Shown: one piece after another, positions 1 through 64,000 of the stretch | How positions within the stretch are numbered: position 1 is the first letter of the stretch | Layout: every line of letters begins with the position of its first letter | Source: Opitutales bacterium | Lineage (GTDB): Bacteria > Verrucomicrobiota > Verrucomicrobiia > Opitutales > PNEW01 | Length of the DNA stretch: 64,000 nt | Direction of reading: 5' to 3' | Assembly: GCA_965197745.1 (NCBI GenBank) | Contig: CBDANS010000006.1 | Location: 585,721 to 649,720, forward strand | The notes under the pieces: generated by a model | What the model was told of the DNA's origin: nothing | The model's input: only the letters and a program-made list of their open reading frames with translations | Databases searched by the model: none | Position numbers and translations under genes: made by a program

Positions 1-1
1 C

Positions 2-292
2 GATGCCAGTGAGGAAGCGGTGCCCCACCTCTTGTTGGGAGAAGGGTCCTTCACGGTACCCTCGGGCAACCCCGGTTTGAGGATCACCGGAGGAGACTTG
101 CTGCAGACGAATGGCGCAGCGGTCGTCGTCGCGGAGAGTGGATCGACGACAACGGGATTTGAGACCCTGATAACCCAGAATAACTTTAAGTCCGACAACA
201 CACCTCAACCGACGCAGAGCATTAATGCGACTTTTGTAAACGAAGCCGGGAATGACCTCACGGTGACCATTGAAGAACTGACGATTGAATGA
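2..292 (+). CDS. 3' end of a secreted FG-GAP/Ig-like repeat protein (5' part outside window)
   Basis: The frame is open from nt 2 to the TGA at 290-292. DASEEAVPHLLLGEGSFTVPSGNPGLRITGGDL...TVTIEELTIE aligns colinearly with the C-terminus of the minus-strand gene 54181-57377 (DASGDAVPYLLFSDGSFTIPAGNPGMRITGGDL...TVTVEEITIE). Confidence 0.75.
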   Translation, partial: DASEEAVPHLLLGEGSFTVPSGNPGLRITGGDLLQTNGAAVVVAESGSTTTGFETLITQNNFKSDNTPQPTQSINATFVNEAGNDLTVTIEELTIE

Positions 293-846
293 TGCAATTG
301 CCGAATACTGATTTTCGATTTATTCCCTTTGTCAGGCAAGTAGGTGGAACGCGCTGTCCCTAGCGCGTTGAGGATATCACGATTGAAGAAGCGTGCTAGG
401 GACAGCCCGCTCCACCTTCAGCCATCACTCGTATCGTGATGCTGATGATATCCGATTTTTGATATCTGATATTCGATTTTCGAGGTGTTGGAGTTACTTC
501 AGATATCGAATATCGGATATCGTACTTCGTATATCTGTCAACTTAATGTTCGGGTTGCTTTTGATCCTACACAAGAAAGAGTTGGCCACTACCGAGCGTA
601 GCGAGATCTTACAATCCATGCAGATGTCGGAAGCCTATTGACATTCCCCTGGATTGCCGCGTCGAGCTACTCCTCGCAATGACAATTTTATAAAAACTCA
701 TTCTTGTGCCTTGTGGAAGATCTCGCTGCGCTCTGGTAGTGGCTATTTTTTCTTACTTCGCACATCGTATATCGCATATCGTACTTCGTATATCTGTTTT
801 TTGGTATCCGTTAAGCGCCTTTCCGACGATTAACTGAGCATCTTTT
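293..846. repeat. Repeat-filled spacer 1 (several nested inverted/direct repeats)
   Basis: IR 342-369/391-417 (AGGTGGAACGCGCTGTCCCTAGCGCGTT vs its imperfect complement). GATATC-rich IR 447-468/500-521. IR 586-610/717-742 enclosing a right-arm copy of the long-hairpin element (648-684, ...CTCCTCGCAATGACA). 22-nt direct repeat ATATCGTACTTCGTATATCTGT at 517-538 and 776-797. Heptad-like tract at 752-797. ORF 393..641 is a translation artefact of these repeats. Confidence 0.85.
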
Positions 847-1302
847 TTAATAAAACTCCATTTCTTGAATGGGGAGATAGAGTACTTCTTTAAAACCATT
901 CTTGAAGTCGTTCCAGAAATCATTTCTTAAGACTTCGGGAAAGAGTATCCTGTCAATCAATTCTTTTCTGTCGAACCAACCCGCTTCAACGATGTGCTCA
1001 CGCGCCGTTTCCGATTCCGCCACGTGCGGTGTCCCGGAGCGATAGTCACATAAAACCCAAACCTTTAATAATCTTAGCTCAGGATTATATAATTCTTCCA
1101 CATAGGCCATTTTACCTGGCTCGACATCTATGCTTGTCTCTTCCAGTACTTCCCTTTTCGCGGCATCGAAAACACTTTCAGATCCCTGGACGCCACCACC
1201 CGGAGCCACCAAAAAATCATAGGCTCCCTCTTTCTTGTGACGGACAAGCAAAATCTTCTCTTCATTGACAACGAGAGCTCCGGCGGAAATCCGATGAATC
1301 AT
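847..1302 (-). CDS. NUDIX hydrolase
   Basis: Nudix box GGGVQGSESVFDAAKREVLEETSI (GX5EX7REUXEEXGU). 151 aa. 4-nt start/stop overlap with the upstream VOC gene. Confidence 0.85.
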   Translation of the reverse strand: MIHRISAGALVVNEEKILLVRHKKEGAYDFLVAPGGGVQGSESVFDAAKREVLEETSIDVEPGKMAYVEELYNPELRLLKVWVLCDYRSGTPHVAESETAREHIVEAGWFDRKELIDRILFPEVLRNDFWNDFKNGFKEVLYLPIQEMEFY

Positions 1303-1685
1303 CGATTGCCCGGTTTTCTCTTATGAATGCCAATCTTGTTGCCATCGGGATCCGAGATGACCGCAATATAACAAGACCAGCACTCAGCGGGCCCAAGTTC
1401 TATGCTGACACCGCAGTCTTTAATGTGCTGGATAGCTTCGTCAAAGTCTTCGACTTCAAGAGAGAGTCCAGAACTTGGCTGTTCAGGGGGTTTACCATCT
1501 TCCCATGCCGTGGTTATAGCGAGCGTATTGGGACCAATTTCATATTCGAAAAATCCCCTGTCTGAATTTAATTCTCCATCCATGACTTTGGGTGGCGGAA
1601 GTCGAAGGACTTCTTCATAAAATTTTCGTGCACGCTTCATACTCTCTACGGGATGACCGACAAACGCGAATTCAGTAATTTTCAT
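1299..1685 (-). CDS. VOC (glyoxalase/bleomycin-resistance/dioxygenase) family protein
   Basis: 128 aa. Has the N-terminal FVGHPV..ARKFYEEVL and C-terminal DPDGNKIGI modules typical of single-domain VOC proteins. Confidence 0.75.
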   Translation of the reverse strand: MKITEFAFVGHPVESMKRARKFYEEVLRLPPPKVMDGELNSDRGFFEYEIGPNTLAITTAWEDGKPPEQPSSGLSLEVEDFDEAIQHIKDCGVSIELGPAECWSCYIAVISDPDGNKIGIHKRKPGNR

Positions 1686-2307
1686 GATTTACTCCTGTTC
1701 TCATAGTATAGTTAATAATATATGAGATAGACGAGGACGAAGAATTGATGTCTATCCCTTTACAATATAGCTGTGTATTCATCATTCCCATAAATTTAAT
1801 ACGGCCACGACGACGCGTGGCCCTCCAGGTAATAGGGTGATTATGGGATCATATGTGAATGTGGGGATGCGTAGATGCGTGAATGTGGGAACATGTGGAT
1901 ATGTGAATGAACTTTATGGAGGGACGCGCGTCGTCGCGTCCGCGTTTTATGTTAATTAGATGGAGATTAAGAAGTGTTGCATCACATGCAATAATCTTCG
2001 TCTACGTCTGCCTCCACCTCTTCGTCTTGAATTGAAATCTCAAATATTGTAAATAATTTATGGAGATAGACGAAGAATTGATGCATCTCTCATTACAATT
2101 TATCTGCTTATTCATCATTCCCATAAATTTAATATGGCCACGACGACGCGTGTCCCTCCAGGGAATTATGGATATGTGGGTAAGCGTATAAGAGGAAACG
2201 TGGGGTGAAATAACTGGAGGGACGCACGTCGTTGCGTCCGCGTATAATCCATTATATTCCGAACACCTGGCGGCCATGACGGAGCATGGCCCTCCATTAA
2301 TTTTCAT
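1686..2307. repeat. Repeat-filled spacer 2: two tandem composite units with REPIN-like inverted hairpin doublets
   Basis: ~100-nt direct repeat at 1724-1830 / 2063-2162. Doublet 1: hairpin+CCTCCA at 1803-1827 and TGGAGG+hairpin at 1917-1941, flanking a GTGAATG-type tract. Doublet 2: 2136-2160 and 2215-2239. A further unit lies at 2259-2296. ORF 2002..2307 is spurious. Confidence 0.85.
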
Positions 2308-3201
2308 TTATAATACCACTTTGGGGGTTGAATTTTCAGCTGGTTGATTATCATACCCGGGCCAATCATCGGCAATATATTTAACAACACTGTCCTCTTC
2401 ATTGGTTCCGATGATATGGCTCGCATGAGACTTTAATTCGTCAGAGCCGTTTGCCACGGCAATCGCACGATCGGATAACTTAAACATTTTAAGATCATTA
2501 GCGCTATCTCCGAAAGTAACGAGTTCCTGAATATCTTCCCTCCCGTTTCTCAAGACCTTCTGTATCCCTTTATCCTTGGAAGCCTCCCGATCCTGAAGCG
2601 TCAACCAGTACCATCCCGGGGAATACACATTTTCCAAACAATGCATCTCAACCATTTGATCGAAATCTTCTTCGATCGCGTGCGCCAATTCGAGCATCAC
2701 CTCTCTTTTACCGATTGTCGTGATACAAACCACATCATCGTCAAAAGAGTCGGAAATATTTTCAATTTTTCGCAACCGTGAATCATTATGAGCGACGAGG
2801 CTTTTATAATACCAGTCCATTCCTTCATTGGCAATCTCTGTAAAATAGAGACAATCCTGCTGCCCATTATAGGTTGAAATATAGGGCACGCAACCACGGT
2901 CATCTATAAGTTGGTAGATAGCTTCAACCGTCTCCCGATTGATTTCATTGATAACCTCATGATGACCTGTTTTGAGATCGGAAATGAATGCTCCATTTAA
3001 TTCAATGATCGGCAACTGAATTTCCAAACCTTCGAGTATCGGGCGCATTGAGACGACGCTTCGAGCGCTTGCAACCGTGAATTGCAGCCCATCGGCAATC
3101 ATTCCGTTAAGACAATGCTTGCTATACGAAGAAAGACTGGCGTCATCTCTAAGCAGAGTGCCGTCCAGATCGGAAATATAAATTACTTTATCGCTCATCA
3201 A
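2308..3201 (-). CDS. Cof-type HAD-IIB phosphatase
   Basis: Motif I DLDGTLL and motif IV GDSANDLKMF. 297 aa with a large cap region. Confidence 0.8.
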   Translation of the reverse strand: MMSDKVIYISDLDGTLLRDDASLSSYSKHCLNGMIADGLQFTVASARSVVSMRPILEGLEIQLPIIELNGAFISDLKTGHHEVINEINRETVEAIYQLIDDRGCVPYISTYNGQQDCLYFTEIANEGMDWYYKSLVAHNDSRLRKIENISDSFDDDVVCITTIGKREVMLELAHAIEEDFDQMVEMHCLENVYSPGWYWLTLQDREASKDKGIQKVLRNGREDIQELVTFGDSANDLKMFKLSDRAIAVANGSDELKSHASHIIGTNEEDSVVKYIADDWPGYDNQPAENSTPKVVL

Positions 3202-3236
3202 TAGGTTGGAATGGAGCTCTCCCCCTTAAATCCCCT

Positions 3237-4142
3237 CTACTTTTTTATCTCTAATAAATCATGATCACGCATCCAGTCGGCCCATCGGTGGTGCCAGGTT
3301 GAGACCGGAAGATCCCAGGTTTCCCCGTGATGTATGACATTGGGACGCAGACCGAAACCGTGTTCACCTTTTTCGTAGATGTGCATCTCTGCCGGCACCT
3401 TTGCTTTTTTAAGAGCCAGGTAGAAATTTATACTAGTTTCTGCCCAATCAATTGATTCTTCGTCGGTCAGGATAATAAAAGTGGGCGGGGTGTTAGAAGA
3501 AACTTTATCCACATTATTGGCTCCGTATTGAAGAACCAAATAGTCTGGCCTGGAACTGACTCTATCAATGGGATCCTCGGCGTCACTTATTCCATTATCA
3601 AATTCTGTTGCTGCATCCGCAGCTATCATCGCACCCGCTGAACCACCCATAATTATTATCTTATGAGAATCTATATTCCATTCTTCAGCTCGACTACGCA
3701 CCAACCTAATGGCGCGTTGCGCATCGTGAAGCGGGATGGGATGATCGAAAGGGGGAACAGTACGGTACTTAAGAACAAATCCAGCAACGCCGAGAGTATT
3801 CAACCATTCAGCAATTTCATATCCTCCCTTATCGATGGCGAGATACCTGAACCCTCCACCGGGACAAATTATTACTGAAGTCCCAGTCGCTTTGTTTTTT
3901 GAGGGCAGGTAAATCCTCAAGGTAGGTTCAGTAACATTATAGATGGCGCGATCAACGATACCGGTGGTACGATAGACAACTTCCTCATTGACTGTAAATT
4001 CCTCAGATCCCGGAGCCCCGTCTGGCCAAAGAGGAATTTCCGTGAATTGAGCACCAAAGGCCCGACAGGATAATAACAATAACGCTGTTAGTATTGCGAT
4101 TTTGAACAACCTGAACGTGTTATTAAATTTTATCATGATCAA
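3237..4142 (-). CDS. Secreted alpha/beta-hydrolase (esterase/lipase-like)
   Basis: N-terminal signal peptide (FKIAILTALLLLSCRAFGA), ICPGGGF oxyanion region, GGSAGA nucleophile elbow, C-terminal EKGEHGF. Confidence 0.75.
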   Translation of the reverse strand: MIMIKFNNTFRLFKIAILTALLLLSCRAFGAQFTEIPLWPDGAPGSEEFTVNEEVVYRTTGIVDRAIYNVTEPTLRIYLPSKNKATGTSVIICPGGGFRYLAIDKGGYEIAEWLNTLGVAGFVLKYRTVPPFDHPIPLHDAQRAIRLVRSRAEEWNIDSHKIIIMGGSAGAMIAADAATEFDNGISDAEDPIDRVSSRPDYLVLQYGANNVDKVSSNTPPTFIILTDEESIDWAETSINFYLALKKAKVPAEMHIYEKGEHGFGLRPNVIHHGETWDLPVSTWHHRWADWMRDHDLLEIKK

Positions 4143-4207
4143 TTATAATTACTGGTAAATATTGGATGCTTTATCTCTATCATCGTAGTCTGAAACCACA
4201 TTACGAG

Positions 4208-4675
4208 TCAAATGGGGTCGGACTGACTGATAGCAAACCAATATATCCAAAGAAGGATAACGACCTGCAGCGGGGCGCGTATCAGGAGATAAACGGGCCC
4301 CCAGGCATGACCTCCCATCGGGATATGATTTATCGCGGCGTAGACATTCGCGGGAAAGAATAAAATAAGCATGACTGCAGCAAACCATCCGGTGAATCGC
4401 CTCGTTTTTTTCGCAAGGAAACCCGCGGCAATTGCGAACTCCATGAATCCCGTTAGGTAAACTAGAAGCTCCCGCTCCGGGACCCACGGTGGTAACATGG
4501 CAGCCATCGGCTCGGTCATAATAAAGTGTCCCATACCCGTGAAAACGAACAAAATGGTCAGGCCGAGAGCGGCGGCGCGTTGAAGGTCAAATTCATGATG
4601 CAGCGCAGCTGACAGTAACCGTGCGACGGCATAAGGACCGATCATTAGTATCAGCATCAAAATTGGCGCTGTCAT
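4208..4675 (-). CDS. Small integral membrane protein (DoxX-like, tentative)
   Basis: 155 aa with about four hydrophobic helices. The family assignment is from memory only. The overlapping ORFs 4149..4487 and 4166..4363 are ignored. Confidence 0.5.
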   Translation of the reverse strand: MTAPILMLILMIGPYAVARLLSAALHHEFDLQRAAALGLTILFVFTGMGHFIMTEPMAAMLPPWVPERELLVYLTGFMEFAIAAGFLAKKTRRFTGWFAAVMLILFFPANVYAAINHIPMGGHAWGPVYLLIRAPLQVVILLWIYWFAISQSDPI

Positions 4676-4704
4676 TACAATTATCGGAGTTTTTCAGTCC
4701 CCTG

Positions 4705-5553
4705 CTAAGGTTTTTCACCACGTCTTAACCTCGCCTCGATATCATCTAAGCACGGCATCAGATCAGCAATGCTGTCGACAACATAGTGGGCCCCACGCTG
4801 GTACATGGTGGGGTAAATGCGATCCCGGTGTTTTTGTTTTACCTCGTCGGGGAAGGCGTTCCAATCTTCGAGCGGGACACCCACCTCATTGCCGGAAACA
4901 GCCAACCCAACGGCCCAGCAACCTGCATTGAGACCTTCCTCGATTCCGGTCAAGGTATCGTCGATTTTTACTACCGATTGCACCGGCGAAACGTCGAGTT
5001 CAATGATGTTACGCAATACCATGTGCGGGTAGGGACGTCCACGCTTCACATCGCCGGCTCCGTAGGTGGCGTCGGGGGCATAACCCTGTTTTTCCGCATC
5101 CGCCTGGTTGATGGCGAGCATGCCGGGTAGATATCCGGAAGTAGAACCAATCTTATAGCCACGCTTACGGCATTCTGCGACGACCTCGAGTGTGCCTGGT
5201 ATGAGTTTTGAGTATTGCGACAGGCAAGCTTCCTGCATGGGCACGAAATCTTTAAACATACGGTTCACGTCATCCGCAGTCGGTTCGGCGCCGTGGGTTT
5301 CAACCCAATGCCGGCTAACACTGGGAATTTCGCAGATCAATCCGATATGAACTTTCTTGTGCGCCCCCATGGGAATGCGTGCTTCCTCAAGGGTGATGGG
5401 GACGCCGGCTTTCTCAAACACCTGGCGGAAAACTACAGCCGGCGCCATGCAACCGAAGTCCAGGGTTGTGCCAGCCCAATCGAGGATGATGCCGCGGATC
5501 GGGCCACGGTATGCACGGTCGTATGTAAATTCACGTTCGTTTGTAAATTGCAT
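4705..5553 (-). CDS. phnX: Phosphonoacetaldehyde hydrolase (phosphonatase)
   Basis: DWAGTT nucleophile motif, cap-domain PMGAHKKVHI (Schiff-base Lys), GRPYPHM, KIDDTLTGIEEGLNAG. Colinear with characterised PhnX over its full length. Confidence 0.8.
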   Translation of the reverse strand: MQFTNEREFTYDRAYRGPIRGIILDWAGTTLDFGCMAPAVVFRQVFEKAGVPITLEEARIPMGAHKKVHIGLICEIPSVSRHWVETHGAEPTADDVNRMFKDFVPMQEACLSQYSKLIPGTLEVVAECRKRGYKIGSTSGYLPGMLAINQADAEKQGYAPDATYGAGDVKRGRPYPHMVLRNIIELDVSPVQSVVKIDDTLTGIEEGLNAGCWAVGLAVSGNEVGVPLEDWNAFPDEVKQKHRDRIYPTMYQRGAHYVVDSIADLMPCLDDIEARLRRGEKP

Positions 5554-6103
5554 AAGAAATGAACTTTATCCTGGGGGCTTTAGGGTTTCAGGTAAAGGGT
5601 ATTACTATCAGTTGCTGTGGTACCGGATATTATTGCACGTGGTTCAGCGCGATGTCGGTTATCTCCTTATTGTCATTGCGAGGCCACTAATATTAAATTA
5701 GCGGACGTGATTAGCCTCGTCCCGTTCCCCGGACGCGACGGAGCGCGTCCCTCCATTTTCTTCACCCTTAATATAGACATTGTATCTCAAAAAAAGATCA
5801 CCCTTCTGGAGGGCCACGCGTCGTCGTGGCCGTGGCGATCTAGAGCTATGTCGGCTTCTCCTCGGTACGATTGCTGATTGAATAAGAGAATGGCGGATGT
5901 CGGTTATCTCCATATTGTCATTGCGAGTCCTGCAACCGCAGAACGAAGCAATCCAGGGGATCGCCGGTTACGTGTTGATATTCGCCTGGATTGCTTCGTC
6001 GCAACGCTCCTCGCAATGACATGTGAGAAAGCAGACTTTACCGCATACGCGCATTTCCGTGTATTCGCTTATCCCCTTTTGTCTTCTTCATATTGCAAGC
6101 TGT
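5554..6103. repeat. Repeat-filled spacer 3
   Basis: Direct repeat GCG(A/G)ATGTCGGTTATCTCC(T/A)TATTGTCATTGCGAG at ~5650-5683 and ~5893-5927. Hairpin+CCTCCA at 5731-5755. TGGAGG+hairpin at 5807-5831. Full long-hairpin element at 5916-6021. ORFs 5617..5877, 5698..5913 and 5878..6117 are repeat translations (the ...DCFVATLLAMT type). Confidence 0.85.
5916..6021. repeat. Long-hairpin element copy B (GTCATTGCGAG ... CTCGCAATGAC)
   Basis: Outer arms TGTCATTGCGAG / CTCGCAATGACA. Inner arms ACGAAGCAATCCAGG / CCTGGATTGCTTCGT. Central hairpin at 5953-5989 with loop GCCGGTTACGTGTTGAT. Confidence 0.85.
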
Positions 6104-6187
6104 CTATTGTTGATTAACTCGAGTATAGAAATTGATAAGGTTACTTTCCGGTTCAATTTTGAGAACTTCCCTGTAAAATGCCCTCAA
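6104..6187 (-). pseudogene. Relic of a VOC gene (5' truncation plus in-frame internal deletion), paralogous to 12251..12646
   Basis: The minus strand reads RLRAFYREVLKIEPES|NLINFYTRVNQQ*. The intact paralog has ...RLRAFYREVLKIEPDSG...(~90 aa)...NLINFYTRVDQ*. The DNA of both pieces is about 90% identical to the intact gene. Confidence 0.75.
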
Positions 6188-6191
6188 ACGT

Positions 6192-6920
6192 TCAGGAAAA
6201 TTGGTTCTCAATCAACGCGGGAAGATCCTTGACGCTGGGAATGACGTGTGTGTGCCAATAGCTTCCCCATGCTTCGACCGGTCGAGGACCGCTCAGGACA
6301 CCGACAATTCCGCGACATCCGGCGTTGTATCCTTCCAGCATATCGGCGGGGGTATCGCCGATCTTGAGCACCTCGTGCACGCTCTGTATGTCAAGCTGTG
6401 TCATGGCGTAGTAAATCATGAAGGGGGCAGGTCGGCCGCGGTCGCCGGGAATATGCTCAACATCGACAGAAATATCGACCAATCCGTCTCGGACCCATCC
6501 CAAACCGTCCATGATCGCTTCTGTAATATCCCGGTGAAAACCTGTGTCAGTGGCCACCTTAATGCCGTGCTCGTGACACCACCGGAAGGTGTCTGAAGCT
6601 CCCTCGACCTCGCGGACTTCCTTGCTATAGTGATCGATCATGATCTGCGAATATCGATCGAAGATCTTCGTTGCTTCCTCTTTCGTTTCCGGATCGATGT
6701 TCTTCTCGAAATCTTCGATTGTAATGTCCTGCCCCCTCGCGCGGGCGATGAGAAACTGATAGAGATGAATCTTGTTCGTCCCCATGTGCAGAAGTATTTC
6801 GTCAGGTGTGGTTTTCAAATCGAATTCCACGGCTGCCTTGTAGAGACAGTCCCGGACCCCGGTGTCGTCGTGAACCGTTGTTCCTGAGAGATCAAACATG
6901 ACCATACTTAATTTGCTCAT
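6192..6920 (-). CDS. Phosphonatase-like HAD hydrolase (PhnX-like clade)
   Basis: FDLSGTT, cap MGTNKIHL (Lys retained), GRPAPFM (Arg in place of the usual HAD Lys), KIGDTPADMLEGYNAG. This is the signature set described for the TIGR03351-type PhnX-like family. Confidence 0.7.
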   Translation of the reverse strand: MSKLSMVMFDLSGTTVHDDTGVRDCLYKAAVEFDLKTTPDEILLHMGTNKIHLYQFLIARARGQDITIEDFEKNIDPETKEEATKIFDRYSQIMIDHYSKEVREVEGASDTFRWCHEHGIKVATDTGFHRDITEAIMDGLGWVRDGLVDISVDVEHIPGDRGRPAPFMIYYAMTQLDIQSVHEVLKIGDTPADMLEGYNAGCRGIVGVLSGPRPVEAWGSYWHTHVIPSVKDLPALIENQFS

Positions 6921-6989
6921 TCCTATTGTATTCCTTTCTAATTGGTTAATGGTTCAGACTTTCGCCTTCTATTCCGTGCCACCCGCGTT

Positions 6990-7718
6990 TCAACCCTGGC
7001 AGCTCGCGTGTAATTGAACAATTTCGGAAAGGGTAAGCATGGCGTCCGGTGAATCACCTAATTCCGCCACCACATGGTCAGCCTCTGAAAAATCTTCCTC
7101 TGCGCTATAGGCGCTGGTGGTTACGAGACAAATCATGCCGGCCGCTTTCGCAGCCAACAGGCCGTTTCGAGTATCCTCGACAACGACACAGTCTTGCGCC
7201 GAAACACTGAGTCGCTCCCGGGCGAGATTGTAGATTTCCGGGTCAGGCTTTTTATTTTGGACGATATCGCCGGCCAAAATTTCATCAAATTTCGCTTTTC
7301 TATGCGGGCCGAGTAACTTTTCCAAAATAAGGTTTACCGACCTCTCGTTTGAGGTGGAACAAACAGCCAGCTTAACACCGACCTCAATGGCTTCATCGAT
7401 TATTCGCTCCACCCCGGAGCGTAGCGGCAGTTCTCCTGAATCAATGATGCGCATGAATATATCGGTTTTCAGCGCATGTAATTCCTTTATAAATTTATCG
7501 CGGTCCTCTTCCCTTACTCCGGGCGGCCACCCATCGCCATGGAAGTGATGCCGCATGCGCTCCTTGCCCCCGGATATGGCCAAAAGTCGACCATATAGTT
7601 CAACGCTCCATTGCACATTCAATTCATATTGGGAAAATGCGCGGTTGAAGGACACCCGGTGTCCGTCGCGTTCAGTGTCGACCAACACGCCATCGCAATC
7701 AAAAATTAATGCTTTCAC
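6990..7718 (-). CDS. HAD-IA hydrolase, CbbY-like
   Basis: FDCDGVLVDTERDGHRVSFNRAF, KKPDPEIY, VEDTRNGLLAAKAAG. 4-nt overlap with the aldolase gene. Confidence 0.75.
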   Translation of the reverse strand: MKALIFDCDGVLVDTERDGHRVSFNRAFSQYELNVQWSVELYGRLLAISGGKERMRHHFHGDGWPPGVREEDRDKFIKELHALKTDIFMRIIDSGELPLRSGVERIIDEAIEVGVKLAVCSTSNERSVNLILEKLLGPHRKAKFDEILAGDIVQNKKPDPEIYNLARERLSVSAQDCVVVEDTRNGLLAAKAAGMICLVTTSAYSAEEDFSEADHVVAELGDSPDAMLTLSEIVQLHASCQG

Positions 7719-8590
7719 TTTACTGATGCCAAATCCTGCCCTTTACCAGATCCACCAAACTGCCGGATCTTTTCTCTAACAAGCTGCTTCATACTTGTAT
7801 ACTGGGCTTCCAACACCCGCAGCGGTTCGTAGTCGTCGGGATTGTCACGGTGGTAATCGGCAAACCCATCGATGAAGGCGTGCTTCAGGTTAGTCGAGAT
7901 ATTCACTTTAGCGCAGCCCGACTTTATGCAGCGCTGAATAATCTCGTTGGACAGTCCAGTTCCACCGTGAAGAGCCAGGGGTGTAGCCGTTCGGTGATAA
8001 ATTTCATCGATTAAATCAAAAGCAACATTGGGTGTTCCCTTGTAAAACCCGTGAGCGGTGCCAATAGCCGGAGCGAAAACACCCAGATCGAGTTCCCGGC
8101 AAAAAATTTCCGCTTTGTCTGGATCCGCCAGATGAGCATCCCCATTCCCAACGACAATCTCTTCTTCAACCCCGACGATTTCTCCCAATTCCGCTTCAAC
8201 ACCAACCCCCGCCGGAGTGGCCATCTCCAGAACCTGACGGGAGACAGCAAGATTCTCATCAAAAGGCAGGTGCGAGCCATCGATCATGACGGAAGTCCAC
8301 CCCGTTTCAATGCAACGGCGGATCATATCCAATTCTTTGCCGTGATCCAGATGGAGGACGACAGGGAAAGGTGAATGCTCCGCCAGATCCCGCATCCAAC
8401 CCGCTAATGTTTCATGCCCGTAATATCGCACTGTTTTGGCCGATGCCTGAACGATCACCGGGGCATTCTCTTCTTCCGCCGCGCGCACGATGGCTTTCAT
8501 GGAAGCGTAATCAACCGGGTTGAATGCTCCCACGGCATAACCTGCTTTAGATGCGGCTTTCAATATCGGATTCAAACTTACTAATGACAT
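7715..8590 (-). CDS. Class II ketose-bisphosphate (fructose/tagatose-bisphosphate-type) aldolase
   Basis: AVGAFN, VVLHLDHG, GTAHG, ALHGGTG. I prefer the ATG at 8590 (MSLVSLNP...) over the ORF-track start at 8641, which overlaps the ADH stop. Confidence 0.8.
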   Translation of the reverse strand: MSLVSLNPILKAASKAGYAVGAFNPVDYASMKAIVRAAEEENAPVIVQASAKTVRYYGHETLAGWMRDLAEHSPFPVVLHLDHGKELDMIRRCIETGWTSVMIDGSHLPFDENLAVSRQVLEMATPAGVGVEAELGEIVGVEEEIVVGNGDAHLADPDKAEIFCRELDLGVFAPAIGTAHGFYKGTPNVAFDLIDEIYHRTATPLALHGGTGLSNEIIQRCIKSGCAKVNISTNLKHAFIDGFADYHRDNPDDYEPLRVLEAQYTSMKQLVREKIRQFGGSGKGQDLASVK

Positions 8591-8631
8591 TTCATGCTCT
8601 TCTTTTGATTTTTTTAAATTCGGATTTGTAA

Positions 8632-9741
8632 CTAAGAACAAGGTTCCACGATCGGTCGGATTCCTTCCCTACTTTCCAAAGCACTCATTGCCTCGGTAAC
8701 ACCCTCCGCCGATAAGGGATAACGTGGTCCTGCCATTTCGAAAAAAGGATATCTCTCCTGATTGCGATGGACGAGGTTAATAGCCATCCCGAGATGCCTC
8801 GGTTCGTAATTGTGTCGTCCCACCAGGGTCAAACATTTGGTGATGACATCGTAGGAATGGAGGGTGAAAGTATCATTCGGATAAACCGCGCCCTGGAGAA
8901 GGTAGCGCCCGCCTGTCCGCAGCATATTTATACCTGTTTCCACAACCCTGGCAAAGCCCGTGACCTCGATTAACAGATCGGCGCCTCTCCCATCGGTCAA
9001 TTCCCTAACCGCTTCTACCTGATCATCGCAATCCAGCTTTTCGGCATTCAGGGTGCGATCCACTCCAAAGCGTTTTGCCATCTCCAGGCGTGTATCAAGA
9101 ATATCAACCATGATCACCTGGCTCGCACCTGAAGCTTTGGCAAATGCCGCCGCATATAAACCAAGCATGCCGGCACCCTGAATTACCACGGTATCTCCGT
9201 GATCCACCCCAATCCTGTCCAATCCGCCGGCAACTGTAGCCGCTGCGCACATCAATGGGGAAGCAGTCTCATCCGGCATGCCTTCGGGAAGCTTGAATAT
9301 CCCCGTCCCCGGTTTCAGGTAAACATACTCACCAAATGTCCCGAGGAAATAAGGAGGTACATCACTGACGGAGTGACCGTATTTAAACAGATTCAAGCAT
9401 TTTTGCGGCAGCGCATAATCCTGGCAAAAGATACAATCGCCGCACGACGCCATGATCGTCCAGGAAATCCGATCACCCACGGATAGTTGCTCACCCGCGG
9501 CATCCCTGGCATCCCTGTCACCCATTTTCTCCACGATGCCTACACCTTCATGACCCATCACTGAAGGCACAGGAAAAGGTCGACGCCCTTTCCAACTGTG
9601 CATGTCGGAACCACACACCGTAGCGATTTTCGTTTTTACAAGGATCGCTCCTGGTTCCAAATCATCCGGCAGCGGATATTCCCGATCCTCCAGGGGCTCA
9701 CCCACACCTAGAAAGAATACTGCTTTCCCCCTCTTACTCAT
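8632..9741 (-). CDS. Zinc-dependent alcohol dehydrogenase (MDR family; resembles the phosphonate-catabolism-associated ADH clade)
   Basis: GHEGVGIV, structural-zinc CGDCIFC, Rossmann GAGMLGL. The clade assignment (TIGR03366-like) is inferred from context and memory. Confidence 0.75.
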   Translation of the reverse strand: MSKRGKAVFFLGVGEPLEDREYPLPDDLEPGAILVKTKIATVCGSDMHSWKGRRPFPVPSVMGHEGVGIVEKMGDRDARDAAGEQLSVGDRISWTIMASCGDCIFCQDYALPQKCLNLFKYGHSVSDVPPYFLGTFGEYVYLKPGTGIFKLPEGMPDETASPLMCAAATVAGGLDRIGVDHGDTVVIQGAGMLGLYAAAFAKASGASQVIMVDILDTRLEMAKRFGVDRTLNAEKLDCDDQVEAVRELTDGRGADLLIEVTGFARVVETGINMLRTGGRYLLQGAVYPNDTFTLHSYDVITKCLTLVGRHNYEPRHLGMAINLVHRNQERYPFFEMAGPRYPLSAEGVTEAMSALESREGIRPIVEPCS

Positions 9742-10135
9742 ATCCCATCAATACAATATATTTCTTACCAACTCACTGCACCACTCATTATGCAAGGTAA
9801 CTCCGCCGCCATATTGCCACAAGATTTATTATTATGAATTGGGTCGTAGAACTATAACGATTGAGATATCATAAGGTTGCGATTTGATACACGATGCATG
9901 TTGAAGGGCCACGCTATGCCTGTCATGCCGTAGTCCCGTGGTGGCGGGACGAACGAAGGCAGATCGTGGCCGTTTGTTATTCGGTAATTATCGGAAAATA
10001 CGCGGACGCGATCAGCCGTCGCCCGGTGGACTATGGCCGACAGGCATCGCGCGTCCCTCCATATTTTACATCCCCTCGTGCACGCTTCTACGCATTCACC
10101 CATAATCGCATTCACCCTTTCAACTTTCTTTCTAT

Positions 10136-10273
10136 TGTCATTGCGAGGATCCTGCAACTGCAGGAGACGCGGCAATCCAGGCGAATGCCGGATACGTGTT
10201 GATATTCGCCTGGAATGTAAGATGTCAGGCTACTGCCCTCGGTAGCCACGTCGCAACGCTCCTCGCAATGACA
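10136..10273. repeat. Long-hairpin element copy C
   Basis: TGTCATTGCGAGG...CCTCGCAATGACA. Internal palindrome CCTGCAACTGCAGG. Central hairpin at 10177-10213 (CCAGGCGAAT-GCCGGATACGTGTTGAT-ATTCGCCTGG). GGCTAC..GTAGCC sub-hairpin. Confidence 0.85.
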
Positions 10274-10574
10274 GTTGAGAAAAAAGTCTATTTCTGCTTT
10301 ACCGCTTACACACATTACCGCATATCCACATTCACCCTTACTCCCTTTTACCCATATCTACATTACCTGGAGGGCCATGCTCCGTCATGGCCGTTAGGTG
10401 TTCGGTAAATAACGAAAAATACACGGACGCGATCAGCCGTCGCCTCGAAGATGCGCGAGGACTATGGCCGACAGGCACTGCGCGTCCCTCCATATTTTAC
10501 ATCCCCCCGTGCACGCTTCTACGCGTTCACCCATTCACGCATAATCGCATTCACCCTTTCAACTTTCTTTCTAT

Positions 10575-10716
10575 TGTCATTGCGAGGATCCTGCAACTGC
10601 AGGAGACGCGGCTACCGAGCGCAGCGACATCTTCCATTCCAGGCGAATGCCGGTTACGTGTTGATATTCGCCTGGATTGCTTCGTCTCCCGCAGTTGCGG
10701 GATCCTCGCAATGACA
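10575..10716. repeat. Long-hairpin element copy D
   Basis: Same ends as copy C. CCTGCAACTGCAGG pairs with CCCGCAGTTGCGGG. Central hairpin at 10639-10675 with loop GCCGGTTACGTGTTGAT. Confidence 0.85.
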
Positions 10717-10844
10717 AAGGTAATCAAAACCCAATCCGTAAAAAGGGTTACCCGACGGTTACTTATCACTATCTGGCTGTCTTGGATCGCGCATCCTAAT
10801 ATTATGAAGGGAGCAGACCTTTTTTTAATATTCCCCCTTTGAGC

Positions 10845-10894
10845 TTGACAGACTGCCTGATTAATATAAATTAATGAGTTTATACTCACTGAGT
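10845..10894 (+). promoter_or_regulatory. Putative sigma70-like promoter plus TGAGT/ACTCA operator upstream of the TetR gene
   Basis: TTGACA at 10845-10850. TAAATT / TATAAA candidates at 10865-10872. Overlapping palindromes TGAGT-N4-ACTCA-N1-TGAGT at 10875-10894, 14 nt before the ATG. Confidence 0.35.
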
Positions 10895-10907
10895 TATTAC
10901 TTATCAA

Positions 10908-11501
10908 ATGATTGCGGTTGGAAAAAGAGTCAAACAGAAAGCAGAGACGCGAGAACGAATTCTTAAAGCTGCTTACCATGAATTTTCGAAAAAAGGAATC
11001 CAGGCGACGAAGACTGCCGAGATTGCCCGATCAGCTAAACTTTCGCATGGGGCAATCTTTGTTCATTTCGCCACTCGAGAGGACATTCTAGCCAGTGTAA
11101 TTGATCAATTTGGTATCAGGTTAGGCAGCCAATTGGAGAAACGCCTGAAAAATAAAAGCAGCGTTCGCGAGATACTTAAAGCTCACCTTAATACCATTAA
11201 GGAATTCGAATCGTTTTATACGGAATTAGTCATCCTGGGACCACAATTGCCTAAATACGTACGAGGAACTTTATTTACGGTGCAGAACGGGTTGTTGCAT
11301 TATTTTATGGCAGCCCTGGAAAATGAGATTCCGAGCAAACGTTATCGCCATCTATCCAAAAGTCTAATATTTAATACCTGGATGGGGTTGGTTCATTATT
11401 ATGTAGCGAACAGAGATCTTTTTGCGCCAGGAAGATCGATTATCTCAAAACAGGGTAATCGGATTATAAGACATTTTCTAAACCTGATTGATGTAAAATA
11501 A
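10908..11501 (+). CDS. TetR/AcrR family transcriptional regulator
   Basis: N-terminal HTH RERILKAAYHEFSKKGIQATKTAEIARSAKLSHGAIFVHFATREDIL. 197 aa. Confidence 0.85.
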   Translation: MIAVGKRVKQKAETRERILKAAYHEFSKKGIQATKTAEIARSAKLSHGAIFVHFATREDILASVIDQFGIRLGSQLEKRLKNKSSVREILKAHLNTIKEFESFYTELVILGPQLPKYVRGTLFTVQNGLLHYFMAALENEIPSKRYRHLSKSLIFNTWMGLVHYYVANRDLFAPGRSIISKQGNRIIRHFLNLIDVK

Positions 11502-11519
11502 CAATGGAAGGAGAAAACA

Positions 11520-11771
11520 ATGACGGAAAAGTGTAAAGCATGTGGTTCCTGTGGTATGCCTCTATTAAATAAAGAAGATTTTGGAGGGGCCGATATGAGT
11601 AACGATTACTGTGTACATTGCACCGATGGGGACGGTAAGTTAACGGCTACATTCGAGGGAATAGTATCTTATTATGCTGACGAGTTTCAAAAAGAACAAG
11701 GTCTGGACAAAACTGAGGCACGAAAGATGGCCGCAGAAACCGTTTCTAAATTACCCGCCTGGAGTAATTGA
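11520..11771 (+). CDS. Small zinc-ribbon protein
   Basis: CKACGSCG and CVHC cysteine pairs. AAGGAG RBS 8 nt upstream. 18 nt after the TetR stop. Confidence 0.65.
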   Translation: MTEKCKACGSCGMPLLNKEDFGGADMSNDYCVHCTDGDGKLTATFEGIVSYYADEFQKEQGLDKTEARKMAAETVSKLPAWSN

Positions 11772-12250
11772 TTATTTAATGGGTAGATTTGTAGAGGTTA
11801 AACTAACAAACTGAATTTATTATTTTAATTGGAAAGGGTCAGCCTCTGCATGGAAGATCTTAGTGAGAAAGAAGTCTTTTATGTTAGCTCGAGACCTGCA
11901 ACAGCGGCGCTAAGCTACCGAGTGCAGTAGCCCACCTGTCGTCCATAGCCACGTCGCAACGCTCCTCGCAATGACAAGTGAGAAAAAAGTCTATTTCTGC
12001 TTTACCGCTTACACACATTACCGCATATCCACATTCACCCTTACTCCCTTTTACCCATATCCACTTTACCTGGAGGACCATGCTCCGTCATGGCCGTTAG
12101 GTGTTCGGTAAAGAACGGAAAATACACGGACGCGACGACGCGCGTCCCTCCATTATTTACATTCCCGCATTTCCACTTGTTCGCTTACACCCGTAACCGT
12201 GTTCCAGCTTTACCGCTTACACGCATTTTCGCGTATTCGCTTATCCCCTA
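11772..12250. repeat. Repeat-filled spacer 5
   Basis: Partial long-hairpin element at ~11890-11976. A 188-nt segment at 11948-12135 is ~96% identical to 10245-10432. Hairpin units at 12071-12095 and 12128-12152. ORF 11884..12081 (..CHCEERCDVA..) is spurious. Confidence 0.9.
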
Positions 12251-12646
12251 TTATTGATCAACTCGAGTATAGAAATTAATAAGGTTACCGTCTGGATCAC
12301 GAAACCAGATTGAACGATTTCCCCATTCCTGGGTCGTTGGTGGTTTAACCCACTCGATATTTAATTTCATTAAGCGTTCATATTCTTTATCAACGTCCTC
12401 TACTAGAAATTGCAGGGAAACACACCTGTTGGTGGCTGGTATTGAAGAGCCTTTAACCCTTTCGTCCTGGGCTTTAAAACTATATAAAGCCAGTATCCCT
12501 CCCTCGGTATGAAACTCTACATAGATTGAACCTTCCCCACTATCCGGTTCAATTTTGAGGACTTCCCTGTAAAATGCCCTTAATCGATCAACATCATGGG
12601 TAGTTATACAACTGTGCGTGAATTTCATAAAATCAGTTCGTGTCAC
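12251..12646 (-). CDS. VOC family protein (glyoxalase/bleomycin-resistance-like)
   Basis: 131 aa. ..THDVDRLRAFYREVLKIEP.. and ..FRDPDGNLINFY.. modules. Confidence 0.75.
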   Translation of the reverse strand: MTRTDFMKFTHSCITTHDVDRLRAFYREVLKIEPDSGEGSIYVEFHTEGGILALYSFKAQDERVKGSSIPATNRCVSLQFLVEDVDKEYERLMKLNIEWVKPPTTQEWGNRSIWFRDPDGNLINFYTRVDQ

Positions 12647-15359
12647 CCATTGATCTTATTAACTGTCTTTCTAAAAGATCACTGAAGTTGCTCTCTAAAA
12701 CTCTGAAACTTTCTGGATTAGTTTTGGTCGATTGAGTGTAGTCCCACATCGTCCAAAAGGGTATTCCAATGGTATAGATTCGATCAGGGTCGATCTGGTC
12801 TGATTCGGGACCAAAAAAGAATTTCAGTTTCTGTCTTCTCTTTTGTTCTTTAAAATACTCCTGTTGTTTTGTAATTTCAACGCCGCTCAAGTTGATAACA
12901 CCTAAACGCGAAGTATAAGCATCGGAATAGGCCATTACATCCATGAGACGCGTCTCCCCCGCGGCCCAAGAGGGCAGGAATTCATTATCATTCACCGAAT
13001 CAAGAACATAGTCTGCTCCTGTCCCCATTTGAATAGCTTTTTTCATTGCGATGTCAAAACCTTCCAAAGAACATAAATTGTCCGATAACTTTGGCGATTG
13101 ACGATATCCCGCTTCCCAGCTCCATCGGCTATTGAAATTGCGCCCGGCCACGCGTTGATTTTTATGCGCGTTGAACAGTTGAAAGTCTTCAGCCCCTACG
13201 GCCCACCCTTGATGTCTCAACAGGGGTAGACCCGATCGATAAAAATCTTTCTCATTTGAAGCCAGCCAATAAATAAGCCGTTTCGGATTGAGTGGATTAT
13301 AATAAAGCAGGCCCAGCCCTCGATCCGTAAAGTTCCAGGACACTTCATCGCTTGACGCAATCTTCCCATTGGTCAGGGAAACAGGGAGGTCGTTGGCAAG
13401 ACGGGCGACAATACTATTCTGGACTGCCGTTCCAATGAGTATCAGGTTATAGCGACTGATATCGCCTTCGGTTACATCCGTGTCCGGTTTCCCCGGCAAC
13501 AGGCTATACTGCATTTGCCGGTCATATTGATCGGTCCAATTTGGATTGGGTGTGGCACGCGCCAGTTGAGCAAGATCCCTTATTTTTTCATTAACTTCAT
13601 CCCCTCCATTCGTGCCCCAGACGACCATAAGCGGCTCTCCATGATAAAGCGCTGTAGCGCCTCCCGGGAAATGCAATCGTTCTTTTGGCAGTTTCGGTGA
13701 ATGGGGATCGACGATCCACTTATTGTTCTTCCGATAGATAAACAGCTTATTGGGTAGTGGTGATTGAACCGTGCCTATTTGCTGCCCTTCAATGACAATC
13801 ATCAGCGGTTTGTTTTGATCAATAGGGGAGGAAGCTATGTTGAGGGTAAGAGCTCCAACGTTATCAAAGTTGAGATAAAGGGTGTTATCATTACCGAGAC
13901 TTAATTTGAAAGAAGGATAACTTCTCTTCGGTCCCCACTCGAGGATACTGGCCCACCACGCTCCATGGGATAGACCATCCATTGCCGTAAAATGAATATT
14001 TCTAACTTGTGATGAACGGGTCTGACGTTTAACCCAATGAAGCGAGCGGATACTGGCTTCTGTATTACCCATAACTGCGTGCCCATCACCGTGTGTCTCG
14101 TCCCAGGTAACTTTTGCTCCCAATTGACTTAGCCGTTGCATGGCATTGCGCGAATTGGACATGGGAACCAGGAAATCATCATCGCTATGCAACAGGTATA
14201 AAGGCACGTTTTTCATATTACCAAGGGGAAGATCTTCATTATAACCGGCCCAAATACGCCCCGATGAGAATTTATCGGGGAAACGGGCAATAAGGCTAAA
14301 CGTACCTCCACCTCCCATGCTATTACCACCAAGATGTATCCTGTTTTCATCTATATTCCAGTTTTTGGTTACATAATCTATGGCCTCCAGCACATCCACT
14401 TCAGATAAACCATTAAAACCAGACCGTGGTCCGCGACCCCAAACTGCTATCTGCAGGGCATCTTCATCGAAGATATTCGGATCGCCAATTTTACTGATGA
14501 GGTAAGACTCTCCGGATCCATGTAAATCTATATAAAGGGGCCACGTTTTATTGGCGTCATAATCGGGAGGGATGTAAATCATCATCGGTTGCAGGGTGCC
14601 ATCAATCTCTGATCGATAAGCTATTTCTCCTTTGCCTCGCATCTTCGACAAATCTGCAGTGTTGTAATGCAATCCTTCCGGGACTTGAACAACGCGCTTC
14701 GAGGCGGGTTTTGTCGTGAATAGCTCGACGGCGAAACCCCAGGCGTGCACGGCCTGATCGGATTTTAAGAGTATCGAGTTCAGTCCTTTGTCTAAAGTTA
14801 TTTCAAAACGATCCTCCCATGGCATCAGACCCCGCCGTTCCTGCCAGAGTGAGTGAACAAGTTCGCCGTTTACCCAGACCCTGACGCCATCGTTCGATCC
14901 AATATGGCAGTAAACAGTCTGCTTTTCATCTGATCTAACGCGGCAAAAAGCGTAGCCCACTTTGTAAGTCGATTTTGGATAATAATTGATCATGTTTACC
15001 TGTCCCGTCCAATTCGTATCAATTAATTGAGGGGATACCGTCGTAGTATTTCCTTTATCGACTTTATAGGATACTTGTTTAACCCGTTTCCAGACTGGTT
15101 TAGTTTCTCCTCCCAGATCAGTCAGGTAGTCATGGTGAAATCCTCCCCGGGTTGCTCCATCGGGAGTTTCCGGTTTCTCCATCATCTCATTGGGGAATGG
15201 TCCAAGAATAACCCAGTCTTTTACTGCCGCACCTTCATCGAGCGTATTGATTGGCACACCCATTGCGACCGCAGATCGAGCGTAGAGGCCGGGCAGCAAT
15301 AAAAATATCAGGGTATACCCGATGCCGAGTGTCTTAAGGTGTTTTATAATGTAATTCAT
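12633..15359 (-). CDS. Large secreted multidomain protein with central alpha/beta-hydrolase (S9/esterase-like) domain
   Basis: Signal peptide. N-terminal beta-sandwich-like region. Hydrolase block with DLHGSGES, GGNSMGGGGT nucleophile elbow, LLHSDDD, GDGHAV. The ~450-aa C-terminal region is unassigned. Confidence 0.6.
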   Translation of the reverse strand: MNYIIKHLKTLGIGYTLIFLLLPGLYARSAVAMGVPINTLDEGAAVKDWVILGPFPNEMMEKPETPDGATRGGFHHDYLTDLGGETKPVWKRVKQVSYKVDKGNTTTVSPQLIDTNWTGQVNMINYYPKSTYKVGYAFCRVRSDEKQTVYCHIGSNDGVRVWVNGELVHSLWQERRGLMPWEDRFEITLDKGLNSILLKSDQAVHAWGFAVELFTTKPASKRVVQVPEGLHYNTADLSKMRGKGEIAYRSEIDGTLQPMMIYIPPDYDANKTWPLYIDLHGSGESYLISKIGDPNIFDEDALQIAVWGRGPRSGFNGLSEVDVLEAIDYVTKNWNIDENRIHLGGNSMGGGGTFSLIARFPDKFSSGRIWAGYNEDLPLGNMKNVPLYLLHSDDDFLVPMSNSRNAMQRLSQLGAKVTWDETHGDGHAVMGNTEASIRSLHWVKRQTRSSQVRNIHFTAMDGLSHGAWWASILEWGPKRSYPSFKLSLGNDNTLYLNFDNVGALTLNIASSPIDQNKPLMIVIEGQQIGTVQSPLPNKLFIYRKNNKWIVDPHSPKLPKERLHFPGGATALYHGEPLMVVWGTNGGDEVNEKIRDLAQLARATPNPNWTDQYDRQMQYSLLPGKPDTDVTEGDISRYNLILIGTAVQNSIVARLANDLPVSLTNGKIASSDEVSWNFTDRGLGLLYYNPLNPKRLIYWLASNEKDFYRSGLPLLRHQGWAVGAEDFQLFNAHKNQRVAGRNFNSRWSWEAGYRQSPKLSDNLCSLEGFDIAMKKAIQMGTGADYVLDSVNDNEFLPSWAAGETRLMDVMAYSDAYTSRLGVINLSGVEITKQQEYFKEQKRRQKLKFFFGPESDQIDPDRIYTIGIPFWTMWDYTQSTKTNPESFRVLESNFSDLLERQLIRSMGDTN

Positions 15360-15369
15360 GGGGGGGATT

Positions 15370-15870
15370 TTATTTTTTAATTAACGCAATTTTTTCACTG
15401 TGTTCTGTGATAAACCAGTCATCAAGGAGATCAAGGTATTTGATCTGTAATTCCGACGGAAGGGCGAAATATCCGGAGACAATAGTTTTTCTGCATATAT
15501 TACACCCACAGTTGCATGACCACACTTCACCATCATGGCAATTGATACAATAATCATAGGTGATTTCTTCATCTATGGTTATATCGCATAAAGCAATTAA
15601 CTGACGATATCCTGCTATAGTTTTCACATAAGTATTAGGATCACAGCTGTGATTAATGTGTCTTTCAGGTGATTGCATGAGGATTACTTTACCACCGGCT
15701 AAATAGTCGCAATGGTATACATGCTCTCCACGTTCAGGCTTTAATGGGTTATCGTCATTAACAATCCTGGAGTCATCAATCTGAAGCACGTAATCACCCG
15801 ATTTAAATTCACATAAGGAGAATACGCCCGAACCGTGAATCTTTGAATTCTTTACGCACACATTCGTCAT
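15370..15870 (-). CDS. SET-domain protein (putative lysine methyltransferase)
   Basis: NHSCDPN and EEITYDY motifs, plus the Cys cluster CINCHDGEVWSCNCGCNIC. Start placed at the internal ATG (MTNVCVKNSKIHGSG) to avoid overlap with the kinase gene. Confidence 0.75.
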   Translation of the reverse strand: MTNVCVKNSKIHGSGVFSLCEFKSGDYVLQIDDSRIVNDDNPLKPERGEHVYHCDYLAGGKVILMQSPERHINHSCDPNTYVKTIAGYRQLIALCDITIDEEITYDYCINCHDGEVWSCNCGCNICRKTIVSGYFALPSELQIKYLDLLDDWFITEHSEKIALIKK

Positions 15871-15877
15871 CGATGTC

Positions 15878-16945
15878 CTAATTATGGGAGTCCAAATCAA
15901 ATACTTTTTTGTGCATTAACTCGTTTATTTCTTTTAAACCGGCACTTGTTTTCAATTGATCGACCTGTCTATTAAGCACACGTGAAAATTTACACATATC
16001 TCTCAGCTGATCCAAATTTGACCAAACAAACAAATCAGCCAATATAGACAGCTCTTCATCGGTGAAAGGATAACGCTTGTGATAAGCCACCAGGAAATGC
16101 TTCTGCTGATCAAGGCTTAGTGTCTTAGCACTGTCTGGCTCGGGTGAACTGATAATTCCAAAACAAACATCTATCAGTCGTTCAGCATACCCCGTTTGAT
16201 CAAAATCAATGATTCCGGTTATTTTATCATTTTCCTCCAATACATGGCATAATCGAAAATCACCATGGATAATAGTTTTCTTGAACCCCACCCCGGCTAT
16301 TGCCTCAAGCTGATTCTCAAGATGTTGAAAGGCATTTGCTAACAGGTTGACCTCGTGAGAACTGAACAAATCATCAAAGGCTGATAGATCACTCTGAATT
16401 TTCGGAAGTGCATTGCGTATCTGTTCTGGAATGGTAAATCGTGAGGTATCGCTGCTTATACTCCTGGAATGACTGTCAAGATATTCTTCTCCAAGGCTAT
16501 GATATTCAGCCATCACCCTCGCAAAATTCTCAACTTGACGTTCAGTATTGCCGGTCACTGGCTTACCCGGCATAGCCGTCATGATATAGGTAACATTGTA
16601 AGGGGTATTATCTAAGAGAGAAAAGTATGCCTCGCCATTCTTAGTATTAAGTATCTCAGGTAGTGGCAGACCTTTATCACGAAGAAATGATGCTACACTG
16701 ACAAAAGCCACGGGATCGGAAATTCCATCGGATGTAAACTTAAGATAAAAATTACCCCGTTGAGTATTAATTTTTAAGCACATTCCATAAGCAGTGTGTA
16801 AGGAATCAAAATGATTCACGATTAAGCCATAGGTTTGATCGAGCTGCTCTGTTACACGCTCTTGCAATTCATCGATTGAACTTATTCCATATACTTTGGA
16901 TAGTTCATTATCGACGTTTTTACCATAGGGAGAAATGATATCCAT
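15878..16945 (-). CDS. APH-fold phosphotransferase (homoserine-kinase-II/aminoglycoside-kinase-like)
   Basis: Catalytic loop IIHGDFRLCHVL and metal-binding GIIDFD. 355 aa. Confidence 0.75.
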   Translation of the reverse strand: MDIISPYGKNVDNELSKVYGISSIDELQERVTEQLDQTYGLIVNHFDSLHTAYGMCLKINTQRGNFYLKFTSDGISDPVAFVSVASFLRDKGLPLPEILNTKNGEAYFSLLDNTPYNVTYIMTAMPGKPVTGNTERQVENFARVMAEYHSLGEEYLDSHSRSISSDTSRFTIPEQIRNALPKIQSDLSAFDDLFSSHEVNLLANAFQHLENQLEAIAGVGFKKTIIHGDFRLCHVLEENDKITGIIDFDQTGYAERLIDVCFGIISSPEPDSAKTLSLDQQKHFLVAYHKRYPFTDEELSILADLFVWSNLDQLRDMCKFSRVLNRQVDQLKTSAGLKEINELMHKKVFDLDSHN

Positions 16946-17001
16946 CGGTGTTCAAGCGTAAACTGATCTGTGAATGCATGAAAAAGTTATTATCACTTTT
17001 A

Positions 17002-17484
17002 TTATTTTTCCGGATTCAGTTTTTTAGACATGAGGACACACTCCAGTTCCCTGCCCTCCTGCAACCTGTATCTTTCAGACTTTTCTTGCTGGTACCCCGC
17101 TGCTGCATAGAATGAAACCGCATTGAGTGTGGAGTATAGCTTCAAACAATTTAGCGCTGACTTCCTGGCAATCGCTTCTAATTCAGACAATATCAATGAT
17201 CCCGTTCCTCTGCCAGTGTAAGCGGGATGAACATAGACGGCAGTGATCACTCGTTCCTTTAATATAATGCCGCCAAACCCAATTATTTTACCATCCACTT
17301 CCGCGACAAATAAACGCTCCCCCTGCTCCATGGCGCGAATGTAGTTTTCAGCGCGCTTTTCTCCTGACCATGCCTCTATTTCCTCGTCGGCATACCTGGC
17401 ATTACATAATTCACGTATTGATTTAACGTGGACACCGCAGATTGCCCCCACATCTCCCACTTGGGCTTCCCGTATCGTTATCAC
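17002..17484 (-). CDS. GNAT N-acetyltransferase
   Basis: YTGRGTGSLIL acetyl-CoA loop. 160 aa. Confidence 0.8.
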   Translation of the reverse strand: MITIREAQVGDVGAICGVHVKSIRELCNARYADEEIEAWSGEKRAENYIRAMEQGERLFVAEVDGKIIGFGGIILKERVITAVYVHPAYTGRGTGSLILSELEAIARKSALNCLKLYSTLNAVSFYAAAGYQQEKSERYRLQEGRELECVLMSKKLNPEK

Positions 17485-18221
17485 TTTTTATTCTTCATTA
17501 CCGCTATAAATAGACCTCTTCCTTTCATTAACCCGTTTTTCAAAAACCTGGCCTGAAACCCGGCATCCTCGAGTATTTTCAAAAATCGATCTTTATCAAA
17601 GAGGGCTAAGTCATGTTGATCACGTAAATACTGAACACCTCGTTTCGTAGCGATCAGAAAATGAAAATCTATAATGGCTAGATTTCCTCTCTTTCTACTG
17701 ACATTCATCCTGCTAATCTTACAACCATTGCCACTCTGGGTACCCCCATTGATTTGACCGTTATTGTATGTTTCTGGTGAAAAGAAAGGTTCAATGATGA
17801 CGACACCTCCGGGGACCAGATGTTTGGCCATACAGGAAATGCTTTTCTTAAGATTTGTATACGTCTTTGCGTAGGCAATTGCACTGAAGAGGCAGGTAAT
17901 AACATCAAATTGTTGTTTAAGATCGAAATTGATCATGTCGCCGCGATGAAATTTAACCTTCGGACATTTCTTTCGCGCCTCTTTAAGCATATAATGGTTA
18001 AAGTCTAATCCGACGATCTCATACTGGTTGCTTAAATACTTGATGTGTCCACCAGTACCACAAGCAACATCGAGGAGTTTATTACCCGGTGATTTCTTAT
18101 ATTTTTTAATGAGCTCATGAATATGCTGTGACTCTAAACAATAGTCTTTCCACTGATACCAAACATCATAATACGGAGCCAGCTCAGCCCACATTTTTTC
18201 TGTTTTATGCTTATTGCTCAT
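17481..18221 (-). CDS. Class I SAM methyltransferase, TylM1/DesVI-like
   Basis: YYDVWYQ..., LLDVACGTGGH, RGDMINFDL, CLFSAIAY, PGGVVIIEPF. Colinear with the aminosugar N,N-dimethyltransferase family (LLDVACGTG / DMR.F / FSSIG / VEPW). The substrate is unknown. Confidence 0.65.
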   Translation of the reverse strand: MSNKHKTEKMWAELAPYYDVWYQWKDYCLESQHIHELIKKYKKSPGNKLLDVACGTGGHIKYLSNQYEIVGLDFNHYMLKEARKKCPKVKFHRGDMINFDLKQQFDVITCLFSAIAYAKTYTNLKKSISCMAKHLVPGGVVIIEPFFSPETYNNGQINGGTQSGNGCKISRMNVSRKRGNLAIIDFHFLIATKRGVQYLRDQHDLALFDKDRFLKILEDAGFQARFLKNGLMKGRGLFIAVMKNKK

Positions 18222-18319
18222 TAATCCTATTCATCACAAATTCACTACGGTGTCTGTTCTCTTTTATTCAGGTATCATCTCCGAATTGTTCTTCACGGAT
18301 GGTTGGCGGGTTTTCCATA

Positions 18320-18985
18320 CTACCACTTTATTGGCAGGTCTAATATTTCAGTCACATGACTGACTTTCCAGTCATAAACTGGCTTCTCTTCATCGGGCCA
18401 TGGTTGATTTCCCGATACCCATACCGTTGACATTCCGACATTATGAGCGCCCATGATATCAGCCCGCGGGTTGTCGCCAATAAACAGGCATTCACCTGCG
18501 GTTGCGTCAAGTGACTCTATTATCGAGGTAAATATATCCGGATCGGGCTTATGCTTACCAAAAGCCCCGGATATAAGGTAGCAGTCAACAATATCCGCGA
18601 TTCCAGAATTCAAGAGCTTTGCTTTTTGACTTAACTCAGAACCATTTGTGACCACGCCTAAACGCATCCCCTTAGCGCTGAGTGTGTTCAGCAGCGTTGT
18701 CACCCCTTCAAATAAGACGGGGGATTTCCAGGCATTACGATTAAAATCATGGAGCAGGTCATCGGATAATAGCTCAAGATTCAGTCGGTTTACCAGCTCC
18801 TCATAGAGATCAGGCCTTGGCGTGAGACCGTGAGCGTCTAACTCCACAAATACATCGATGTAACGCGATGGATCAATACTACTGTTATTTAATATTCGGT
18901 GATGTTGATCTTTAGCGATGTATCTTATTGAAGTTTCGCGGTCCAGGAGCGTTTCATCCAAATCAAATAGGGCTGCCTTTATCAT
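18320..18985 (-). CDS. HAD-IA hydrolase
   Basis: DLDETLL, VVTNG, GKHKPDPDIF, GDNPRADIMGA. Confidence 0.8.
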   Translation of the reverse strand: MIKAALFDLDETLLDRETSIRYIAKDQHHRILNNSSIDPSRYIDVFVELDAHGLTPRPDLYEELVNRLNLELLSDDLLHDFNRNAWKSPVLFEGVTTLLNTLSAKGMRLGVVTNGSELSQKAKLLNSGIADIVDCYLISGAFGKHKPDPDIFTSIIESLDATAGECLFIGDNPRADIMGAHNVGMSTVWVSGNQPWPDEEKPVYDWKVSHVTEILDLPIKW

Positions 18986-19001
18986 AGATCGAGATTCCGT
19001 T

Positions 19002-19725
19002 TTATATCATTTCTTTATTTCTTCTATAGGCCCCATCGATAAAAAACGGGACACAATTGCTGACATTTACCTGCCCTGCCAGTTCTATATCTCGACCCTC
19101 ATTTTTAGCCAATTTTTCTTTTCCCGATCCGCAATTGTGCAGCTTTACCGCGAGTGAGGTCCTGCAATTTTCAAATAACGCTTTTGCGCCCTCGGCCTCA
19201 GGTGAAAGCGTGCCTCCAAAATGTGTAATGATCGCACCTGCTCCTGCCAAGTCCTCAAAGCAGGGTCGCAGCGAATCGTCGTCCCATCGCTCTCCGGCGG
19301 GGACCACTCCAATTTTCCAGCCAAGCTTCATCGCTGATTCCGCAACGACCCGACTATTGCGAAAGCATCCCGCAATAACCGGGGTAGAACCTGCCGCGAG
19401 GGTAATCGTAGAACCGTTTGGCGAAGGAAAGAACGAGACGTGTGATATCCGGCAAATTGACGAGCGACTCCGGAGATAATGTGAACCCATTACGATTTTT
19501 CCTGTCGGCGACTTCCGCCTGCATTTGCTCAGCAAAGGCATAAACCCTTTCATCCCTCCAGCGATAGGGGTAGACGACCGCGCCCTTGCTTACCGCGATA
19601 TCAAGACTGGTGGAGAACGAAAAAATATCGACGATCACTAGAACATCGCAATCGGGAGCGAGAACCGTAACCCCCTGTTCCCCCCATTCACAACGTATGT
19701 CGTATTCGGATTGATCAAATAACAT
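19002..19725 (-). pseudogene. ComB-like 2-phosphosulfolactate phosphatase family gene with a frameshift
   Basis: N-terminal part in the frame of ORF 19354..19725 (..VLVIVDIFSFSTS..FTLSPESL..ITRLVL). Continuation in the frame of ORF 19002..19553 (PSPNGSTITLAAG..VVPAGERW..FEDLAGAGAII). The frame switch is at ~19425-19435. Confidence 0.6.
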
Positions 19726-19744
19726 TAGTATAATTCTGAAGAGA

Positions 19745-20422
19745 TTATTGGATGATTTTATTAAATATCACAGGTAGAAACGTATCCCAGTTATGACCAT
19801 CGGGACAATAATCAATTGTATCTAAATTCTTATAGGAAGACAAAGTATCGAGCGCGAGTGCTTTAGCTCCATCCCAAAAATTAAGATAAGACTCGTATCC
19901 ACACAGGCCACTTTTTTGAGCGTAGGGTTCATCTAATATTATTTTCATATTCTTCTCTAACCATATTTCTCCACGTACCTTACCGAGCCAATCAAAATGA
20001 TTTTTAATATTATCAGGCCATAAGTAGACTAATAATACTGAAATGTTCTCAAAAATTCGGTCTATTCGTAAAAGGTGTGATTTTATATTTTCAACAGCCT
20101 CATTAAAGGTGAAATAGGTTGTTGCCATATTATTGTAAAAGTATCCGTCGATTAAATACACTTTTTGATCCGATCTGGTTAAATTCACCAATGCTTCCCA
20201 TCTTTCGATAAAATCAAAAACTGGAGGGATTTCTCTATAATCCGGTGGTTCTAATAAATGATTAACATCATTAGCTAAGAATACTTCACTATCGATTCCC
20301 CGATCAGAGAGCATTTGTTGAAGTGACTTAACCGAAGTGGTCTTCCCGGATCCGTTTATTCCATCAATAATAACAATTCGATAATTCGGGGTCTGCTTCA
20401 TTATAGATTTTTTGGAGAGCAA
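19745..20422 (-). CDS. P-loop nucleoside/nucleotide kinase-like protein
   Basis: Walker A GINGSGKTT. 225 aa. Confidence 0.6.
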   Translation of the reverse strand: MLSKKSIMKQTPNYRIVIIDGINGSGKTTSVKSLQQMLSDRGIDSEVFLANDVNHLLEPPDYREIPPVFDFIERWEALVNLTRSDQKVYLIDGYFYNNMATTYFTFNEAVENIKSHLLRIDRIFENISVLLVYLWPDNIKNHFDWLGKVRGEIWLEKNMKIILDEPYAQKSGLCGYESYLNFWDGAKALALDTLSSYKNLDTIDYCPDGHNWDTFLPVIFNKIIQ

Positions 20423-20521
20423 GAGGTTTTGATAAAATAAAATATGTTACCCGATCCTGTTTGCTTCAAGCTTCAGATATCTGCTTTCCGAAGAGTTAGT
20501 CTGAAAGTGAGCTGGGAGAGC

Positions 20522-21553
20522 TTAGTATGTCAAAAGTGCTTTCACCACTTTGCGCTGACTGATGGCTACTAAGGCGTCGTTGATTTCATCGATGGGAAAG
20601 CGATGGGTAATGAAATCATCTCCAGAGATACTGCCTTTGCGCACCCACTCGGTGAGTGTCTCTTGTGCTTCTTTCTCAAATAACCGCGTGGGCCATTGGT
20701 GTACGAAGATGTTGTAGTTAAAGTCACCTAATGCATTCGGAACCGTAAATTCCTCAGTTCCCGCGTAAAACCCATAAACACACATGGAGCCACCGCGCTT
20801 CAATAGTGGCAACCCCGCAGGGACGAGTTCCGGCACACCTACCGCATCTACAACGGCATCGAGTTGACGTCCTTTGCTTGCAATCTCCGGGGCGTCGCGA
20901 TCATAGACATCATCAGCGCCGAAACTTTTCGCACGTTCGCGCTTCTCGGGATGTCGATCAACCAGTCCGATCCAACCGAGTCCAAATAACCGGCCTAATC
21001 TCACAAAACTTTGTCCCACGGGCCCACCACCGTAGATCAAAACGTCAACACCCGGTTTTAGATGGAAATCACGAAACGCCCCTAACACTTCGCGCCAAGT
21101 GCAAAACAAAACAGCATCTTCGGGGGAAATGTCACTAGCGACAGGAGTCTGAATCTCAAAAACTTCAACCCAGCCGTGATCTTCATCTGCAACACCGTCT
21201 TGCACCATTGCCTCGTGATCATTTGCTAACACATACTCACAAAACCCACCCCATCCGGATTCTATACCATCCACGCCAAGATCAAACACCAGTCCGCTGA
21301 CCGCGCGTTCATCCACTTTGAAATGGCGCACTTTCGCACCGACTTCCTGAACCAGGCCGACGCTCTCATGCCCCAAGGCGAATGGAAACGCTTTCTCCAT
21401 ACCCGGAAAATGACCGCTAACGAGTTCGCCATCAGTTTTGTTGCAAAGGCAAGCAACTTCTGTTTTCACCAATGCCTGGTAGGGACCCGGTTTTGGAATC
21501 GGCGTGTCGACGATCTCAACCTGTTCTGGTGCGGTGACAATAACGGATTTCAC
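20522..21553 (-). CDS. Zinc-type alcohol dehydrogenase (MDR family)
   Basis: GHESVGLV and Rossmann YGGGPVGQ. 343 aa. Confidence 0.8.
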   Translation of the reverse strand: MKSVIVTAPEQVEIVDTPIPKPGPYQALVKTEVACLCNKTDGELVSGHFPGMEKAFPFALGHESVGLVQEVGAKVRHFKVDERAVSGLVFDLGVDGIESGWGGFCEYVLANDHEAMVQDGVADEDHGWVEVFEIQTPVASDISPEDAVLFCTWREVLGAFRDFHLKPGVDVLIYGGGPVGQSFVRLGRLFGLGWIGLVDRHPEKRERAKSFGADDVYDRDAPEIASKGRQLDAVVDAVGVPELVPAGLPLLKRGGSMCVYGFYAGTEEFTVPNALGDFNYNIFVHQWPTRLFEKEAQETLTEWVRKGSISGDDFITHRFPIDEINDALVAISQRKVVKALLTY

Positions 21554-21627
21554 ACCGCTAATTCAGTTATCAATCGATGTATTGACAAGCTTAGATCACC
21601 GAGCGAGCGGCGTGACCCTTTAGCTTC

Positions 21628-22545
21628 TTAGCTTTTTATGGCTGCCGGCGGCTTTTCCCAGTACTGTCGTTTAAAGTGAAAAATCGATCGCAACCTGTCT
21701 ACATCCATATCTGGAAAGTGTGCTTCTATTAAATCATAGGTCTCATCCACTAAATTATAAATTAATGAGTCCGCTTCTTCAGGTTTAATGATGAATACGT
21801 TTCTCATTCTCTCTATGAATCGTTCCGGTTTTATATCAAAGGTCTGGGCCTCATGATAAACCCATTTAAATCCGCAAAAATACCTTCCATTTAAAGCCAG
21901 AAGAATCCTTAATAGCTTTTCTTCAATAGCGGTAAAACTGGAGTATAAACTCAACAGGTTCTCGTTTCTCTTTAGAAACATTTTCCAACACCAGAAGTGA
22001 TCAATCTGTGCATGGCGATTAATCACTGCTCTTGCCAGTTCAGTCGGGTACTCACGAGCTTGTGATATCCACACCTCAATCATCTCGATACCACAGAAGG
22101 GAATGGCATCGACTACTCCTGCAACCAGGTTTTGCTTGAGATCATCAGGATTATATTCTTCCGTTACTTCATTTATGACTCTTTCGATGAATTCTGTTTT
22201 ATGATGGGCCACTTCGACAAGACTGCCAGAGGCCCTGTTCCCCCCGTTGTCGGTGCCCAGATAAAAATCATCGTTCCACAGTTCTTCATCGGCGTTATAG
22301 GAATGGATCCCTACATATTGTTTATCTATAAAATCTAAAGAATGAACAACCTTGCTTCTCTCTTCTTTTAATGGGTCTTCACTCCAGAAGACCCCTAATT
22401 CAATGTCTGAATGACCGTCAGCACATCCACGGGCGGAAGATCCTCCTAAAAATACGGCGTCAACTTTACTATTCTCAGCGTAACGTTTGGCAATTTGCTC
22501 TGCAATCCGTCGACGCCAAAGACTGTCTTCGCTAATATCATTCAT
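21628..22545 (-). CDS. Nucleotidyltransferase-domain protein (ANT/KNTase-like N-terminus)
   Basis: LGGSSARG...HSDIELGVF minimal NTase motif. ~200-aa helical C-terminal extension. Confidence 0.65.
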   Translation of the reverse strand: MNDISEDSLWRRRIAEQIAKRYAENSKVDAVFLGGSSARGCADGHSDIELGVFWSEDPLKEERSKVVHSLDFIDKQYVGIHSYNADEELWNDDFYLGTDNGGNRASGSLVEVAHHKTEFIERVINEVTEEYNPDDLKQNLVAGVVDAIPFCGIEMIEVWISQAREYPTELARAVINRHAQIDHFWCWKMFLKRNENLLSLYSSFTAIEEKLLRILLALNGRYFCGFKWVYHEAQTFDIKPERFIERMRNVFIIKPEEADSLIYNLVDETYDLIEAHFPDMDVDRLRSIFHFKRQYWEKPPAAIKS

Positions 22546-22557
22546 TCTTAGACCATT

Positions 22558-23562
22558 TTATTCTATATTTTCCAGTTTTCGTAGAACCATTACAATTTCA
22601 TTATACAACTGATCCCCATCCAACCTCACTAATTGAGCTAAAGGATATTTATTTGCTAACTCCTTCGCAACACGCCACCCTATATAATAACCACTGTTTG
22701 TTGGGAATTCAGCATTCGGATTATAGAAAAATTTTCCGATGTCTTCTTCCGAAGTTGCATCAAGATTATTACGGACTTCCTTGGCAAGTATTGGTAAGAG
22801 AGGTATGATTTCTTCTTCGAGTGCATGAGCATCTGAAAGAATTTCGCGATCCGATACTTCGGGATTCAAGACCTTACTCACATATGCGGCAAGACCTTCA
22901 GCCCAAACAAGTGTATATAATTCTGGAAATTCATCTTCAAAAAACAATTTCTGTGCTACATCTTTCATCTCTGGGACAAGTTCTAAATGGTATACATGGA
23001 ATAGCTCATGATGTATAAATGGACCAGTAACCGAACTGTATGACCTTGCAATGGCATCCAACCCTAAAAACAGTGCCATTTTCCCGTTTATGGGCCTCGC
23101 CTGTCCCTCAAAAGTGTAGAGTGAAGGCATCAAATATACGGTAGTTCTTCCTTCAAAATCAGGGAAATACTTAAGAAATTGCATCCAGAAAGAGATTAAG
23201 TAATGGGGTGTTAGTTCACTACCGTATCGTCGCATTTCCGGTATTATCGGTTGAATACTTTCAAGATAGTTTTCTATTCGCTCATCACTGATCTCTCCCA
23301 TCATTTTGCTCTGATACAGTTCTCGATTGGGAATTATGAGTATCTCCCGAAAGAGACTAATTTTTGCACCATCGTCTAATCCTTCTGCATTATCCCAAAA
23401 ATTCCAGAAGTCAGGCATCACATCAATGATCTCAAAAGGGTAGGCAGATGTAAGCGCATCAGTCTTAATGGCGTCAGGTTGCGAACCAATAAGAGAGTAT
23501 GGTACCGTTTTGAATGATACGGATATCAAAATCAGACCGAAAAATAGGGTCACTCTTTTCAT
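22558..23562 (-). CDS. Secreted putative zinc metalloprotease (DUF2268-like)
   Basis: Signal peptide MKRVTLFFGLILISVSF and the HExxH motif HELFHVYH. The DUF assignment is from memory. Confidence 0.5.
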   Translation of the reverse strand: MKRVTLFFGLILISVSFKTVPYSLIGSQPDAIKTDALTSAYPFEIIDVMPDFWNFWDNAEGLDDGAKISLFREILIIPNRELYQSKMMGEISDERIENYLESIQPIIPEMRRYGSELTPHYLISFWMQFLKYFPDFEGRTTVYLMPSLYTFEGQARPINGKMALFLGLDAIARSYSSVTGPFIHHELFHVYHLELVPEMKDVAQKLFFEDEFPELYTLVWAEGLAAYVSKVLNPEVSDREILSDAHALEEEIIPLLPILAKEVRNNLDATSEEDIGKFFYNPNAEFPTNSGYYIGWRVAKELANKYPLAQLVRLDGDQLYNEIVMVLRKLENIE

Positions 23563-23589
23563 GACATTAATTGGATGAGGTCCGGTCTG

Positions 23590-24477
23590 TTATTCTTCTA
23601 TACCTGTTACCGGAAGCATGTCTTTCATTCCTCCAAGATGCGTCATAAACCACGATAGATCTTTAGTCCGTATACCACCCAGTACGCATTGAAGTTCAAA
23701 AGTACCCGCCCAAAAGCGTGCGCGGTCTTTTGCTTCTAAAAGTTCCGGATAATATTTATTCATTCTCTGAACGAAATTTTCTCCATAGTAATATAAGATG
23801 CAGGCTAAATCTGCCGCAGGGTCCCCCACTCCTGCTGTCCCGAAATCAATAACCCCGTTAATCTGTTTCTTCACTGAATCATAAAGGATATGATACGCGC
23901 CCATATCGCCGTTAATAAGAGCGGGACGGTATTCCATTGAAATCCTGCCAGTAATAATGGGTTCAAAATGCCTTCTCACCAATTCCTTAGAGTGGCTCAT
24001 CATGTGCGGGAAGAGTTGATCTTGAATATCTTCGTATAGTTTAGACCAGACTTCACGGGTTCTATTGACATCTGAAGGTCCAATTTCATTTTCCGTCCAC
24101 TTTACTTCCGGGATAGTATGTAAATTTTTAAGGAATTGGGCCAATTGCCGGGCTAAGCTGTCCTGTTCACTATCATTGAGAATGACGATATCATTTCGCA
24201 GCAGGGGTTTTCCGGGAATATAGGGGTAGGAGACAAAATCGTCTTCTCTTACATCAAAATCGGGCACCGTGATCTTAACAAAGGGTGCGATCAATTTAAC
24301 AATTTTAATTTCTTGCATGAGTATCTTTGCGTAAGCGCTTTTCTTAGCAAAGCGAAAAACGCGTTCATCGTTTAAGATCAGAACATCATTAATCAACCCA
24401 TCCTTATTCTCACGAATATTGTTGATATCAATGTCAGGAAATCGATCTTTGATTCTCTTTAAATAATGCTCATTCAT
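23590..24477 (-). CDS. APH-fold aminoglycoside/small-molecule phosphotransferase
   Basis: INGDMGAYHILY catalytic region and VIDFGTAGVGDPAADLA. Confidence 0.75.
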   Translation of the reverse strand: MNEHYLKRIKDRFPDIDINNIRENKDGLINDVLILNDERVFRFAKKSAYAKILMQEIKIVKLIAPFVKITVPDFDVREDDFVSYPYIPGKPLLRNDIVILNDSEQDSLARQLAQFLKNLHTIPEVKWTENEIGPSDVNRTREVWSKLYEDIQDQLFPHMMSHSKELVRRHFEPIITGRISMEYRPALINGDMGAYHILYDSVKKQINGVIDFGTAGVGDPAADLACILYYYGENFVQRMNKYYPELLEAKDRARFWAGTFELQCVLGGIRTKDLSWFMTHLGGMKDMLPVTGIEE

Positions 24478-25238
24478 GACTTTAATGCTTCAAAATAAAA
24501 GCGGTGGCTCTGAACATTGAGACTTCTTTTTTCCTGGATCTGCTCATGAATCTTAAATAACCTGTCGCGGTAATTCTCTATGGTGAAATCAGGGAATTGC
24601 CAGGGAATCATCCTTAAGTAATAAACAATTGCGCCAACATCGAGAAACCGTGTTGTTGGAAATGCTTCACCTTTTTCACCTATTTCAAAACCTGCAATTT
24701 CAATTTCCCTTACCGCATTATCTAAATTCCATTTTTCGAAATTTTTGGTAGGATTATCTTGTAAGAGCTCGTTTAACCTGAAGTTGTTTTCTCCACCAAC
24801 TTGTTGCGTTATGAACCGACCCCCACTCTTTAGAATTCGATAAACTTCGTTTGGTGAATACGCTTCATGATGATTTATTACTAATCCAAAGTAATTGTCA
24901 TCAAAAGGTAATGTAAAGTCATCCGTTATCTCAACTACTTGAATACCCAGTGGTTCTAACTTTCTACGAGCAACAGGGACATTGGGTGGGTGCCCTTCTG
25001 TGGCAACCGTATTTTTTGGCAAACCACTTATAGTTGCTAAAAACTCACCCCCACCAGTTCCCATGTCCAACAAAGAAATGTCAGAATTAATTCTATTGGA
25101 AACAATCTCACGATAATTCCAGCTAAGATCTTCTTCTTGGAATCGCCCATCCATAAATGAGAAATCCCATCCCGATATCTCCTGCTTTAAAGCTTCTGAT
25201 ATCAATGATTCGAAAGATAAGTTAAGGGGTGTTGTCAT
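24474..25238 (-). CDS. Class I SAM-dependent methyltransferase
   Basis: Motif I LLDMGTGGGEF. 4-nt overlap with the upstream kinase gene. Confidence 0.8.
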   Translation of the reverse strand: MTTPLNLSFESLISEALKQEISGWDFSFMDGRFQEEDLSWNYREIVSNRINSDISLLDMGTGGGEFLATISGLPKNTVATEGHPPNVPVARRKLEPLGIQVVEITDDFTLPFDDNYFGLVINHHEAYSPNEVYRILKSGGRFITQQVGGENNFRLNELLQDNPTKNFEKWNLDNAVREIEIAGFEIGEKGEAFPTTRFLDVGAIVYYLRMIPWQFPDFTIENYRDRLFKIHEQIQEKRSLNVQSHRFYFEALKS

Positions 25239-25793
25239 TAGGGGAAATTGAATACAATTTCAAATCATGGAGAACGCCGTTCCTCTCGCGAGCTTTTTTC
25301 AATACCCCTTCATAACACATCCCTGACTTTTCAAGCACCCGGGATGATGCATTGTTGTCCATCATACAAGTTCCTTCAATTCGTTTGAGCTTCAAATTAG
25401 TGAATCCATAATCGATCACTTTCCGCGTTGCTTCAGTAGCATACCCTACGCTCCAATATTGCCTGGAGATTCCGAATGCAATCTCAGCTTTCTTTTGAAC
25501 AGGATTAAACGAATGAAAAAAGCAGTATCCAATAACTTTTTCAGATTCGATCAAGACTATCGACCAGGAGACAACATCAGAAAACATTAAAAACGAAATA
25601 AATTTATGGGTGTCATCTATAGATTTATGGGTGTTCCAAAAAGTATATTTGTCAGCTCTGAATCCGATGCGAATTCAAATATATCCTGAGCATCCGCGCT
25701 GTCTATTTTTCTCAATAGTAACCGGGAGGTTTGAAGTGATTGAATTGCTATTGTCGTAAGCTCTGCTCTTTTGACTTTGTTATTTTGCCTCAT
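25222..25793 (-). pseudogene. RimJ/RimL-like GNAT acetyltransferase with a single-base frameshift
   Basis: The ATG at 25793 opens MRQNNKVKRAELTTIAIQSLQTSRLLLRKIDSADAQDIFEFASDSELT, then hits a stop at 25617. A second frame continues KYTFWNTHKSIDDTHKFISFLMFSDVVS...WSVGYATEA... (ORF 25222..25587). One extra A in the A3 run (plus-strand TTT at 25648-25650) would restore a ~190-aa GNAT. Confidence 0.7.
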
Positions 25794-25854
25794 AATTTCC
25801 TAAATATAGAGGGAATCAGAGTAATAAATTGACTTCTAAAGTTAAACGGCGCGA

Positions 25855-26163
25855 CTACTTTGCCTGATCACCGAGAAACTCGCCGTCCAGCCAGCGCCTG
25901 CGCCAGCGCAGGACCTTTGTTTCTTTTCTGATACCCGCTTTTTCATAAGGGTCATCGTAGGCAAATTTTTCTGCTTCCTCTCGTGAATCAGTATCAAGCA
26001 ATGAGATACCGCCAATTACCGTTGTTTTATCATCTGCCAGGAGCGCACCCGCGGCTAATAACTTCCTTCCAGCTTTACTCACATGATCCCTGTGTGCCTC
26101 TCTTAAGCTTTCACGGATCTCACTTTTCCCCTCGTGGTCCAGGGCATAAATTAGAAAAGGCAT
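25855..26163 (-). CDS. YciI-like protein
   Basis: 102 aa, with the MPFLIYALD...AAGALL...DDPY pattern typical of the YciI family. Confidence 0.65.
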   Translation of the reverse strand: MPFLIYALDHEGKSEIRESLREAHRDHVSKAGRKLLAAGALLADDKTTVIGGISLLDTDSREEAEKFAYDDPYEKAGIRKETKVLRWRRRWLDGEFLGDQAK

Positions 26164-26186
26164 TTATTTATATTTGGTAATGATTT

Positions 26187-26657
26187 CTATAATGCGTATG
26201 ACATTTTAAAATTCAAAAACGCTACATCACAAACAGTCACTGTATTGTCATAAATATAAACAAATCCCTGGCGTTCGAAAAACGGTCTGGCGGTAATTGA
26301 TACCTCAGAATATAACTGCTTTATGCATTTATCTCTGGCAACTGATTTTACGTGATTCATCAGCTTAAACATTACTCCCTGGCCGGCAAAGGATGGCAAA
26401 ACATAAGTATGGTCTATATGCCCGTCAGGATCCAGCTCGATATATCCGGCTATTACACCCTTGCTATCAAAAACATAAGGTTGTTTTTCTTCACATCTTT
26501 TTCGCCAGCTATCGAGTTCATAATTGTGAGGTGCCCATGCTTCAAGTTGTCTCGAATCATAGTCTTTTGAAGCGAGTTCGTGGACTGCATCGTGGAAGAT
26601 TACAGCTATCTGCTTATAATCAGCGCCGTGGCACTTGCGAATCGTTCCATTTATCAT
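26187..26657 (-). CDS. GNAT N-acetyltransferase
   Basis: FAGQGVMFKLM acetyl-CoA loop. 156 aa. Confidence 0.75.
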   Translation of the reverse strand: MINGTIRKCHGADYKQIAVIFHDAVHELASKDYDSRQLEAWAPHNYELDSWRKRCEEKQPYVFDSKGVIAGYIELDPDGHIDHTYVLPSFAGQGVMFKLMNHVKSVARDKCIKQLYSEVSITARPFFERQGFVYIYDNTVTVCDVAFLNFKMSYAL

Positions 26658-26693
26658 ATGACCTGATAGTTGAGGACAGACGGTATTGGTGTT

Positions 26694-27089
26694 TTATTTA
26701 AGTCTGATCAAGCCCGCTTCGGTATGGCGGAAACCGCAATGCTGATAAAAATCTCTGTATTCAGATTTATAATCGACATGAATCCATGTCATACCCGCTA
26801 TTTTTGATTCTTCCACCGCGATCCGAACTAACTCGGTGCCAATTCCCTGCCTCCGGAATGTCGGATCTACGCTGGTATCCAAAATGAAGGCATGATCGCC
26901 CCCATCCCAGGCTACATTAACAAAACCTACAAATTTCTCATCGCTGTAGGCTGCAACGTAAGTCAATGAATGCTTGAGCACAGGTTGATAATCCTCAATT
27001 TCATCATCGTGTGTATTCCAAACACGATTCATCAGGGCATTAAGTGATTCATTTTGAAGGGGTGGTTTTACCCGGTACTCAATTTGCAT
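26694..27089 (-). CDS. GNAT N-acetyltransferase
   Basis: FRRQGIGTELV motif. 131 aa. Confidence 0.8.
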   Translation of the reverse strand: MQIEYRVKPPLQNESLNALMNRVWNTHDDEIEDYQPVLKHSLTYVAAYSDEKFVGFVNVAWDGGDHAFILDTSVDPTFRRQGIGTELVRIAVEESKIAGMTWIHVDYKSEYRDFYQHCGFRHTEAGLIRLK

Positions 27090-27090
27090 A

Positions 27091-27873
27091 TTAAGCCTCT
27101 ACTGAGTTGTCTGGTTCGACCTTTGTTGCCTCTATGAGCAGGAATACGGGAAATTGCTTTATAAATTCAGGATCAATTAGGTCGGAATTGGCTTGATGCG
27201 GCGGTTCGTAGAAAGAGGAGACCATCAATCCCGCATTGCTTAAAGCTGTAAAGTAGGCGGTGAGACTTCTATGATAGTGATTGTGTCCGCCAAATGAGTC
27301 AATGCGCCAGACATCCGGGTTCAGGTAACCTCTCAGCTTTTTAAAGTATTCTCCTGTCTTTTCATCCCGGTGACTTTTCTGATTAAAAAAGCAGGGATGA
27401 GGCAGACTGATAATGAATTTTCCCGATTTATTCAATACCGAGGATACCGCAGAGAATAGTAATTCAATTTCCAGTATATCCATGACCACCATGTGAGATA
27501 TAACAATATCAAACTTGCGCCCAAGGTTTGGCAGCCCTTGCGATAAATCATAAACAACAAAGTCAAGGTCAGGATAAAGAGATTTGGCTCTTCCGATCAG
27601 TATATTCGATCCATCAATTCCGATAACGGACGCACTGCGATCGTGCAGTTCTTTGGTCAGCCAACCCTGCCCGCAACCAAGATCTAAAACGCTTAGACCG
27701 TTCGGATCTCCAATCAACTCCCAAAAACGATCCTTGATCTCAGGAAAACAACGATCTCCCCTGGATTCAATAATTTCAGAATAGTGCGATGCGTTCCGAT
27801 TCCAGTCCTGGATATCTTCGTCCGATTTCATCTCATTGAAAATATCGCCCATCGCCTCACTCGCACAACACAA
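27091..27873 (-). CDS. Class I SAM-dependent methyltransferase
   Basis: Motif I VLDLGCGQGWL and FDIVISHMV. Confidence 0.8.
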   Translation of the reverse strand: MCCASEAMGDIFNEMKSDEDIQDWNRNASHYSEIIESRGDRCFPEIKDRFWELIGDPNGLSVLDLGCGQGWLTKELHDRSASVIGIDGSNILIGRAKSLYPDLDFVVYDLSQGLPNLGRKFDIVISHMVVMDILEIELLFSAVSSVLNKSGKFIISLPHPCFFNQKSHRDEKTGEYFKKLRGYLNPDVWRIDSFGGHNHYHRSLTAYFTALSNAGLMVSSFYEPPHQANSDLIDPEFIKQFPVFLLIEATKVEPDNSVEA

Positions 27874-27914
27874 ATTGCGAGGTAGTAGCGTGGTAATATA
27901 TTTATAGTTTTGTC

Positions 27915-28775
27915 TTAAAATATATTATAAGCATTAGCTAAACACTGTGTTCTTAAATCGCTATCTTCAGCAAGTTTCATCAGCCCATAAAAGGCATAAG
28001 GATATTTGAATAAGTGCCCAAGGCCGAGAGAAGAATCATTCATGCGTTGCTCCCAATAGGCTTTCTGCAGCGGGAAAAGTTCAGATGGTAAATGATCAGA
28101 TCTCGGTATGTCTCTTTCAGCAGGTCCCATTCGGATACGCCCTATGAACATTCTGAAGGCTGCTTCATCCATCTTTGAAAAATCTGTGTGTCCCAGTTTC
28201 TGCAAGTCCATTATGTGAGCGCGGCTATAAGTAAGGAGATGTCCAGTCCAGCCCTGTCCATGCCCTTTAAATCTTTCGATCGACTTAAGGAACTCAATAA
28301 GCACAAACTCTGCAGCTTTTGCCGTGATATTTAAATCGGGAATTCCGCTAACATCATCTACTGAAAATTCAGTGACCTGGAAGGATTCGGCAAGCTTGCA
28401 CATACCTTTTACCCGTGATGGTGTAATCGTTTCAGGAAGATCCCGAAATGCTTTCAATGCGAGAGTTGGCAGAATGACGTTGTGACCCACTTGTCGTAGC
28501 TTACCGATTTTTTTACTCATCGTTTCGACTACTTGTTCTAGTAAGCTCGGGTCAGATTTCTCTCTGGGAAATGGCTCACATAGCTCGGTATGAGCCCAGT
28601 GTCTATCAATCATTTTGGCGATAATATCTGATACGCCTTCTTCCACATCGTTCTCCTGGCAAAGGTAATAGGCGGAGATGATTGCACCCCCACGATGACC
28701 ATCTTCAAAGTAATTCATATTGTGGGCGCGACTGAGAGCGTTGAGCCCATGCACTAAATATTGTTCATTAAGCAT
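27915..28775 (-). CDS. Hypothetical protein (286 aa, His-rich helical)
   Basis: Long ORF in the array orientation. I recognise no motif with confidence. Confidence 0.5.
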   Translation of the reverse strand: MLNEQYLVHGLNALSRAHNMNYFEDGHRGGAIISAYYLCQENDVEEGVSDIIAKMIDRHWAHTELCEPFPREKSDPSLLEQVVETMSKKIGKLRQVGHNVILPTLALKAFRDLPETITPSRVKGMCKLAESFQVTEFSVDDVSGIPDLNITAKAAEFVLIEFLKSIERFKGHGQGWTGHLLTYSRAHIMDLQKLGHTDFSKMDEAAFRMFIGRIRMGPAERDIPRSDHLPSELFPLQKAYWEQRMNDSSLGLGHLFKYPYAFYGLMKLAEDSDLRTQCLANAYNIF

Positions 28776-28817
28776 ACGAAAGACCCCGTAATTGTGTGAT
28801 TAATTGGACCTTGTTCA

Positions 28818-29342
28818 TTACGTCCAATCCTCATGGGACAGCTTAAACCGCCTGATGCGTTCGTCTATAAACTTCTGCCCATACCTACCGTCGTTAATTA
28901 TACTATCAATTTCATTGAAGCCATTTTTTTCGAGAACCCGACATGAAGCTGGATTGCCCTCCCAGCAACCACTATAAATTGTTTTAATTGCCAGATTCTC
29001 AAAAGCATAAGCAACGGCACAATGGACAGCCCTAGTCGCAACACCTCTGCCCCAGAAAGGCACACCCACCCAGTAATCTATCTCGATAGATTGTATATCG
29101 AAATCGGGTTCATTTAATCCGATAACGCCGACGAAGTCTCCATTGAGTAAGATCGCTGATGAAAATAGTTTCTTTTGCTCCCTGGCTTCAATTCTCTGCT
29201 TCACAAACAACGCACCGCCATTTTCGGGGTAGGGATTGGGAACGTTACAGGTCTGGGCAAGACGTTCGTCAGAAGCATATTTTTGAATATATTCCGCGTC
29301 GTCCACCTCGATAGGCCTGATCAATACATCTTGAGCATTCAT
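28818..29342 (-). CDS. GNAT N-acetyltransferase (RimJ/RimL-like)
   Basis: LIRPIEVDDAEYIQKYASD and WGRGVATRAV. Start moved to the internal ATG (MNAQDVL...) so that it does not overlap the HIT gene. Confidence 0.75.
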   Translation of the reverse strand: MNAQDVLIRPIEVDDAEYIQKYASDERLAQTCNVPNPYPENGGALFVKQRIEAREQKKLFSSAILLNGDFVGVIGLNEPDFDIQSIEIDYWVGVPFWGRGVATRAVHCAVAYAFENLAIKTIYSGCWEGNPASCRVLEKNGFNEIDSIINDGRYGQKFIDERIRRFKLSHEDWT

Positions 29343-29370
29343 TTTGTATGAGTGTAATACCAAATCGATG

Positions 29371-29847
29371 CTAAAAATGGGTTTGAAGAAAACTTTGAAT
29401 TTGCAGCGCAATCGGTGTTGTCACATCAGAGGGCAAAGGGTTATCGACTTTTTCACCCAGTCCGGAAAACACGCGTGGACCTATTAGTTTTTCAGGCCAG
29501 TCTTTTCCCCTGGCGATTACATGAAAATGAACGTGATGGAATCCCTCCATTTCCGCTAATTGAATTACGTATTCTTTTTCTGTATCTAATAACGTGTGTA
29601 ATGCTTCACAAACTGACTTCAGCAACTTACTCAATTCTGAATATTCAACTTCAGACAATTCGTGAAGCGCTTGGCAATGCCTCTTTAAAACAAGGACTAA
29701 CCATCCCTTAATGGAAGTAGGATCACCGTGTTCAATAATCCAATGTGATGTCTCAAATATTCTCGGCGCATTGCTTAGACTGATCTTACCTTGTAGATTC
29801 TTACAGGATTTGCATTGGTCGTCATACTGGGAATTCATAGTGGTCAT
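29371..29847 (-). CDS. HIT (histidine triad) family protein
   Basis: Histidine triad FHHVHFHVI. Confidence 0.8.
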   Translation of the reverse strand: MTTMNSQYDDQCKSCKNLQGKISLSNAPRIFETSHWIIEHGDPTSIKGWLVLVLKRHCQALHELSEVEYSELSKLLKSVCEALHTLLDTEKEYVIQLAEMEGFHHVHFHVIARGKDWPEKLIGPRVFSGLGEKVDNPLPSDVTTPIALQIQSFLQTHF

Positions 29848-29881
29848 AATTTTATAAATTTATATTTCATGTTCACTGGGA

Positions 29882-30706
29882 CTAATCCAGCTTCCTGTTT
29901 TTATTCATCCAATCTACGGCATAATCGACAATTTTTCTCATTTTGAACATCTTAACCTGAGCGTTTCCGACTACACCCTGAATTAATTCGGGGTTGCCCT
30001 TCTCATAGGCCATACCGATTTCCTCAAAATCATATCCATACCAGTAAATGTCATCGTACCATGTCCACTCAACCCGGTTATTCTTTATTAAGGGGGCTCC
30101 TCGCTTACATTTTTTCTGCTCGGCAAATTTGCACCGATATTCTGACAGGTGAAAGGCTGTATTGTTACTGTAACCCGTCCCTATTAGTAGAACAGTGGCG
30201 TCCAGATCATAGAGACGAGCCAATGGAGACGTTTCTCCGGCACTCATACTCAGGGAGTGATTATCCGTAATGAAGTTGGCATTTTTACCGCGAGCTCCCC
30301 AGGAAACAAAAGGGTGATGCGAACGGATCGTTCCTTTCTGATGCATGAAACAGTCAACAATCATCCCCATTTTACGCGCTGGGGTCATTTCAGGATAGAA
30401 TGGTGGCATATTCTCTCTTATAGTCTGAATCCAATCCGATGGAACGGCCGGACTGGCCCAATCTTCGGGATCTGATAAATCCGCGCTGTGGGTTGGCATA
30501 GCAAGGGTCCCCTCCGGCCCCAGGATATTTTCTAATGCTAATATCACAGAGACAGGTCCCCCTACGACATAGCCCATTGAACTCAGGGAGGAGTGCACGA
30601 TCAATGTCATGGCGGATTTTACGCCAAGTTTTTTAAAGTCTTCTGTCAGCGAAGAAATAGTGTGCGGAACTTCCGTTTGCCCGATTACTTTTATCAACTT
30701 TGTCAT
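29882..30706 (-). CDS. AAC(3)-family aminoglycoside N3-acetyltransferase-like protein
   Basis: LGVKSAMTLIVHSSLSSMGYVVGGPVSVILAL, GTLAMPTHS, RSHHPFVSW, VLLIGTGYSNNTAFHLSE. Colinear with the Antibiotic_NAT family. Substrate untested. Confidence 0.75.
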   Translation of the reverse strand: MTKLIKVIGQTEVPHTISSLTEDFKKLGVKSAMTLIVHSSLSSMGYVVGGPVSVILALENILGPEGTLAMPTHSADLSDPEDWASPAVPSDWIQTIRENMPPFYPEMTPARKMGMIVDCFMHQKGTIRSHHPFVSWGARGKNANFITDNHSLSMSAGETSPLARLYDLDATVLLIGTGYSNNTAFHLSEYRCKFAEQKKCKRGAPLIKNNRVEWTWYDDIYWYGYDFEEIGMAYEKGNPELIQGVVGNAQVKMFKMRKIVDYAVDWMNKNRKLD

Positions 30707-30713
30707 TTTATGA

Positions 30714-31283
30714 TTAGCCAGGGCTTTGGTTATTACTGGTTAATTTAATTATTTCCTCTGTTGTTTCCTCAGGTGTTTTTCCCTTTGTATGGATTGTTAA
30801 TTTAGCTAAATCATAGTTGGAATGGTGTTCCAGAAAATGAAGATTAATATTAAATATCCCATCAGAATCCACTTCTATTCGATCATTTAATGTTTTAAAT
30901 GACTCAGTCAAATTCGGTGAGGGAAGAAGCAAAATGACATTACGAAAATCTGCCAGGACATCTTTTATTCGCTCAAATAATTGATCATTTTCATATACAG
31001 AATGGCCACCACCAAAATCAAAAACGCAACTGTCATTATCATTGAGAATCCTTTCAATCGCATACGCTTCAAAAGGTTTCCAATACCGGTATAGACCATC
31101 AAAGAATCCTAGTTTTTCATTAATCGTTTCAGCTAATTTTCGGTCATAGCCAATTTCGTCATAGTACTTCCATCTTAACTCGTCGACATCACATAGAGTG
31201 ATATTCAGCTTTTTCGCTATCAATTCTCCCACCGTGCTTTTACCTGTCTGGATGGGGCAAATAAGAACTATTTCGTCACGCAT
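30714..31283 (-). CDS. P-loop kinase (shikimate-kinase/AAA-like)
   Basis: Walker A-like CPIQTGKST. 189 aa. Confidence 0.6.
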   Translation of the reverse strand: MRDEIVLICPIQTGKSTVGELIAKKLNITLCDVDELRWKYYDEIGYDRKLAETINEKLGFFDGLYRYWKPFEAYAIERILNDNDSCVFDFGGGHSVYENDQLFERIKDVLADFRNVILLLPSPNLTESFKTLNDRIEVDSDGIFNINLHFLEHHSNYDLAKLTIHTKGKTPEETTEEIIKLTSNNQSPG

Positions 31284-31329
31284 TGATTGAAAGGGGTCAG
31301 CATTTTATAATCGTTCATTGATCATAGTG

Positions 31330-31806
31330 CTAATGCAAGGGCATGACAAAAGCCAGAAACGGCTTCTTGCGTTCCATCGGTTCTACGGCAAATCCCATCG
31401 AGATCTTCAGTTGCTGGTTCTCGGGATGCTCGTTATTGCTGACGGATCGCACCTGGTAACAGCCAAGCTCCCTTGCCCGCTTCAGCGTTCGCTCTTGCAG
31501 CGCCCTGCCGATGCCTTGGCGTCGATGTGTTTCATTAACGCCAAAGGCAATAATTTTGGCCTCCGTCAGTGTGCGCCCATTAAGTTGAACGGGCTCATGG
31601 CCACGGTCATGGGGACCAATCTCCCACACCACGAACATGAGAAAACCCACGACTGTGTCATCTTTTAACGCTGCGAGAAAATAACGTAAAAATTGTTCAA
31701 AGAATGTGTCAAAAGCCCAACCCGTTTGATTCTCTCCAGCGATGGTTTGAACTAAATCGTCCCAACGCGGATGCGCAGGTGTCCATTCTTCAATTGCTAC
31801 ACTCAT
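31330..31806 (-). CDS. GNAT N-acetyltransferase
   Basis: HRRQGIGRALQ motif. Start taken at the internal ATG (MSVAIEEW...). Confidence 0.75.
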   Translation of the reverse strand: MSVAIEEWTPAHPRWDDLVQTIAGENQTGWAFDTFFEQFLRYFLAALKDDTVVGFLMFVVWEIGPHDRGHEPVQLNGRTLTEAKIIAFGVNETHRRQGIGRALQERTLKRARELGCYQVRSVSNNEHPENQQLKISMGFAVEPMERKKPFLAFVMPLH

Positions 31807-31835
31807 ATTGATACCAGCTGTATTATGGATTTGTA

Positions 31836-32387
31836 TTAAACATCTGAAAGACCGGGTTCCCACCCGACATCGGCAGCCCATCGGTCTGCACGATGCATGA
31901 TCTCATGGATTATCGGGTCCTTAGCGTCTACGTAGGTTTGTCTTTCGTAACGATACCTTTCAGCCAGTTCCCTTTTCACCCTTTCATACTTTTCGTGGTC
32001 ACTTGGGTGTAAACGTATATAATCACGGAACAACAGGGCGAACTGCTGGTGCCAGCTGCCCAGCTTCCTCGTATGAATATGCGTTCGTCTCGTTCCGGGT
32101 TTCTCCCTGAAATACCGTTTTGTTTTTTCCCCGTTGTTCTTCTTCCAGACATAACCCAGTGATTCCATCGGTATCAAAAAAGGTTCCACCGGTTCTAGGC
32201 TGCAAACAGAGATCTGGATATCGATAATTGGTTTAGCGGCCAGTCCCGGCACCGAAGTGGAGCCAATATGATCAATGCGATTGGCCACCTCCCCCAGTGC
32301 ATTTCTTAGAGCTTTCCCAATGTCTTTAAATTCTTTAGGCCACTCGGGAGAGTAGTCGGAAATTAAAATGGGTTCTACAGACTTCAT
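31836..32387 (-). CDS. GrpB-family (nucleotidyltransferase-fold) protein
   Basis: IDHIGSTSVPGLAAKPIIDIQISV. Confidence 0.75.
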   Translation of the reverse strand: MKSVEPILISDYSPEWPKEFKDIGKALRNALGEVANRIDHIGSTSVPGLAAKPIIDIQISVCSLEPVEPFLIPMESLGYVWKKNNGEKTKRYFREKPGTRRTHIHTRKLGSWHQQFALLFRDYIRLHPSDHEKYERVKRELAERYRYERQTYVDAKDPIIHEIMHRADRWAADVGWEPGLSDV

Positions 32388-32395
32388 TCACTATT

Positions 32396-32851
32396 CTAAT
32401 AATTACGTATAACCATGCCCACAGAACGCATCATGCCTAAAGATTCGTAGAATGGTTGAACGTCCTTATCGCACATAAGATCAATGGCGGGAATATTTTG
32501 TAATTTATCCAGCATACTCTTCATCAACATTTTCCCAATCCCCCTTCTTCTATATTGGGGCAATACTTCAAGCAATGGAATAAAAGCACTTTGAATATGA
32601 TCGGTGTTCGCTGTTACGTAACCGACAACTTTATTCTTATCGGTATCTATGGCCATGAACACATAGTCACTGTTCTTAAGAATTTCTAAATGGGCTTCAT
32701 TTGAATGTGGTTTAACCCAACCTTCAAAAAAACCTCCCAGCATACCCGGGGTGATGTCCTTTATTGATTCAACATACTTAACCATATCTACAACTGAATT
32801 ATCCCTACACGACTTATTCGGCAAGATAGCATTGAGAAGGGGTACCAACAA
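32396..32851 (-). CDS. GNAT N-acetyltransferase
   Basis: YRRRGIGKMLM motif. The true start may be the internal MVKYVES. Confidence 0.75.
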   Translation of the reverse strand: MLVPLLNAILPNKSCRDNSVVDMVKYVESIKDITPGMLGGFFEGWVKPHSNEAHLEILKNSDYVFMAIDTDKNKVVGYVTANTDHIQSAFIPLLEVLPQYRRRGIGKMLMKSMLDKLQNIPAIDLMCDKDVQPFYESLGMMRSVGMVIRNY

Positions 32852-32854
32852 TCC

Positions 32855-33835
32855 TTAATCAGATATGATAGTATTGCGCACTCCATCTTCCTCTCTGTAT
32901 TCCTGTGCAAAATCTGTATCTGGTGGATTTAGTCTTTCCCATTCGATTGTCTTCTCCAACGCCTCTTCTAAACCGATCTTGTCGAAATAACCCAAATCTT
33001 TTCGAATTTTTTCGGAACTCATATCCATATTCTGAGCAAAATTTATATTACTAACCAGATGTGAAGGTAACTGATCTTTTCCTAGAGTTTTTATCTCACC
33101 ACACCACCCTACAACCGAAGCAATTTTTTCTACCCAGTCTTTTTCTTTTAGAGAAGATGAATCAGCCACATTGTAAATTTGACCTCTCGATTTATCATTA
33201 ATGGCTGCTAAAGCAATGGCCTGTGCTACGTTCCCTACATATCCTCGACAAGTTTTCCACTCAGTTATTCCTTTTTCTAACATTATTACGGGTCTTCCAT
33301 CATCCATTCTTCTCAGGTATGGACTAAGACGGCGCTGGCTATCATGTGGCCCAAAAACCATGGGCATTCTAAGTATAGTTCCTGAAATTGAATGATGCGA
33401 TATTACTATCTCTTCTACTGCATTTTTATTATCACCCTGAAGAGGGTTTAAACGTAAGGGCGATTCTTCAGTCAGGGGTGTATCAATAATATCTGTTAGT
33501 TCAGGAGAAGTCACAATTTCAAATGCCCGATAAATATTTCCACTACTGATGGCTACTACTCTATCTACCAAACCCTCTGCGATTTCCATTAGAGCAGTAG
33601 CATGTGCATCTGAATGAGAAATCATATGAATGATAACCTCAGGGGCATAGGATGCAAAATCGCTTTTGAATTTCATTAATTCTTCGCGCTCACCGATAAT
33701 AATTTTAGCCGCACTACTGCTTAAATTATCATGTTTCCCCCTGTGGAATACACATACTTCATGTCCCTGACTGATTAAGAGCCTGGCAGCGAATGCTCCC
33801 ATGAAGTTAGTTCCCCCTATAAATAAAATCTTCAT
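32855..33835 (-). CDS. NAD-dependent epimerase/dehydratase (extended SDR)
   Basis: MKILFIGGTNFMGAFAA (GxxGxxG). Start placed at that ATG. Confidence 0.75.
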   Translation of the reverse strand: MKILFIGGTNFMGAFAARLLISQGHEVCVFHRGKHDNLSSSAAKIIIGEREELMKFKSDFASYAPEVIIHMISHSDAHATALMEIAEGLVDRVVAISSGNIYRAFEIVTSPELTDIIDTPLTEESPLRLNPLQGDNKNAVEEIVISHHSISGTILRMPMVFGPHDSQRRLSPYLRRMDDGRPVIMLEKGITEWKTCRGYVGNVAQAIALAAINDKSRGQIYNVADSSSLKEKDWVEKIASVVGWCGEIKTLGKDQLPSHLVSNINFAQNMDMSSEKIRKDLGYFDKIGLEEALEKTIEWERLNPPDTDFAQEYREEDGVRNTIISD

Positions 33836-34003
33836 TTCCCTAAGGTGTCCCTTCCCCACTCACTAGCATTACATATTCTGCAGGGAGGTGGAGAAAAAAC
33901 AATTGTCAAAGTGTATTGAACGGAGCAAAATCACTCTGAAGCGACACTGGATGATGACTTTAACGAGTTATAAAGATCAAAGGGAAAATCCCGACTTACA
34001 CCT

Positions 34004-35712
34004 ATGAAAAAATATGCATCAGATAGCCACTCTCGCACCCGTATGGCGGCACTCCGCGGGTGTATCTTAAGTTTAGTCGCGCTCCCTGGCCTGCTCGCGC
34101 CCTCGAGCCTGATCTCATCGGAGGAAACCGGGGAAACAACCAAGGCGGGTGAGTTGGCACCAAGGCTGCAGAATCTGGGAGACTATATCACTATGCCATC
34201 ACCACGGATGACGAGGGCGCCCAGAAGTACTTCGACCAGGGACTAACGCTGACATACGCATTTAACCACCGGGAGGCAGCGCGCTCGTTTAAGGAAGTGG
34301 CACGGCGCGACCCAGACGCCGCCATAGCCTACTGGGGACACGCTCACGTCCTGGGTCCCAACATTAACATGCCCATGAATCCCGATGACGAGTCCCTGGC
34401 CTATGCGCTGGTGCAAAAGGCCATGGCCTTGCGCGATAAGGTCTCTCCCAGGGAAGCCGCTTACATCGAGGCCTTGGCGGAACGCTATTCAGGTAATGCG
34501 GAAGATCGAGCTGCGAGGGACCGAGCCTACGCGGAAGCGATGGGTAAACTGCATAGGGCCTACAGGGAGGATCTCGACGTCGCCACCCTGTATGTCGAGG
34601 CATTGATGGACCTCAGTCCATGGGACTACTGGACGCGAGACGGACAACCTCATGAGGAAACAAAAGATATAATTCGAATTCTTGAGTGGGTGATGGAACA
34701 GAATCCCAGACATCCGGGTGCCAATCACTATTACATCCACGCGGTCGAACTCCCCTATCCGGAGCGAGGGGTTGAAGTGGCTGATCGTTTAGGCACGCTC
34801 GTGCCGGGAGCAGGTCACCTGGTACATATGCCTTCGCATATTTTCCGCAGGGTGGGGCGCTACGAAGACGCCTCCAAGGCCAACCTCGCCGCCATTGAGG
34901 TTGACGAGGATTATATTACACAGTGCCAAGCCCAGGGCATCTATCCACTGGCATATTATCCTCACAATATCCACTTTCTCTGGGACTCCGCGACGATGGA
35001 AGGACGACGAGAAGTGGCCGTGGACGACGCACGCAAACTGGCTTCGCGCGTGACACCGGAAATGCTCCAGGCGGTTCCCATTCTACGGACATTTATCGTT
35101 GTGCCCTTTTACGCCTATGTTCGGTTTGGCCTGTGGGACGAGATCCTGCAAGAACCGAAACCACCCACTGACCAGGGTTTCCGGACAGGTATCTGGCACT
35201 ACGCGCGGGGCATCGCCTTCGTCGCCCGCGGGCGCATAGGAAAAGCCGAAGTCGAGTTGAGGCAATTGGCAAAACTGGCGGAGGATTCGACTCTCGACAC
35301 GGTACCTCTGTTTTCCAATAACAAAGCTGGTCCGGTGCTCCGTATCGCTCGAGAGGCTTTGGCAGGTGAAATTTCCACCCACCGCAGCTCCTACGACAAG
35401 GCCATCGCCCACTTACACCGTGCCGTCCTGCTACAGGATGCCCTGGAGTATATCGAGCCACCTGACTGGTACTATCCAATGCGCCAGTCCCTCGCGACGG
35501 TATTGCTGGAAGCCGGGCGGCCACTGGAAGCCGAGGTCGTCTACTGGCAAGACCTGAAGAAAAATCCGGAGAACGGTTGGTCTCTATATGGATTGATGAA
35601 AGCGCTTCAGGCCCAGGGAAAGACAGACCGGGCGACCGAAATCCAAAAGCGTTTTGAGAAAGCCTGGGCTCTTGCCGATGGTCCGCCCATGACTTTGCAC
35701 GCGCCCCAATAA
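34004..35712 (+). pseudogene. GC-rich TPR-repeat protein gene, frameshifted near its 5' end
   Basis: ORF 34004..34246 supplies a signal-peptide-like N-terminus ending ..LQNLGDY. The frame of ORF 34297..35712 is already open from 34153 and reads HYAITTDDEGAQKYFDQGLTLTYAFNHREAARSFKEVARRDPDAAIAYWG. The frame switch is at ~34187 (GACTATATCACTATG). It lies on the opposite strand and has a different composition from its neighbours. Confidence 0.65.
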
Positions 35713-35722
35713 CCTCCACCAC

Positions 35723-36295
35723 TCACTTGCACAATTTATCCTGCTTTAATTTTTCCAGGATATTATCTCTCAATTCTTCCAGTGATTTACAGCCATCCAG
35801 AATTAGATCACTGTGCTCTATATGCCGAAAGTGATTCAGGTATGGAACCCGGGCTTTATTCAAATAATGAACGAGATCTTTTTTCAAACTAACCATCGTT
35901 TCATTAGCGGGGGTTTCTCTTTCACCCAGGTAATTTCTCAGTATTCTTCTTGCCATCGCGACGTCCAATGGTGTGTCAATGTAGACTGATAGATCAATGC
36001 ATTCTCTCATGCGATGGTGTGCACGTCCAAATGGATAATCTAAAATGATATAACTGAAATCTCCTTTCTCGATCTCTTCTGCAATGGCACTGCTCATTCC
36101 CGGACAATCAAACTCGGAGAGATCAGCTCCCCTCATCGTCCATTCGTAATAGTCGTCCGGGTAAATATTGGTGTCATCAAAATCATCGAAACGGAATAGT
36201 TCGGAGGATTGCAGCGATTCATGCAGGAGTTCAGACAGAGCCGTCTTACCCCCACCTGATACCGAGTTGATTGCGATGACGTAAGGAGATGGCAT
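35723..36295 (-). CDS. P-loop kinase (uridine-kinase-like)
   Basis: Walker A NSVSGGGKTA. 190 aa. Confidence 0.6.
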   Translation of the reverse strand: MPSPYVIAINSVSGGGKTALSELLHESLQSSELFRFDDFDDTNIYPDDYYEWTMRGADLSEFDCPGMSSAIAEEIEKGDFSYIILDYPFGRAHHRMRECIDLSVYIDTPLDVAMARRILRNYLGERETPANETMVSLKKDLVHYLNKARVPYLNHFRHIEHSDLILDGCKSLEELRDNILEKLKQDKLCK

Positions 36296-36300
36296 TGTGA

Positions 36301-36789
36301 TCAGGTCATTTGAATTTCCATATAGTCCTCATCTTCGCCAAGAAGCTGGAATCGCTCTTTCAATACGTCAAATGTCTCATTAATGATAAGAAAATCACCC
36401 CGCAAACGCTGATTCCTTTTTTCGCAGCGCTCCCGAGCACTATCTTCTGAAATGGAAAACGAAAGCAACTTTGGAATTCCGCCACATTCTTTTACTTTCT
36501 TTCGAACCGTATCCCGATAGCTCCGATTCCAGAAACCAAAGTCCAGAACCACATCAATCTGCATAAGAATGAGTTGGTTCCAATAGCCTTCCATGATCCC
36601 CAGGACTGAATCGTAGTACTCTGAAAATTTCTCAGCTGGTGGATTAACACCGAATAATTTAACCATCCATTCGTCCGGTGAAAAACGGACTGCTTTTTTC
36701 TCACGTTCAAGTTTGCATGCATAGGTAGTCTTTCCCGCGCATACGAATCCATAGAGCATGTAAGCGATTGGTTTTTCTTCTTCAGGCAT
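36301..36789 (-). CDS. P-loop ATPase/kinase (AAA_33-like)
   Basis: Walker A GFVCAGKTT. 162 aa. Confidence 0.65.
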   Translation of the reverse strand: MPEEEKPIAYMLYGFVCAGKTTYACKLEREKKAVRFSPDEWMVKLFGVNPPAEKFSEYYDSVLGIMEGYWNQLILMQIDVVLDFGFWNRSYRDTVRKKVKECGGIPKLLSFSISEDSARERCEKRNQRLRGDFLIINETFDVLKERFQLLGEDEDYMEIQMT

Positions 36790-36872
36790 CGTTGCTCATA
36801 ACCTATCCCCTCCCCGTGTATCTGCACAACGAAAATTGAAATATGACGCAGTGGCTGTAGGGTCACAAGATA

Positions 36873-37832
36873 CTACCAGGTATATTCTTCTGAAAGTAAT
36901 CTTCTAGTCCATTCAATCCATCGCGGCTGGTCAGGATGTTTGATCCTGTCCCATTCTCCACCGGCAAAGTGAATGAATAAATAAACGGTCCGCAATCTTA
37001 TGAACCAGGAGAATTCACTTAAGCACTGGTCGTCCAGAGAACATTCCTGGCGGTAGCCATCCATAAACCAGCGCAGAACATCCCGTCGGTTTTCTTTGGG
37101 GATATGTCTCGACGGCCAGAGCGCAAAAGCAAGATCTGCGATGTACCAATGATAGCACAAATCCGCGAAATCGATGGAATGTATCGTTGTGAGGTCGTCT
37201 TCTATGAGAAAATTACGAAACCCGTAGTCACCGTGAATCAAACCATAAGACTCTGTATCTTTTGGGAGCAGACTGATGTGATCGATAACTTTATTCAATT
37301 CATCGACAGCAGCTGGTTCGCTTTTCGGTTCACTCTTTTTTGCATTGTGAATAATTTTATCTTCATCCCAGTGCTCACAATTTTCACCGGATGGCTTAAA
37401 TAGCTTTGACTGTCTGTGAATGCTTCCGAGGGACCTGCCCCAGTTTCGATGGAGATTTTCGTCGAGCTTATCGGTCCTGAAATTAATGTGACGCCCCGGC
37501 ATTCTATTGAACGCTGTCACATAAAAGGTAGTGTCGGTATGCCCGACAGCCTCAAATCGCTTTCCTACAGCTGATCGAATCGGATAAGCGACAGATACCC
37601 CCTTTCCTTTCAAGTACTCGAGGAACTCCAGTTCTCCTTCAATTTTGGATCGGGGTTGTATCTCCCCAGGACTGAAGCGAAGGAACACCGCTTCCTTCCC
37701 CATTTGAGTTTTATAGACCAGGCTTTCACTGTCACCCACATGAGTGGCTTCCTTCCCATGGTTATCCCAACGAGAGAGCGCTATGTCGAGAAGTCCTTCG
37801 CTTTCGATTAATTCAAGGGTCTTATTTCTCAT
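36873..37832 (-). CDS. APH-fold phosphotransferase
   Basis: LIHGDYGFRNFLI catalytic loop and SIDFAD. Confidence 0.75.
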   Translation of the reverse strand: MRNKTLELIESEGLLDIALSRWDNHGKEATHVGDSESLVYKTQMGKEAVFLRFSPGEIQPRSKIEGELEFLEYLKGKGVSVAYPIRSAVGKRFEAVGHTDTTFYVTAFNRMPGRHINFRTDKLDENLHRNWGRSLGSIHRQSKLFKPSGENCEHWDEDKIIHNAKKSEPKSEPAAVDELNKVIDHISLLPKDTESYGLIHGDYGFRNFLIEDDLTTIHSIDFADLCYHWYIADLAFALWPSRHIPKENRRDVLRWFMDGYRQECSLDDQCLSEFSWFIRLRTVYLFIHFAGGEWDRIKHPDQPRWIEWTRRLLSEEYTW

Positions 37833-37898
37833 TATTTCGATTGGGATTCAATCTTAGAGATCTCCGTTTTGAGGTATCTGAAGCAACGAAATACTGCT

Positions 37899-38433
37899 TC
37901 ATAGACTCATTTTAATATCATTAACAAGATCAGTTATTTCAAGGTTGTCTGTAGTATCGATTTGAATTAGTCTTCCTATGCCGAGTGGACCAAGGCATGC
38001 AAGTGAGCGAAAATTTTTGGTTATTTCTTCGTCATCTTTGTCTCCATCGAGGTGACCTGGATGGCGAATTCTCTGAACGAAACGTTTGGCAGCAATTTCA
38101 GGATCACAGGAACAGTATATTTCTATGACTTGATCTGATAGCGACGTGATCCATTTAATTGGAGTCCCAGACTGATCCGGAAAACTGTCATACCGCCAGA
38201 ATGATGTAAGAACTGTACCCTTGGAAGTCGATGCAAGTCGCTGAAGGATCTCGTCACTAGCTCTACTCAGACGCCCTCCACTCTGCATCTCCAATTCCCA
38301 ACGAATCAAACAACGATTCAAGAATATCATCTTTATCAAGTAATGGTAAATTGAGCACAGGTGCCAGCTGACTTGCCAATGTCGTCTTGCCACTGGCAGG
38401 TATTCCCGAGATAACGATAAATGCTTTAGTCAT
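37899..38433 (-). pseudogene. P-loop kinase (AAA_33-like) with a single-base frameshift
   Basis: The ATG at 38433 gives MTKAFIVISGIPASGKTTLASQ...GIGDAEWRASE*. The continuation RLSRASDEILQRLAS... is in the frame of ORF 37899..38393. Removing one G from the GGG run (plus-strand CCC at 38274-38276) restores the frame. Confidence 0.7.
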
Positions 38434-38518
38434 TTCGTAGTACAGTTTGAAGCCAATGGTGAAGGTACAGTCCCGAGGCTATTGTGGAAGTCTGTGAATG
38501 GATCAACCGTCTTGTTCG

Positions 38519-38953
38519 TTATCTCAAATCCTTCTTCAAAAAATGCTTGGTCACTCCGTCTGGAAAACCAGAAACCACTCCCATCGTTTCGTATCCATAT
38601 TTGGAATAAAACGCGGGTGATTGAAAACTGTAAGAATTGGTACAGACACTAAAACATCCTTTATTTATCGCTATGCGTTCAAGCTCAGCGAGCAATTTAG
38701 ATCCCAGGCCTTTACCCTGTTCTTCTCTATCTACCCAGAGGAATTCCAACTCGAGACCTGCACCCCAGAGCCAGCCGACAATACCTGCGATGATGGAGCC
38801 ATCTTCTTTTTTTATCGTCAACACTATGTCCTCACCATCCGCAATTGATGATTGGGAAACGTTCCAGCTTCCGAGGCCGTTTCTTATTTGTGAAATAATA
38901 TTATCAACATTCTCGGTTTCTCTGTGTATGGGGTGATCCATCGTATTGTTCAT
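38519..38953 (-). CDS. GNAT N-acetyltransferase
   Basis: EQGKGLGSKLL motif. 144 aa. Confidence 0.8.
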   Translation of the reverse strand: MNNTMDHPIHRETENVDNIISQIRNGLGSWNVSQSSIADGEDIVLTIKKEDGSIIAGIVGWLWGAGLELEFLWVDREEQGKGLGSKLLAELERIAINKGCFSVCTNSYSFQSPAFYSKYGYETMGVVSGFPDGVTKHFLKKDLR

Positions 38954-39039
38954 TGTTTCATTTCCATAGTGGTTGTTTTTTTAAACTATATCGCCAAACA
39001 ACATCTAATGATAAAACTCTCAATCCTCTTTTTAGTATA

Positions 39040-39723
39040 TTAATTAAAAGCATCGTATACGGGAAGTTCAAAGTCAGATGGAAGCCACAGTGAATGCAAT
39101 CGATCAAGAATTTGTCTTGCAGCTTCACCCAAAGCCTGCATTTCACCACTCTGTTCAGTAGCTTTTAAGTATGATTCAAGCCATGCGACAAGCTGTTGTC
39201 GCAGTGTAGATGGGCCACGCTGATGATCGTTTTCAAGTGCGACTCTCAATCGCACAATAACATGAAAAATATGCCAATGGGAAAATGCTTCCACCATTGA
39301 TCTGTTGAAGATCTCATCGTCGGCAATATTTGGGCAATATTCAGATAACTGATCACGATATGCCTGATCCATGCTTGTTACCACATCACCGGGCACGCCT
39401 TTCATACAACCCCAGGTCATCCGCGCGGGTAATCCTTCCCGAAGACAGTGACGGAAGCCACCGCAATCAAAGTCGAACATCCTGAATTTACCTCCTTTTC
39501 GGATCATGCCACCCAATCCGTTCTGATCTCCTTGAGACAATGCGAGGAAGGTATTTGGGTATTCTTCGATCGTGTGGGTGACACGGGCAATCTCGTCGTC
39601 AATTCCACTTGGTGGATCGAATCCCAATTCACGGCACCTTTCGCGATACTTTACAATGACATTTTCAAGCTCTCCCGATTCGATTTTCTTGCAGCGGGCA
39701 TCGTCCCAGGGGTGAGTATTGAT
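39040..39723 (-). pseudogene. 5'-truncated kinase-like (APH-fold, atypical SQGD loop) gene abutting IS3
   Basis: The frame is open up to the IS3 boundary (..INTHPWDDARCKKIESGELENVIVKYRERCRELGFDPP..). Only the C-lobe is present (LSQGDQNG..., MFDFDCGG). No N-lobe is found on the other side of the IS. Confidence 0.6.
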
Positions 39724-40106
39724 TGGACCCCGTTTTTCGTACCAATTATTAAGTGAGAGAGTTCCCGGGTATTAATGGTTTTAGGATTGATGTATATGAG
39801 AGATCTTGGCGAAGTGAGGGCGTAGCCCGAACGCGGCCAAGATCTGAAAGGAATGTGACAAACTCTTGTGGGCTTTTAAAGCCTAAACGACTGTGGGGAT
39901 GATCATGGTTATAGGTCTGGCGCCATTGTTCGATTACAACTTGTGCTTCAGCCACGCTGAGCAACACTTCACGGTTCAAACACTCATCGCGTAAGCGGTT
40001 GTGAAACGACTCGATGAAACCGTTTTGCCAGGGACTGCCCGGATCGATATATATCGCCTTGATCTTTTTGTCGGACAACGACTGCTGCACTTGATGAGCA
40101 ATGAAT

Positions 40107-40138
40107 GGCTTCGCATGTCGTCGCTTCGCTCCTCGGAA
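40107..40138 (-). repeat. 32-nt insertion in IS3 orfB derived from the long-hairpin-element arm
   Basis: The coding strand reads GGCAGTG[TTCCGAGGAGCGAAGCGACGACATGCGAAGCC]ATTCATT. Removing it (and restoring one A) gives SDNGSEFIAHQ. On the plus strand, GTCGCTTCGCTCCTCGGAA matches the arm GTCGCAACGCTCCTCGCAA. Confidence 0.7.
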
Positions 40139-40266
40139 CACTGCCGTTGTCACTACGGATATAGCTGGGAGCTCCCTCCTTTTCAATGGCCTCGCTAAGC
40201 ACAGAGAGGACATCCGATGAGGGGAGTTCACGAGCGACCCGGATATCCAGACATTCACGCGTATAT

Positions 40267-40309
40267 GTCTTCGCTTCGCTTGAGTGTCGTCGCTTTCAGC
40301 TCCTCGGTA
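40267..40309 (-). repeat. 43-nt insertion in IS3 orfB, same family as 40107-40138
   Basis: The coding strand reads CTGATCGATG[TACCGAGGAGCTGAAAGCGACGACACTCAAGCGAAGCGAAGAC]ATATACG. It shares CCGAGGAGC..AAGCGACGACA..GCGAAGC with the 32-nt insert and carries an in-frame TGA. Confidence 0.7.
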
Positions 40310-40738
40310 CATCGATCAGAGTCATCATCTTTAATGGACCGCCATGGTCTGTGCGATCATGGACAAAGTCCCAGGACCAAAGGTGATTGCGACCGGTTGC
40401 TTTAGTAGGCGACCCCGTAGAGACCCCTTGACGGTGTCTACGCTTTTTAGGTGGCTTTACCTGCAACCCTTCTGAACGTCGTACCGCCTGAACAAACTTC
40501 CTGTTTGTTGTCCAGCCTTCCTTTACGAGCAAGGCACGGATGCGCCGGTAACCGTAGCAGGGATGTTCCCAGGACAGGGTTACAATCCGCTCGGCCAACC
40601 GCTGAGCTTTCTTACTGGCCTGCTTGGGCTGGTAGCTGAAAGTTGACCAACTGAGGCTGAGGTAGGAACAAGCCCTTCGCAACGAGCACAGCCCTCTCTC
40701 AGCCGCATCTTTTACTACTCGCTTCTTCTGCTTGGGGC

Positions 40739-41005
40739 TCACCACTTTTTTGACAGCGTTTCCTCCATTACCTGATTCTTAAGCATTTGATCAGCGAGCA
40801 TCTTCTTCAACTCGGTGTTTTCTTTTTCCAGCTCTTTAAATCGCTTCGCATCGGCTAGTTCCAAATTGCCATACTTTTTACCCCAGCGATAGAAGGTCTG
40901 TTCACTCACGTTGTTGCCTCGGCAGATTTCCTCTACCGTTTTTCCGGTATCGGCTTGCCGCAGTATTGCGATGATCTGTTCTGTTGTGTATCTTTTTCTT
41001 TTCAT
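40739..41005 (-). CDS. IS3 OrfA (HTH transposase subunit)
   Basis: MKRKRYTTEQIIAILRQADTGKTVEEICRGNNVSEQTFYRWGKKYG plus a leucine-zipper-like tail. Confidence 0.85.
   Translation of the reverse strand: MKRKRYTTEQIIAILRQADTGKTVEEICRGNNVSEQTFYRWGKKYGNLELADAKRFKELEKENTELKKMLADQMLKNQVMEETLSKKW
40745..40751 (-). promoter_or_regulatory. Programmed -1 ribosomal frameshift heptamer A AAA AAG at the orfA/orfB overlap
   Basis: The minus strand reads TCA AAA AAG TGG TGA. The -1 frame continues KKVVSPKQKK (orfB). Confidence 0.7.
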
Positions 41006-41134
41006 GAGGTTATCTGTTTATCCCGATAACCTCTCTCTGTTAATGATACCATTTTTGGGGGTCACTCCATCCTAGGCAACGGCCCTAACTATTTTGATTC
41101 GGCCTTATTTAATGTCCATCCGACGTATGGAAAA

Positions 41135-41560
41135 TTGAATGGAGGTTGGAGGCATTTGGCCAAAGGAAATCTTCACCTCGCCAAGGAAAAGTTTATAAAG
41201 TTATCGGCGAAATCACCGAGTAGCGGACTACCGAATGTAGGAATCAGCCTTGCATCGGCCTTAAGCGAAGACTACATGACCGCGGCATACGCGTTACGCC
41301 GGGCGTTCGCTTTGGACCCTGTAGGCGCGAGCGATCTACCATCGCGACCAGATCTAAGGAGGAAGGTCCGTGAGCTAACTAATCATTATCGTGAGATTGT
41401 AAACAATGAAGATAATAAAGACGTCGATGCGATATTCATGTATGCAGCGTTGAGTCATTTATTGAATGATTTCGAGTCGGCGCAAGCCGCAGTTCAAGAT
41501 GCGATAGCTCGCGGAGATAATTCAACAGGTGCTGAAAATTTGAAAAAGCTTTTGGTATAA
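41135..41560 (+). CDS. Hypothetical TPR-like helical protein (possibly a fragment)
   Basis: 141-aa ORF with a TTG start lying between IS3 and IS4, followed by a canonical terminator. Confidence 0.4.
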   Translation: MNGGWRHLAKGNLHLAKEKFIKLSAKSPSSGLPNVGISLASALSEDYMTAAYALRRAFALDPVGASDLPSRPDLRRKVRELTNHYREIVNNEDNKDVDAIFMYAALSHLLNDFESAQAAVQDAIARGDNSTGAENLKKLLV

Positions 41561-41596
41561 CGCAGTATAGGTTATAGTAGTTAGTAAACTCAGATA

Positions 41597-41629
41597 AAAG
41601 AGCTGCCTTTGTAAGAGCAGCTCTTTTTA
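41597..41629 (+). terminator. Rho-independent terminator
   Basis: AAAGAGCTGC-cttTGTAAGA-GCAGCTCTTTTT: 8-10 bp GC-containing stem followed by a T5 run, 37 nt after the stop at 41560. Confidence 0.7.
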
Positions 41630-41701
41630 ATTTAACTACACCGTTAACTCAGAGTTGAAAGGCAACAGCCTTTGAAACATTAAAAATATGAGGCCTGACC
41701 C

Positions 41702-43274
41702 GAATGGCGTTAAGATAAGGGATAGAATGAGTGCAATAGATGCTTGTACAGGGACCGTTGGAGAGCTACCCTAACGAGCATGCAAAAACAAAACTTAACT
41801 CGTTATTTTCCAGGATTTAATCAGGTCCTGTTCGGTCGTGCTCCCCGAACAGCCCTTGCACAGATGGAGGGTAAGCTGGTAGAAATACGGCGGTCAAGTC
41901 TTTCCGAGCTATCGGATATCTTCGGGCAGTGGGTGCCGCAAAAGTATTTACACCGGAAGCCTCGAGGGGCTAACAGCCGGCGGAGATTGTTCAGCCAAAA
42001 CGTGACCTTCTGGGCATTTTTGTTCCAAGTGCTCTCACCACGGACTGCCTGCCGGGAAGTGGTGCGCAAGCTCCAGAGCTATTGCAGCATGAAGGGGCTG
42101 AAGTTGGCTAAAGGAACGGCCTCGGCCTACTGTCAGGCGAGGCAACGGCTGTTGGTGCAAGACCTGCACGGGATCCATGAAGCGATCAGTGAAGAGGTGG
42201 CCGGGAGAGTGACCGACGATCAACGGTGGAAAGGTCACGAGGTAAAAGTGGTCGACGGTACGGGTATCGCCACCGCCGATACGCCGTGCTTGCAGAGGTG
42301 TTACCCACAGCCTTCGCAGCAACGAAGCGGCTGCGGCTTTCCGGTGATGAAGCTGGTGGGCTGTTTTTCTTTAGCCAGTGGGGCGCTTTTACACTGGATG
42401 GAGTCCTCACTAAGGCATCATGACAGTGTGCTGTTGCGGGGCATGATCGGATTTTTTCAAAAGGGTGATGTGGTCCTTGCCGACCGGGGATTTTGCTCTT
42501 ACCTCAATATTGCCCTGCTTAAAGGCCGCGGTGCTGAAGCGGTCATGCGTTTGCATCAGCAACGAAGAAGCGACTTTCGTCAGGGCAGGTCCTTGGGTAG
42601 GTATGACCGGCTGATCATGTGGAAGAAGCCGCAAAATGTCTTCGGCTTCAGTCGCGAGCAGTGGCGGCAAATCCCTGATGAGATCCCCGTACGGCTGGTG
42701 AAGATTTTCATTTTCATCAAAGGTTTCCGCGCCCATAGCGTAGACCTCGTGACTACCTTGAGCGATCCTCACCAATACTCCCACCACGATCTCGGAGAAT
42801 TATACTATCGGCGCTGGGCAGTGGAGCTTTACTTTCGCCACATCAAAACCACCATGGGGATGGAGATCCTGCGCTCTCGCTCGGTCGCTCTCGTGCGCAA
42901 AGAGATTGCGATGTTTGCCATCGCCTACAATCTCTCATCCGCGCTCTTTTGCAGCAAGCTGCCAGTGCCTTCCACCGCGACCTCTCCCGGCTAAGCTTCA
43001 AGGGGGCTGTTGACACCCTCCGCCAATATCAAAGTGCGCTCGCGGCCACCCGGTTTAATCCCAGAGCCCAACGATCTGTCATTGACGAGATGATACACCT
43101 CATTGCCCTCGAATCGGTCCCCCTACGTCCCTTCCGATACGAACCAAGAGTCCTCAAACGTAGACCTATACCTTTCCAACGATTGACTCATCCACGAGCC
43201 ATGATGACCGTCTCTGCTTCACGAAAAAACAAAGGCTTTTATCATCCTAAACCACCCTTATCTTAACGCCATTC
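41702..43274 (+). mobile_element. IS4-family insertion sequence with 11-bp target-site duplication
   Basis: 20-bp terminal IRs: GAATGGCGTTAAGATAAGGG (41702-41721) and its complement (43255-43274). Flanking direct repeat AGGCCTGACCC at 41691-41701 and 43275-43285. Confidence 0.85.
41744..43266 (+). pseudogene. IS4 DDE transposase, frameshifted near the C-terminus
   Basis: VVDGTGIATADT, VLADRGFCSY, YYRRWAVELYFRHIKTTMGME. The frame switches at ~42931-42936 (AATCTCTCATCC) from ..IAYNL to IRALLQQAASAFHRDLSRLSFKGAVDTLRQY... (ORF 42949..43266). Confidence 0.75.
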
Positions 43275-43300
43275 AGGCCTGACCCTTTATGCTCTGTCCT

Positions 43301-44176
43301 TCAAACAGCGGTGAGCACCGTATTTAATTGTTTTGTGAGATAGGGAGACACCTTCCCCACTTGACTCACCGATTTCAGCAAAGGGAACGTACTTCCTCCC
43401 CAGTCTCCGTTACGGTCAAACACTTGTCTCCCCATGACAACCCCTGATTCATCGATAAAGCCTTTAAGCCGCGCAAGCCCTTCCTTAATTACTTTCTCAG
43501 GCAGGGTTTTTCCCCTTCGCTTGGACCACTCAACAAGATAATATAAACCCCGCAATATATCGTACTCGAAAAAGCGCGGAAAGAACGGTTTCAGCCATTC
43601 CTTGTTGATGACCCTTCCCTCATTCCTGGAGCATACCAGACGATGTTCAATCAGGTAGCGCGCGCCTTCCTCCAGGAATTTCGCTTCGGCATCGGTGTAG
43701 GCGCGATTTGTATTGAAGAGAATGGCTTCCATTGGAGGCAGTGTAGATACAATCGAGCTCTTTCGCGAATTCCCGTAGGCTGAAGGGGTACAATTCAACC
43801 CTCCATCCGGAAGCTGGTGTTTTAGAAACCATTCCCGCATCCAGGGAAGCTCACCATCGACATCACAGCCACAGGCCGAAAGCATCATGTAAAAAACCCC
43901 CAATTCACAGTGACAACAGTCCATCTTAGTCTTATCGGCTTTGCTCTTCGGTGCATCATCATCTGTAATCACGAACTTTGGCCAGGCCCCCTCTTTAAGC
44001 ATCGCTAAAGCTTTCTTAGCAACCGGTTCAGGGATTTGCTCGGTTTCCCCCATTTCGTAAAGAGTTACCATGTGCCACCACGGCCCTACCCATTTCCTTC
44101 TACTCCGGTTGTCCGGCAATGAAAACGTATCCGTTGCCGTGAGTAATTCCATTGAATGCTCGATCGTGTTTGTCAT
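43301..44176 (-). CDS. Hypothetical protein (possible alpha/alpha-toroid, prenyltransferase-like repeats)
   Basis: 291-aa ORF. Only weak QLPDGGLN-type motifs are present. Confidence 0.4.
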   Translation of the reverse strand: MTNTIEHSMELLTATDTFSLPDNRSRRKWVGPWWHMVTLYEMGETEQIPEPVAKKALAMLKEGAWPKFVITDDDAPKSKADKTKMDCCHCELGVFYMMLSACGCDVDGELPWMREWFLKHQLPDGGLNCTPSAYGNSRKSSIVSTLPPMEAILFNTNRAYTDAEAKFLEEGARYLIEHRLVCSRNEGRVINKEWLKPFFPRFFEYDILRGLYYLVEWSKRRGKTLPEKVIKEGLARLKGFIDESGVVMGRQVFDRNGDWGGSTFPLLKSVSQVGKVSPYLTKQLNTVLTAV

Positions 44177-44257
44177 TCCTCGAAATTAAAACGGCTTTTG
44201 CGAGCGAGTCAAAAAGTTTTGTACCCCGTGGGGGCAGGAGCGAATTAGTCTATAAAT

Positions 44258-45359
44258 TCACTGTCTTTTTCGACCAATGGATTTCATGAATTCCATGCAC
44301 TCAAAGTTCTGAAAGTCTCTCATCACATTTCTGAACTTTGGTTTCCAATAGGTTTCAGGCGCTCCATAGGATTGGTCCCAGACAGGGACAAAGAGTAGAA
44401 AGCATAGCATTAGTCTGTAGTCATCCATTAAATTATCAAGCGAGTATGCGTCGGTTCTACTCGAATCCAGGAAAGAGTAATATCTTTTGAGCGAGGCAAC
44501 GGTGTCTGGATGGTTAACGGGTGGGAAAAACGAAAGCAGATAACCTAAATCAAATGTGGGAAAGTTCGCCGACACTTCCTGGAAGTCTACGAGCATGGCT
44601 ATAGTGTTATCGAGCCCTCTTGGAAAGAGGAACTGTCCAATATAGCAATCCCCCTGTGAAAGCGTGATATTCTCCTTATCAGATATTCTCTCTGCCAGGT
44701 AATGCTTCCACAGCGGGGGAAGGAGACTCAAAGATTCTTCGAGTATCTCAATATCCGTACTGGAGTAATGGTCTCCAGCCTGGGACTTGAAAATCTGATA
44801 CTCTTTTTTTCTCTTTGTTATGTGTCTCTGGTATGAAGGTTCGCCACTATACTCCCACCGCATGGGAAATGATGCGTACGAAGAGCCAATACTTGAAGAT
44901 TCCCACCAGTAGGACTGAAATTCGGCCAGTGCCTTCAGGATACTGTCCCAGGCTCGCGGTTCGACAGGGTGCCTCCCCCTTGATATTGAGCGCATAGTCT
45001 ACGGCTGCTTGATGTGTATCTGAAACATCCTGGAGCAAGAGCGCGGTAATCCCCGTCTCCTGATCATATTTTGCGAAGTAGCAGGTAGGGACCATTTCCA
45101 GAATAGTGGCAGGTTTACTGACAACGGAGTAAAATTGAAATTCAAATGAACCATCATGCTCTTTGTTTCTCTTAAAAACCAGTTTCTCAGGAGCATGGGT
45201 GTCGCTCTTGTTCCTGTAGTGAACGGTGATAAAATAAACTTCGGAATTAAAAGCATCGTTTCGCACACTATCAACAGAATCAATTGCGCCCATTTGTAGC
45301 GCTTCTTCTATAGCGGAAGCCATATCTGAAGGGTCAAGATCTGCTTGTGTCAGATTCAT
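44258..45359 (-). pseudogene. APH-fold kinase-like gene (atypical SQGD loop) with a homopolymer frameshift
   Basis: N-lobe in ORF 44847..45359 (..LLLQDVSDTHQAAVDYALNIKG). C-lobe in ORF 44258..44995 (RHPVEPRAWDSILKALAEFQ..LSQGDCYIGQFLF..LVDFQEV). The switch is in the G5 run (plus-strand CCCCC at 44975-44979); G4 restores the frame. Confidence 0.7.
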
Positions 45360-45410
45360 TACTTTTCCGGAGGTAAAAGTAAGGCATTATCTCCACTGCC
45401 CTGTTGAACC

Positions 45411-46157
45411 TTATTCGGTGATCTCAATCCAGTTGTATATAATACCACTCCCATATCCCAGTTTCCTTGCTAAATATTCTGAAGCAGCATCCTCAGTATC
45501 CCAGTGAGGCTCAATTCCTTTTCCCAGGTAATATAAAATTATACGAGCACCAAGGGCAGTTCCAATGCCACGATTTTGGAAATCTTGAATTGTGTCTATT
45601 TGAAATTGGATCGCAGTCTTCGAATTTATTGCGGTGGCAACACCTCCTACGAGTCGATTCTGGTGAAGCGCGCAAAAACCAATGCCTTTTTCAAGGAATT
45701 CTCCATAAAATGTAAGGTTTGGTGAAACCTCCTTACCTATTCTTTCTTTTTCATCCTTTTCTATTTTTTTGATTTCTACTCCTTCAGGTAATTCTTCAAT
45801 GACCTTTCTTAAATTTTCCTCATCTAATTTCCGATGATCAAATGTTTTTCTACTGCGAACAATTTAGAGCCCCTTGTAAACAACTTTGACTTTTTTTTCC
45901 CAGGATGAATTGCCCATAAAAATGTCGTCCTTTTGAGCTCCTGAAATGATATCAAGTGCGGCATCAGATTCTGAATTTCCACCCATTATATTAAATGGAC
46001 CAATCTTCAATCGAGCAACAGAAGGGTTTGTGTCGATGTCGACATAAGCTTTTCCCTGGAATCCCTGTAATACGGATTCTACAAACGATTTGTAAGGGAT
46101 GTCTTCAGCAAATAAGTTTCTGAGGTACCCAAGACTCTTTCTATTTATTTCTTTCAT
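45411..46157 (-). pseudogene. Two-domain GNAT acetyltransferase interrupted by an in-frame TAA
   Basis: ORF 45864..46157 ends ..VVYKGL*. The same frame continues IVRSRKTFDHRKLDEENL...QNRGIGTALGARIILYYLGKGIEPHWDTEDAASEYLARKLGY to the stop at 45411-45413, with no start codon of its own. The TAA is at 45864-45866. Confidence 0.7.
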
Positions 46158-46280
46158 TAATCATTGGGGAGGGTTTAAAGTGAGCAATAAAAAATAGAGT
46201 CAAAACTGTTCGGTCGCTGTCTGCGCCCCTTCAGGGCGCGATTTTCATTTTTCTTTTTCCAGGGGTTATCACCCCTGGCT

Positions 46281-46304
46281 AAAAACCTTCACCCCTTTGG
46301 GGTG
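46281..46304 (-). terminator. Likely rho-independent terminator downstream of the AlkD-like gene (first of three tandem GC hairpins)
   Basis: The minus strand reads CACCCC-AAA-GGGGTG followed by AAGGTTTTT. Further hairpins lie at 46259-46278 (CCAGGGG/CCCCTGG) and 46223-46239 (GCGCCC/GGGCGC). Confidence 0.5.
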
Positions 46305-46509
46305 GATATAGCTATTCAAAAAATTCTGATTTTATACCCCCACTTACTGGTTACTGATCACTATACTATTCAATCGACTATCTTCATTTGGCAATCGATA
46401 TCACCTCATCGGTGCTATGATAAAAGAAATGCCCATTCGTAACGCATTTATTGTTTCTCCCCTCCGGGGCCAATCAAATAAATTGCTCACTCCTCAGGCA
46501 TTGAGGTCT

Positions 46510-47187
46510 TTAATAATTTTTCTTACCGGTTATCAGCTTCCTCTTTACTTCGCGTTTTACCCGCGCGGAAGTCACCGATTCGTTGTCAGCGAGGAATTGT
46601 TTAACGGCCTTCCGATCCCACGAAACAAGCATACGTAGGGCCCAGCTGATGGCCTTCTGGACCATTACGCTTTTATCTGAAACTAGTATCTGACAGATCA
46701 TTAAAGTACGAGCGCTGTCCCCGTTCCCACCCCTTGACTTGGTGTTGAGGGGGATGGTTGCGACAACCGCAGCTCTCCTCCACCACTGATCTTTAGATCG
46801 GCTCCAGCATCGAATGTTTCCATCCGACAGCTGACCATTTTGCCAGGCCTGTCCCACCAGGGTGCAGCAGAAAAAATCGACCCACCCCCAGTTATCGATA
46901 CCGGCCCCAAGGGTTTCAATTCGTTTGATAGTCAGCGATTCACGGGCTTCGCGATGACCGGCGATTAACTCGTAGGCGACGTTCCTGCACACTGCGAGCT
47001 TGAGCTTCAACAGCGCCAAGCCAAGCTTACATATAAATTCACCGCTTTCGTCCTTGAGCTTCGACTTATATATTCGCACGACCCTATGACGGTCTTTTGT
47101 GTATAGCCGTGACCTACGGCTGAATTGACGAAGCGTTTCTCGAATCTCTTTCGCGGTTTTATTAATTTTTAAGGAATCGGTGGTCAC
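46510..47187 (-). CDS. DNA alkylation repair (AlkD-like HEAT-repeat) protein
   Basis: ..WWRRAAVVATIPLN.. and ..DKSVMVQKAISWALR.. patterns. 225 aa. Confidence 0.6.
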   Translation of the reverse strand: MTTDSLKINKTAKEIRETLRQFSRRSRLYTKDRHRVVRIYKSKLKDESGEFICKLGLALLKLKLAVCRNVAYELIAGHREARESLTIKRIETLGAGIDNWGWVDFFCCTLVGQAWQNGQLSDGNIRCWSRSKDQWWRRAAVVATIPLNTKSRGGNGDSARTLMICQILVSDKSVMVQKAISWALRMLVSWDRKAVKQFLADNESVTSARVKREVKRKLITGKKNY

Positions 47188-47253
47188 AGAATAATTTATA
47201 AACGGGTCTCATTTTCAAGGTCAATGGTGTCGACTCGCTGTCTAGCGAATCCC

Positions 47254-48054
47254 CTATTTGTGCGTCTCATCAAGGCACGGCTTTCCCCATAAAACTTGCG
47301 TTTTTACCTGGTATCTTAACAAACCATCTTCAACAAAGGGTAGAAGAATTTTCTCCATTTTATGGTCAAATTCTTTTTCTTTGATTTTTCCCATGCCTTC
47401 TACTGAAAGAGACGCTCTCGAGTGTTCCGCATTTATGAATTGGTCCAGGGATTGATTGAAATTGTAAGGTCCCATTGTGCGATTCCCTGTAAGCTTAAAG
47501 CAACCCGAGTTCTCTAAAGCTTTTAGCGCATCAAATGGCACATAATCCTTATATGTTGAATACTCAGCAATCAGGTCATTCCGGAATTTTCCCCATGGGA
47601 CATTGCAGGGGCCATCTCCATCCATAATCACCAGGGAACCCGTTGGATGAAGCGCATCTTTGAATTTTTGAAAAACCAGATTCAAGTCCATCCAATGCAA
47701 ACTGGCTCCGATGACAATCAGGCCATAGGGTGGATTGAGCAGGGCTTCTTCAATTTTAGCGTGGATCCAGCAAATTTTAGGGTTGTCGCCACTTGGCAAT
47801 GTTCTTCCCAGTCGGATCATTTCTTCCGAAAAATCAACGGCATCGATACGATCAGCTTTTCCTGTTAATAGTCGAGCAATTTTACCTGGACCACTTCCCG
47901 CATCGAGTACCGATTTCGCATGCTCAGGGATTTTCTCTATTAAAAAATCCATTATCTCTTGATCGTAAGGGGGTCGAAACCCATACCGTTCCACAACACT
48001 TTTAGATTTGAAGCGAATTGCGTGCTCATGATCTACCGTGTTTACAATAGACAT
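47254..48054 (-). CDS. Class I SAM-dependent methyltransferase
   Basis: Motif I VLDAGSGPGKI and IDAVDFSEEMI. Confidence 0.8.
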   Translation of the reverse strand: MSIVNTVDHEHAIRFKSKSVVERYGFRPPYDQEIMDFLIEKIPEHAKSVLDAGSGPGKIARLLTGKADRIDAVDFSEEMIRLGRTLPSGDNPKICWIHAKIEEALLNPPYGLIVIGASLHWMDLNLVFQKFKDALHPTGSLVIMDGDGPCNVPWGKFRNDLIAEYSTYKDYVPFDALKALENSGCFKLTGNRTMGPYNFNQSLDQFINAEHSRASLSVEGMGKIKEKEFDHKMEKILLPFVEDGLLRYQVKTQVLWGKPCLDETHK

Positions 48055-48169
48055 GAACTGCTAATCTCTCGTATCACTGACCGTTAAAAGCAGATCGTGT
48101 AATAAACGACGCTTTTCAATGTCCAAGCGAATATGAATATCAGGTGCCTTATATTTTTCAGTCATAAGA

Positions 48170-48961
48170 TTATATGGCCGTCGCTTTGAGACTGAAAGTA
48201 CAGGGGTACAATTCAATTTTATCAAATTGGACATCATAAGGGGTATAACCATTATAAAGATACTGCGGGAATTCATGGAGGAACTCTATTCTCATGCCAG
48301 CTTCGCAAAATGCGGTAATAAGCTCTCCCAAAGTCCAGTGCCATTCGTAGGAAGGGGTCGGTATTTTAAAATCCGGATCAGTGTAATCACCCATGTTTTC
48401 GTACTGCCACACCTTCTTGCGGAAATAACTTCCCTGAATAGTACTGGCGCTTGATGATCCCGCTTCATCAAGCATGACGCTTCTGAACGGATGCCCGTCA
48501 TAAATATAGAAAAATCCGTTGTCATTTAATAATTGCCGCGCGGTCTGAGCATACTGCTCAAGGTCCGGAATCCAACAGAGCACCCCGGTAGATGAAAAAA
48601 CAATATCATATTTTTTATTCACTATATTCTTTACATCCACAATATCCGCCTCGATAAACTCCGCCCCAATGCCCATTTGTTCCGCGATCAAGCGTGCGTA
48701 TTTCAATGATTCGGACGAAATATCTATACCGGTCACCTCAGCCCCGAGCAGTGCCCAGGACAGGGTATCGGTTCCGATATGACAGAGCAGATGCACCAGT
48801 GATTTGCCCCTGACATCACCGACCTCTTTTTGTAAAAGGTCATTCAATAATGGTTTACCGGCTATCAAGGTGTCCGTATCATAATTCTTATAATGGATTT
48901 CTGCCAGGCCATCCCATGCCTTTTTATTTGCCTGGGTCATATGCTTCATTGATTGCTCCAC
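48170..48961 (-). CDS. Class I SAM-dependent methyltransferase
   Basis: LVHLLCHIGTDTL.., VTGIDISSESL, YDIVFSSTGVLCW. Confidence 0.7.
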   Translation of the reverse strand: MEQSMKHMTQANKKAWDGLAEIHYKNYDTDTLIAGKPLLNDLLQKEVGDVRGKSLVHLLCHIGTDTLSWALLGAEVTGIDISSESLKYARLIAEQMGIGAEFIEADIVDVKNIVNKKYDIVFSSTGVLCWIPDLEQYAQTARQLLNDNGFFYIYDGHPFRSVMLDEAGSSSASTIQGSYFRKKVWQYENMGDYTDPDFKIPTPSYEWHWTLGELITAFCEAGMRIEFLHEFPQYLYNGYTPYDVQFDKIELYPCTFSLKATAI

Positions 48962-49000
48962 GGGATTGGCCTTTGTGTGAATATTTTCAACCGATCCTGA

Positions 49001-49369
49001 TCAGGCAGGTTTCCTATAGGCCCGACTGGATATTTGAATAGAATTTTTACCGGGACCTTTCGCGTTTGAAAAAATGTACCCTTGCACCTGATGAACAGCT
49101 CCAAATTTAAGTCCGTTTTTTGCGCATTTATCGCGAAATTTCTCCACATCTTTTATATCGAAGACCAGCTTTACACAGGCTTGTCCATCCTTTATTCCTT
49201 TGCCCGCGGGGTGGATCATCAAACTCGCCCCTCCATGAGCAGGCAGTAGTTCCAGCATGCTGGTACCTTCTTCGACCAGGGATTTAAAATCGAAGTGCTT
49301 TACATAAAAAGCCGCCATCTTTTCGACATTTTTGGCATAAATCATAATCTTATTGATGGCTGGCTTCAT
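49001..49369 (-). CDS. VOC family protein
   Basis: 122 aa. IMIYAKNVEKMAAFYVKHFDF is a typical first beta-alpha module. Confidence 0.7.
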   Translation of the reverse strand: MKPAINKIMIYAKNVEKMAAFYVKHFDFKSLVEEGTSMLELLPAHGGASLMIHPAGKGIKDGQACVKLVFDIKDVEKFRDKCAKNGLKFGAVHQVQGYIFSNAKGPGKNSIQISSRAYRKPA

Positions 49370-49812
49370 TTTTTTCCCTTTAGTCGCTTAAATTCTTCAT
49401 TGAGTGTCTTATTCTGGAACGGAGTAAAAGCCAGCTCCAGTTTCATCCCATCCGGATCCTGGAACCATACTCCGTAGTATCCTGGGCTATAGTTCATTTC
49501 GCACGGAGCATCCAGAATTTCGGCGCCCATTTTCTTGAGAATATCGTATAGCCTGTCCACGTCTTCCCGTCTTTCGGCGTTCCAGGCCATGTGGCTGAAC
49601 CCCGGAGATTCCCTATCGTACTTTTTCCCGTGTCCCGCTTTTCTTGTCCGCACCAAAATCAAGTCGCCTATCCCGATCTTTTTTCGGTAGAGAATCGATG
49701 CCTTCATTCGGTGATGCTTTTCGTATCCAAGAAAATTGCATATGGGGTCATAGAATATTTCTGACTCATCCAGATTCCCGACACGAAGCTCAATATGGTT
49801 TATGAGTGTCAT
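49366..49812 (-). CDS. VOC family protein
   Basis: INHIELRVGNLDESEIFY.. and FQDPDGMKLEL. 4-nt overlap with the next VOC gene. Confidence 0.75.
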   Translation of the reverse strand: MTLINHIELRVGNLDESEIFYDPICNFLGYEKHHRMKASILYRKKIGIGDLILVRTRKAGHGKKYDRESPGFSHMAWNAERREDVDRLYDILKKMGAEILDAPCEMNYSPGYYGVWFQDPDGMKLELAFTPFQNKTLNEEFKRLKGKK

Positions 49813-49889
49813 TGATTCTCCGGATTCTAACGATAGCGGTCAGGCACGAGAGCGCTAGACCGAATTGTCCCCGCACTTTTGATTCGATT

Positions 49890-50408
49890 CTATTTATTCA
49901 GCAACTCGGAGATAATGGCATCAACAACCTTCCCCAACTTGCTGAGCATGGCAAACTCCTTATCGACAACCGAGACAAATGACTTTGGCGTCATCGGGCG
50001 GAAGCATTTCACCGGCTCGAGGGCGTAGCGGGTATTGATTTCGTAACCCTTCTCCTCAAGTATATCGCCACACCGGCGAAGGAAAGCCTGACTGAAATCC
50101 TTCTGCCCGAAACCGGCACGTGACTTTCCCGCCTCGATGTGAAAGACGAAGGGAACCTCGCCTTTCTCATGATAGGATTTCGCCATCCAGGATTCGAAAT
50201 GCAGCCCATTTCCTTTCTCGTTAAACCAATTTGACCTGTAGAGTTGAAATCCAGCCCCCTGGGGAGATGTATCATTGGGATACAACCCCGCGTTGATTAA
50301 CCAGGTATTCTGGATAGCCTTGCGTTTTGAAAGTTTCCTTTCAGCTTCCTTGTATCCATCCCCATAGAACCGGTAAATATCCGCGGTCTCTTCCTTAACC
50401 TTTTTCAT
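49890..50408 (-). CDS. Hypothetical protein (172 aa)
   Basis: Clean ORF in the array orientation. No motif recognised. Confidence 0.5.
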   Translation of the reverse strand: MKKVKEETADIYRFYGDGYKEAERKLSKRKAIQNTWLINAGLYPNDTSPQGAGFQLYRSNWFNEKGNGLHFESWMAKSYHEKGEVPFVFHIEAGKSRAGFGQKDFSQAFLRRCGDILEEKGYEINTRYALEPVKCFRPMTPKSFVSVVDKEFAMLSKLGKVVDAIISELLNK

Positions 50409-50573
50409 AGCTTCCTTTCAAAAGAATGGCTGGCAGCGTTTACGCCTCTGCCGATTGGGCATCCTATTCTTGTATGCGGCAGGATCAAGAGAATTTATAA
50501 ACGCGCATGCTGAAACCTGTTGGTGTGAACCTGGCAGCGCCATTCTACTGTAATATGTCAACAAGCTCTCTAT

Positions 50574-51272
50574 TTATCCTTCCCCAAAGATTTCCAGCAA
50601 CTCAGCTAATTCTTTGATTACCGATACTCTCTCGTCAACTTTGTGATCTTCCGCTATTCGATTAACCCAGATTGCCTCAAGTCCAACTTCCATTGCTCCT
50701 TCTATATCACGTTCATAACTGTCTCCTATCATGAGAGCGATCCGGTTACGATGCAGATCATTGAGGATCGCCTCAAAGTAATGTTGATTCGGCTTTTCAA
50801 ACCCGATCTTTCCCGAGGTATACACCGCTTCAAAATAGCTCAAGATTCCTAACTGGTTTAGAATATCTGAAAGCTCCGGTATATGATTGGAAGCTATGAC
50901 ATGAGAATACCCGCATTGCGATAGTTTTTTCAGAATGTCTTCAGCTTATGGTACCAACTGATATCCATGATTAAGTAGTATTTCCTCTCGCAAACCCTTG
51001 GCAAGTTGGTGCGCTACCGCTTCTGAAACGCCATTCGCTATCATCGCGGACGCGATTTTATAATTTAGAAATTCCCAGTAATTCTTACCGTTGAAAAGAT
51101 CGACGTGCGGTACTTCAGGTGTGTGCCAGGGAAAACCGTAGTCCAGTTCCTGCCGAATGCTATCAATGTCGATGTCTGAGTAGCCTGAACGGTTGAGAAG
51201 CGATCGGGTAGCTCTCGACCATAACCACGGAGCGTCTGCCAGGGTTCCATCAAAATCCCATAAGATATGCAT
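50574..51272 (-). pseudogene. HAD-IA hydrolase interrupted by an in-frame TAA
   Basis: Motif I WDFDGTL is in ORF 50946..51272 (ends ..GYQLVP*). The same frame continues AEDILKKLSQCGYSHVIASNH...GKIGFEKPN...GDSYERDIEGA (motifs II-IV). The TAA is at 50946-50948. Confidence 0.75.
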
Positions 51273-51310
51273 TTTTTTTGCGTGGATCGGTTAGGTCTGT
51301 CGTAGCGGGG

Positions 51311-52048
51311 TTAAGCGCAGTCGGGCCGCAGGTCGATGTATCGCTCGCCACGCTCACCGGCCTCGCCCCGCACGAGATAGACCGGGATCTTATGCTGGTC
51401 CACGTCAACCCACGCGGTATCACTGCTGCAGTAGCGAATCGTATATCCCGCTCGCCTTCGATCGCTGCGGTTCGTTTCGCTGGAGTGCAGCAAATAAGAA
51501 TCGTGGATAGACACACTCCCGGCCGTCATCCGGAGGGTGACGGCACCTGCTTCCATCTCAGCGGTTACGATGATCTTTTTGCTCAGCATATCATGTGTCT
51601 CCGACGGTATGGTAGCGTGTTCCCGATACCCCAGGTGCGATCCCGGGATTACCATCATAGCGGAATTTTCGGTGTCGGCATCATCGATGGCTAGCCAGAC
51701 CGAGACAACATCGGTGCCCTGAACACTTGGCCAATAGGGATTGTCCTGGTGCCAGGGAACGGTATCCACGCTGCGCGGCGGTTTAATGAATACACTGGAG
51801 AAAACCAGAACCAGATTAGGACCCAGCACCGATTGTACCGCGTCCAGCAACCGCGGTTGCCGACAGATTTCGAGCCAGCGCTCATCACGTGAATGCGGTT
51901 CATCAAGATAATTGTCATTTCTCAGCATCCCCTTCTCGGTGGCCTCGTTCAGGAGACGCCGATTCGATTCCACTTCCTCCGGACTGAACACGCCCGGATA
52001 CAGGCAATACCCTTCTTTAGCGAAACAATCCGGATCATGATTCAGCAC
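51311..52048 (-). CDS. Phytanoyl-CoA dioxygenase (PhyH) family Fe(II)/2-oxoglutarate oxygenase
   Basis: VPWHQDNPYW, IDDADTENSAMMVIPGSH, HDSYLLHSSETNRSDRRRAGYTIRY. Confidence 0.75.
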   Translation of the reverse strand: MLNHDPDCFAKEGYCLYPGVFSPEEVESNRRLLNEATEKGMLRNDNYLDEPHSRDERWLEICRQPRLLDAVQSVLGPNLVLVFSSVFIKPPRSVDTVPWHQDNPYWPSVQGTDVVSVWLAIDDADTENSAMMVIPGSHLGYREHATIPSETHDMLSKKIIVTAEMEAGAVTLRMTAGSVSIHDSYLLHSSETNRSDRRRAGYTIRYCSSDTAWVDVDQHKIPVYLVRGEAGERGERYIDLRPDCA

Positions 52049-52125
52049 CTACATTTCCTGTCAGCTAGTGGAGTATTGTGGGATCATTGGTTTTCTCGCC
52101 CAGGTGACTTTAATCATTCTGACTT

Positions 52126-54156
52126 CTAAAGATTTTTTTTGAGAAAGTCTTCGATTTTCGCATAAAATTTGAACCGCTTTTTTTCATCGATAAAGCCATG
52201 GCCTTCCCAGTTTTGAAGATATACTTTATGCGGTTTGCCCTCTTTTTTTAATGCCGTGATAAGTCTTTTAGCCTGGAGGGTATCAACGGTATAGTCGGCT
52301 CTGCCATGAATTATTAAAAGGGGTGCCTTAATACGGTCTACAAAATTTATCGGCGAAACTTCGCGAATGGCATCCGTATCTTTTTGAGGATCACCAAACC
52401 AAAGTTTGAGGACATCATAGGCGGACGCTCCAAAGTAGCTTTCTGTCTGCTTTTCTCGCTTTTCTTTATTAAACTGTTCAACCCAATCGTAGACCCCCGC
52501 GAAAGAAATAGCACATTTATAAAGATCGGGGGTAAAAGTAAGCCCACATAAAGTTATATAGCCACCAAAGCTTGCGCCGTAGATAGCAATGCGCTCTGGA
52601 TCTGCGATTTTCACTTTGATAGCCCACCGGACACCATCGGTGATGTCATCTTGTACTTTTTTACCAAATTGACCACGCGCTGCCTCTCTATAGTATGTCC
52701 CGTACCCTGTGGAGCCCCGATAGTTAATTTGCAGAACAGCATAGCCCCGACTTGCCAGAAATTGTACCTCCGAGTTAAATCCCCATACATCGCGGTAAAA
52801 TGGTCCCCCATGAGCCATCACAATCATAGGGAGTGGCCCCTTTTTTTTGCCTGGTGGTAGAGTAACATAGCCATGGATCTTCATTCCATCCCGTGCTTTA
52901 AAAGTGACACTTCGCATCTGGGCCATTTTCAAAGGATCGATCCAGGGTTTTGCTTTAAATATACGCTGAAAGTTACCTGTATTAAGATCGTATATATAAT
53001 AAGATCCTGGATCGCGATCACTGCTCACAAAAATAAGAAAACGGGTTTCCTCCCAATTGACATCTATAATTCAATTAACGGTATCAGGTAGTGCTTGATC
53101 AATACCAAGTTGCAATTGCCTGTAAAAAGGGTCAATCCAGTGCGTCGTTCGCTTTTCCCGGGTATAATGGATGCCAACCAATGCTTTTTTCTTTTTAGAG
53201 AAAAATAAAGATGCGGGTATTTGATAAATAAAAAATTTTCCTGATGTAACATCATATTCTCTGTCACTAAAAATCAGTTCTCCGAGTTGCTGATTTTCAA
53301 GATCGTAGTTATAGAGTGACAAAACATTATGATTGCGGTTTGTCGCAACGTAGAGGGTTTTACCGCCATATTCAAAAGCGACAGGATCCAAATCTGGTGG
53401 TAAGGGTAATTTGTCCCATGGAAGATCTTCATTTTTTCGATAAATATATGTTTCATTACCCTCATTAAATGACCTCTTCTTATAACCAACTCCCATCCTC
53501 AAAAATCCTTCTGGATCGCACATCCATGCATCCACATAACCGGGATTTTCTTCTTTGATAGGATAGTAACCACTGCCTGGAGCCATGGGGCCATGCTGGC
53601 GTGCATCTCTCAAGTAATTCATTTGGTGGACATGTGGTTTATGAAATCTCTCGGAAAAAAACTGAATGAGTATTTTATTAGGTAGGTCGTCTTGCAGGTC
53701 TATAACCGATGCATAGTTTTCAATATCAACCAGGGTTCTTATTGGTTTTCCAATGCGATTAACGGAATACAACCCGTAATAATACTGGCCCCACTTTGTG
53801 ACATTAAAAATTAAATTATCGTTATCAGCCCAATAAAACTGCCGAATATGGAGGCCCATCCCTGTTCTTATACCAATAATCTTTTTCGTATTCAGATTAA
53901 GTGTAAATAACTCATAACTGTCATTTATATAACCAATATATCCGACGTGCTCCCCGTCAGGAGAAAGAGATGCATTTGAGAAAAGTGTTGCTCTAAAAAA
54001 GTTTTCAATCGGCTCGGGTTCTGCTTCGAGGAAAGATATACTGAAAAATACTAAGCCCGAAACGATTACTTTGATCCCAAAAGTTGCGACTTTAATCATT
54101 CTGACTCCCCCAATCTTTTGTTTATACTTAACAAATTCCCAGCGTTTTAGCGGCAC
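52126..54156 (-). pseudogene. S9 prolyl-oligopeptidase-family peptidase interrupted by an in-frame TGA
   Basis: Beta-propeller half in ORF 53071..54156 (ends ..ALPDTVN*). The same frame continues IIDVNWEETRFLIFVSSDRDPGSYYIY into ORF 52126..53028, which holds the catalytic half (GASFGGY Ser, HGRADYTV Asp, WEGHGF His). The TGA is at 53071-53073. Confidence 0.75.
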
Positions 54157-54180
54157 ATAAAAATATACAATATCTAATAC

Positions 54181-57100
54181 TCACTCGATTGTTATCTCTT
54201 CCACCGTAACGGTTAATTCCTCACCATCGGCGTTTACAAATGTGGCGACGATGCTTTGCGTTGGTTGTGCCGTTAGGTCAGACTTAAAATTGTTCTGCGA
54301 AATCAGGGTATCGAATCCAGGTGCTGTCGATCCGCTCGGTGCGATCACGATCGAGGCACCGTTAGACTGAGAAAGATCACCCCCCGTGATGCGCATCCCG
54401 GGATTACCCGCGGGTATGGTAAAGGACCCATCACTAAATAAAAGGTAGGGGACTGCATCGCCACTGGCATCGATGTCACCTACGGTTAACCGCACGGCTA
54501 TCGGGATTCCACTGGCATCAAATCCAATCTTACCTGAACTGCCACTAAATACCGCGTTCGAGAGTTGTACGCCACCCAAGCCTGTAGAGTTGATCACCTC
54601 TACGAGCGTGACATCAGCTTCAGCATCATAGACCTGTCCCTCGGGGAACAATGCCTGGTTCACGGCATTGATCCTTCCCACCGTGAAGATACTGAAGAAG
54701 GTACTCGCGTCGGCTTCTTCGATCAACACGCTCGGTTTGCCTGTAACATACATTACCTCCTGGTTGTAGCGAGGCGGCGGGGCGGGGGGCAGGTAGGTGT
54801 CCGGATCTAATGTAATCGTAAATGTACCGCTGCCCGAAAATTCTACCTGTACAATGTCCTCGTCTTCATCCATGAACGAGACCCGTGTGATCTGCCCTGG
54901 CTTGGCCTGAAGTCGGATGGACTCCCCGGTTAACAAGACCTGGTCGAACACGTTCCCGTTAGGATGCTGGATGTCCTCACCGGCAATATCTCCCGAGCCG
55001 TCAAGCACGAGGGGTAGAGGCGGAGCCGATACGGTAATCACCGCGGTATCACTATTGGTGCTCCCTCCAGCATTGGTTACCTCTACCCAGAAGTTGGTGC
55101 TATGGGTAAGAGCACTGATGGTGAAAGTGTTGCTCGTAGCACCGGCGATGGGACTGGCGGTATTACCGCTGTTGCCGGTATACCATTGGTAGGTGAGATC
55201 ATCGCCAATTGCTGTCACTGATAGGACAACCGCGGTACCGGACTCTACTTCCTGGCTCGCAGGTTGGGATGTGATCGAGGGAGTACTGGGACCTTCCCCG
55301 TTAATAGAATCGGTAGTGAGACTGAAGACATAAGCTGAGCCGGAATCCTCACCGTTGTCATCGTCTAACCACGCTCCGACTACCACGGTGTCACCGCTTA
55401 TATCTACCGACCCAAAAGAGTTAAAACGCGCGCCATCGCTGGCTAATAGCTTAGTTACTTGGCCCCAGTTGTCAGCACCGCCTGTGTTGCGCTCAAAAAT
55501 ATAAGCTGAACCGGAATCAGTTCCGTTGTCATTGTCTCCGGTAGCTCCAACCACCACCGAGTCGCCGCTGATTTCGACCCACCCCCCAAAAATGTCACCC
55601 TCTCCGCCATCGATGGCAAGCAGTTTGGCAACCTGACCCCAGTTGTCAGCACCGCCCGCGTTTCGTTCAAAAATGTAGGCAGAGCCGGAATCAGTTCCAT
55701 TGTCATCGTCCAAATCTGCGCCCACGATCAAAGTATCTCCGCTGATCACAACATGATTGCCAAACACGTCTTCTATTGCGCTGTCATTTGCAGTTAGTTT
55801 TGTAATCTGTCCCCAATTGTTATCACCCCCTAAATCGCGTTCAAATACGTAAGCAGAGCCGGAATCGAGGCCGTTGTCATCGTCATAGAGAGCACCTACT
55901 ACTGCCGTGTTGCCGCTGATCGCTACTTCCCAGCCAAATAAGTCACCTTCTGCGCCATCGCTGGCCAATAGCTTAGCGACTTGGCCCCAATTATCGATCC
56001 CCCCTGGTCGCGTTCAAAAATGTAAGCCGAGCCAGAATCACTGCCTTTGTCATCGTTACTGTCAGCCCCGACTACTAACGTATTCCCGCTGATCGCAGTG
56101 GATTTACCAAACAAGTCACCCGGCGCACCGTCACTGGCAGTTAATTTGGTTAATTCAAGGTCAACTATATTTTCTAATATCTCGATCACCAGGTTGTAGG
56201 AAGTGCGAGTCGCTCCATTAAAACCTAAGATACGGAGGAAGTAGATCTCACTCGTCCCCACAACCAGAGATATGTGCTCGTTGTCAGTATCAGTCCCCGA
56301 AAAAGTTACCTCGTTTAAGTCCCCATCGTAAAGAAGTAGATCTAAGTCACCTTTTTCCTGGCTGAACAAGATGCTTACATTTAGCCTACCCTTTGCGCTT
56401 GTTGTGAGGCGGTAGTAATCTTCCTCACCATGAACATGAATCGACAGATCATTCTCTGTATATTCATTAATTATCCCCAGTTCTGTCGCTGTTTCAAAGC
56501 TGTTATTGGGTTCGAATTGATCACCTGAACCTACTAAGTTTACACCAATATCTCCCAATATTGCCAAATCCAGATCTGATATTTTTTCACGTCTATCAGA
56601 GAAGGCAAATTGAGCCATTAAATCAGAAAGTAGAACTTCACCAGGACGAGGTGATGAATTCCCAACGTGAGAAATAGATCCAAAAGTTAAAGGAACCGGT
56701 CCACCGTAGACCATCATTGCCATAGGCCCCGTAAAAAAGAAATTTGTCCCATCAAAGTTTATTAACTCGTCATATGTCGTTATTATGTTGTGAGCAGGGA
56801 GTTCGCCAGTGGTTTCATTTATAAAAACTGCAATTCCAAATATATGCCCAAACTCATGCAAGATAGTCGAATAAGCATCAAATGAGCCAAACGGAATGCT
56901 ATCCGTGCGTTCAGTAGGATTTGGATCAAACCATAATTCTCCATTGGTTAATGAATTTATACTAATTGTAATAAACCCGTCTGGTCTAGTTTCATTAAGG
57001 TCAATCCCAGTTCTTATTTCAAAGATCGAATTTGGTTCAACATTGATACGCGTGCCATCATTGCGAACAAAAGCGCTATTGGCAGCACCACCTGTTGCTA

Positions 57101-57377
57101 ACAGGTCTGTCTCAAATTTATTGAATGCAACTTCAATTTCAATTGAGGGTTCCCCTTCAACCTCAAAATACTGAACCCAATCATTCGCAGCAGCTAGAGT
57201 ATGGGATTCGATAACTGAATAAAATGCAGAAAATTCTGCTCCCGGATCATTAAAGGAGACCGAGAATGTTACCTGTCCTTTAGCATTTTGAGGAAATGAA
57301 ATTAATAAGAAAGCTAATGAGCAGATAAAAAGAATACCGGCTAAATGGGCTTTTTTATTATTCTGACAACACCCCAT
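54181..57377 (-). pseudogene. ~1060-aa secreted zinc-metalloprotease / PPC / FG-GAP-repeat / Ig-like protein with a homopolymer frameshift
   Basis: ORF 55923..57377 has a signal peptide, HEFGHIFG (HExxH), a PPC-like GDQFEPNNSFETATEL..DYYRL, and the first FG-GAP unit ..SGSAYIFERDQGG. ORF 54181..55968 continues in another frame as IDNWGQVAKLLASDGAEGD..., with 5 more SGSAY(I/V)FER units. The switch is in the G6 run (plus-strand C6 at 55999-56004). Confidence 0.75.
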
Positions 57378-57613
57378 CTTGTCACTCTAGTTATTTCGGT
57401 AATGAAGATAATGGGGATGTGTTAAAATGTTTCCATTCTCTATTATTAGAGAACGCATTAAGATTTATTAATGCACCTTCGAATAAAAAAATAAAGACCC
57501 TAACCATACTAACGACTTATATATATTATTAGTATTGCTAAAATGTTAAATTGCAACCCATACTAGATTAACAAACGTTAAGACATTAAATTTATACTTG
57601 AAACGCACATAAA

Positions 57614-58162
57614 ATGAGCCGCTGGTGGGTTGTCATTGTTGTATTATTTTTTGTTGGCACTGTATTGGGGAAAGAAAATGACCCACTATTCGATTTAAAA
57701 GTGCGCGCTGAAAAAGGAGATGCAGAAGCGCAATATAACCTTGGCGGGTGGTATTTAGAAAGACAGGGAGTAGCTAATTATCCGGAAGCTTTCAAATGGA
57801 TCAATAAAGCAGCTGAACAAGGGCATCCTGGAGCTCAAACTAACCTAGGTTTCATGTACGCCCAGGGTCTCGGAGTAAAACGTGATAATATAGAGGCAAG
57901 CAACTGGTATAGCCAGTCAGCCGAGCAGGGATTACTTAAAGCACAGTACGGACTTGGTTTAATGTATGCTAACGGCCAAGGGGTAAAGCAGGATTACATC
58001 GAAGCTTATAAGTGGCTACGAATCGCAGCAACAGCGGGAGATAATTCAAGTTCAAGGGTTTTAAGTAACCTTAATTCCTCTATGACCACATCGCAAATTA
58101 CCGAAGCTGAACAAAGAGCTGCGACATGGCTGGCTAAACAAAAAAAACAGTCGCTTAAGTAG
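57614..58162 (+). CDS. Secreted Sel1-repeat (SLR) protein
   Basis: Signal peptide, then repeated ..AEAQYNLG..Y..G.GV..., KWINKAAEQGHPGAQTNLGFMYAQGLGV units. Confidence 0.85.
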   Translation: MSRWWVVIVVLFFVGTVLGKENDPLFDLKVRAEKGDAEAQYNLGGWYLERQGVANYPEAFKWINKAAEQGHPGAQTNLGFMYAQGLGVKRDNIEASNWYSQSAEQGLLKAQYGLGLMYANGQGVKQDYIEAYKWLRIAATAGDNSSSRVLSNLNSSMTTSQITEAEQRAATWLAKQKKQSLK

Positions 58163-58192
58163 GAAAACTCCAATTTTTGTATTAATTCAAAT

Positions 58193-58942
58193 GTGAACAC
58201 TATTTTAAGCATGAAACATTGGCTATCGATTATTGTTTTTCTTACTCTGGTCATAGTTGGATGTGGAACAAAGGATGACCCCTTAAGGGAATTAAAAGCA
58301 CAAGCAGAAAAGGGTGATGCCGAAGCCCAATTACTCCTGGGATTGAAATATGAATATGGGGATGGCGTAACCAAGAATTATCCTGAAGCACTTAAGTGGG
58401 TTCGTGCGGCCGCTGAACAAGGATACGTTAAAGCCCAAAACGAACTTGATTTAAAATATTACCTGGGTCGTGGTGTAATGCTGGATTATGAAAAGGCCGT
58501 GATGTGGTATAAAAAGGCAGCCGAACAAGGGTACTCTGAAGCTCAATCCAACCTGGGCGTTATGTATTCCATGGGTGACGGTGTGAAGCAGGATTACGAT
58601 GAAGCGAGTAAATGGTATCGCTGGGCGACCGGTCAAGGACCGGTTGAAGATCAGGACGTACTTGATGAGCGTTATGGTATTGACCAGGGGGTAGTGCGAA
58701 ATGATTCCGGGTATGTCAATCAACCCCGTAATTCGGATGATCAGGATTTTGATGAGTTGCTCGAGTCGGCTGAAAGCGGAAACGCTGTCGCACAATACGA
58801 TGTTGGAGTAAAGTATTTAAAAGGCCAGGATGTAGATCAGGATTTTACCGAGGCTTTTAACTGGTTTAAAAATCGGCTCGGTTTAGAGCGGGCCAACCGC
58901 TGGTCAGACATGGGATTGAGGACGATGTATATCGGAGATTAA
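58193..58942 (+). CDS. Sel1-repeat lipoprotein
   Basis: Lipobox LVIVGC. Sel1 units (KWVRAAAEQGYVKAQ.., WYKKAAEQGYSEAQSNLGVMY). The 3' end loses the repeat pattern, which suggests a frameshift into the next ORF. Confidence 0.75.
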   Translation: MNTILSMKHWLSIIVFLTLVIVGCGTKDDPLRELKAQAEKGDAEAQLLLGLKYEYGDGVTKNYPEALKWVRAAAEQGYVKAQNELDLKYYLGRGVMLDYEKAVMWYKKAAEQGYSEAQSNLGVMYSMGDGVKQDYDEASKWYRWATGQGPVEDQDVLDERYGIDQGVVRNDSGYVNQPRNSDDQDFDELLESAESGNAVAQYDVGVKYLKGQDVDQDFTEAFNWFKNRLGLERANRWSDMGLRTMYIGD

Positions 58943-58980
58943 CCGAAAAAGGATTCGCACCCGCTCAATTCAATCTCGGA

Positions 58981-59571
58981 TTGATGTATGCCAAAGGTCA
59001 GGGGGTGGAACAGGATGATGCCATGGCATTTAAATGGATTCAGAAAGCGGCCGAGCAGGAAATCGCTTTACCCCAGTATAAATATATACTTGGAAACATG
59101 TTTTATAGAGGCCAAGGAGTAAAACAAAATTACGCCAAGGCATTAAAGTGGTATCGCAGGGCAGCAGAGCATAGTGACAAGAGCATATACGACAATGTGT
59201 ATGAAACAGATTTTACGCAAAATGATGCCAAACTGATCAGGAAGGATCGGAATAAAATAACTGTTAATCGAGGAGACGCCAGAGCTCAAAATAAACTGGG
59301 GGTGATGTATTATAAGGGTCAGGGGACCAGCCAGAATTTTAAAAAGGCCGCAAAGTGGTTTCGCGCCGCAGCTGAACAGGGGCACGTTGATGCACAATAT
59401 TTTCTTGGATTAATGTATGATCACGGCCAAGGGGTTGAGAAAGACTTTGATGAAGCACACACGTGGATTCGTAAAGCAGCCAGGCAAGGACATGAAGCCG
59501 CACTGATTTGGACTAACAAGGTAAGTGAACAAAAAGAAGCCCAAACTCAAATGAACATTGAGAACAAGTAA
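58981..59571 (+). CDS. Sel1-repeat protein (frame open upstream to 58870; possibly the 3' part of 58193..)
   Basis: TTG start in the ORF track. Upstream in the same frame it reads KSARF...RRLTEKGFAPAQFNLGLMYAKGQGV. Sel1 units run throughout. Confidence 0.7.
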   Translation: MMYAKGQGVEQDDAMAFKWIQKAAEQEIALPQYKYILGNMFYRGQGVKQNYAKALKWYRRAAEHSDKSIYDNVYETDFTQNDAKLIRKDRNKITVNRGDARAQNKLGVMYYKGQGTSQNFKKAAKWFRAAAEQGHVDAQYFLGLMYDHGQGVEKDFDEAHTWIRKAARQGHEAALIWTNKVSEQKEAQTQMNIENK

Positions 59572-59710
59572 CAAAATATAAGCAAAAAATGGAGCAAAAA
59601 TCTATAGAGTATAGCAGGTGACCCTGCAGTGATTGCACCGCGTCTGTCTCGAGAAGAGGATGAAGGAGCCGGTGTTACAAATAGATAATAGGGGTATGTT
59701 ACGTTTAATC

Positions 59711-60496
59711 CTAATGAACCAAGAATAATTGATTGCGCACCCCCGATTCCAGGTGTTGGGGACTCGAATAATGAAGGACGGGGTGCCTGGCCCCCTCAAT
59801 CGTAACCGGCAATCGCATGGCGTACTCGGCGTAATCCCAACGGTTATAGACGATGTAGGCTTGCCTGAACAGCGCGACCTCAAGGTCATGTTCGATAGAA
59901 AAATCAGGGAGGAGGATGGGCCCGGTATCAATTTGCCAAGTATCGTGTTCGTGCCGCACATTCATCACGGTCACCGGGTACTCGGCCACCACTTCCATTT
60001 CACTATCGCTCTTCAGGGCCGCAAAACGCGTCCTTCCGAGAATAGTCTTATTCCCGACCATGGCGTCATGGACTTCCTCATAGCTTGTCATTTCCACCAC
60101 ATGGTTGAAATGGCGGAGGTAACCCTTCATTTCTGTGATCTTTGATCGTTTACCGTATTGAGATTTTACAGCGTCACCTACAGTAAAGACCATTCGTTCA
60201 AAGCCGGGAGAATCTTCAAAATGCTTGATGTACATAAATTGCCCTTCATTACAAAAAACAGCGTGAAACTCCGCGGTGGGTTTATGTATTAAATTTCTTT
60301 CCACATACATCTGCTCGGCCGCGCAGGGATGAGTTAAAAAAAACTCCCTGAATTTTTCTCCCGGTCCACGAATTTTACAGCTGGCATGCAGCGCGCAGCG
60401 CGGGGTGTGGTCCATGTCGGGTCGCGTCCATTGAACAAATGAATTGACGTAATCGTAATTCAACAGGGTATCATAACTGGTGTCGAATGTACCCAT
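59711..60496 (-). CDS. Hypothetical protein (261 aa)
   Basis: Clean ORF with no recognised motif. Confidence 0.5.
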   Translation of the reverse strand: MGTFDTSYDTLLNYDYVNSFVQWTRPDMDHTPRCALHASCKIRGPGEKFREFFLTHPCAAEQMYVERNLIHKPTAEFHAVFCNEGQFMYIKHFEDSPGFERMVFTVGDAVKSQYGKRSKITEMKGYLRHFNHVVEMTSYEEVHDAMVGNKTILGRTRFAALKSDSEMEVVAEYPVTVMNVRHEHDTWQIDTGPILLPDFSIEHDLEVALFRQAYIVYNRWDYAEYAMRLPVTIEGARHPVLHYSSPQHLESGVRNQLFLVH

Positions 60497-60584
60497 GGTC
60501 TTACTCTCTTTTTTGCCCGGTTCAGGATCAGTTAATAATAGAATTTAGGACGATGACGAAGAGATAGACGAATATTATCATATG

Positions 60585-61394
60585 TCAGCGAGGATAACCC
60601 TGCCACCATACTTCGGTATAGGCGATTTGCAGACCGGACCGTAGCATATTACGAAAACTGGGTGTTCCGAAGTCCGCGGCACCAACGATGTACTGGCATC
60701 CCATTTCCTCCGCCAGTCTTATGCGCCGATTGATCAGCGCGGCATGACAACCCTTACCTCTAAATGACGGTCGGGTTTGAGCGCCGGATAAAAGGGCGAA
60801 CTTATCACTGACATACAGATTTCCCGTCGCTGCCGGTTTCCCCTTCAAGGTCGCGAGATACCAGTGCGTGTCAGGTAAATCGAGATATATCCGCAGGCGA
60901 GGTTGCAAACGTTTCCACCCTTTTTCAGGAACACCCGAACCTTCAAGGGAGGTTTCAACAGCCCGGTCCAGGGTGTTCACACTGACCCGGTAGACTTTTA
61001 CCCCGGGCGTTTTCGTTAAACGCGCGCGCGAGGGACGACCAATGAACTTCGTGTGGTACCCCGCAGGTTGTAATCCATGTTTGAGAAGGTACTGTGAGAC
61101 TTTATCTGAAAAATCCCGGGGGTTTAAGGTGATCCAAAAATAAGCATTATAACGCTTATAGAAGTTATGGATTCGCGGCAGACAATCTATGGATTCCGTT
61201 CTCAGATTGAAGACGTGATTAAAGTGGGCATCTTCGGGATAGAGAGTAGCGGTAACATCACCGAAAGTCTTAACATGAATGTTATAGGGGTTGCCAGGCA
61301 AAGCCTCGCAGGCCGTCAGGTAAGAGACATAATCTTCTGTGTAGATCGTGTCGATGGCCCTAAATAACGTATCATTCAAGACCACGGTGCTCAT
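60585..61394 (-). CDS. Protein with C-terminal GNAT-like acetyltransferase domain
   Basis: FRGKGCHAALINRRIRLAEEMGC acetyl-CoA loop in the last ~90 aa. The N-terminal 170 aa are unassigned. Confidence 0.55.
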   Translation of the reverse strand: MSTVVLNDTLFRAIDTIYTEDYVSYLTACEALPGNPYNIHVKTFGDVTATLYPEDAHFNHVFNLRTESIDCLPRIHNFYKRYNAYFWITLNPRDFSDKVSQYLLKHGLQPAGYHTKFIGRPSRARLTKTPGVKVYRVSVNTLDRAVETSLEGSGVPEKGWKRLQPRLRIYLDLPDTHWYLATLKGKPAATGNLYVSDKFALLSGAQTRPSFRGKGCHAALINRRIRLAEEMGCQYIVGAADFGTPSFRNMLRSGLQIAYTEVWWQGYPR

Positions 61395-61782
61395 AATTCA
61401 TTCATTAATAGGCATACGGTTAATACGGTGCAATATTAATTCATAGAAGGAGCAAAAGAGGTCATGCAGTTTGACTGAGGCAACCCTTTGGCTTGAGGTC
61501 ATCAGTAGCTCCTCGCCTGGAATGAAAGATGTCCATCCGTCGTCCCGCAAGAGCGGGACTATGGACGACAGGCGGACTCTGCCCTCAGTATCTTCGTCAC
61601 CCGCAATTGCGGGTTTCTCGCCATGAACAAGAGAAGGAGGTAACACGGACACGGGCTAACGGCGCTTCCTGATTACCTGATATATCTTGCTCACGATCAG
61701 CCCGTGCTTAAATAAATAAAAAATAGGGTCGTATAATTCTGGATTAATTACTATATTATACCCTTAACCCAAGGATATTATT
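61395..61782. repeat. Repeat-containing spacer 6 (degenerate long-hairpin element plus putative promoter of the PilT-like gene)
   Basis: ~61500-61632 carries ..CTCCTCGCCTGGAATG.., the nested hairpin GTCCAT-ccgtc-GTCCCGC-aaga-GCGGGAC-t-ATGGAC, and CACCCGCAATTGCGGGTTTCTCGCCATGAACA (compare ..CCCGCAGTTGCGGGATCCTCGCAATGACA). IR CACGGGCT/AGCCCGTG at 61647-61706. TATAAT at 61732-61737. ORF 61398..61652 is spurious. Confidence 0.7.
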
Positions 61783-62814
61783 ATGGCTATAAAACAAATT
61801 CCAGCACTTGATCAAATACTACAGGAGGGCGTCGATAATCACGCTCAAAACATTTATCTTATTCCCGATGAACCCGTGACATACCGTGTAAGTGGTAAAA
61901 TCACCCGGTCTGATTCTAAACCCATTACGGCCACGCATATAGAAAGCATTGCCACAGCTGCGGTCGGTGAAGCGGCCATGGCTTCAATAGGAACGAAATC
62001 CAGCGAAGCTCAAACCTTCTGTTCCTTGCCGGGTGATATCGATGGACGGTTGACCGTAGGTCGAGCGGGTGGCGATTACACGGTAACGATAGTGACGCAT
62101 TCCGGATCGCTTCCTTCTCAACAGGACGCGCGAATCCCGGCCGCATTACTCCAGGCAACTGAGAATTCCATGGATGGAATCATCATCATCTCGGGGCCGA
62201 CAGGATCCGCGAAACATACTATTGGAAAATGCCTGCTTGACCACGTCAACGCCACAAAGGGTATACACATTTATACGGTCGAAGAGGAGACTCTTTTCTT
62301 TCGCCTGACTCCCAAAAAATCCATTGTCCAGCAGCGTGAAGTTGGGCTCGATGTTCCGGATATAATTTCCGGCGTCAGAGCAGCTTTGCCTTTAGACGCT
62401 GATATTATATACATTCAATCGGTCAAAACCGCGGATGAAATAGACGTGGCGCTTACCGCTGCTGAAATGGGTTTACTCGTCATAATCGTAATGCACGGGA
62501 CATCAGCCCATGACGTCATTCAGGATTTGAATGATTTTCATGACAGCGAAACCCAAAAGATATTTCGTAAACGGTTCGCGCGCGCCTTACGCGCTATTTC
62601 CAATAATCGCCTCATACCGGAAAAAGCGGCAAATAGGAGGACCCCCGACGATGAACTTCGGCGCTCTATAATTAATGGTGACGATCTGACTAAACGCACC
62701 TCAGCACTCCCGGAGGGCACTCAGAAAATGTCTGACGATATCAATAAATTGCTCGATGAGGGTATTGTTTCCAAAGAAGCTGCCAGCGAAGTATTAAAAA
62801 ATATTAAGGAATAG
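61783..62814 (+). CDS. PilT/PilU-like secretion-ATPase homolog with degenerate catalytic motifs
   Basis: Colinear with PilT. Walker A GPTGSAKHT (vs GPTGSGKST). Asp box VEEETLF (vs IEDPIEF). Walker B DADIIYIQSVKT (vs DPDIILVGEMRD; Glu lost). His box MGLLVIIVMHGT (vs TGHLVFGTLHT). Confidence 0.7.
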   Translation: MAIKQIPALDQILQEGVDNHAQNIYLIPDEPVTYRVSGKITRSDSKPITATHIESIATAAVGEAAMASIGTKSSEAQTFCSLPGDIDGRLTVGRAGGDYTVTIVTHSGSLPSQQDARIPAALLQATENSMDGIIIISGPTGSAKHTIGKCLLDHVNATKGIHIYTVEEETLFFRLTPKKSIVQQREVGLDVPDIISGVRAALPLDADIIYIQSVKTADEIDVALTAAEMGLLVIIVMHGTSAHDVIQDLNDFHDSETQKIFRKRFARALRAISNNRLIPEKAANRRTPDDELRRSIINGDDLTKRTSALPEGTQKMSDDINKLLDEGIVSKEAASEVLKNIKE

Positions 62815-63208
62815 ATGCGGTAACGCGGGGATGCGTTAATGTGTCAATGTGTGTATGTGTAAACGCGGAAATGCTGAGGTGAAATAATGGTGGGATGCGA
62901 CGGAGCGCGTTTCATCTATTCATTACCGAACACCTAGCGGCTATGATCTGCCTTTGTCCCGTACCGCAGTCGCGGAAGGACTACGGCATGACAGGCATCG
63001 CATGGCCCTCCATTATTTTTTATTTATAATATTTCTTTGGTATATAAAATAAAAGATTAAGAAGCGTGCTTGGGACGGCCCGCTCCACCACTTATTTATA
63101 TTTATACTATGGTGAGGTGGAACGCGGTGTCCCTACCGCGTTATCGGTTATTCATTAATATATGTAGAGATGCGTGAATGCGTGAATGTTGTAACGCCAT
63201 TCGTGCGG
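62815..63208. repeat. Repeat-filled spacer 7
   Basis: GTRAAYG-type tract at 62815-62887. Degenerate TGGTGGGATGCGACGGAGCGCG unit. The long-form hairpin unit at 62925-63012 is the reverse complement of 9905-9990. Family-X modules at 63064-63089 and 63115-63142. GCGTGAATGCGTGAATG at ~63168-63190. Confidence 0.85.
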
Positions 63209-63547
63209 CTATTCCTTCAGGGCGAGATGAACCATGAGTTTGATCCGGGGATTAACTCCATCGAGCACACAACGCAATCGCAGCCAGCTTCCAAAATTGT
63301 TTAATTCACAGGCATATAGCGTCTCTTCAGAAACAGCTATGGGCTCAGTCTCACCCTTGTCGCACCAGAAGAGGCCGTCGGGTGAAATCTGAGGAAAAAT
63401 TTTCATCGTCGGCCCCGCCTCCAGGTCGATTACGCGAACGAACCATGTCACCTCACTCGCCCATCCACATTCATACGGTTCCGTATCGAAACTTTCCGTA
63501 TAAGTTTCGTTCTGCTCCAGGGTAGCGGTATGCGAGCGTCTAAGCAT
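63209..63547 (-). CDS. Hypothetical protein (112 aa)
   Basis: Clean ORF with no recognised motif. Confidence 0.45.
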   Translation of the reverse strand: MLRRSHTATLEQNETYTESFDTEPYECGWASEVTWFVRVIDLEAGPTMKIFPQISPDGLFWCDKGETEPIAVSEETLYACELNNFGSWLRLRCVLDGVNPRIKLMVHLALKE

Positions 63548-63610
63548 GGTAATCGGGATAAGGGGTAATTACATGAAGTGAAATTTATTAAAGATCAATG
63601 TGCCGGCGAG

Positions 63611-64000
63611 TTACCAGTCCACCGATACGAGCACTGAATCAAAATAAAGGAAATTGCGCACAGGTAAGTGGGTTCTCACGTCGAAGAAGAAATTGAGGAG
63701 ACGGTCGCATGAGTAATAAGTCTCATCATAAGCGGGGACCGGAATGTCCCTCAGATCCATCACGCGATCATTTATCTGAAGCTCGACGTTCCGTCGTTTT
63801 TCCAGGTCGAACTGCCAGCGGAGGTAATGCCAGTTTATTTTGGTCGGCACTTCATTATTACAGAGCGCGAAATCACCACCCAGGACTTCCTTCCAATCAT
63901 CGGGACTCTGGGCGTGAAGGTCTTTCGGAACAGGAGCGCCATCAATCTGCATTTTCGTGGTAACCTGAACGGATGTCTTGTAGAACCACTTGCGCACATA
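63611..64000 (-). CDS. Hypothetical protein, 3' part (frame open to window edge); possible jelly-roll/LamG-like C-terminus
   Basis: The ORF-track start (GTG at 63997) is probably not the real start, because the frame stays open to nt 64000. It ends ..YFDSVLVSVDW*. Confidence 0.45.
   Translation of the reverse strand, partial: YVRKWFYKTSVQVTTKMQIDGAPVPKDLHAQSPDDWKEVLGGDFALCNNEVPTKINWHYLRWQFDLEKRRNVELQINDRVMDLRDIPVPAYDETYYSCDRLLNFFFDVRTHLPVRNFLYFDSVLVSVDW

Follow-up and report, generated by a model that had tools for sequence, protein, structure and literature searches.

In an uncultured marine member of the Opitutales (Verrucomicrobiota) with low GC content, about a quarter of the genes along 40 kb are disrupted, and these are very probably genuine pseudogenes, fixed in the population, that arose by recent pseudogenisation under relaxed selection. 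In the window (the whole 64,000-nt stretch of DNA that was analysed), 13 of the 46 loci between positions 19002 and 59571 carry lesions. Twelve of these were confirmed with intact homologues or full-length family profiles as the yardstick, and a Sel1-repeat gene counts as probable only. This agrees with the at least eleven disrupted genes in ~38 kb reported in a first-pass annotation, whose coordinates were each verified on the sequence and are all correct. Its view that the lesions are unusually dense also held: by gene-call lengths and Pfam names, the sole criteria applied to positions 1-19000, none of the ~20 loci there looks disrupted (Fisher p = 0.006 against 19002-59571), these densities being those of accessory regions rather than of the whole genome. 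The remaining array genes tested (n = 30) have domain matches that run end to end. The features concerned are the following.

19002-19725, minus strand: ComB-like 2-phosphosulfolactate phosphatase pseudogene, +1 frameshift at a T3 run (plus-strand AAA, 19428-19430)
25222-25793, minus strand: GNAT1 (Acetyltransf_3) pseudogene, frameshift at A3, 25648-25650 (minus-strand bases); A4 restores the frame
34004-35712, plus strand: TPR protein pseudogene, frameshift in TATAT at ~34184-34188
37899-38433, minus strand: AAA_33 P-loop kinase pseudogene, frameshift at G3, 38274-38276 (minus-strand bases); G2 restores the frame
39040-39753, minus strand: 3' fragment of a ~400-aa APH-like kinase, ~225 codons, adjoining the IS3 end
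39754-41047, minus strand: decayed IS3-family element, orfA at 40739-41005, programmed -1 site A AAA AAG at ~40745
41042-41560, plus strand: TPR-like gene, probably 5'-truncated, open from the IS3 edge (weak evidence)
41707-43274, plus strand: IS4-family element flanked on each side by the 11-bp direct repeat AGGCCTGACCC; transposase frameshift at TCTCTC, 42931-42936
44258-45359, minus strand: APH/EcKL-like kinase pseudogene, frameshift at G5, 44975-44979 (minus-strand bases); G4 restores the frame
45411-46157, minus strand: GNAT2, a GNAT_acetyltran (PF12746) pseudogene, in-frame TAA at 45864-45866; orthologous codon TAT (Tyr)
50574-51272, minus strand: HAD hydrolase pseudogene, in-frame TAA at 50946-50948
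52126-54156, minus strand: S9 prolyl-oligopeptidase-family pseudogene, in-frame TGA at 53071-53073, dividing propeller from catalytic domain
54181-57377, minus strand: secreted FG-GAP/Ig_7 protein, 1065 aa when repaired, frameshift at G6, 55999-56004 (minus-strand bases)
58211-59571, plus strand: Sel1-repeat gene in two ORFs, probable lesion somewhere in 58866-58945, which includes AAAAA at 58868-58872

The contig that carries the window is no shorter than 3.1 Mb, and the coding span of the window is ~93%. The closest named genome, Opi.OSU.00C, is that of a planktonic single cell from the Sargasso Sea (PMC6003095). The array to which the window belongs spans ~60 kb, carries nearly all of its genes in one direction and encodes small-molecule-modifying enzymes, among them GNATs, APH-like kinases, AAC(3), methyltransferases, HAD phosphatases and VOC/glyoxalases. 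Whether this is a genome-reducing (transitional) symbiont was considered from the coding span and from two further observations: copies of IS3, IS4 and IS1595 are frequent, and split genes also occur in a related contig (L004). An integron cassette array, which would have attC sites between its cassettes and an integron integrase, was rejected: the spacers of the array, 5-100 nt long, are mutually unrelated in sequence and contain no intergenic repeat family.

At the confirmed lesions the two parts belong to a single gene. The repaired ComB-like sequence gives a single 2-ph_phosp match (profile 15-223, 48.4 versus 41.6 bits), GNAT1 matches Acetyltransf_3 over profile positions 1-137 (108.9 versus 81.4 bits) and the AAA_33 kinase matches over positions 2-122 (32.6 versus 25.4 bits). 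The APH-like kinase aligns without gaps to an intact 362-aa orthologue over 359 aa (69%), and in the FG-GAP protein the repeat consensus is recreated at the repaired junction. The alleles proposed earlier as frame-restoring (A4, G2, G4 and G7) all fit, and the G7 allele is actually present in a sister strain. In the TPR gene, which has a GC content of 54% and is on the opposite (plus) strand, the frameshift splits a signal-peptide exon-like ORF from the main gene body. Its 150 homologues (~540-590 aa) align from residue ~12 of the downstream frame, corresponding to their own residues ~40-60, and the start of this alignment coincides exactly with the frame switch at ~34186. Where stops interrupt the frame, family similarity runs across them: the PF12746 profile covers GNAT2 at positions 6-240 of 243, HAD_2 covers the hydrolase at 1-178 of 178, and over 100 homologues, each ~640-680 aa long, align with 96-100% of the S9 read-through protein. 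In the Sel1 gene, the second ORF starts mid-repeat without a start codon or signal peptide, which makes disruption probable. The break had been placed tentatively at the A5 run, and it cannot be assigned to this run because both frames are degenerate along the ~80-nt junction.

The insertion sequences have themselves decayed. The orfB of the IS3 element had been described as doubly interrupted, and indeed it carries two similar insertions of ~30-40 nt, at ~40310 and ~40139; without both, it matches the transpos_IS3 profile over positions 1-368 of 369. The repaired IS4 transposase aligns in one piece with Nostoc IS4 transposases over residues 79-484, with the junction at ~401. At the IS3 end, the APH-like kinase fragment is cut: it aligns with residues 178-400 of 401-aa homologues, and ~170 N-terminal codons are gone. 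The ORF at 41042-41560, which the first-pass annotation lacked, is probably one more truncated gene.

Could the frameshifts be long-read assembly or consensus errors in genes that are truly intact? Of about eight indel sites, five fall within homopolymer runs 3-6 nt long, and the first-pass annotation saw in the homopolymer frameshifts a sign of sequencing or consensus error. Comparison with other assemblies does not support this reading. A 36x contig matches the window in segments of 21,005, 14,417, 19,741, 10,549 and 9,328 nt, which together contain 12 SNPs and no gaps, and is gapless relative to it over about 66 kb. The two also differ by insertions of 41.8 kb and 3.16 kb, so that the contig is a separate consensus. 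The ComB-like lesion is present in identical sequence in the 36x contig (L001/L085), the GNAT1 region of L001 is identical to the window, and the TPR region is gapless in L096/L097. A 7x contig of 99.7-99.9% identity has all lesions of the window except the FG-GAP G6, and the AAA_33 lesion is common to the 7x and 36x contigs. The APH-like frameshift and the GNAT2, HAD and S9 stops were each found in four assemblies; all four are also present in Logan contigs assembled straight from the reads of run ERR13605531, which differ by 5-10 SNPs and 0 gaps. The same indel states recur in three to four independently assembled consensus sequences that differ by SNPs and structural variants. These probably come from one study and perhaps from one sequencing technology, so that a fully systematic error is conceivable, if improbable, for the indels. 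The 7x contig has additional indels, namely a duplication of 7 bp at 48579 and a shortening from C6 to C4 at 55582.

The position of the lesions also speaks against assembly error. Only one of 63 coding homopolymers of at least 6 nt is at a frameshift, and none of the 14 of at least 7 nt (7-8 nt) is, so that the longest runs in the same genes stay in frame. By the error profiles of HiFi and ONT reads, errors are not expected at 36x in dinucleotide repeats or in runs as short as A3 and G3. As a control for the pipeline, relatives with the same contig naming, one of them at 21x, have intact genes over 21 kb, without fragmentation. The three stops, the truncation and the IS events would be left unexplained, and for the stops and IS events systematic error can be excluded. 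Like long-read frameshift artefacts, the split ORFs have junctions in mononucleotide runs; unlike them, the lesions recur across assemblies and strains, spare long runs and accompany nonsense substitutions and IS events. At the consensus level the lesions are genuine, and we regard assembly error in intact genes as very improbable. Genuine decay, which had been claimed for the nonsense codons and the truncation, is supported for these and likewise for the homopolymer frameshifts.

Real lesions need not abolish function if the split genes are expressed by programmed frameshifting, stop-codon read-through or as separate polypeptides. The IS3 element truly uses such a device: orfA and orfB are joined by a regular programmed -1 shift at A AAA AAG, which is no lesion. 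Catalytic motifs also persist past the lesions. However, a slippery heptamer at the ORF overlap is absent from the other seven indel sites, and these share no other motif. Two of the stops are TAA and one is TGA, and both codons are ordinary terminators throughout the window, and the orthologous codons are Tyr or Gln, with no recoding signal. The downstream fragments have no start codons and are ignored by gene callers, and relatives have single intact genes. The canonical A AAA AAG at the orfA/orfB overlap resembles programmed -1 frameshifting as known from the IS3 family, but it concerns a single junction in an element that also has two disabling orfB insertions. Function of the split genes is therefore extremely improbable, and inactivation is the preferred reading.

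Relatives bear on when this inactivation occurred. The orthologue comparison comprised GNAT2, the APH-like kinase and S9, with ComB, GNAT1, AAA_33 and HAD outside it. Two contigs of 4.5 and 5.05 Mb (L094 and L095) contain DNA_alkylation, GNAT_acetyltran (248 aa) and APH-like (362 or 346 aa) genes in the same order, all intact, so conservation of the two halves as independent genes is not seen; at the position of the GNAT2 stop, the orthologue has TAT. Pairwise dN/dS values against L094 (NG86, dS 0.6-1.2) are 0.26 for GNAT2 and 0.22 for APH, compared to 0.11 and 0.18 for intact neighbours; all are far below 1 and on their own do not establish neutral evolution after inactivation. As the broken genes barely exceed their neighbours, these values fit recent inactivation, as had been proposed from the sequence, without proving it. 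The lesions predate the 0.03-0.3% divergence between strains and appear young when set against the divergence of species.

Other members of the clade have lost the same genes in their own ways. In L004, S9 has a Gln codon where the window has TGA but carries two frameshifts of its own, and the S9 segment is missing from a sister genome (L005). Fragments of 243 and 203 aa represent the APH-like gene in further clade members, and the ADH gene, 327 aa when intact, is reduced to fragments of 140-272 aa. In L004, the housekeeping genes rplM, rpsI and argCJBDFG, which lie beside broken genes, are intact.

The FG-GAP gene differs from the other loci in that its tract varies between strains: the window shares G6 with the 36x contig, whereas the 7x sister strain (L002) has an in-frame G7. 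Changes in the length of this poly-G tract might turn the gene on and off, which would make it a contingency locus for phase variation of a secreted or surface protein. The signal peptide and the adhesin-like FG-GAP and Ig repeats are in line with this, as is the variation of a second homopolymer of the gene between strains, at 55582. However, tracts of G6 or G7 are short for efficient slippage switching, and the G7 strain has another break, a different -1 at 55582, so that the gene is intact in neither of them. Among the assemblies, moreover, the 7x contig has the poorest quality, and the orthologous region in L004 is fragmented too. A one-base difference between strains in the poly-G tract of a secreted repeat protein thus recalls homopolymer-tract phase variation, whereas the short tract (6-7 nt) and the break in both strains do not; we consider a switch unlikely, and decay accounts better for this gene as well.

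How might so many genes have been lost? The array genes would be dispensable, with selection relaxed on many of them, and ordinary mutation would disable them singly. Slipped-strand indels of 1-2 nt would arise at short repeats (A3, T3, G3, G5, G6, TATAT and TCTCTC), and single-base changes would create the stops; a change from TAT to TAA is shown, and TGA could plausibly have come from CGA. The arrival of IS3 and IS4 elements may have been accompanied by adjacent deletion that took the 5' ends of two genes, after which the IS elements would themselves decay. Alternatively, inactivation of costly or harmful modifying enzymes could have been favoured after a niche change. S9, FG-GAP, APH-like and ADH genes were hit independently in several related genomes and the lesions are fixed across strains, as adaptive loss would predict, but relaxed selection predicts parallel loss equally, and the broken genes are functionally unrelated and include IS transposases. 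Adaptive loss seems improbable, and we infer that relaxed selection and drift are the cause and that the lineage as a whole may be prone to such erosion.

This would be ordinary decay of dispensable genes, a known phenomenon that involves no new mechanism. It is possible, if on balance doubtful, that the lineage is at an early stage of genome erosion. The long-read contigs would then document successive steps of gene loss, as a natural time series, in bacteria that are not known for it, with intact genes (the 4.5-5.05-Mb relatives), single fresh lesions (the window), multiple independent lesions (L004) and absence of the segment (L005).

Pseudogenes accumulate under relaxed selection or small effective population size in Sodalis glossinidius and Mycobacterium leprae. 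An example from the Opitutales is 'Ca. Didemnitutus mandela' (PMC5698493), whose coding span is 64-69% compared to ~93% in the window. Unlike for these three genomes, the analysis here covers a ~40-kb accessory island, and the nearest named relative is planktonic. The lesions are of the same kinds as in these decaying genomes: frameshifts in short repeats, single-base nonsense mutations, IS insertions and IS-associated deletions. There too, pseudogenes remain recognisable with their motifs intact, related genomes retain intact orthologues, and the remnants are eventually deleted.

The homopolymer and stop-codon positions listed in the first-pass annotation all proved correct when checked against the sequence. 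The loci discussed here are as follows.

25222–25793 (−): GNAT acetyltransferase pseudogene (GNAT1)
34004–35712: TPR gene
39040–39753 (−): kinase fragment, the 3′ piece of an APH-like gene
39754–41047 (−): IS3 element
41707–43274 (+): IS4 element
44258–45359 (−): APH-like pseudogene
45411–46157 (−): second GNAT gene (GNAT2), TAA at 45864–45866
50574–51272 (−): HAD gene
52126–54156 (−): S9 peptidase gene
54181–57377 (−): FG-GAP gene, G6 at 55999–56004
58211–59571 (+): Sel1 gene

The fragments of the frameshifted genes matched adjoining parts of one family profile, and repairing the indel gave a continuous, better-scoring match. Repaired and fragment scores were 48.4 vs. 41.6 bits for the ComB-like gene (profile positions 15–223), 108.9 vs. 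81.4 bits for GNAT1 (1–137) and 32.6 vs. 25.4 bits for the AAA_33 kinase (2–122). Set against an intact protein of 362 aa, the repaired APH-like protein showed 69% identity in a gapless alignment. For the TPR gene, 150 homologues (~540–590 aa) aligned from residue ~12 of the downstream frame, facing their own residues ~40–60, and the alignment starts exactly where the frame switches. This gene lies on the opposite strand, with 54% GC vs. ~43% in its surroundings, and probably arrived as an insert by horizontal transfer, to be frameshifted later. Repair of the FG-GAP junction restores the repeat consensus FERDxGGxDNWGQ. The second Sel1 ORF opens in the middle of a repeat and lacks a start codon, with a junction that is degenerate in either frame; disruption of this gene is probable. 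A tblastn search of the window for paralogues that might serve as references for the split genes returned self matches only.

Turning to the in-frame stops, the TAA in GNAT2 is bridged by a PF12746 match (profile positions 6–240 of 243) and that in the HAD gene by a HAD_2 match (1–178 of 178), and the read-through S9 protein is 96–100% covered by more than 100 S9 peptidases of 640–680 aa. As the column of the S9 stop varies among homologues and includes Arg, it is plausible that the TGA arose from CGA in one step.

The kinase fragment aligns to residues 178–400 of 401-aa homologues and stops at the IS3 terminus. We considered p291 (43301–44176) as the missing N-terminal half beyond the IS3–IS4 block and rejected it, as it has no kinase similarity and no family match. 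A further gene (41042–41560) points away from the other IS3 end and is likely 5′-truncated, which suggests an IS3-associated deletion at this site. The IS3 element itself gives a full NCBIfam profile match (1–368 of 369) once two ~30–40-nt insertions are removed from orfB. These insertions (~40299–40340 and ~40128–40165) are alike (CCGAGGAGC..GCGACGACA..GCGAAGC), and it is as if one short sequence had been inserted twice. The orfA/orfB shift, on A AAA AAG, is the programmed frameshift of the family; for the other split genes, functional recoding is scarcely credible. In the IS4 element, transposases from Nostoc plasmids align unbroken across the junction of the repaired protein.

Counting Sel1, 13 of the 46 loci in 19002–59571 are disrupted, vs. 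none of ~20 in 1–19000, where loci were assessed from gene-call lengths and Pfam names. Domain matches run end to end in 30 other array genes. The array (~850–57400) holds ~60 small genes, nearly all on the − strand, with spacers of 5–100 nt that have no common repeat. By their Pfam names, these encode enzymes that modify small molecules: many GNAT acetyltransferases, five APH-like kinases, one AAC(3), SAM methyltransferases, HAD phosphatases, VOC/glyoxalases and AAA_33/SKI kinases, alongside GrpB, HIT, NUDIX, PhyH, YCII and DNA_alkylation members. Such a co-oriented set of acetyl-, phospho- and methyltransferases, phosphatases and VOC enzymes is unusual in itself and resembles an antibiotic- or xenobiotic-modification arsenal. 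Integron features are absent, and an integron origin was ruled out because there are no attC-like repeats. tRNA and Rfam scans of the window found nothing. The few long intergenic regions (1686–2307, 5554–6191, 9742–10386, 11772–12250 and 62815–63208) are made up of a single repeat family, with copies up to 95% identical across 200 nt. The family comprises a GC hairpin (CGGACGCG-ACGA-CGCGTCCC) followed by TCCAT, tracts that repeat strictly every 8 nt, an inverted repeat (CAATCCAGGCGAAT...ATTCGCCTGGATTG) and the motif TTGTCATTGCGAGG; it could represent a MITE or else a module with a regulatory role.

Next, we asked whether the lesions are real. The first-pass annotation had read the homopolymer frameshifts as pointing to sequencing or consensus error. 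Exact-protein look-ups found near-identical contigs in other ENA assemblies and in Logan.

ERZ25072076, ctg245946_36x_l (3.1 Mb): matches window 12558–33562, 39042–53458, 1–19741, 53452–64000 and 29723–39050
ERZ25072670, ctg251924_7x_l: 99.7–99.9% identical to the window; has all covered lesions except that of the FG-GAP gene
Logan contigs of run ERR13605531: 5–10 SNPs and no gaps vs. the window; have the APH frameshift and the GNAT2, HAD and S9 stops

The 36x contig differs from the window by 12 SNPs and no gaps across the matched segments and has all lesions. It is a distinct consensus, as it carries a 41.8-kb integrase-bearing insertion at 53452–58 and a 3.16-kb IS1595 element at 39042–50. 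Among 63 coding homopolymers of at least 6 nt, a single one lies at a frameshift, and the 14 coding runs of 7–8 nt are all free of them. Sequencing error would leave the reverse pattern. In a relative whose assembly has just 21x coverage, no gene is fragmented across 21 kb. Sequencing error is thus a very improbable source of the lesions.

The first-pass annotation had predicted that a G7 tract would restore the FG-GAP frame, and the 7x contig has this tract, yet it carries a separate −1 at 55582. The difference between G6 and G7 would fit phase variation at the poly-G tract, an unlikely, minor possibility. At 56021–56085 the window and the 7x contig differ by ~35 mismatches in a 65-nt patch, vs. 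99.7% identity in the rest of the gene; the pattern resembles gene conversion among the 174-nt repeats of the gene. Opposite window position 48579, the 7x strain has a 7-bp tandem duplication (GCACCCC) that splits a methyltransferase. The window and the 36x contig both keep this gene intact, so the split is either a new pseudogene specific to the strain or an error from low coverage.

Of the two insertions in the 36x contig, the larger (window 53452–53458; contig pieces L003 1–4597 and L087 1–1670) is an integrative element within the S9 pseudogene, absent in the window and the 7x strain, with a flanking 7-bp direct repeat (TTCATTA) and a tyrosine integrase and HTH_17 gene at one end. The IS1595-family element (contig piece L097 90–3245; window 39042–39050), absent from the window, carries a passenger N6_N4_Mtase/Mrr_cat fusion gene and is flanked by a 9-bp direct repeat (AATTAAAAG). 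A DUF6772 gene at and past the right end of the window (L087 11829–12733; window 63611 onward) is called as 205 + 72 aa and may be a further split gene, outside the range considered here.

A GTDB scan with the S9 protein found no close relative. A second scan, with argG of the related contig L004, placed the clade in Opitutales (97% identity to the MAG CBDCNV01 and 89% to Opi.OSU.00C). The latter is a Sargasso Sea single-cell genome of 39% GC (PMC6003095); its identification with the tunicate symbiont Ca. Didemnitutus mandela, which has 51.9% GC (PMC5698493), was wrong, and a symbiont inference was dropped. L004 and the window have a common FG-GAP/S9 gene order, 76% nucleotide identity and similar GC (~45%). 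Two relatives, L094 (4.49 Mb) and L095 (5.05 Mb, circular; ERZ25766727 ctg362391_21x_c), keep the gene order methyltransferase, glyoxalase, DNA_alkylation, GNAT_acetyltran, APH-like. The last two genes are intact in both, with TAT at the position of the GNAT2 TAA in the window. The syntenic place in these relatives also holds seven PhyH paralogues in a run. Pairwise dN/dS was 0.26 for GNAT2 and 0.22 for APH, vs. 0.11–0.18 in intact neighbours. This fits inactivation that is recent relative to species divergence, yet it predates the strain divergence of 0.03–0.3%. In L004, the S9 orthologue reads Gln in place of the TGA but has two frameshifts of its own, and the S9 segment is absent from the sister genome L005. 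Fragments of an ADH gene and of the APH-like gene occur in other clade members. The ribosomal and arginine-biosynthesis genes that adjoin broken genes in L004 are intact.

The first-pass annotation had suggested genuine, recent decay for the nonsense codons and the truncation, and cautiously left both origins standing. Recurrence across assemblies and the intact orthologues in L094 and L095 bear out decay and settle that choice. The best explanation, and a highly probable one, is that dispensable genes under relaxed selection have recently become pseudogenes in the ordinary way. The mutations would be slippage in short repeats, single-base changes to stop codons, and insertions or deletions due to IS elements. 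A block of dispensable detoxification or modification genes would thus erode through slippage, nonsense mutation and IS insertion, with deletion to follow. In annotations of this MAG, these loci should be labelled pseudogenes, with no "correction" and no counting of their fragments as genes in their own right, and from their sequence the resistance-like broken genes (GNAT, APH-like) would not be functional. The window provides a clean, cross-validated case of erosion in a block of such genes, in a lineage that offers several near-complete long-read genomes at differing stages of loss. No new mechanism emerges; the process is well known, and this is a further case of it.

Follow-up and report, generated by a model that had tools for sequence, protein, structure and literature searches.

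The two short segments studied here interrupt orfB, the transposase gene of an IS3-family insertion sequence on the minus strand of the window, that is, the whole 64,000-nt stretch of Opitutales DNA that was analysed (Table 1). Elements of the IS3 family have imperfect terminal inverted repeats of the form 5'-TG...CA-3', produce a target duplication of 3-5 bp and carry two overlapping genes, orfA and orfB, which are joined by a -1 frameshift at an A6G-type slippery site. The present element has overlapping ORFs whose products match Pfam HTH_Tnp_1 (orfA) and HTH_21, rve and rve_3 (parts of orfB), terminal inverted repeats (TGGAGTGACCCC... / ...GGGGTCCAATCA) and a 4-bp target duplication in 3 of 24 copies (ATTT, TCAT and GAGC), which is absent or unclear in the remainder. 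The 11 aligned copies diverge exactly beyond the ends TGGAGTGACCCCC... / ...GGGGTCCAATCA, and copy length is 1278 nt with no insert, 1308-1309 nt with insert 2 only and 1350 nt with both. The exact orfA protein is present on 17 contigs, and the heptamer A AAA AAG in the overlap is, judging by the family, presumably a -1 frameshift site of the usual IS3 type.

Table 1. Features of the window, with positions counted from its first nucleotide
Feature	Position	Strand	Remarks and basis
Further spacer hairpin copies	612-684, 10136-10273, 10575-10716, about 11870-11976		
Spacer long-hairpin repeat TGTCATTGCGAG...CTCGCAATGACA	5916-6021	.	arm TTGCGAGGAGCGTTGCGACGA resembles mini-insert core
Family member of about 30 nt, TACCGAGGGCAGTAGCCTGACATCTTACA, nested in the other arm of repeat 10136-10273	about 10215-10244	-	site empty in 5916-6021 and 10575-10716
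24-nt family member TACCGAGCGCAGCGACATCTTCCA, nested in one hairpin arm	10613-10636	+	site empty in sister repeat 10136-10273, GACGCGGC/AATCC
Related fragment TACCGAGTGCAGTAGCCC	11916-11934	+	inside degenerate hairpin repeat at about 11870-11976
IS3-family insertion sequence, 1350 nt with both inserts	39720-41069	-	ends from alignment of 11 copies
orfB C-terminal part, FIAHQ...PWQNGFIESF, catalytic Glu, to stop	39749-40105	-	now in +1 frame; translation, relatives
Mini-insert 2, 33 nt, TTCCGAGGAGCGAAGCGACGACATGCGAAGCCA	40106-40138	-	replaces AG of AGT-GAG-TTC; net +31, frameshift; empty-site comparison
orfB middle segment, YTRECL...YIRSDNGS, second catalytic Asp	40139-40266	-	translation; relatives
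Mini-insert 1, 43 nt, TACCGAGGAGCTGAAAGCGACGACACTCAAGCGAAGCGAAGAC	40267-40309	-	replaces one A of GAT-GAA-TAT; net +42; empty-site comparison
orfB N-terminal part, HTH_21, first catalytic Asp in WSWDFV, end ...MMTLID	40310-40744	-	translation; colinear with intact relatives
orfA, 88 aa, intact, HTH_Tnp_1	40739-41005	-	ORF list
A AAA AAG slippery heptamer, orfA/orfB overlap	40745-40751	-	read from sequence

In frame 0, orfB runs from ...MMTLID into insert 1, where VPRS is followed by an in-frame TGA (40296-40298); the frame restarts at YTRECL...SDNGS and enters insert 2, after which FIAHQ... follows in the +1 frame. Because of the stop codon in insert 1 and the frameshift caused by insert 2, this IS3 copy would therefore be unable to make transposase. 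An earlier reading, made from the sequence alone, had proposed that removal of the two segments restores a typical DDE protein, and this is what we found: with both segments taken out and one Glu codon restored per site, the reconstructed OrfB has 306 aa and is 92-94% identical over 100% of its length to intact rve/HTH_21 proteins of 306-307 aa, which read LIDEYTR and DNGSEF at the two sites. A search among the relatives for an intact copy of exactly this IS3 found none: the nearest intact OrfB has 94% identity, and a protein at 98% (P0027) retains insert 2.

Related elements supply the empty sites. At site 1, GATG-A-ATATACG is found in L001-L004 and in L214, a near-isogenic IS3 (99.0% identical, with 13 substitutions in 1308 nt) that is without insert 1, and the site is also empty in L062, L057 and L028. 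At site 2, CAGTG-AG-TTC is found in 20 related IS copies (L001-L003 and 17 further copies). So 43 nt replace 1 nt at the first site and 33 nt replace 2 nt at the second, the boundary of insert 1 being ambiguous by 1 nt since the A at 40266 may be the last base of the element, and neither site shows a target duplication. IS3 copies of about 90% identity are without insert 1, without insert 2 or without both, and all four combinations of presence and absence are seen among 34 related IS copies. Judged by these comparisons, both segments are foreign insertions and not native orfB sequence; they are also alike, with a mutual alignment better than that of 5000 out of 5000 shuffles. The sequence-only reading had taken both of these positions. 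Its coordinates hold, insert 1 lying at 40267-40309 and insert 2 being given here as 40106-40138 (33 nt), and its target, a GAA codon followed by T, holds at the first site and not at the second, which is GAG-T. It was also right that duplication is absent, and the single lost base that it described does appear if the final A of the element is counted as target; the better description is that A-R is replaced by an element ending in A.

The doubly broken IS3 is present at at least 5 loci with 99.6-99.9% identity, and 17 other copies combine insert 1 with an extra 25-nt frameshifting insert in orfA, 2 of them with 4-bp target duplications. Presumably, transposase supplied in trans by related intact IS copies keeps spreading the broken IS3 and its sisters around the genome. 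Read-through of the UGA in insert 1 as a means of keeping the IS3 active was set aside because the abundant copies with insert 1 only also have the frameshifting orfA insert.

The inserts resemble one arm of the long-hairpin repeats in the spacers, as had been noticed from the sequence, with 16 of 19 positions matching. A 19-mer search within 3 mismatches returned, in the window, the three arm copies and the insert segment alone, with 0 expected from 100 shuffles. Hairpin arm and insert core differ at fixed positions (GCGAGG versus CCGAGG; GTTGCGACGAAG versus GAAGCGACGACA), and these alignments place the insert segments in one family that is related to the hairpin-repeat arm. Between 12.3 and 61.4 kb of the window, no family copy was found beyond the IS3 inserts, in agreement with the earlier reading, which had missed three small members nested in the spacer hairpins. 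The hairpin repeats also adjoin short-period tandem repeats (8-nt period).

The family has a conserved 5' core, T-W-CCGAGGAGCGAAGCGACGACA, followed by a variable tail and a terminal CA. Tails are lineage-specific and often repeat GCGAAGC or form a small GC hairpin, some longer members having a single 3' hairpin only; the members described here are gene-less and range from 21 nt to about 75 nt, the spirochaete copies consisting of the 21-nt core alone. Scans for the exact core returned at least 78 genome loci, at least 120 metagenome loci and 3 viral loci, so the motif does occur elsewhere, and the matches listed represent 119 distinct flank contexts; as the scans demanded the exact core, diverged members are missed and the conservation of the core is partly circular. 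Hosts include Opitutales, Woeseiaceae, Campylobacterales and spirochaetes, that is, Verrucomicrobiota, Gammaproteobacteria, Campylobacterota and Spirochaetota, and the cultured Cerasicoccus arenae KCTC 12870 carries a copy of the core. Literature searches found no description of this mini-insert family, which is apparently a so far undescribed family of extremely small mobile DNA pieces.

Family members sit at G^AR(T) sites, and comparison of filled with empty sites indicates that, at G^A-R(-T), A-R gives way to the element. The pairs behind this target rule are IS3 sites 1 and 2, site 3 (PW^QNG), site 4 (RD^ECL), a palindromic repeat loop (L019, CACGGACAGG^AA^TGTCCGTG), nested insertions inside other family members (L021 and L122 versus L012, L023 and L071) and, within the window, the spacer hairpin repeats. 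The sole conserved flank base is a G three bases before the core (71/119 flank contexts among the matches listed). The equivalent G^AR-T sites bear out the proposal, already made from the sequence alone, that a very small non-autonomous element has inserted into another mobile element with a preference for certain sites.

The targets comprise IS3 transposase motifs, the D-, anticodon- and T-loops of tRNAs, palindromic repeat loops, a phage ORF and other family members, and the same conserved motifs are struck in IS3 transposases that are only 58% identical. A different IS3 lineage (L069) has insert 1 at the same site. Insert 2 occurs in at least 16 distinct flank contexts, other IS3 lineages included, and its 12 bases outside the scan-forced core are about 99% conserved, with flanks 49-94% identical; the type-2 element also lies in palindromic repeat loops of other MAGs (L019, L040, L043 and L047). 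An IS3 relative with only 58% protein identity has the type-3 insert at the same site, with 2 of its 43 positions changed. At site 2, L089 has a truncated 17-nt copy with a 4-nt target duplication at the same G, which is not derivable from the 33-nt insert by deletion and so represents an independent hit. Some members are translated: the type-3 insert lies within full-length OrfB proteins, and a family copy is in frame in the phage ORF (L090, L091). Complete tRNA genes hold a member in the T-loop in two cases (L124, tRNA-Arg; L158, tRNA-Ser in a tRNA operon), and most tRNA cases consist of a partial copy with an intact gene next to it, as would be expected if the insert is harmful. On this comparative evidence, insertions have repeatedly struck tRNA loops and, in diverged IS3 transposases, the same codons.

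Among the Opitutales IS copies, each site tends toward its own insert type, a pattern that random insertion from a common pool does not predict. It suggests additional specificity for the target, or else that recombination has spread the inserts, and some IS copies (L051, L057) are indeed chimeras whose parts meet at the insert. Guidance by homology between insert and site was considered and rejected, since local alignments of five insert/site pairs with both flanks, on both strands, did not exceed shuffles (one p = 0.017 in 20 tests).

In the loci compared, the junctions are polar. The core-side junction is constant, and the opposite junction ranges from a 2-nt loss to a flank duplication of 4-66 nt, with truncated copies also present. 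In flank duplications of 16, 25, 35, 63 and 66 nt, the first copy ends exactly 2 nt before the core, and some of the duplications (L019, L114) may be neighbouring repeat copies rather than insertion products. This polarity would favour nick-primed copying of a short template. The best explanation, and on balance a probable one, is therefore that these are very small gene-less insertion sequences with a nick-primed copying mechanism, inserts 1 and 2 being separate insertions of two family members. The target would be nicked or broken after the G, and the 3' end would prime copying of a short free template, starting at the template end complementary to the core. The polymerase would be a reverse transcriptase or some other enzyme able to jump between templates, and rejoining of the new strand to the target would be imprecise. 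If copying is by reverse transcription, the template would end in ...GCUCCUCGG(A/U)A-3' and the new strand would start with T-W-CCGAGG. Such copying would give a fixed core-side junction, variable or truncated tails, and anything from a 2-nt loss to duplications of 4-66 nt. Pfam matches for 20 window ORFs included an IS4-type DDE transposase, kinases and hydrolases, with no reverse transcriptase, HUH or TnpB among them; of 958 clustered ORFs within 1.2 kb of a core, only IS3 transposases recur, orthologous loci aside.

A bolder version of nick-primed copying, which is doubtful but has some chance of being right, would make the family a bacterial counterpart of SINEs at the lower size limit. 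Here, a short-template polymerase (reverse transcriptase- or telomerase-like) would add the 21-nt core at the G^AR 3' end, followed by imprecise resealing, and the tails would confer or accompany the preference for IS3 catalytic motifs, tRNA loops and repeat loops. Should this be true, the elements would "home" in different phyla, and the disabling of other mobile elements would be a side effect.

Another reading, in our view unlikely, is single-strand transposition by an HUH enzyme (Y1, RAYT or Y2 rolling-circle): a tyrosine endonuclease would nick single-stranded DNA at G^A, frequently within a hairpin loop, and insert a short element that is itself single-stranded. Many targets do lie in foldable loops (tRNA T-, D- and anticodon loops, the GGAA loop of the palindromic repeat and apical loops of spirochaete hairpins), the simple cases are without target duplication, and IS91-type elements are polar as well. 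Moreover, both the core and the tails contain GCGAAGC, a motif that, according to a review, folds into an unusually stable DNA mini-hairpin (PMC13037366). However, on either strand, the two IS3 inserts have less predicted structure than shuffled sequence (z = +1.1 to +1.5). There is no foldable sequence around IS3 site 1, and the reconstructed empty IS3 sites are not reliably hairpin loops; among the targets tested, only the palindromic repeat is (z = -3.8). IS200/IS605 elements use a tetra- or pentanucleotide target, in contrast to the single conserved flank base seen among the matches listed. No HUH gene was found within the 64 kb (20 window ORFs) or among the recurrent neighbours of the cores in flanks of 4-14 kb, and truncated copies exist. 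The hint at Y1/HUH transposition in the sequence-only reading finds no support in these comparisons: inserts without a hairpin, one conserved G, and target loss or long flank duplications are none of them the IS200/IS605 pattern, although nicking in single-stranded loops may still play a part.

We think it quite unlikely that the element no longer inserts and that all copies go back to a few ancient events, propagated since then by nothing but descent, IS transposition and exchange between IS copies (recombination or gene conversion). The tendency of one insert type to mark each IS site would fit such a history, as would the mosaic IS lineages that recombine at or near inserts (L051, L057, P0023 and P0036/P0092, the last deleted between inserts 2 and 3) and the clear multiplication of insert-bearing copies by IS transposition. 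Against this, inserts are about 95-100% identical where flanks are 49-75% or proteins 58% identical, and the flanks directly beside the insert are lineage-specific on both sides. The event in L089 is independent and at the same base, the type-2 element occupies unrelated targets in other MAGs, and nested and tRNA insertions are found in other phyla.

The earlier reading had offered an excision footprint as a second possibility, and imprecise excision or partial deletion of full hairpin repeats (about 110 nt) would account for arm-like, unpaired inserts whose core resembles the spacer hairpin arm, long palindromes being unstable in bacteria. This is nevertheless very unlikely, as no full hairpin is found at any site among the 34 related ISs or in other IS lineages, identical inserts recur in diverged, independent hosts, which random deletion would not lead one to expect, and arms and core differ at fixed positions.

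It is highly improbable that the inserts are tolerated intervening sequences, removed by RNA processing or skipped by ribosomal bypassing so that the IS stays autonomous. The multiplication of broken copies would be explained, complete tRNA genes do carry a T-loop member, and types 1 and 3 each add exactly 42 nt. Insert 1 has AGC directly before the TGA and a second in-frame AGC 7 codons on, and insert 2 has CCG (frame 0) and CCA (downstream frame) as candidate take-off and landing codons, but such matched codons are within chance (an estimated 15% or so per site). The 17 multiplying copies with a frameshifted orfA would need trans-mobilisation anyway, and most tRNA cases are partial and stand beside an intact gene. 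An Rfam search of the window and 18 loci gave no match besides tRNAs and an SRP RNA, a tRNA/tmRNA search of the window found none, and the inserts, at 33 and 43 nt, show no structure of ribozyme size or self-splicing intron type. An assembly or sequencing artefact, such as adapter-like sequence, can practically be dismissed: the closest copies come from long-read metagenome assemblies, but the core is present in hundreds of contigs from independent short- and long-read projects and in a cultured strain, with consistent presence and absence at defined sites.

If the family is mobile as its junctions suggest, its members would be among the smallest insertion elements known, and their sharing by distant phyla would imply a conserved, transferable mobilising activity. 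The family targets some of the most conserved sequences, tRNA loops and the DDE-motif codons of IS3 transposases; therefore, other transposons would be inactivated, tRNAs partially duplicated and recombination among IS lineages seeded, with peptide inserts that are sometimes translated. For annotation, the family accounts for a group of IS3 transposases that look "frameshifted" and for unusual peptide stretches (VPRSEATT, LPSEATPQRAIARIT) in predicted proteins. The copy in the cultured C. arenae strain makes experimental testing feasible.

Several known systems share part of this profile. The byps of Magnusiomyces mitochondria are reportedly skipped by the ribosome between matched codons. Byps and T4 gene 60, like the family, involve GC-rich inserts of 27-55 nt that are related to intergenic GC clusters and interrupt coding sequence, whereas the copies described here still multiply with a broken orfA. 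Rickettsia palindromic elements are said to be selfish repeats inside protein-coding genes that are sometimes translated in frame, as are the type-3 OrfB and phage ORF copies; these are palindromes of 100-150 bp in one genus, in contrast to the non-palindromic, cross-phylum members of 21 to about 75 nt. The IS200/IS605-related PATEs and the REP/REPIN-RAYT system are likewise small and gene-less, with no target duplication and an affinity for hairpins, and have hairpins at both ends or palindromic pairs and a conserved 4-5-nt target without base loss, REPs being extragenic (PMC3116915, PMC6006769). The IS3 inserts are, by contrast, unstructured single arms, intragenic, unpaired and non-palindromic, without subterminal hairpins at both ends, and in place of a tetra- or pentanucleotide kept without gain or loss of bases, there is one G, with 2 bases replaced or 4-66 nt duplicated. 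They also differ from MITEs, their ends (T-W-CCGAG... / ...CA) forming no inverted repeat and the IS3 sites having no duplication.

In R2, LINE and SINE elements, which move by target-primed reverse transcription, one end is fixed and the opposite one may vary or be cut short, and the target changes range from a 2-bp deletion (R2) to variable duplications. Short non-autonomous copies and possible site specificity are further likenesses, although the family is 10-100 times smaller, bacterial and without a poly-A or other such tail, and an RNA intermediate is only hypothetical. By description, the family also resembles the small dispersed repeats (SDRs) reported from Nostoc and other cyanobacteria, which are tens of nucleotides long, gene-less, apparently mobile and nested in repeats and hairpin or MITE-like elements, with no classical terminal inverted repeats and no fixed target duplication; the size of 21 to about 75 nt, the nested copies and the filled/empty pairs all agree with this. 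Unlike the SDRs, the family has a different sequence and different hosts, a polar build of 5' core and variable tail, a defined target, G^AR, at which 2 nt are replaced, and recurrent hits on transposase motifs and tRNA loops.

In translation, the IS3-family element of the window has an orfB that is broken twice: after ...MMTLID the reading enters VPRS and then a TGA at 40296-40298, past insert 1 the same frame is found again from YTRECL...YIRSDNGS, and past insert 2 FIAHQ...NGFIESF... is read in the +1 frame. The orfB products contain HTH_21, rve, and rve_3 domains. Judged from this reading, OrfAB cannot be made by the window copy. The element lies 675 nt from an IS4-type transposase gene, a pairing repeated at two related loci (L005 and L010), and several APH-family kinase genes are present in the surrounding region.

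Features of the IS3 region, repeats of the window, and IS3 sites struck by the insert family
Feature	Position	Strand	Detail
IS3-family insertion sequence	39720-41069	minus	ends TGGAGTGACCCCC... and ...GGGGTCCAATCA
orfA	40739-41005	minus	88 aa, intact
A AAA AAG slippery site	40745-40751	minus	predicted
Insert 1	40267-40309	minus	site 1, LIDEYTR
Insert 2	40106-40138	minus	site 2, DNGSEF
DDE_Tnp_1 gene	41744-42994	plus	IS4-type DDE transposase
Large ORFs	54181-57377	minus	presumably a repetitive surface protein
Five tandem repeats	55325-56099		period ~174 nt, within the large ORFs
Degenerate 8-nt tandem repeats	1851-1900; 10297-10357; 12000-12060; 62815-62872		adjoin spacer hairpin repeats
IS3 sites struck			LD^EY; DNG(S/P)^EF; PW^QNG; RD^ECL; one in orfA

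An exact-protein look-up with orfA yielded ten more copies of the window IS. Copies scattered over one 3.1-Mb contig (L005-L010) are 99.6-99.9% identical to it and all carry both segments; L001-L003 have neither, and L004 lacks only the first. The copy L214, 99.0% identical (13 substitutions in 1308 nt), has the second segment and an empty first site, GATCGATG-A-ATATACG. Among 34 related copies aligned, 10 carry both segments, 17 the first only, 4 the second only, and 3 neither, and the empty second site invariably reads CAGTG-AG-TTC. The empty-site copies define the boundaries: insert 1 (43 nt) stands in place of one A of GAT-GAA-TAT and insert 2 (33 nt) in place of AG of AGT-GAG-TTC, with no duplication at either site. 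Along its entire length, the reconstructed OrfB is 92-94% identical to intact proteins of 306-307 aa, relatives that read LIDEYTR and DNGSEF without interruption. By this comparison, both segments are insertions. The sequence-only reading had taken them to be foreign to orfB and to lack a target duplication, as the empty sites and intact relatives bear out; its one lost base also stands, as does a GAA codon at the first site, while the second codon is GAG.

The alignment of inserts 1 and 2, T-W-CCGAGGAGC(T)GAA(A)GCGACGACA and then a tail with GCGAAGC and a terminal CA, scores better than 5000 of 5000 shuffles. Their conserved 5' part (the core, 21 nt) matches an arm of the hairpin repeats in the spacers at 16 of 19 positions. 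In the whole window, the 19-mer at ≤3 mismatches occurs only in three arm copies and the IS insert (0 expected), and a looser pattern finds four members (0.06 expected): both IS inserts, plus two short copies nested within hairpin arms at ~10.2 and ~10.6 kb. A family fragment lies at 11.9 kb, and sister hairpin repeats provide empty sites with GACGCGGC before and AATCC after the insertion point. On these alignments, inserts 1 and 2 are members of one family, and the resemblance to each other and to the hairpin arm that had been noticed earlier is upheld. The units of the 8-nt tandem repeats adjoining the hairpins include ACCGCATA/TCCACATT and, read on the opposite strand, ATGCGTGA.

The motif is also present beyond the window: the exact core was found at at least 78 loci in genomes scanned one per species, at at least 120 metagenome loci, and at 3 viral loci. 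Among the genome matches listed, hosts are mostly Opitutales and Coraliomargaritaceae, followed by Woeseiaceae, Campylobacterales/Sulfurovum, and Treponemataceae/spirochaetes; the cultured Cerasicoccus arenae also carries the core. A few matches in GC-rich coding sequence (L036, L039, L045) look like chance, and the remaining matches listed sort into clear target classes: (a) IS3-family transposase genes, with at least five sites and an offset variant of PW^QNG in L069; (b) tRNA T-loops at GTTCG^AATCC in both orientations, which fits the palindromic TTCGAA, as well as D-loops and a single anticodon loop; (c) hairpin repeats, at the GGAA loop of a palindromic one (CACGGACAGG^AA^TGTCCGTG; L019 has an empty copy 40 nt off) and at the apex of a spirochaete one, which holds just the core; (d) other family members, with AGCGAG^AA^TAACAA occupied in L021 and L122 but empty in L012, L023, and L071; and (e) coding genes with the element in frame (L142 and a phage ORF in L090 and L091). 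In the last two, both viral contigs, a 51-nt member is translated as VPRSEATTRPGAERTGP, and the ORF, with a HAD-like N-terminus, is apparently intact. The spirochaete-type repeat (~36 distinct loci, e.g., L018, L083, L094, L117, L138) is ~110 nt long, CTAACATTTGCTTAACCTG...CAGGTTGAAGCAGTTGTTAG; its apex is always the 21-nt core, and its inner stem varies with the arms changing in step (GATTCTTG/CAAGAATC, GAAAATTG/CAATTTTC, CACTTTTTG/CAAAAAGTG).

In all cases with an empty counterpart, a G, rarely a C, is followed by the element from T-W-CCGAG to ...C-A and then by the T or other base that came after A-R. Among the matches listed, the base three positions ahead of the core is G in 71 of 119 distinct contexts, and the two bases in between are mostly TT or TA. 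The core-side junction is constant and the far side variable; tails vary between lineages, and truncated copies occur (17 nt in L089; in spirochaetes, only the core). At the target, the result varies from a two-base replacement up to direct duplication of 4, 16, 25, 35, 63, or 66 nt of the upstream flank, the first copy invariably ending exactly 2 nt ahead of the core. Some of the duplications (L019, L114) may instead be adjacent copies of a repeat and not made by insertion.

In tRNA genes, the duplication restores an intact gene next to a truncated copy (L020/L050, L073, L059, L048, L013), which is what selection would keep if the insert were harmful. Such loci consist of a truncated tRNA fragment with its promoter/terminator flank, the element, and then the full flank and tRNA; direct duplications of 16-66 nt are seen at the D-loop (L020, L050, L118, L178, L073), the anticodon loop (L059), and the T-loop (L048, L013). 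In several cases (L048, L013, L114), a short inverted flank copy follows the element, which thus stands at a hairpin apex; this hints at fold-back synthesis and also at one way in which hairpin repeats with an apical core may have arisen. Members of 56-72 nt occupy the T-loops of two otherwise complete tRNA genes, a tRNA-Arg (CCG) in L124 and a tRNA-Ser (GCU) in L158, the latter belonging to a tRNA cluster, Pro-Ser-His-[Ser]-Arg-Lys-Gly-Met. ARAGORN no longer calls either tRNA; each is a pseudogene or else a tRNA whose intervening sequence goes unrecognised. Two metagenome loci (L126, L167) hold tandem arrays with a 36-nt period (unit GGTTCACA + core + GGCCGAA) within a tRNA-like T-arm, probably produced by slippage on AAGG microhomology.

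Insert 2 was found in at least 16 different flank contexts in several IS3 lineages; at the 12 bases left free by the scan ~1% of positions differ, the flanks being 49-94% identical and the immediate neighbours lineage-specific on both sides. A 43-nt insert at PW^QNG (type 3) occupies the same site in an IS3 relative with 58% protein identity, where site 2 is empty, and only 2 of its 43 positions differ. L089 encodes a full-length OrfB of 313 aa and reads CAGTG+TTCCGAGGAGCGAAGCG+AGTG+AGTTC, a copy truncated to 17 nt plus a 4-nt duplication of the target, with the GAG codon restored; this copy is not derivable from the 33-nt insert by deletion, and therefore the same G was struck at least twice. 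The type-2 element (that of insert 2) also occurs in unrelated targets, the repeat loops of other MAGs. Taken on these comparisons, the recurrence is not simple inheritance. Counting against free-for-all insertion, each IS site in Opitutales tends to its own insert type; either tails and extended target preferences go together or recombination plays a part. IS chimeras joined at an insert and deletions between two inserts both exist, and as far as such joints indicate, inserts act as recombination substrates. L051 and L057 combine one lineage upstream of insert 2 with another downstream, and in some OrfB variants (P0036, P0092, P0021, P0035) the protein is deleted precisely between two mini-inserts (DNGSVPRSEAT joined to PQRAIARITNG).

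We infer a copying mechanism in which a 3' end would be made at G^AR in the target, a short template would be copied from it, starting at one template end, and the new copy would be rejoined imprecisely. Such nick-primed, one-end copying predicts the invariant end, the truncated copies, the slight losses at the target, and the duplications of varying length, none of which is predicted for a transposase needing both ends. Similarity or complementarity between insert and flank is at chance level, and no candidate mobilising enzyme was found in the window (20 ORFs scanned) or next to the core. The earlier suggestion of Y1/HUH single-strand transposition would fit the many targets in loops and GCGAAGC, described in a review as a mini-hairpin motif, but the IS3 inserts are unstructured (z = +1.1 to +1.5), site 1 is unfoldable, and just one flank base is conserved, together with target changes, all of which count against it.

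An intron or ribosomal bypass, for which candidate take-off and landing codons are present but within chance, is not needed to explain the spread of the window IS, because doubly defective copies are also numerous: the 17 with insert 1 only carry a further 25-nt insert that frameshifts orfA, and two of them retain 4-bp target duplications. In these (L022 and 16 sister copies, Opitutales MAG CBDCNV01), the divergent ~25-nt insert TTCACGAGCGCAAGCGAGAAGGCCTG lies at orfA codons ...ELEKE^NTE. Intact relatives with the same IS ends occur in related genomes. L001-L004, which are without insert 1, have in common an in-frame TAG early in orfB (TTGCGAAGG to TTTTAGAGG); therefore, another, different defect has also propagated across several loci and samples.

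The literature searched yielded no published description of the core or its behaviour, in agreement with the first impression that no named element has these properties. Target-primed reverse transcription elements display the same polar junction behaviour as the mini-inserts, a likeness of the junctions, with RNA and a reverse transcriptase being hypothetical here. The nearest known kind among published elements is found in cyanobacteria, the "very small mobile repeated elements," relative to which the polar architecture, defined target, and cross-phylum range are, as far as we can tell, new. Cyanobacterial small dispersed repeats are likewise said to be embedded in short tandem repeats, resembling in this the 8-nt repeats beside the window hairpins.
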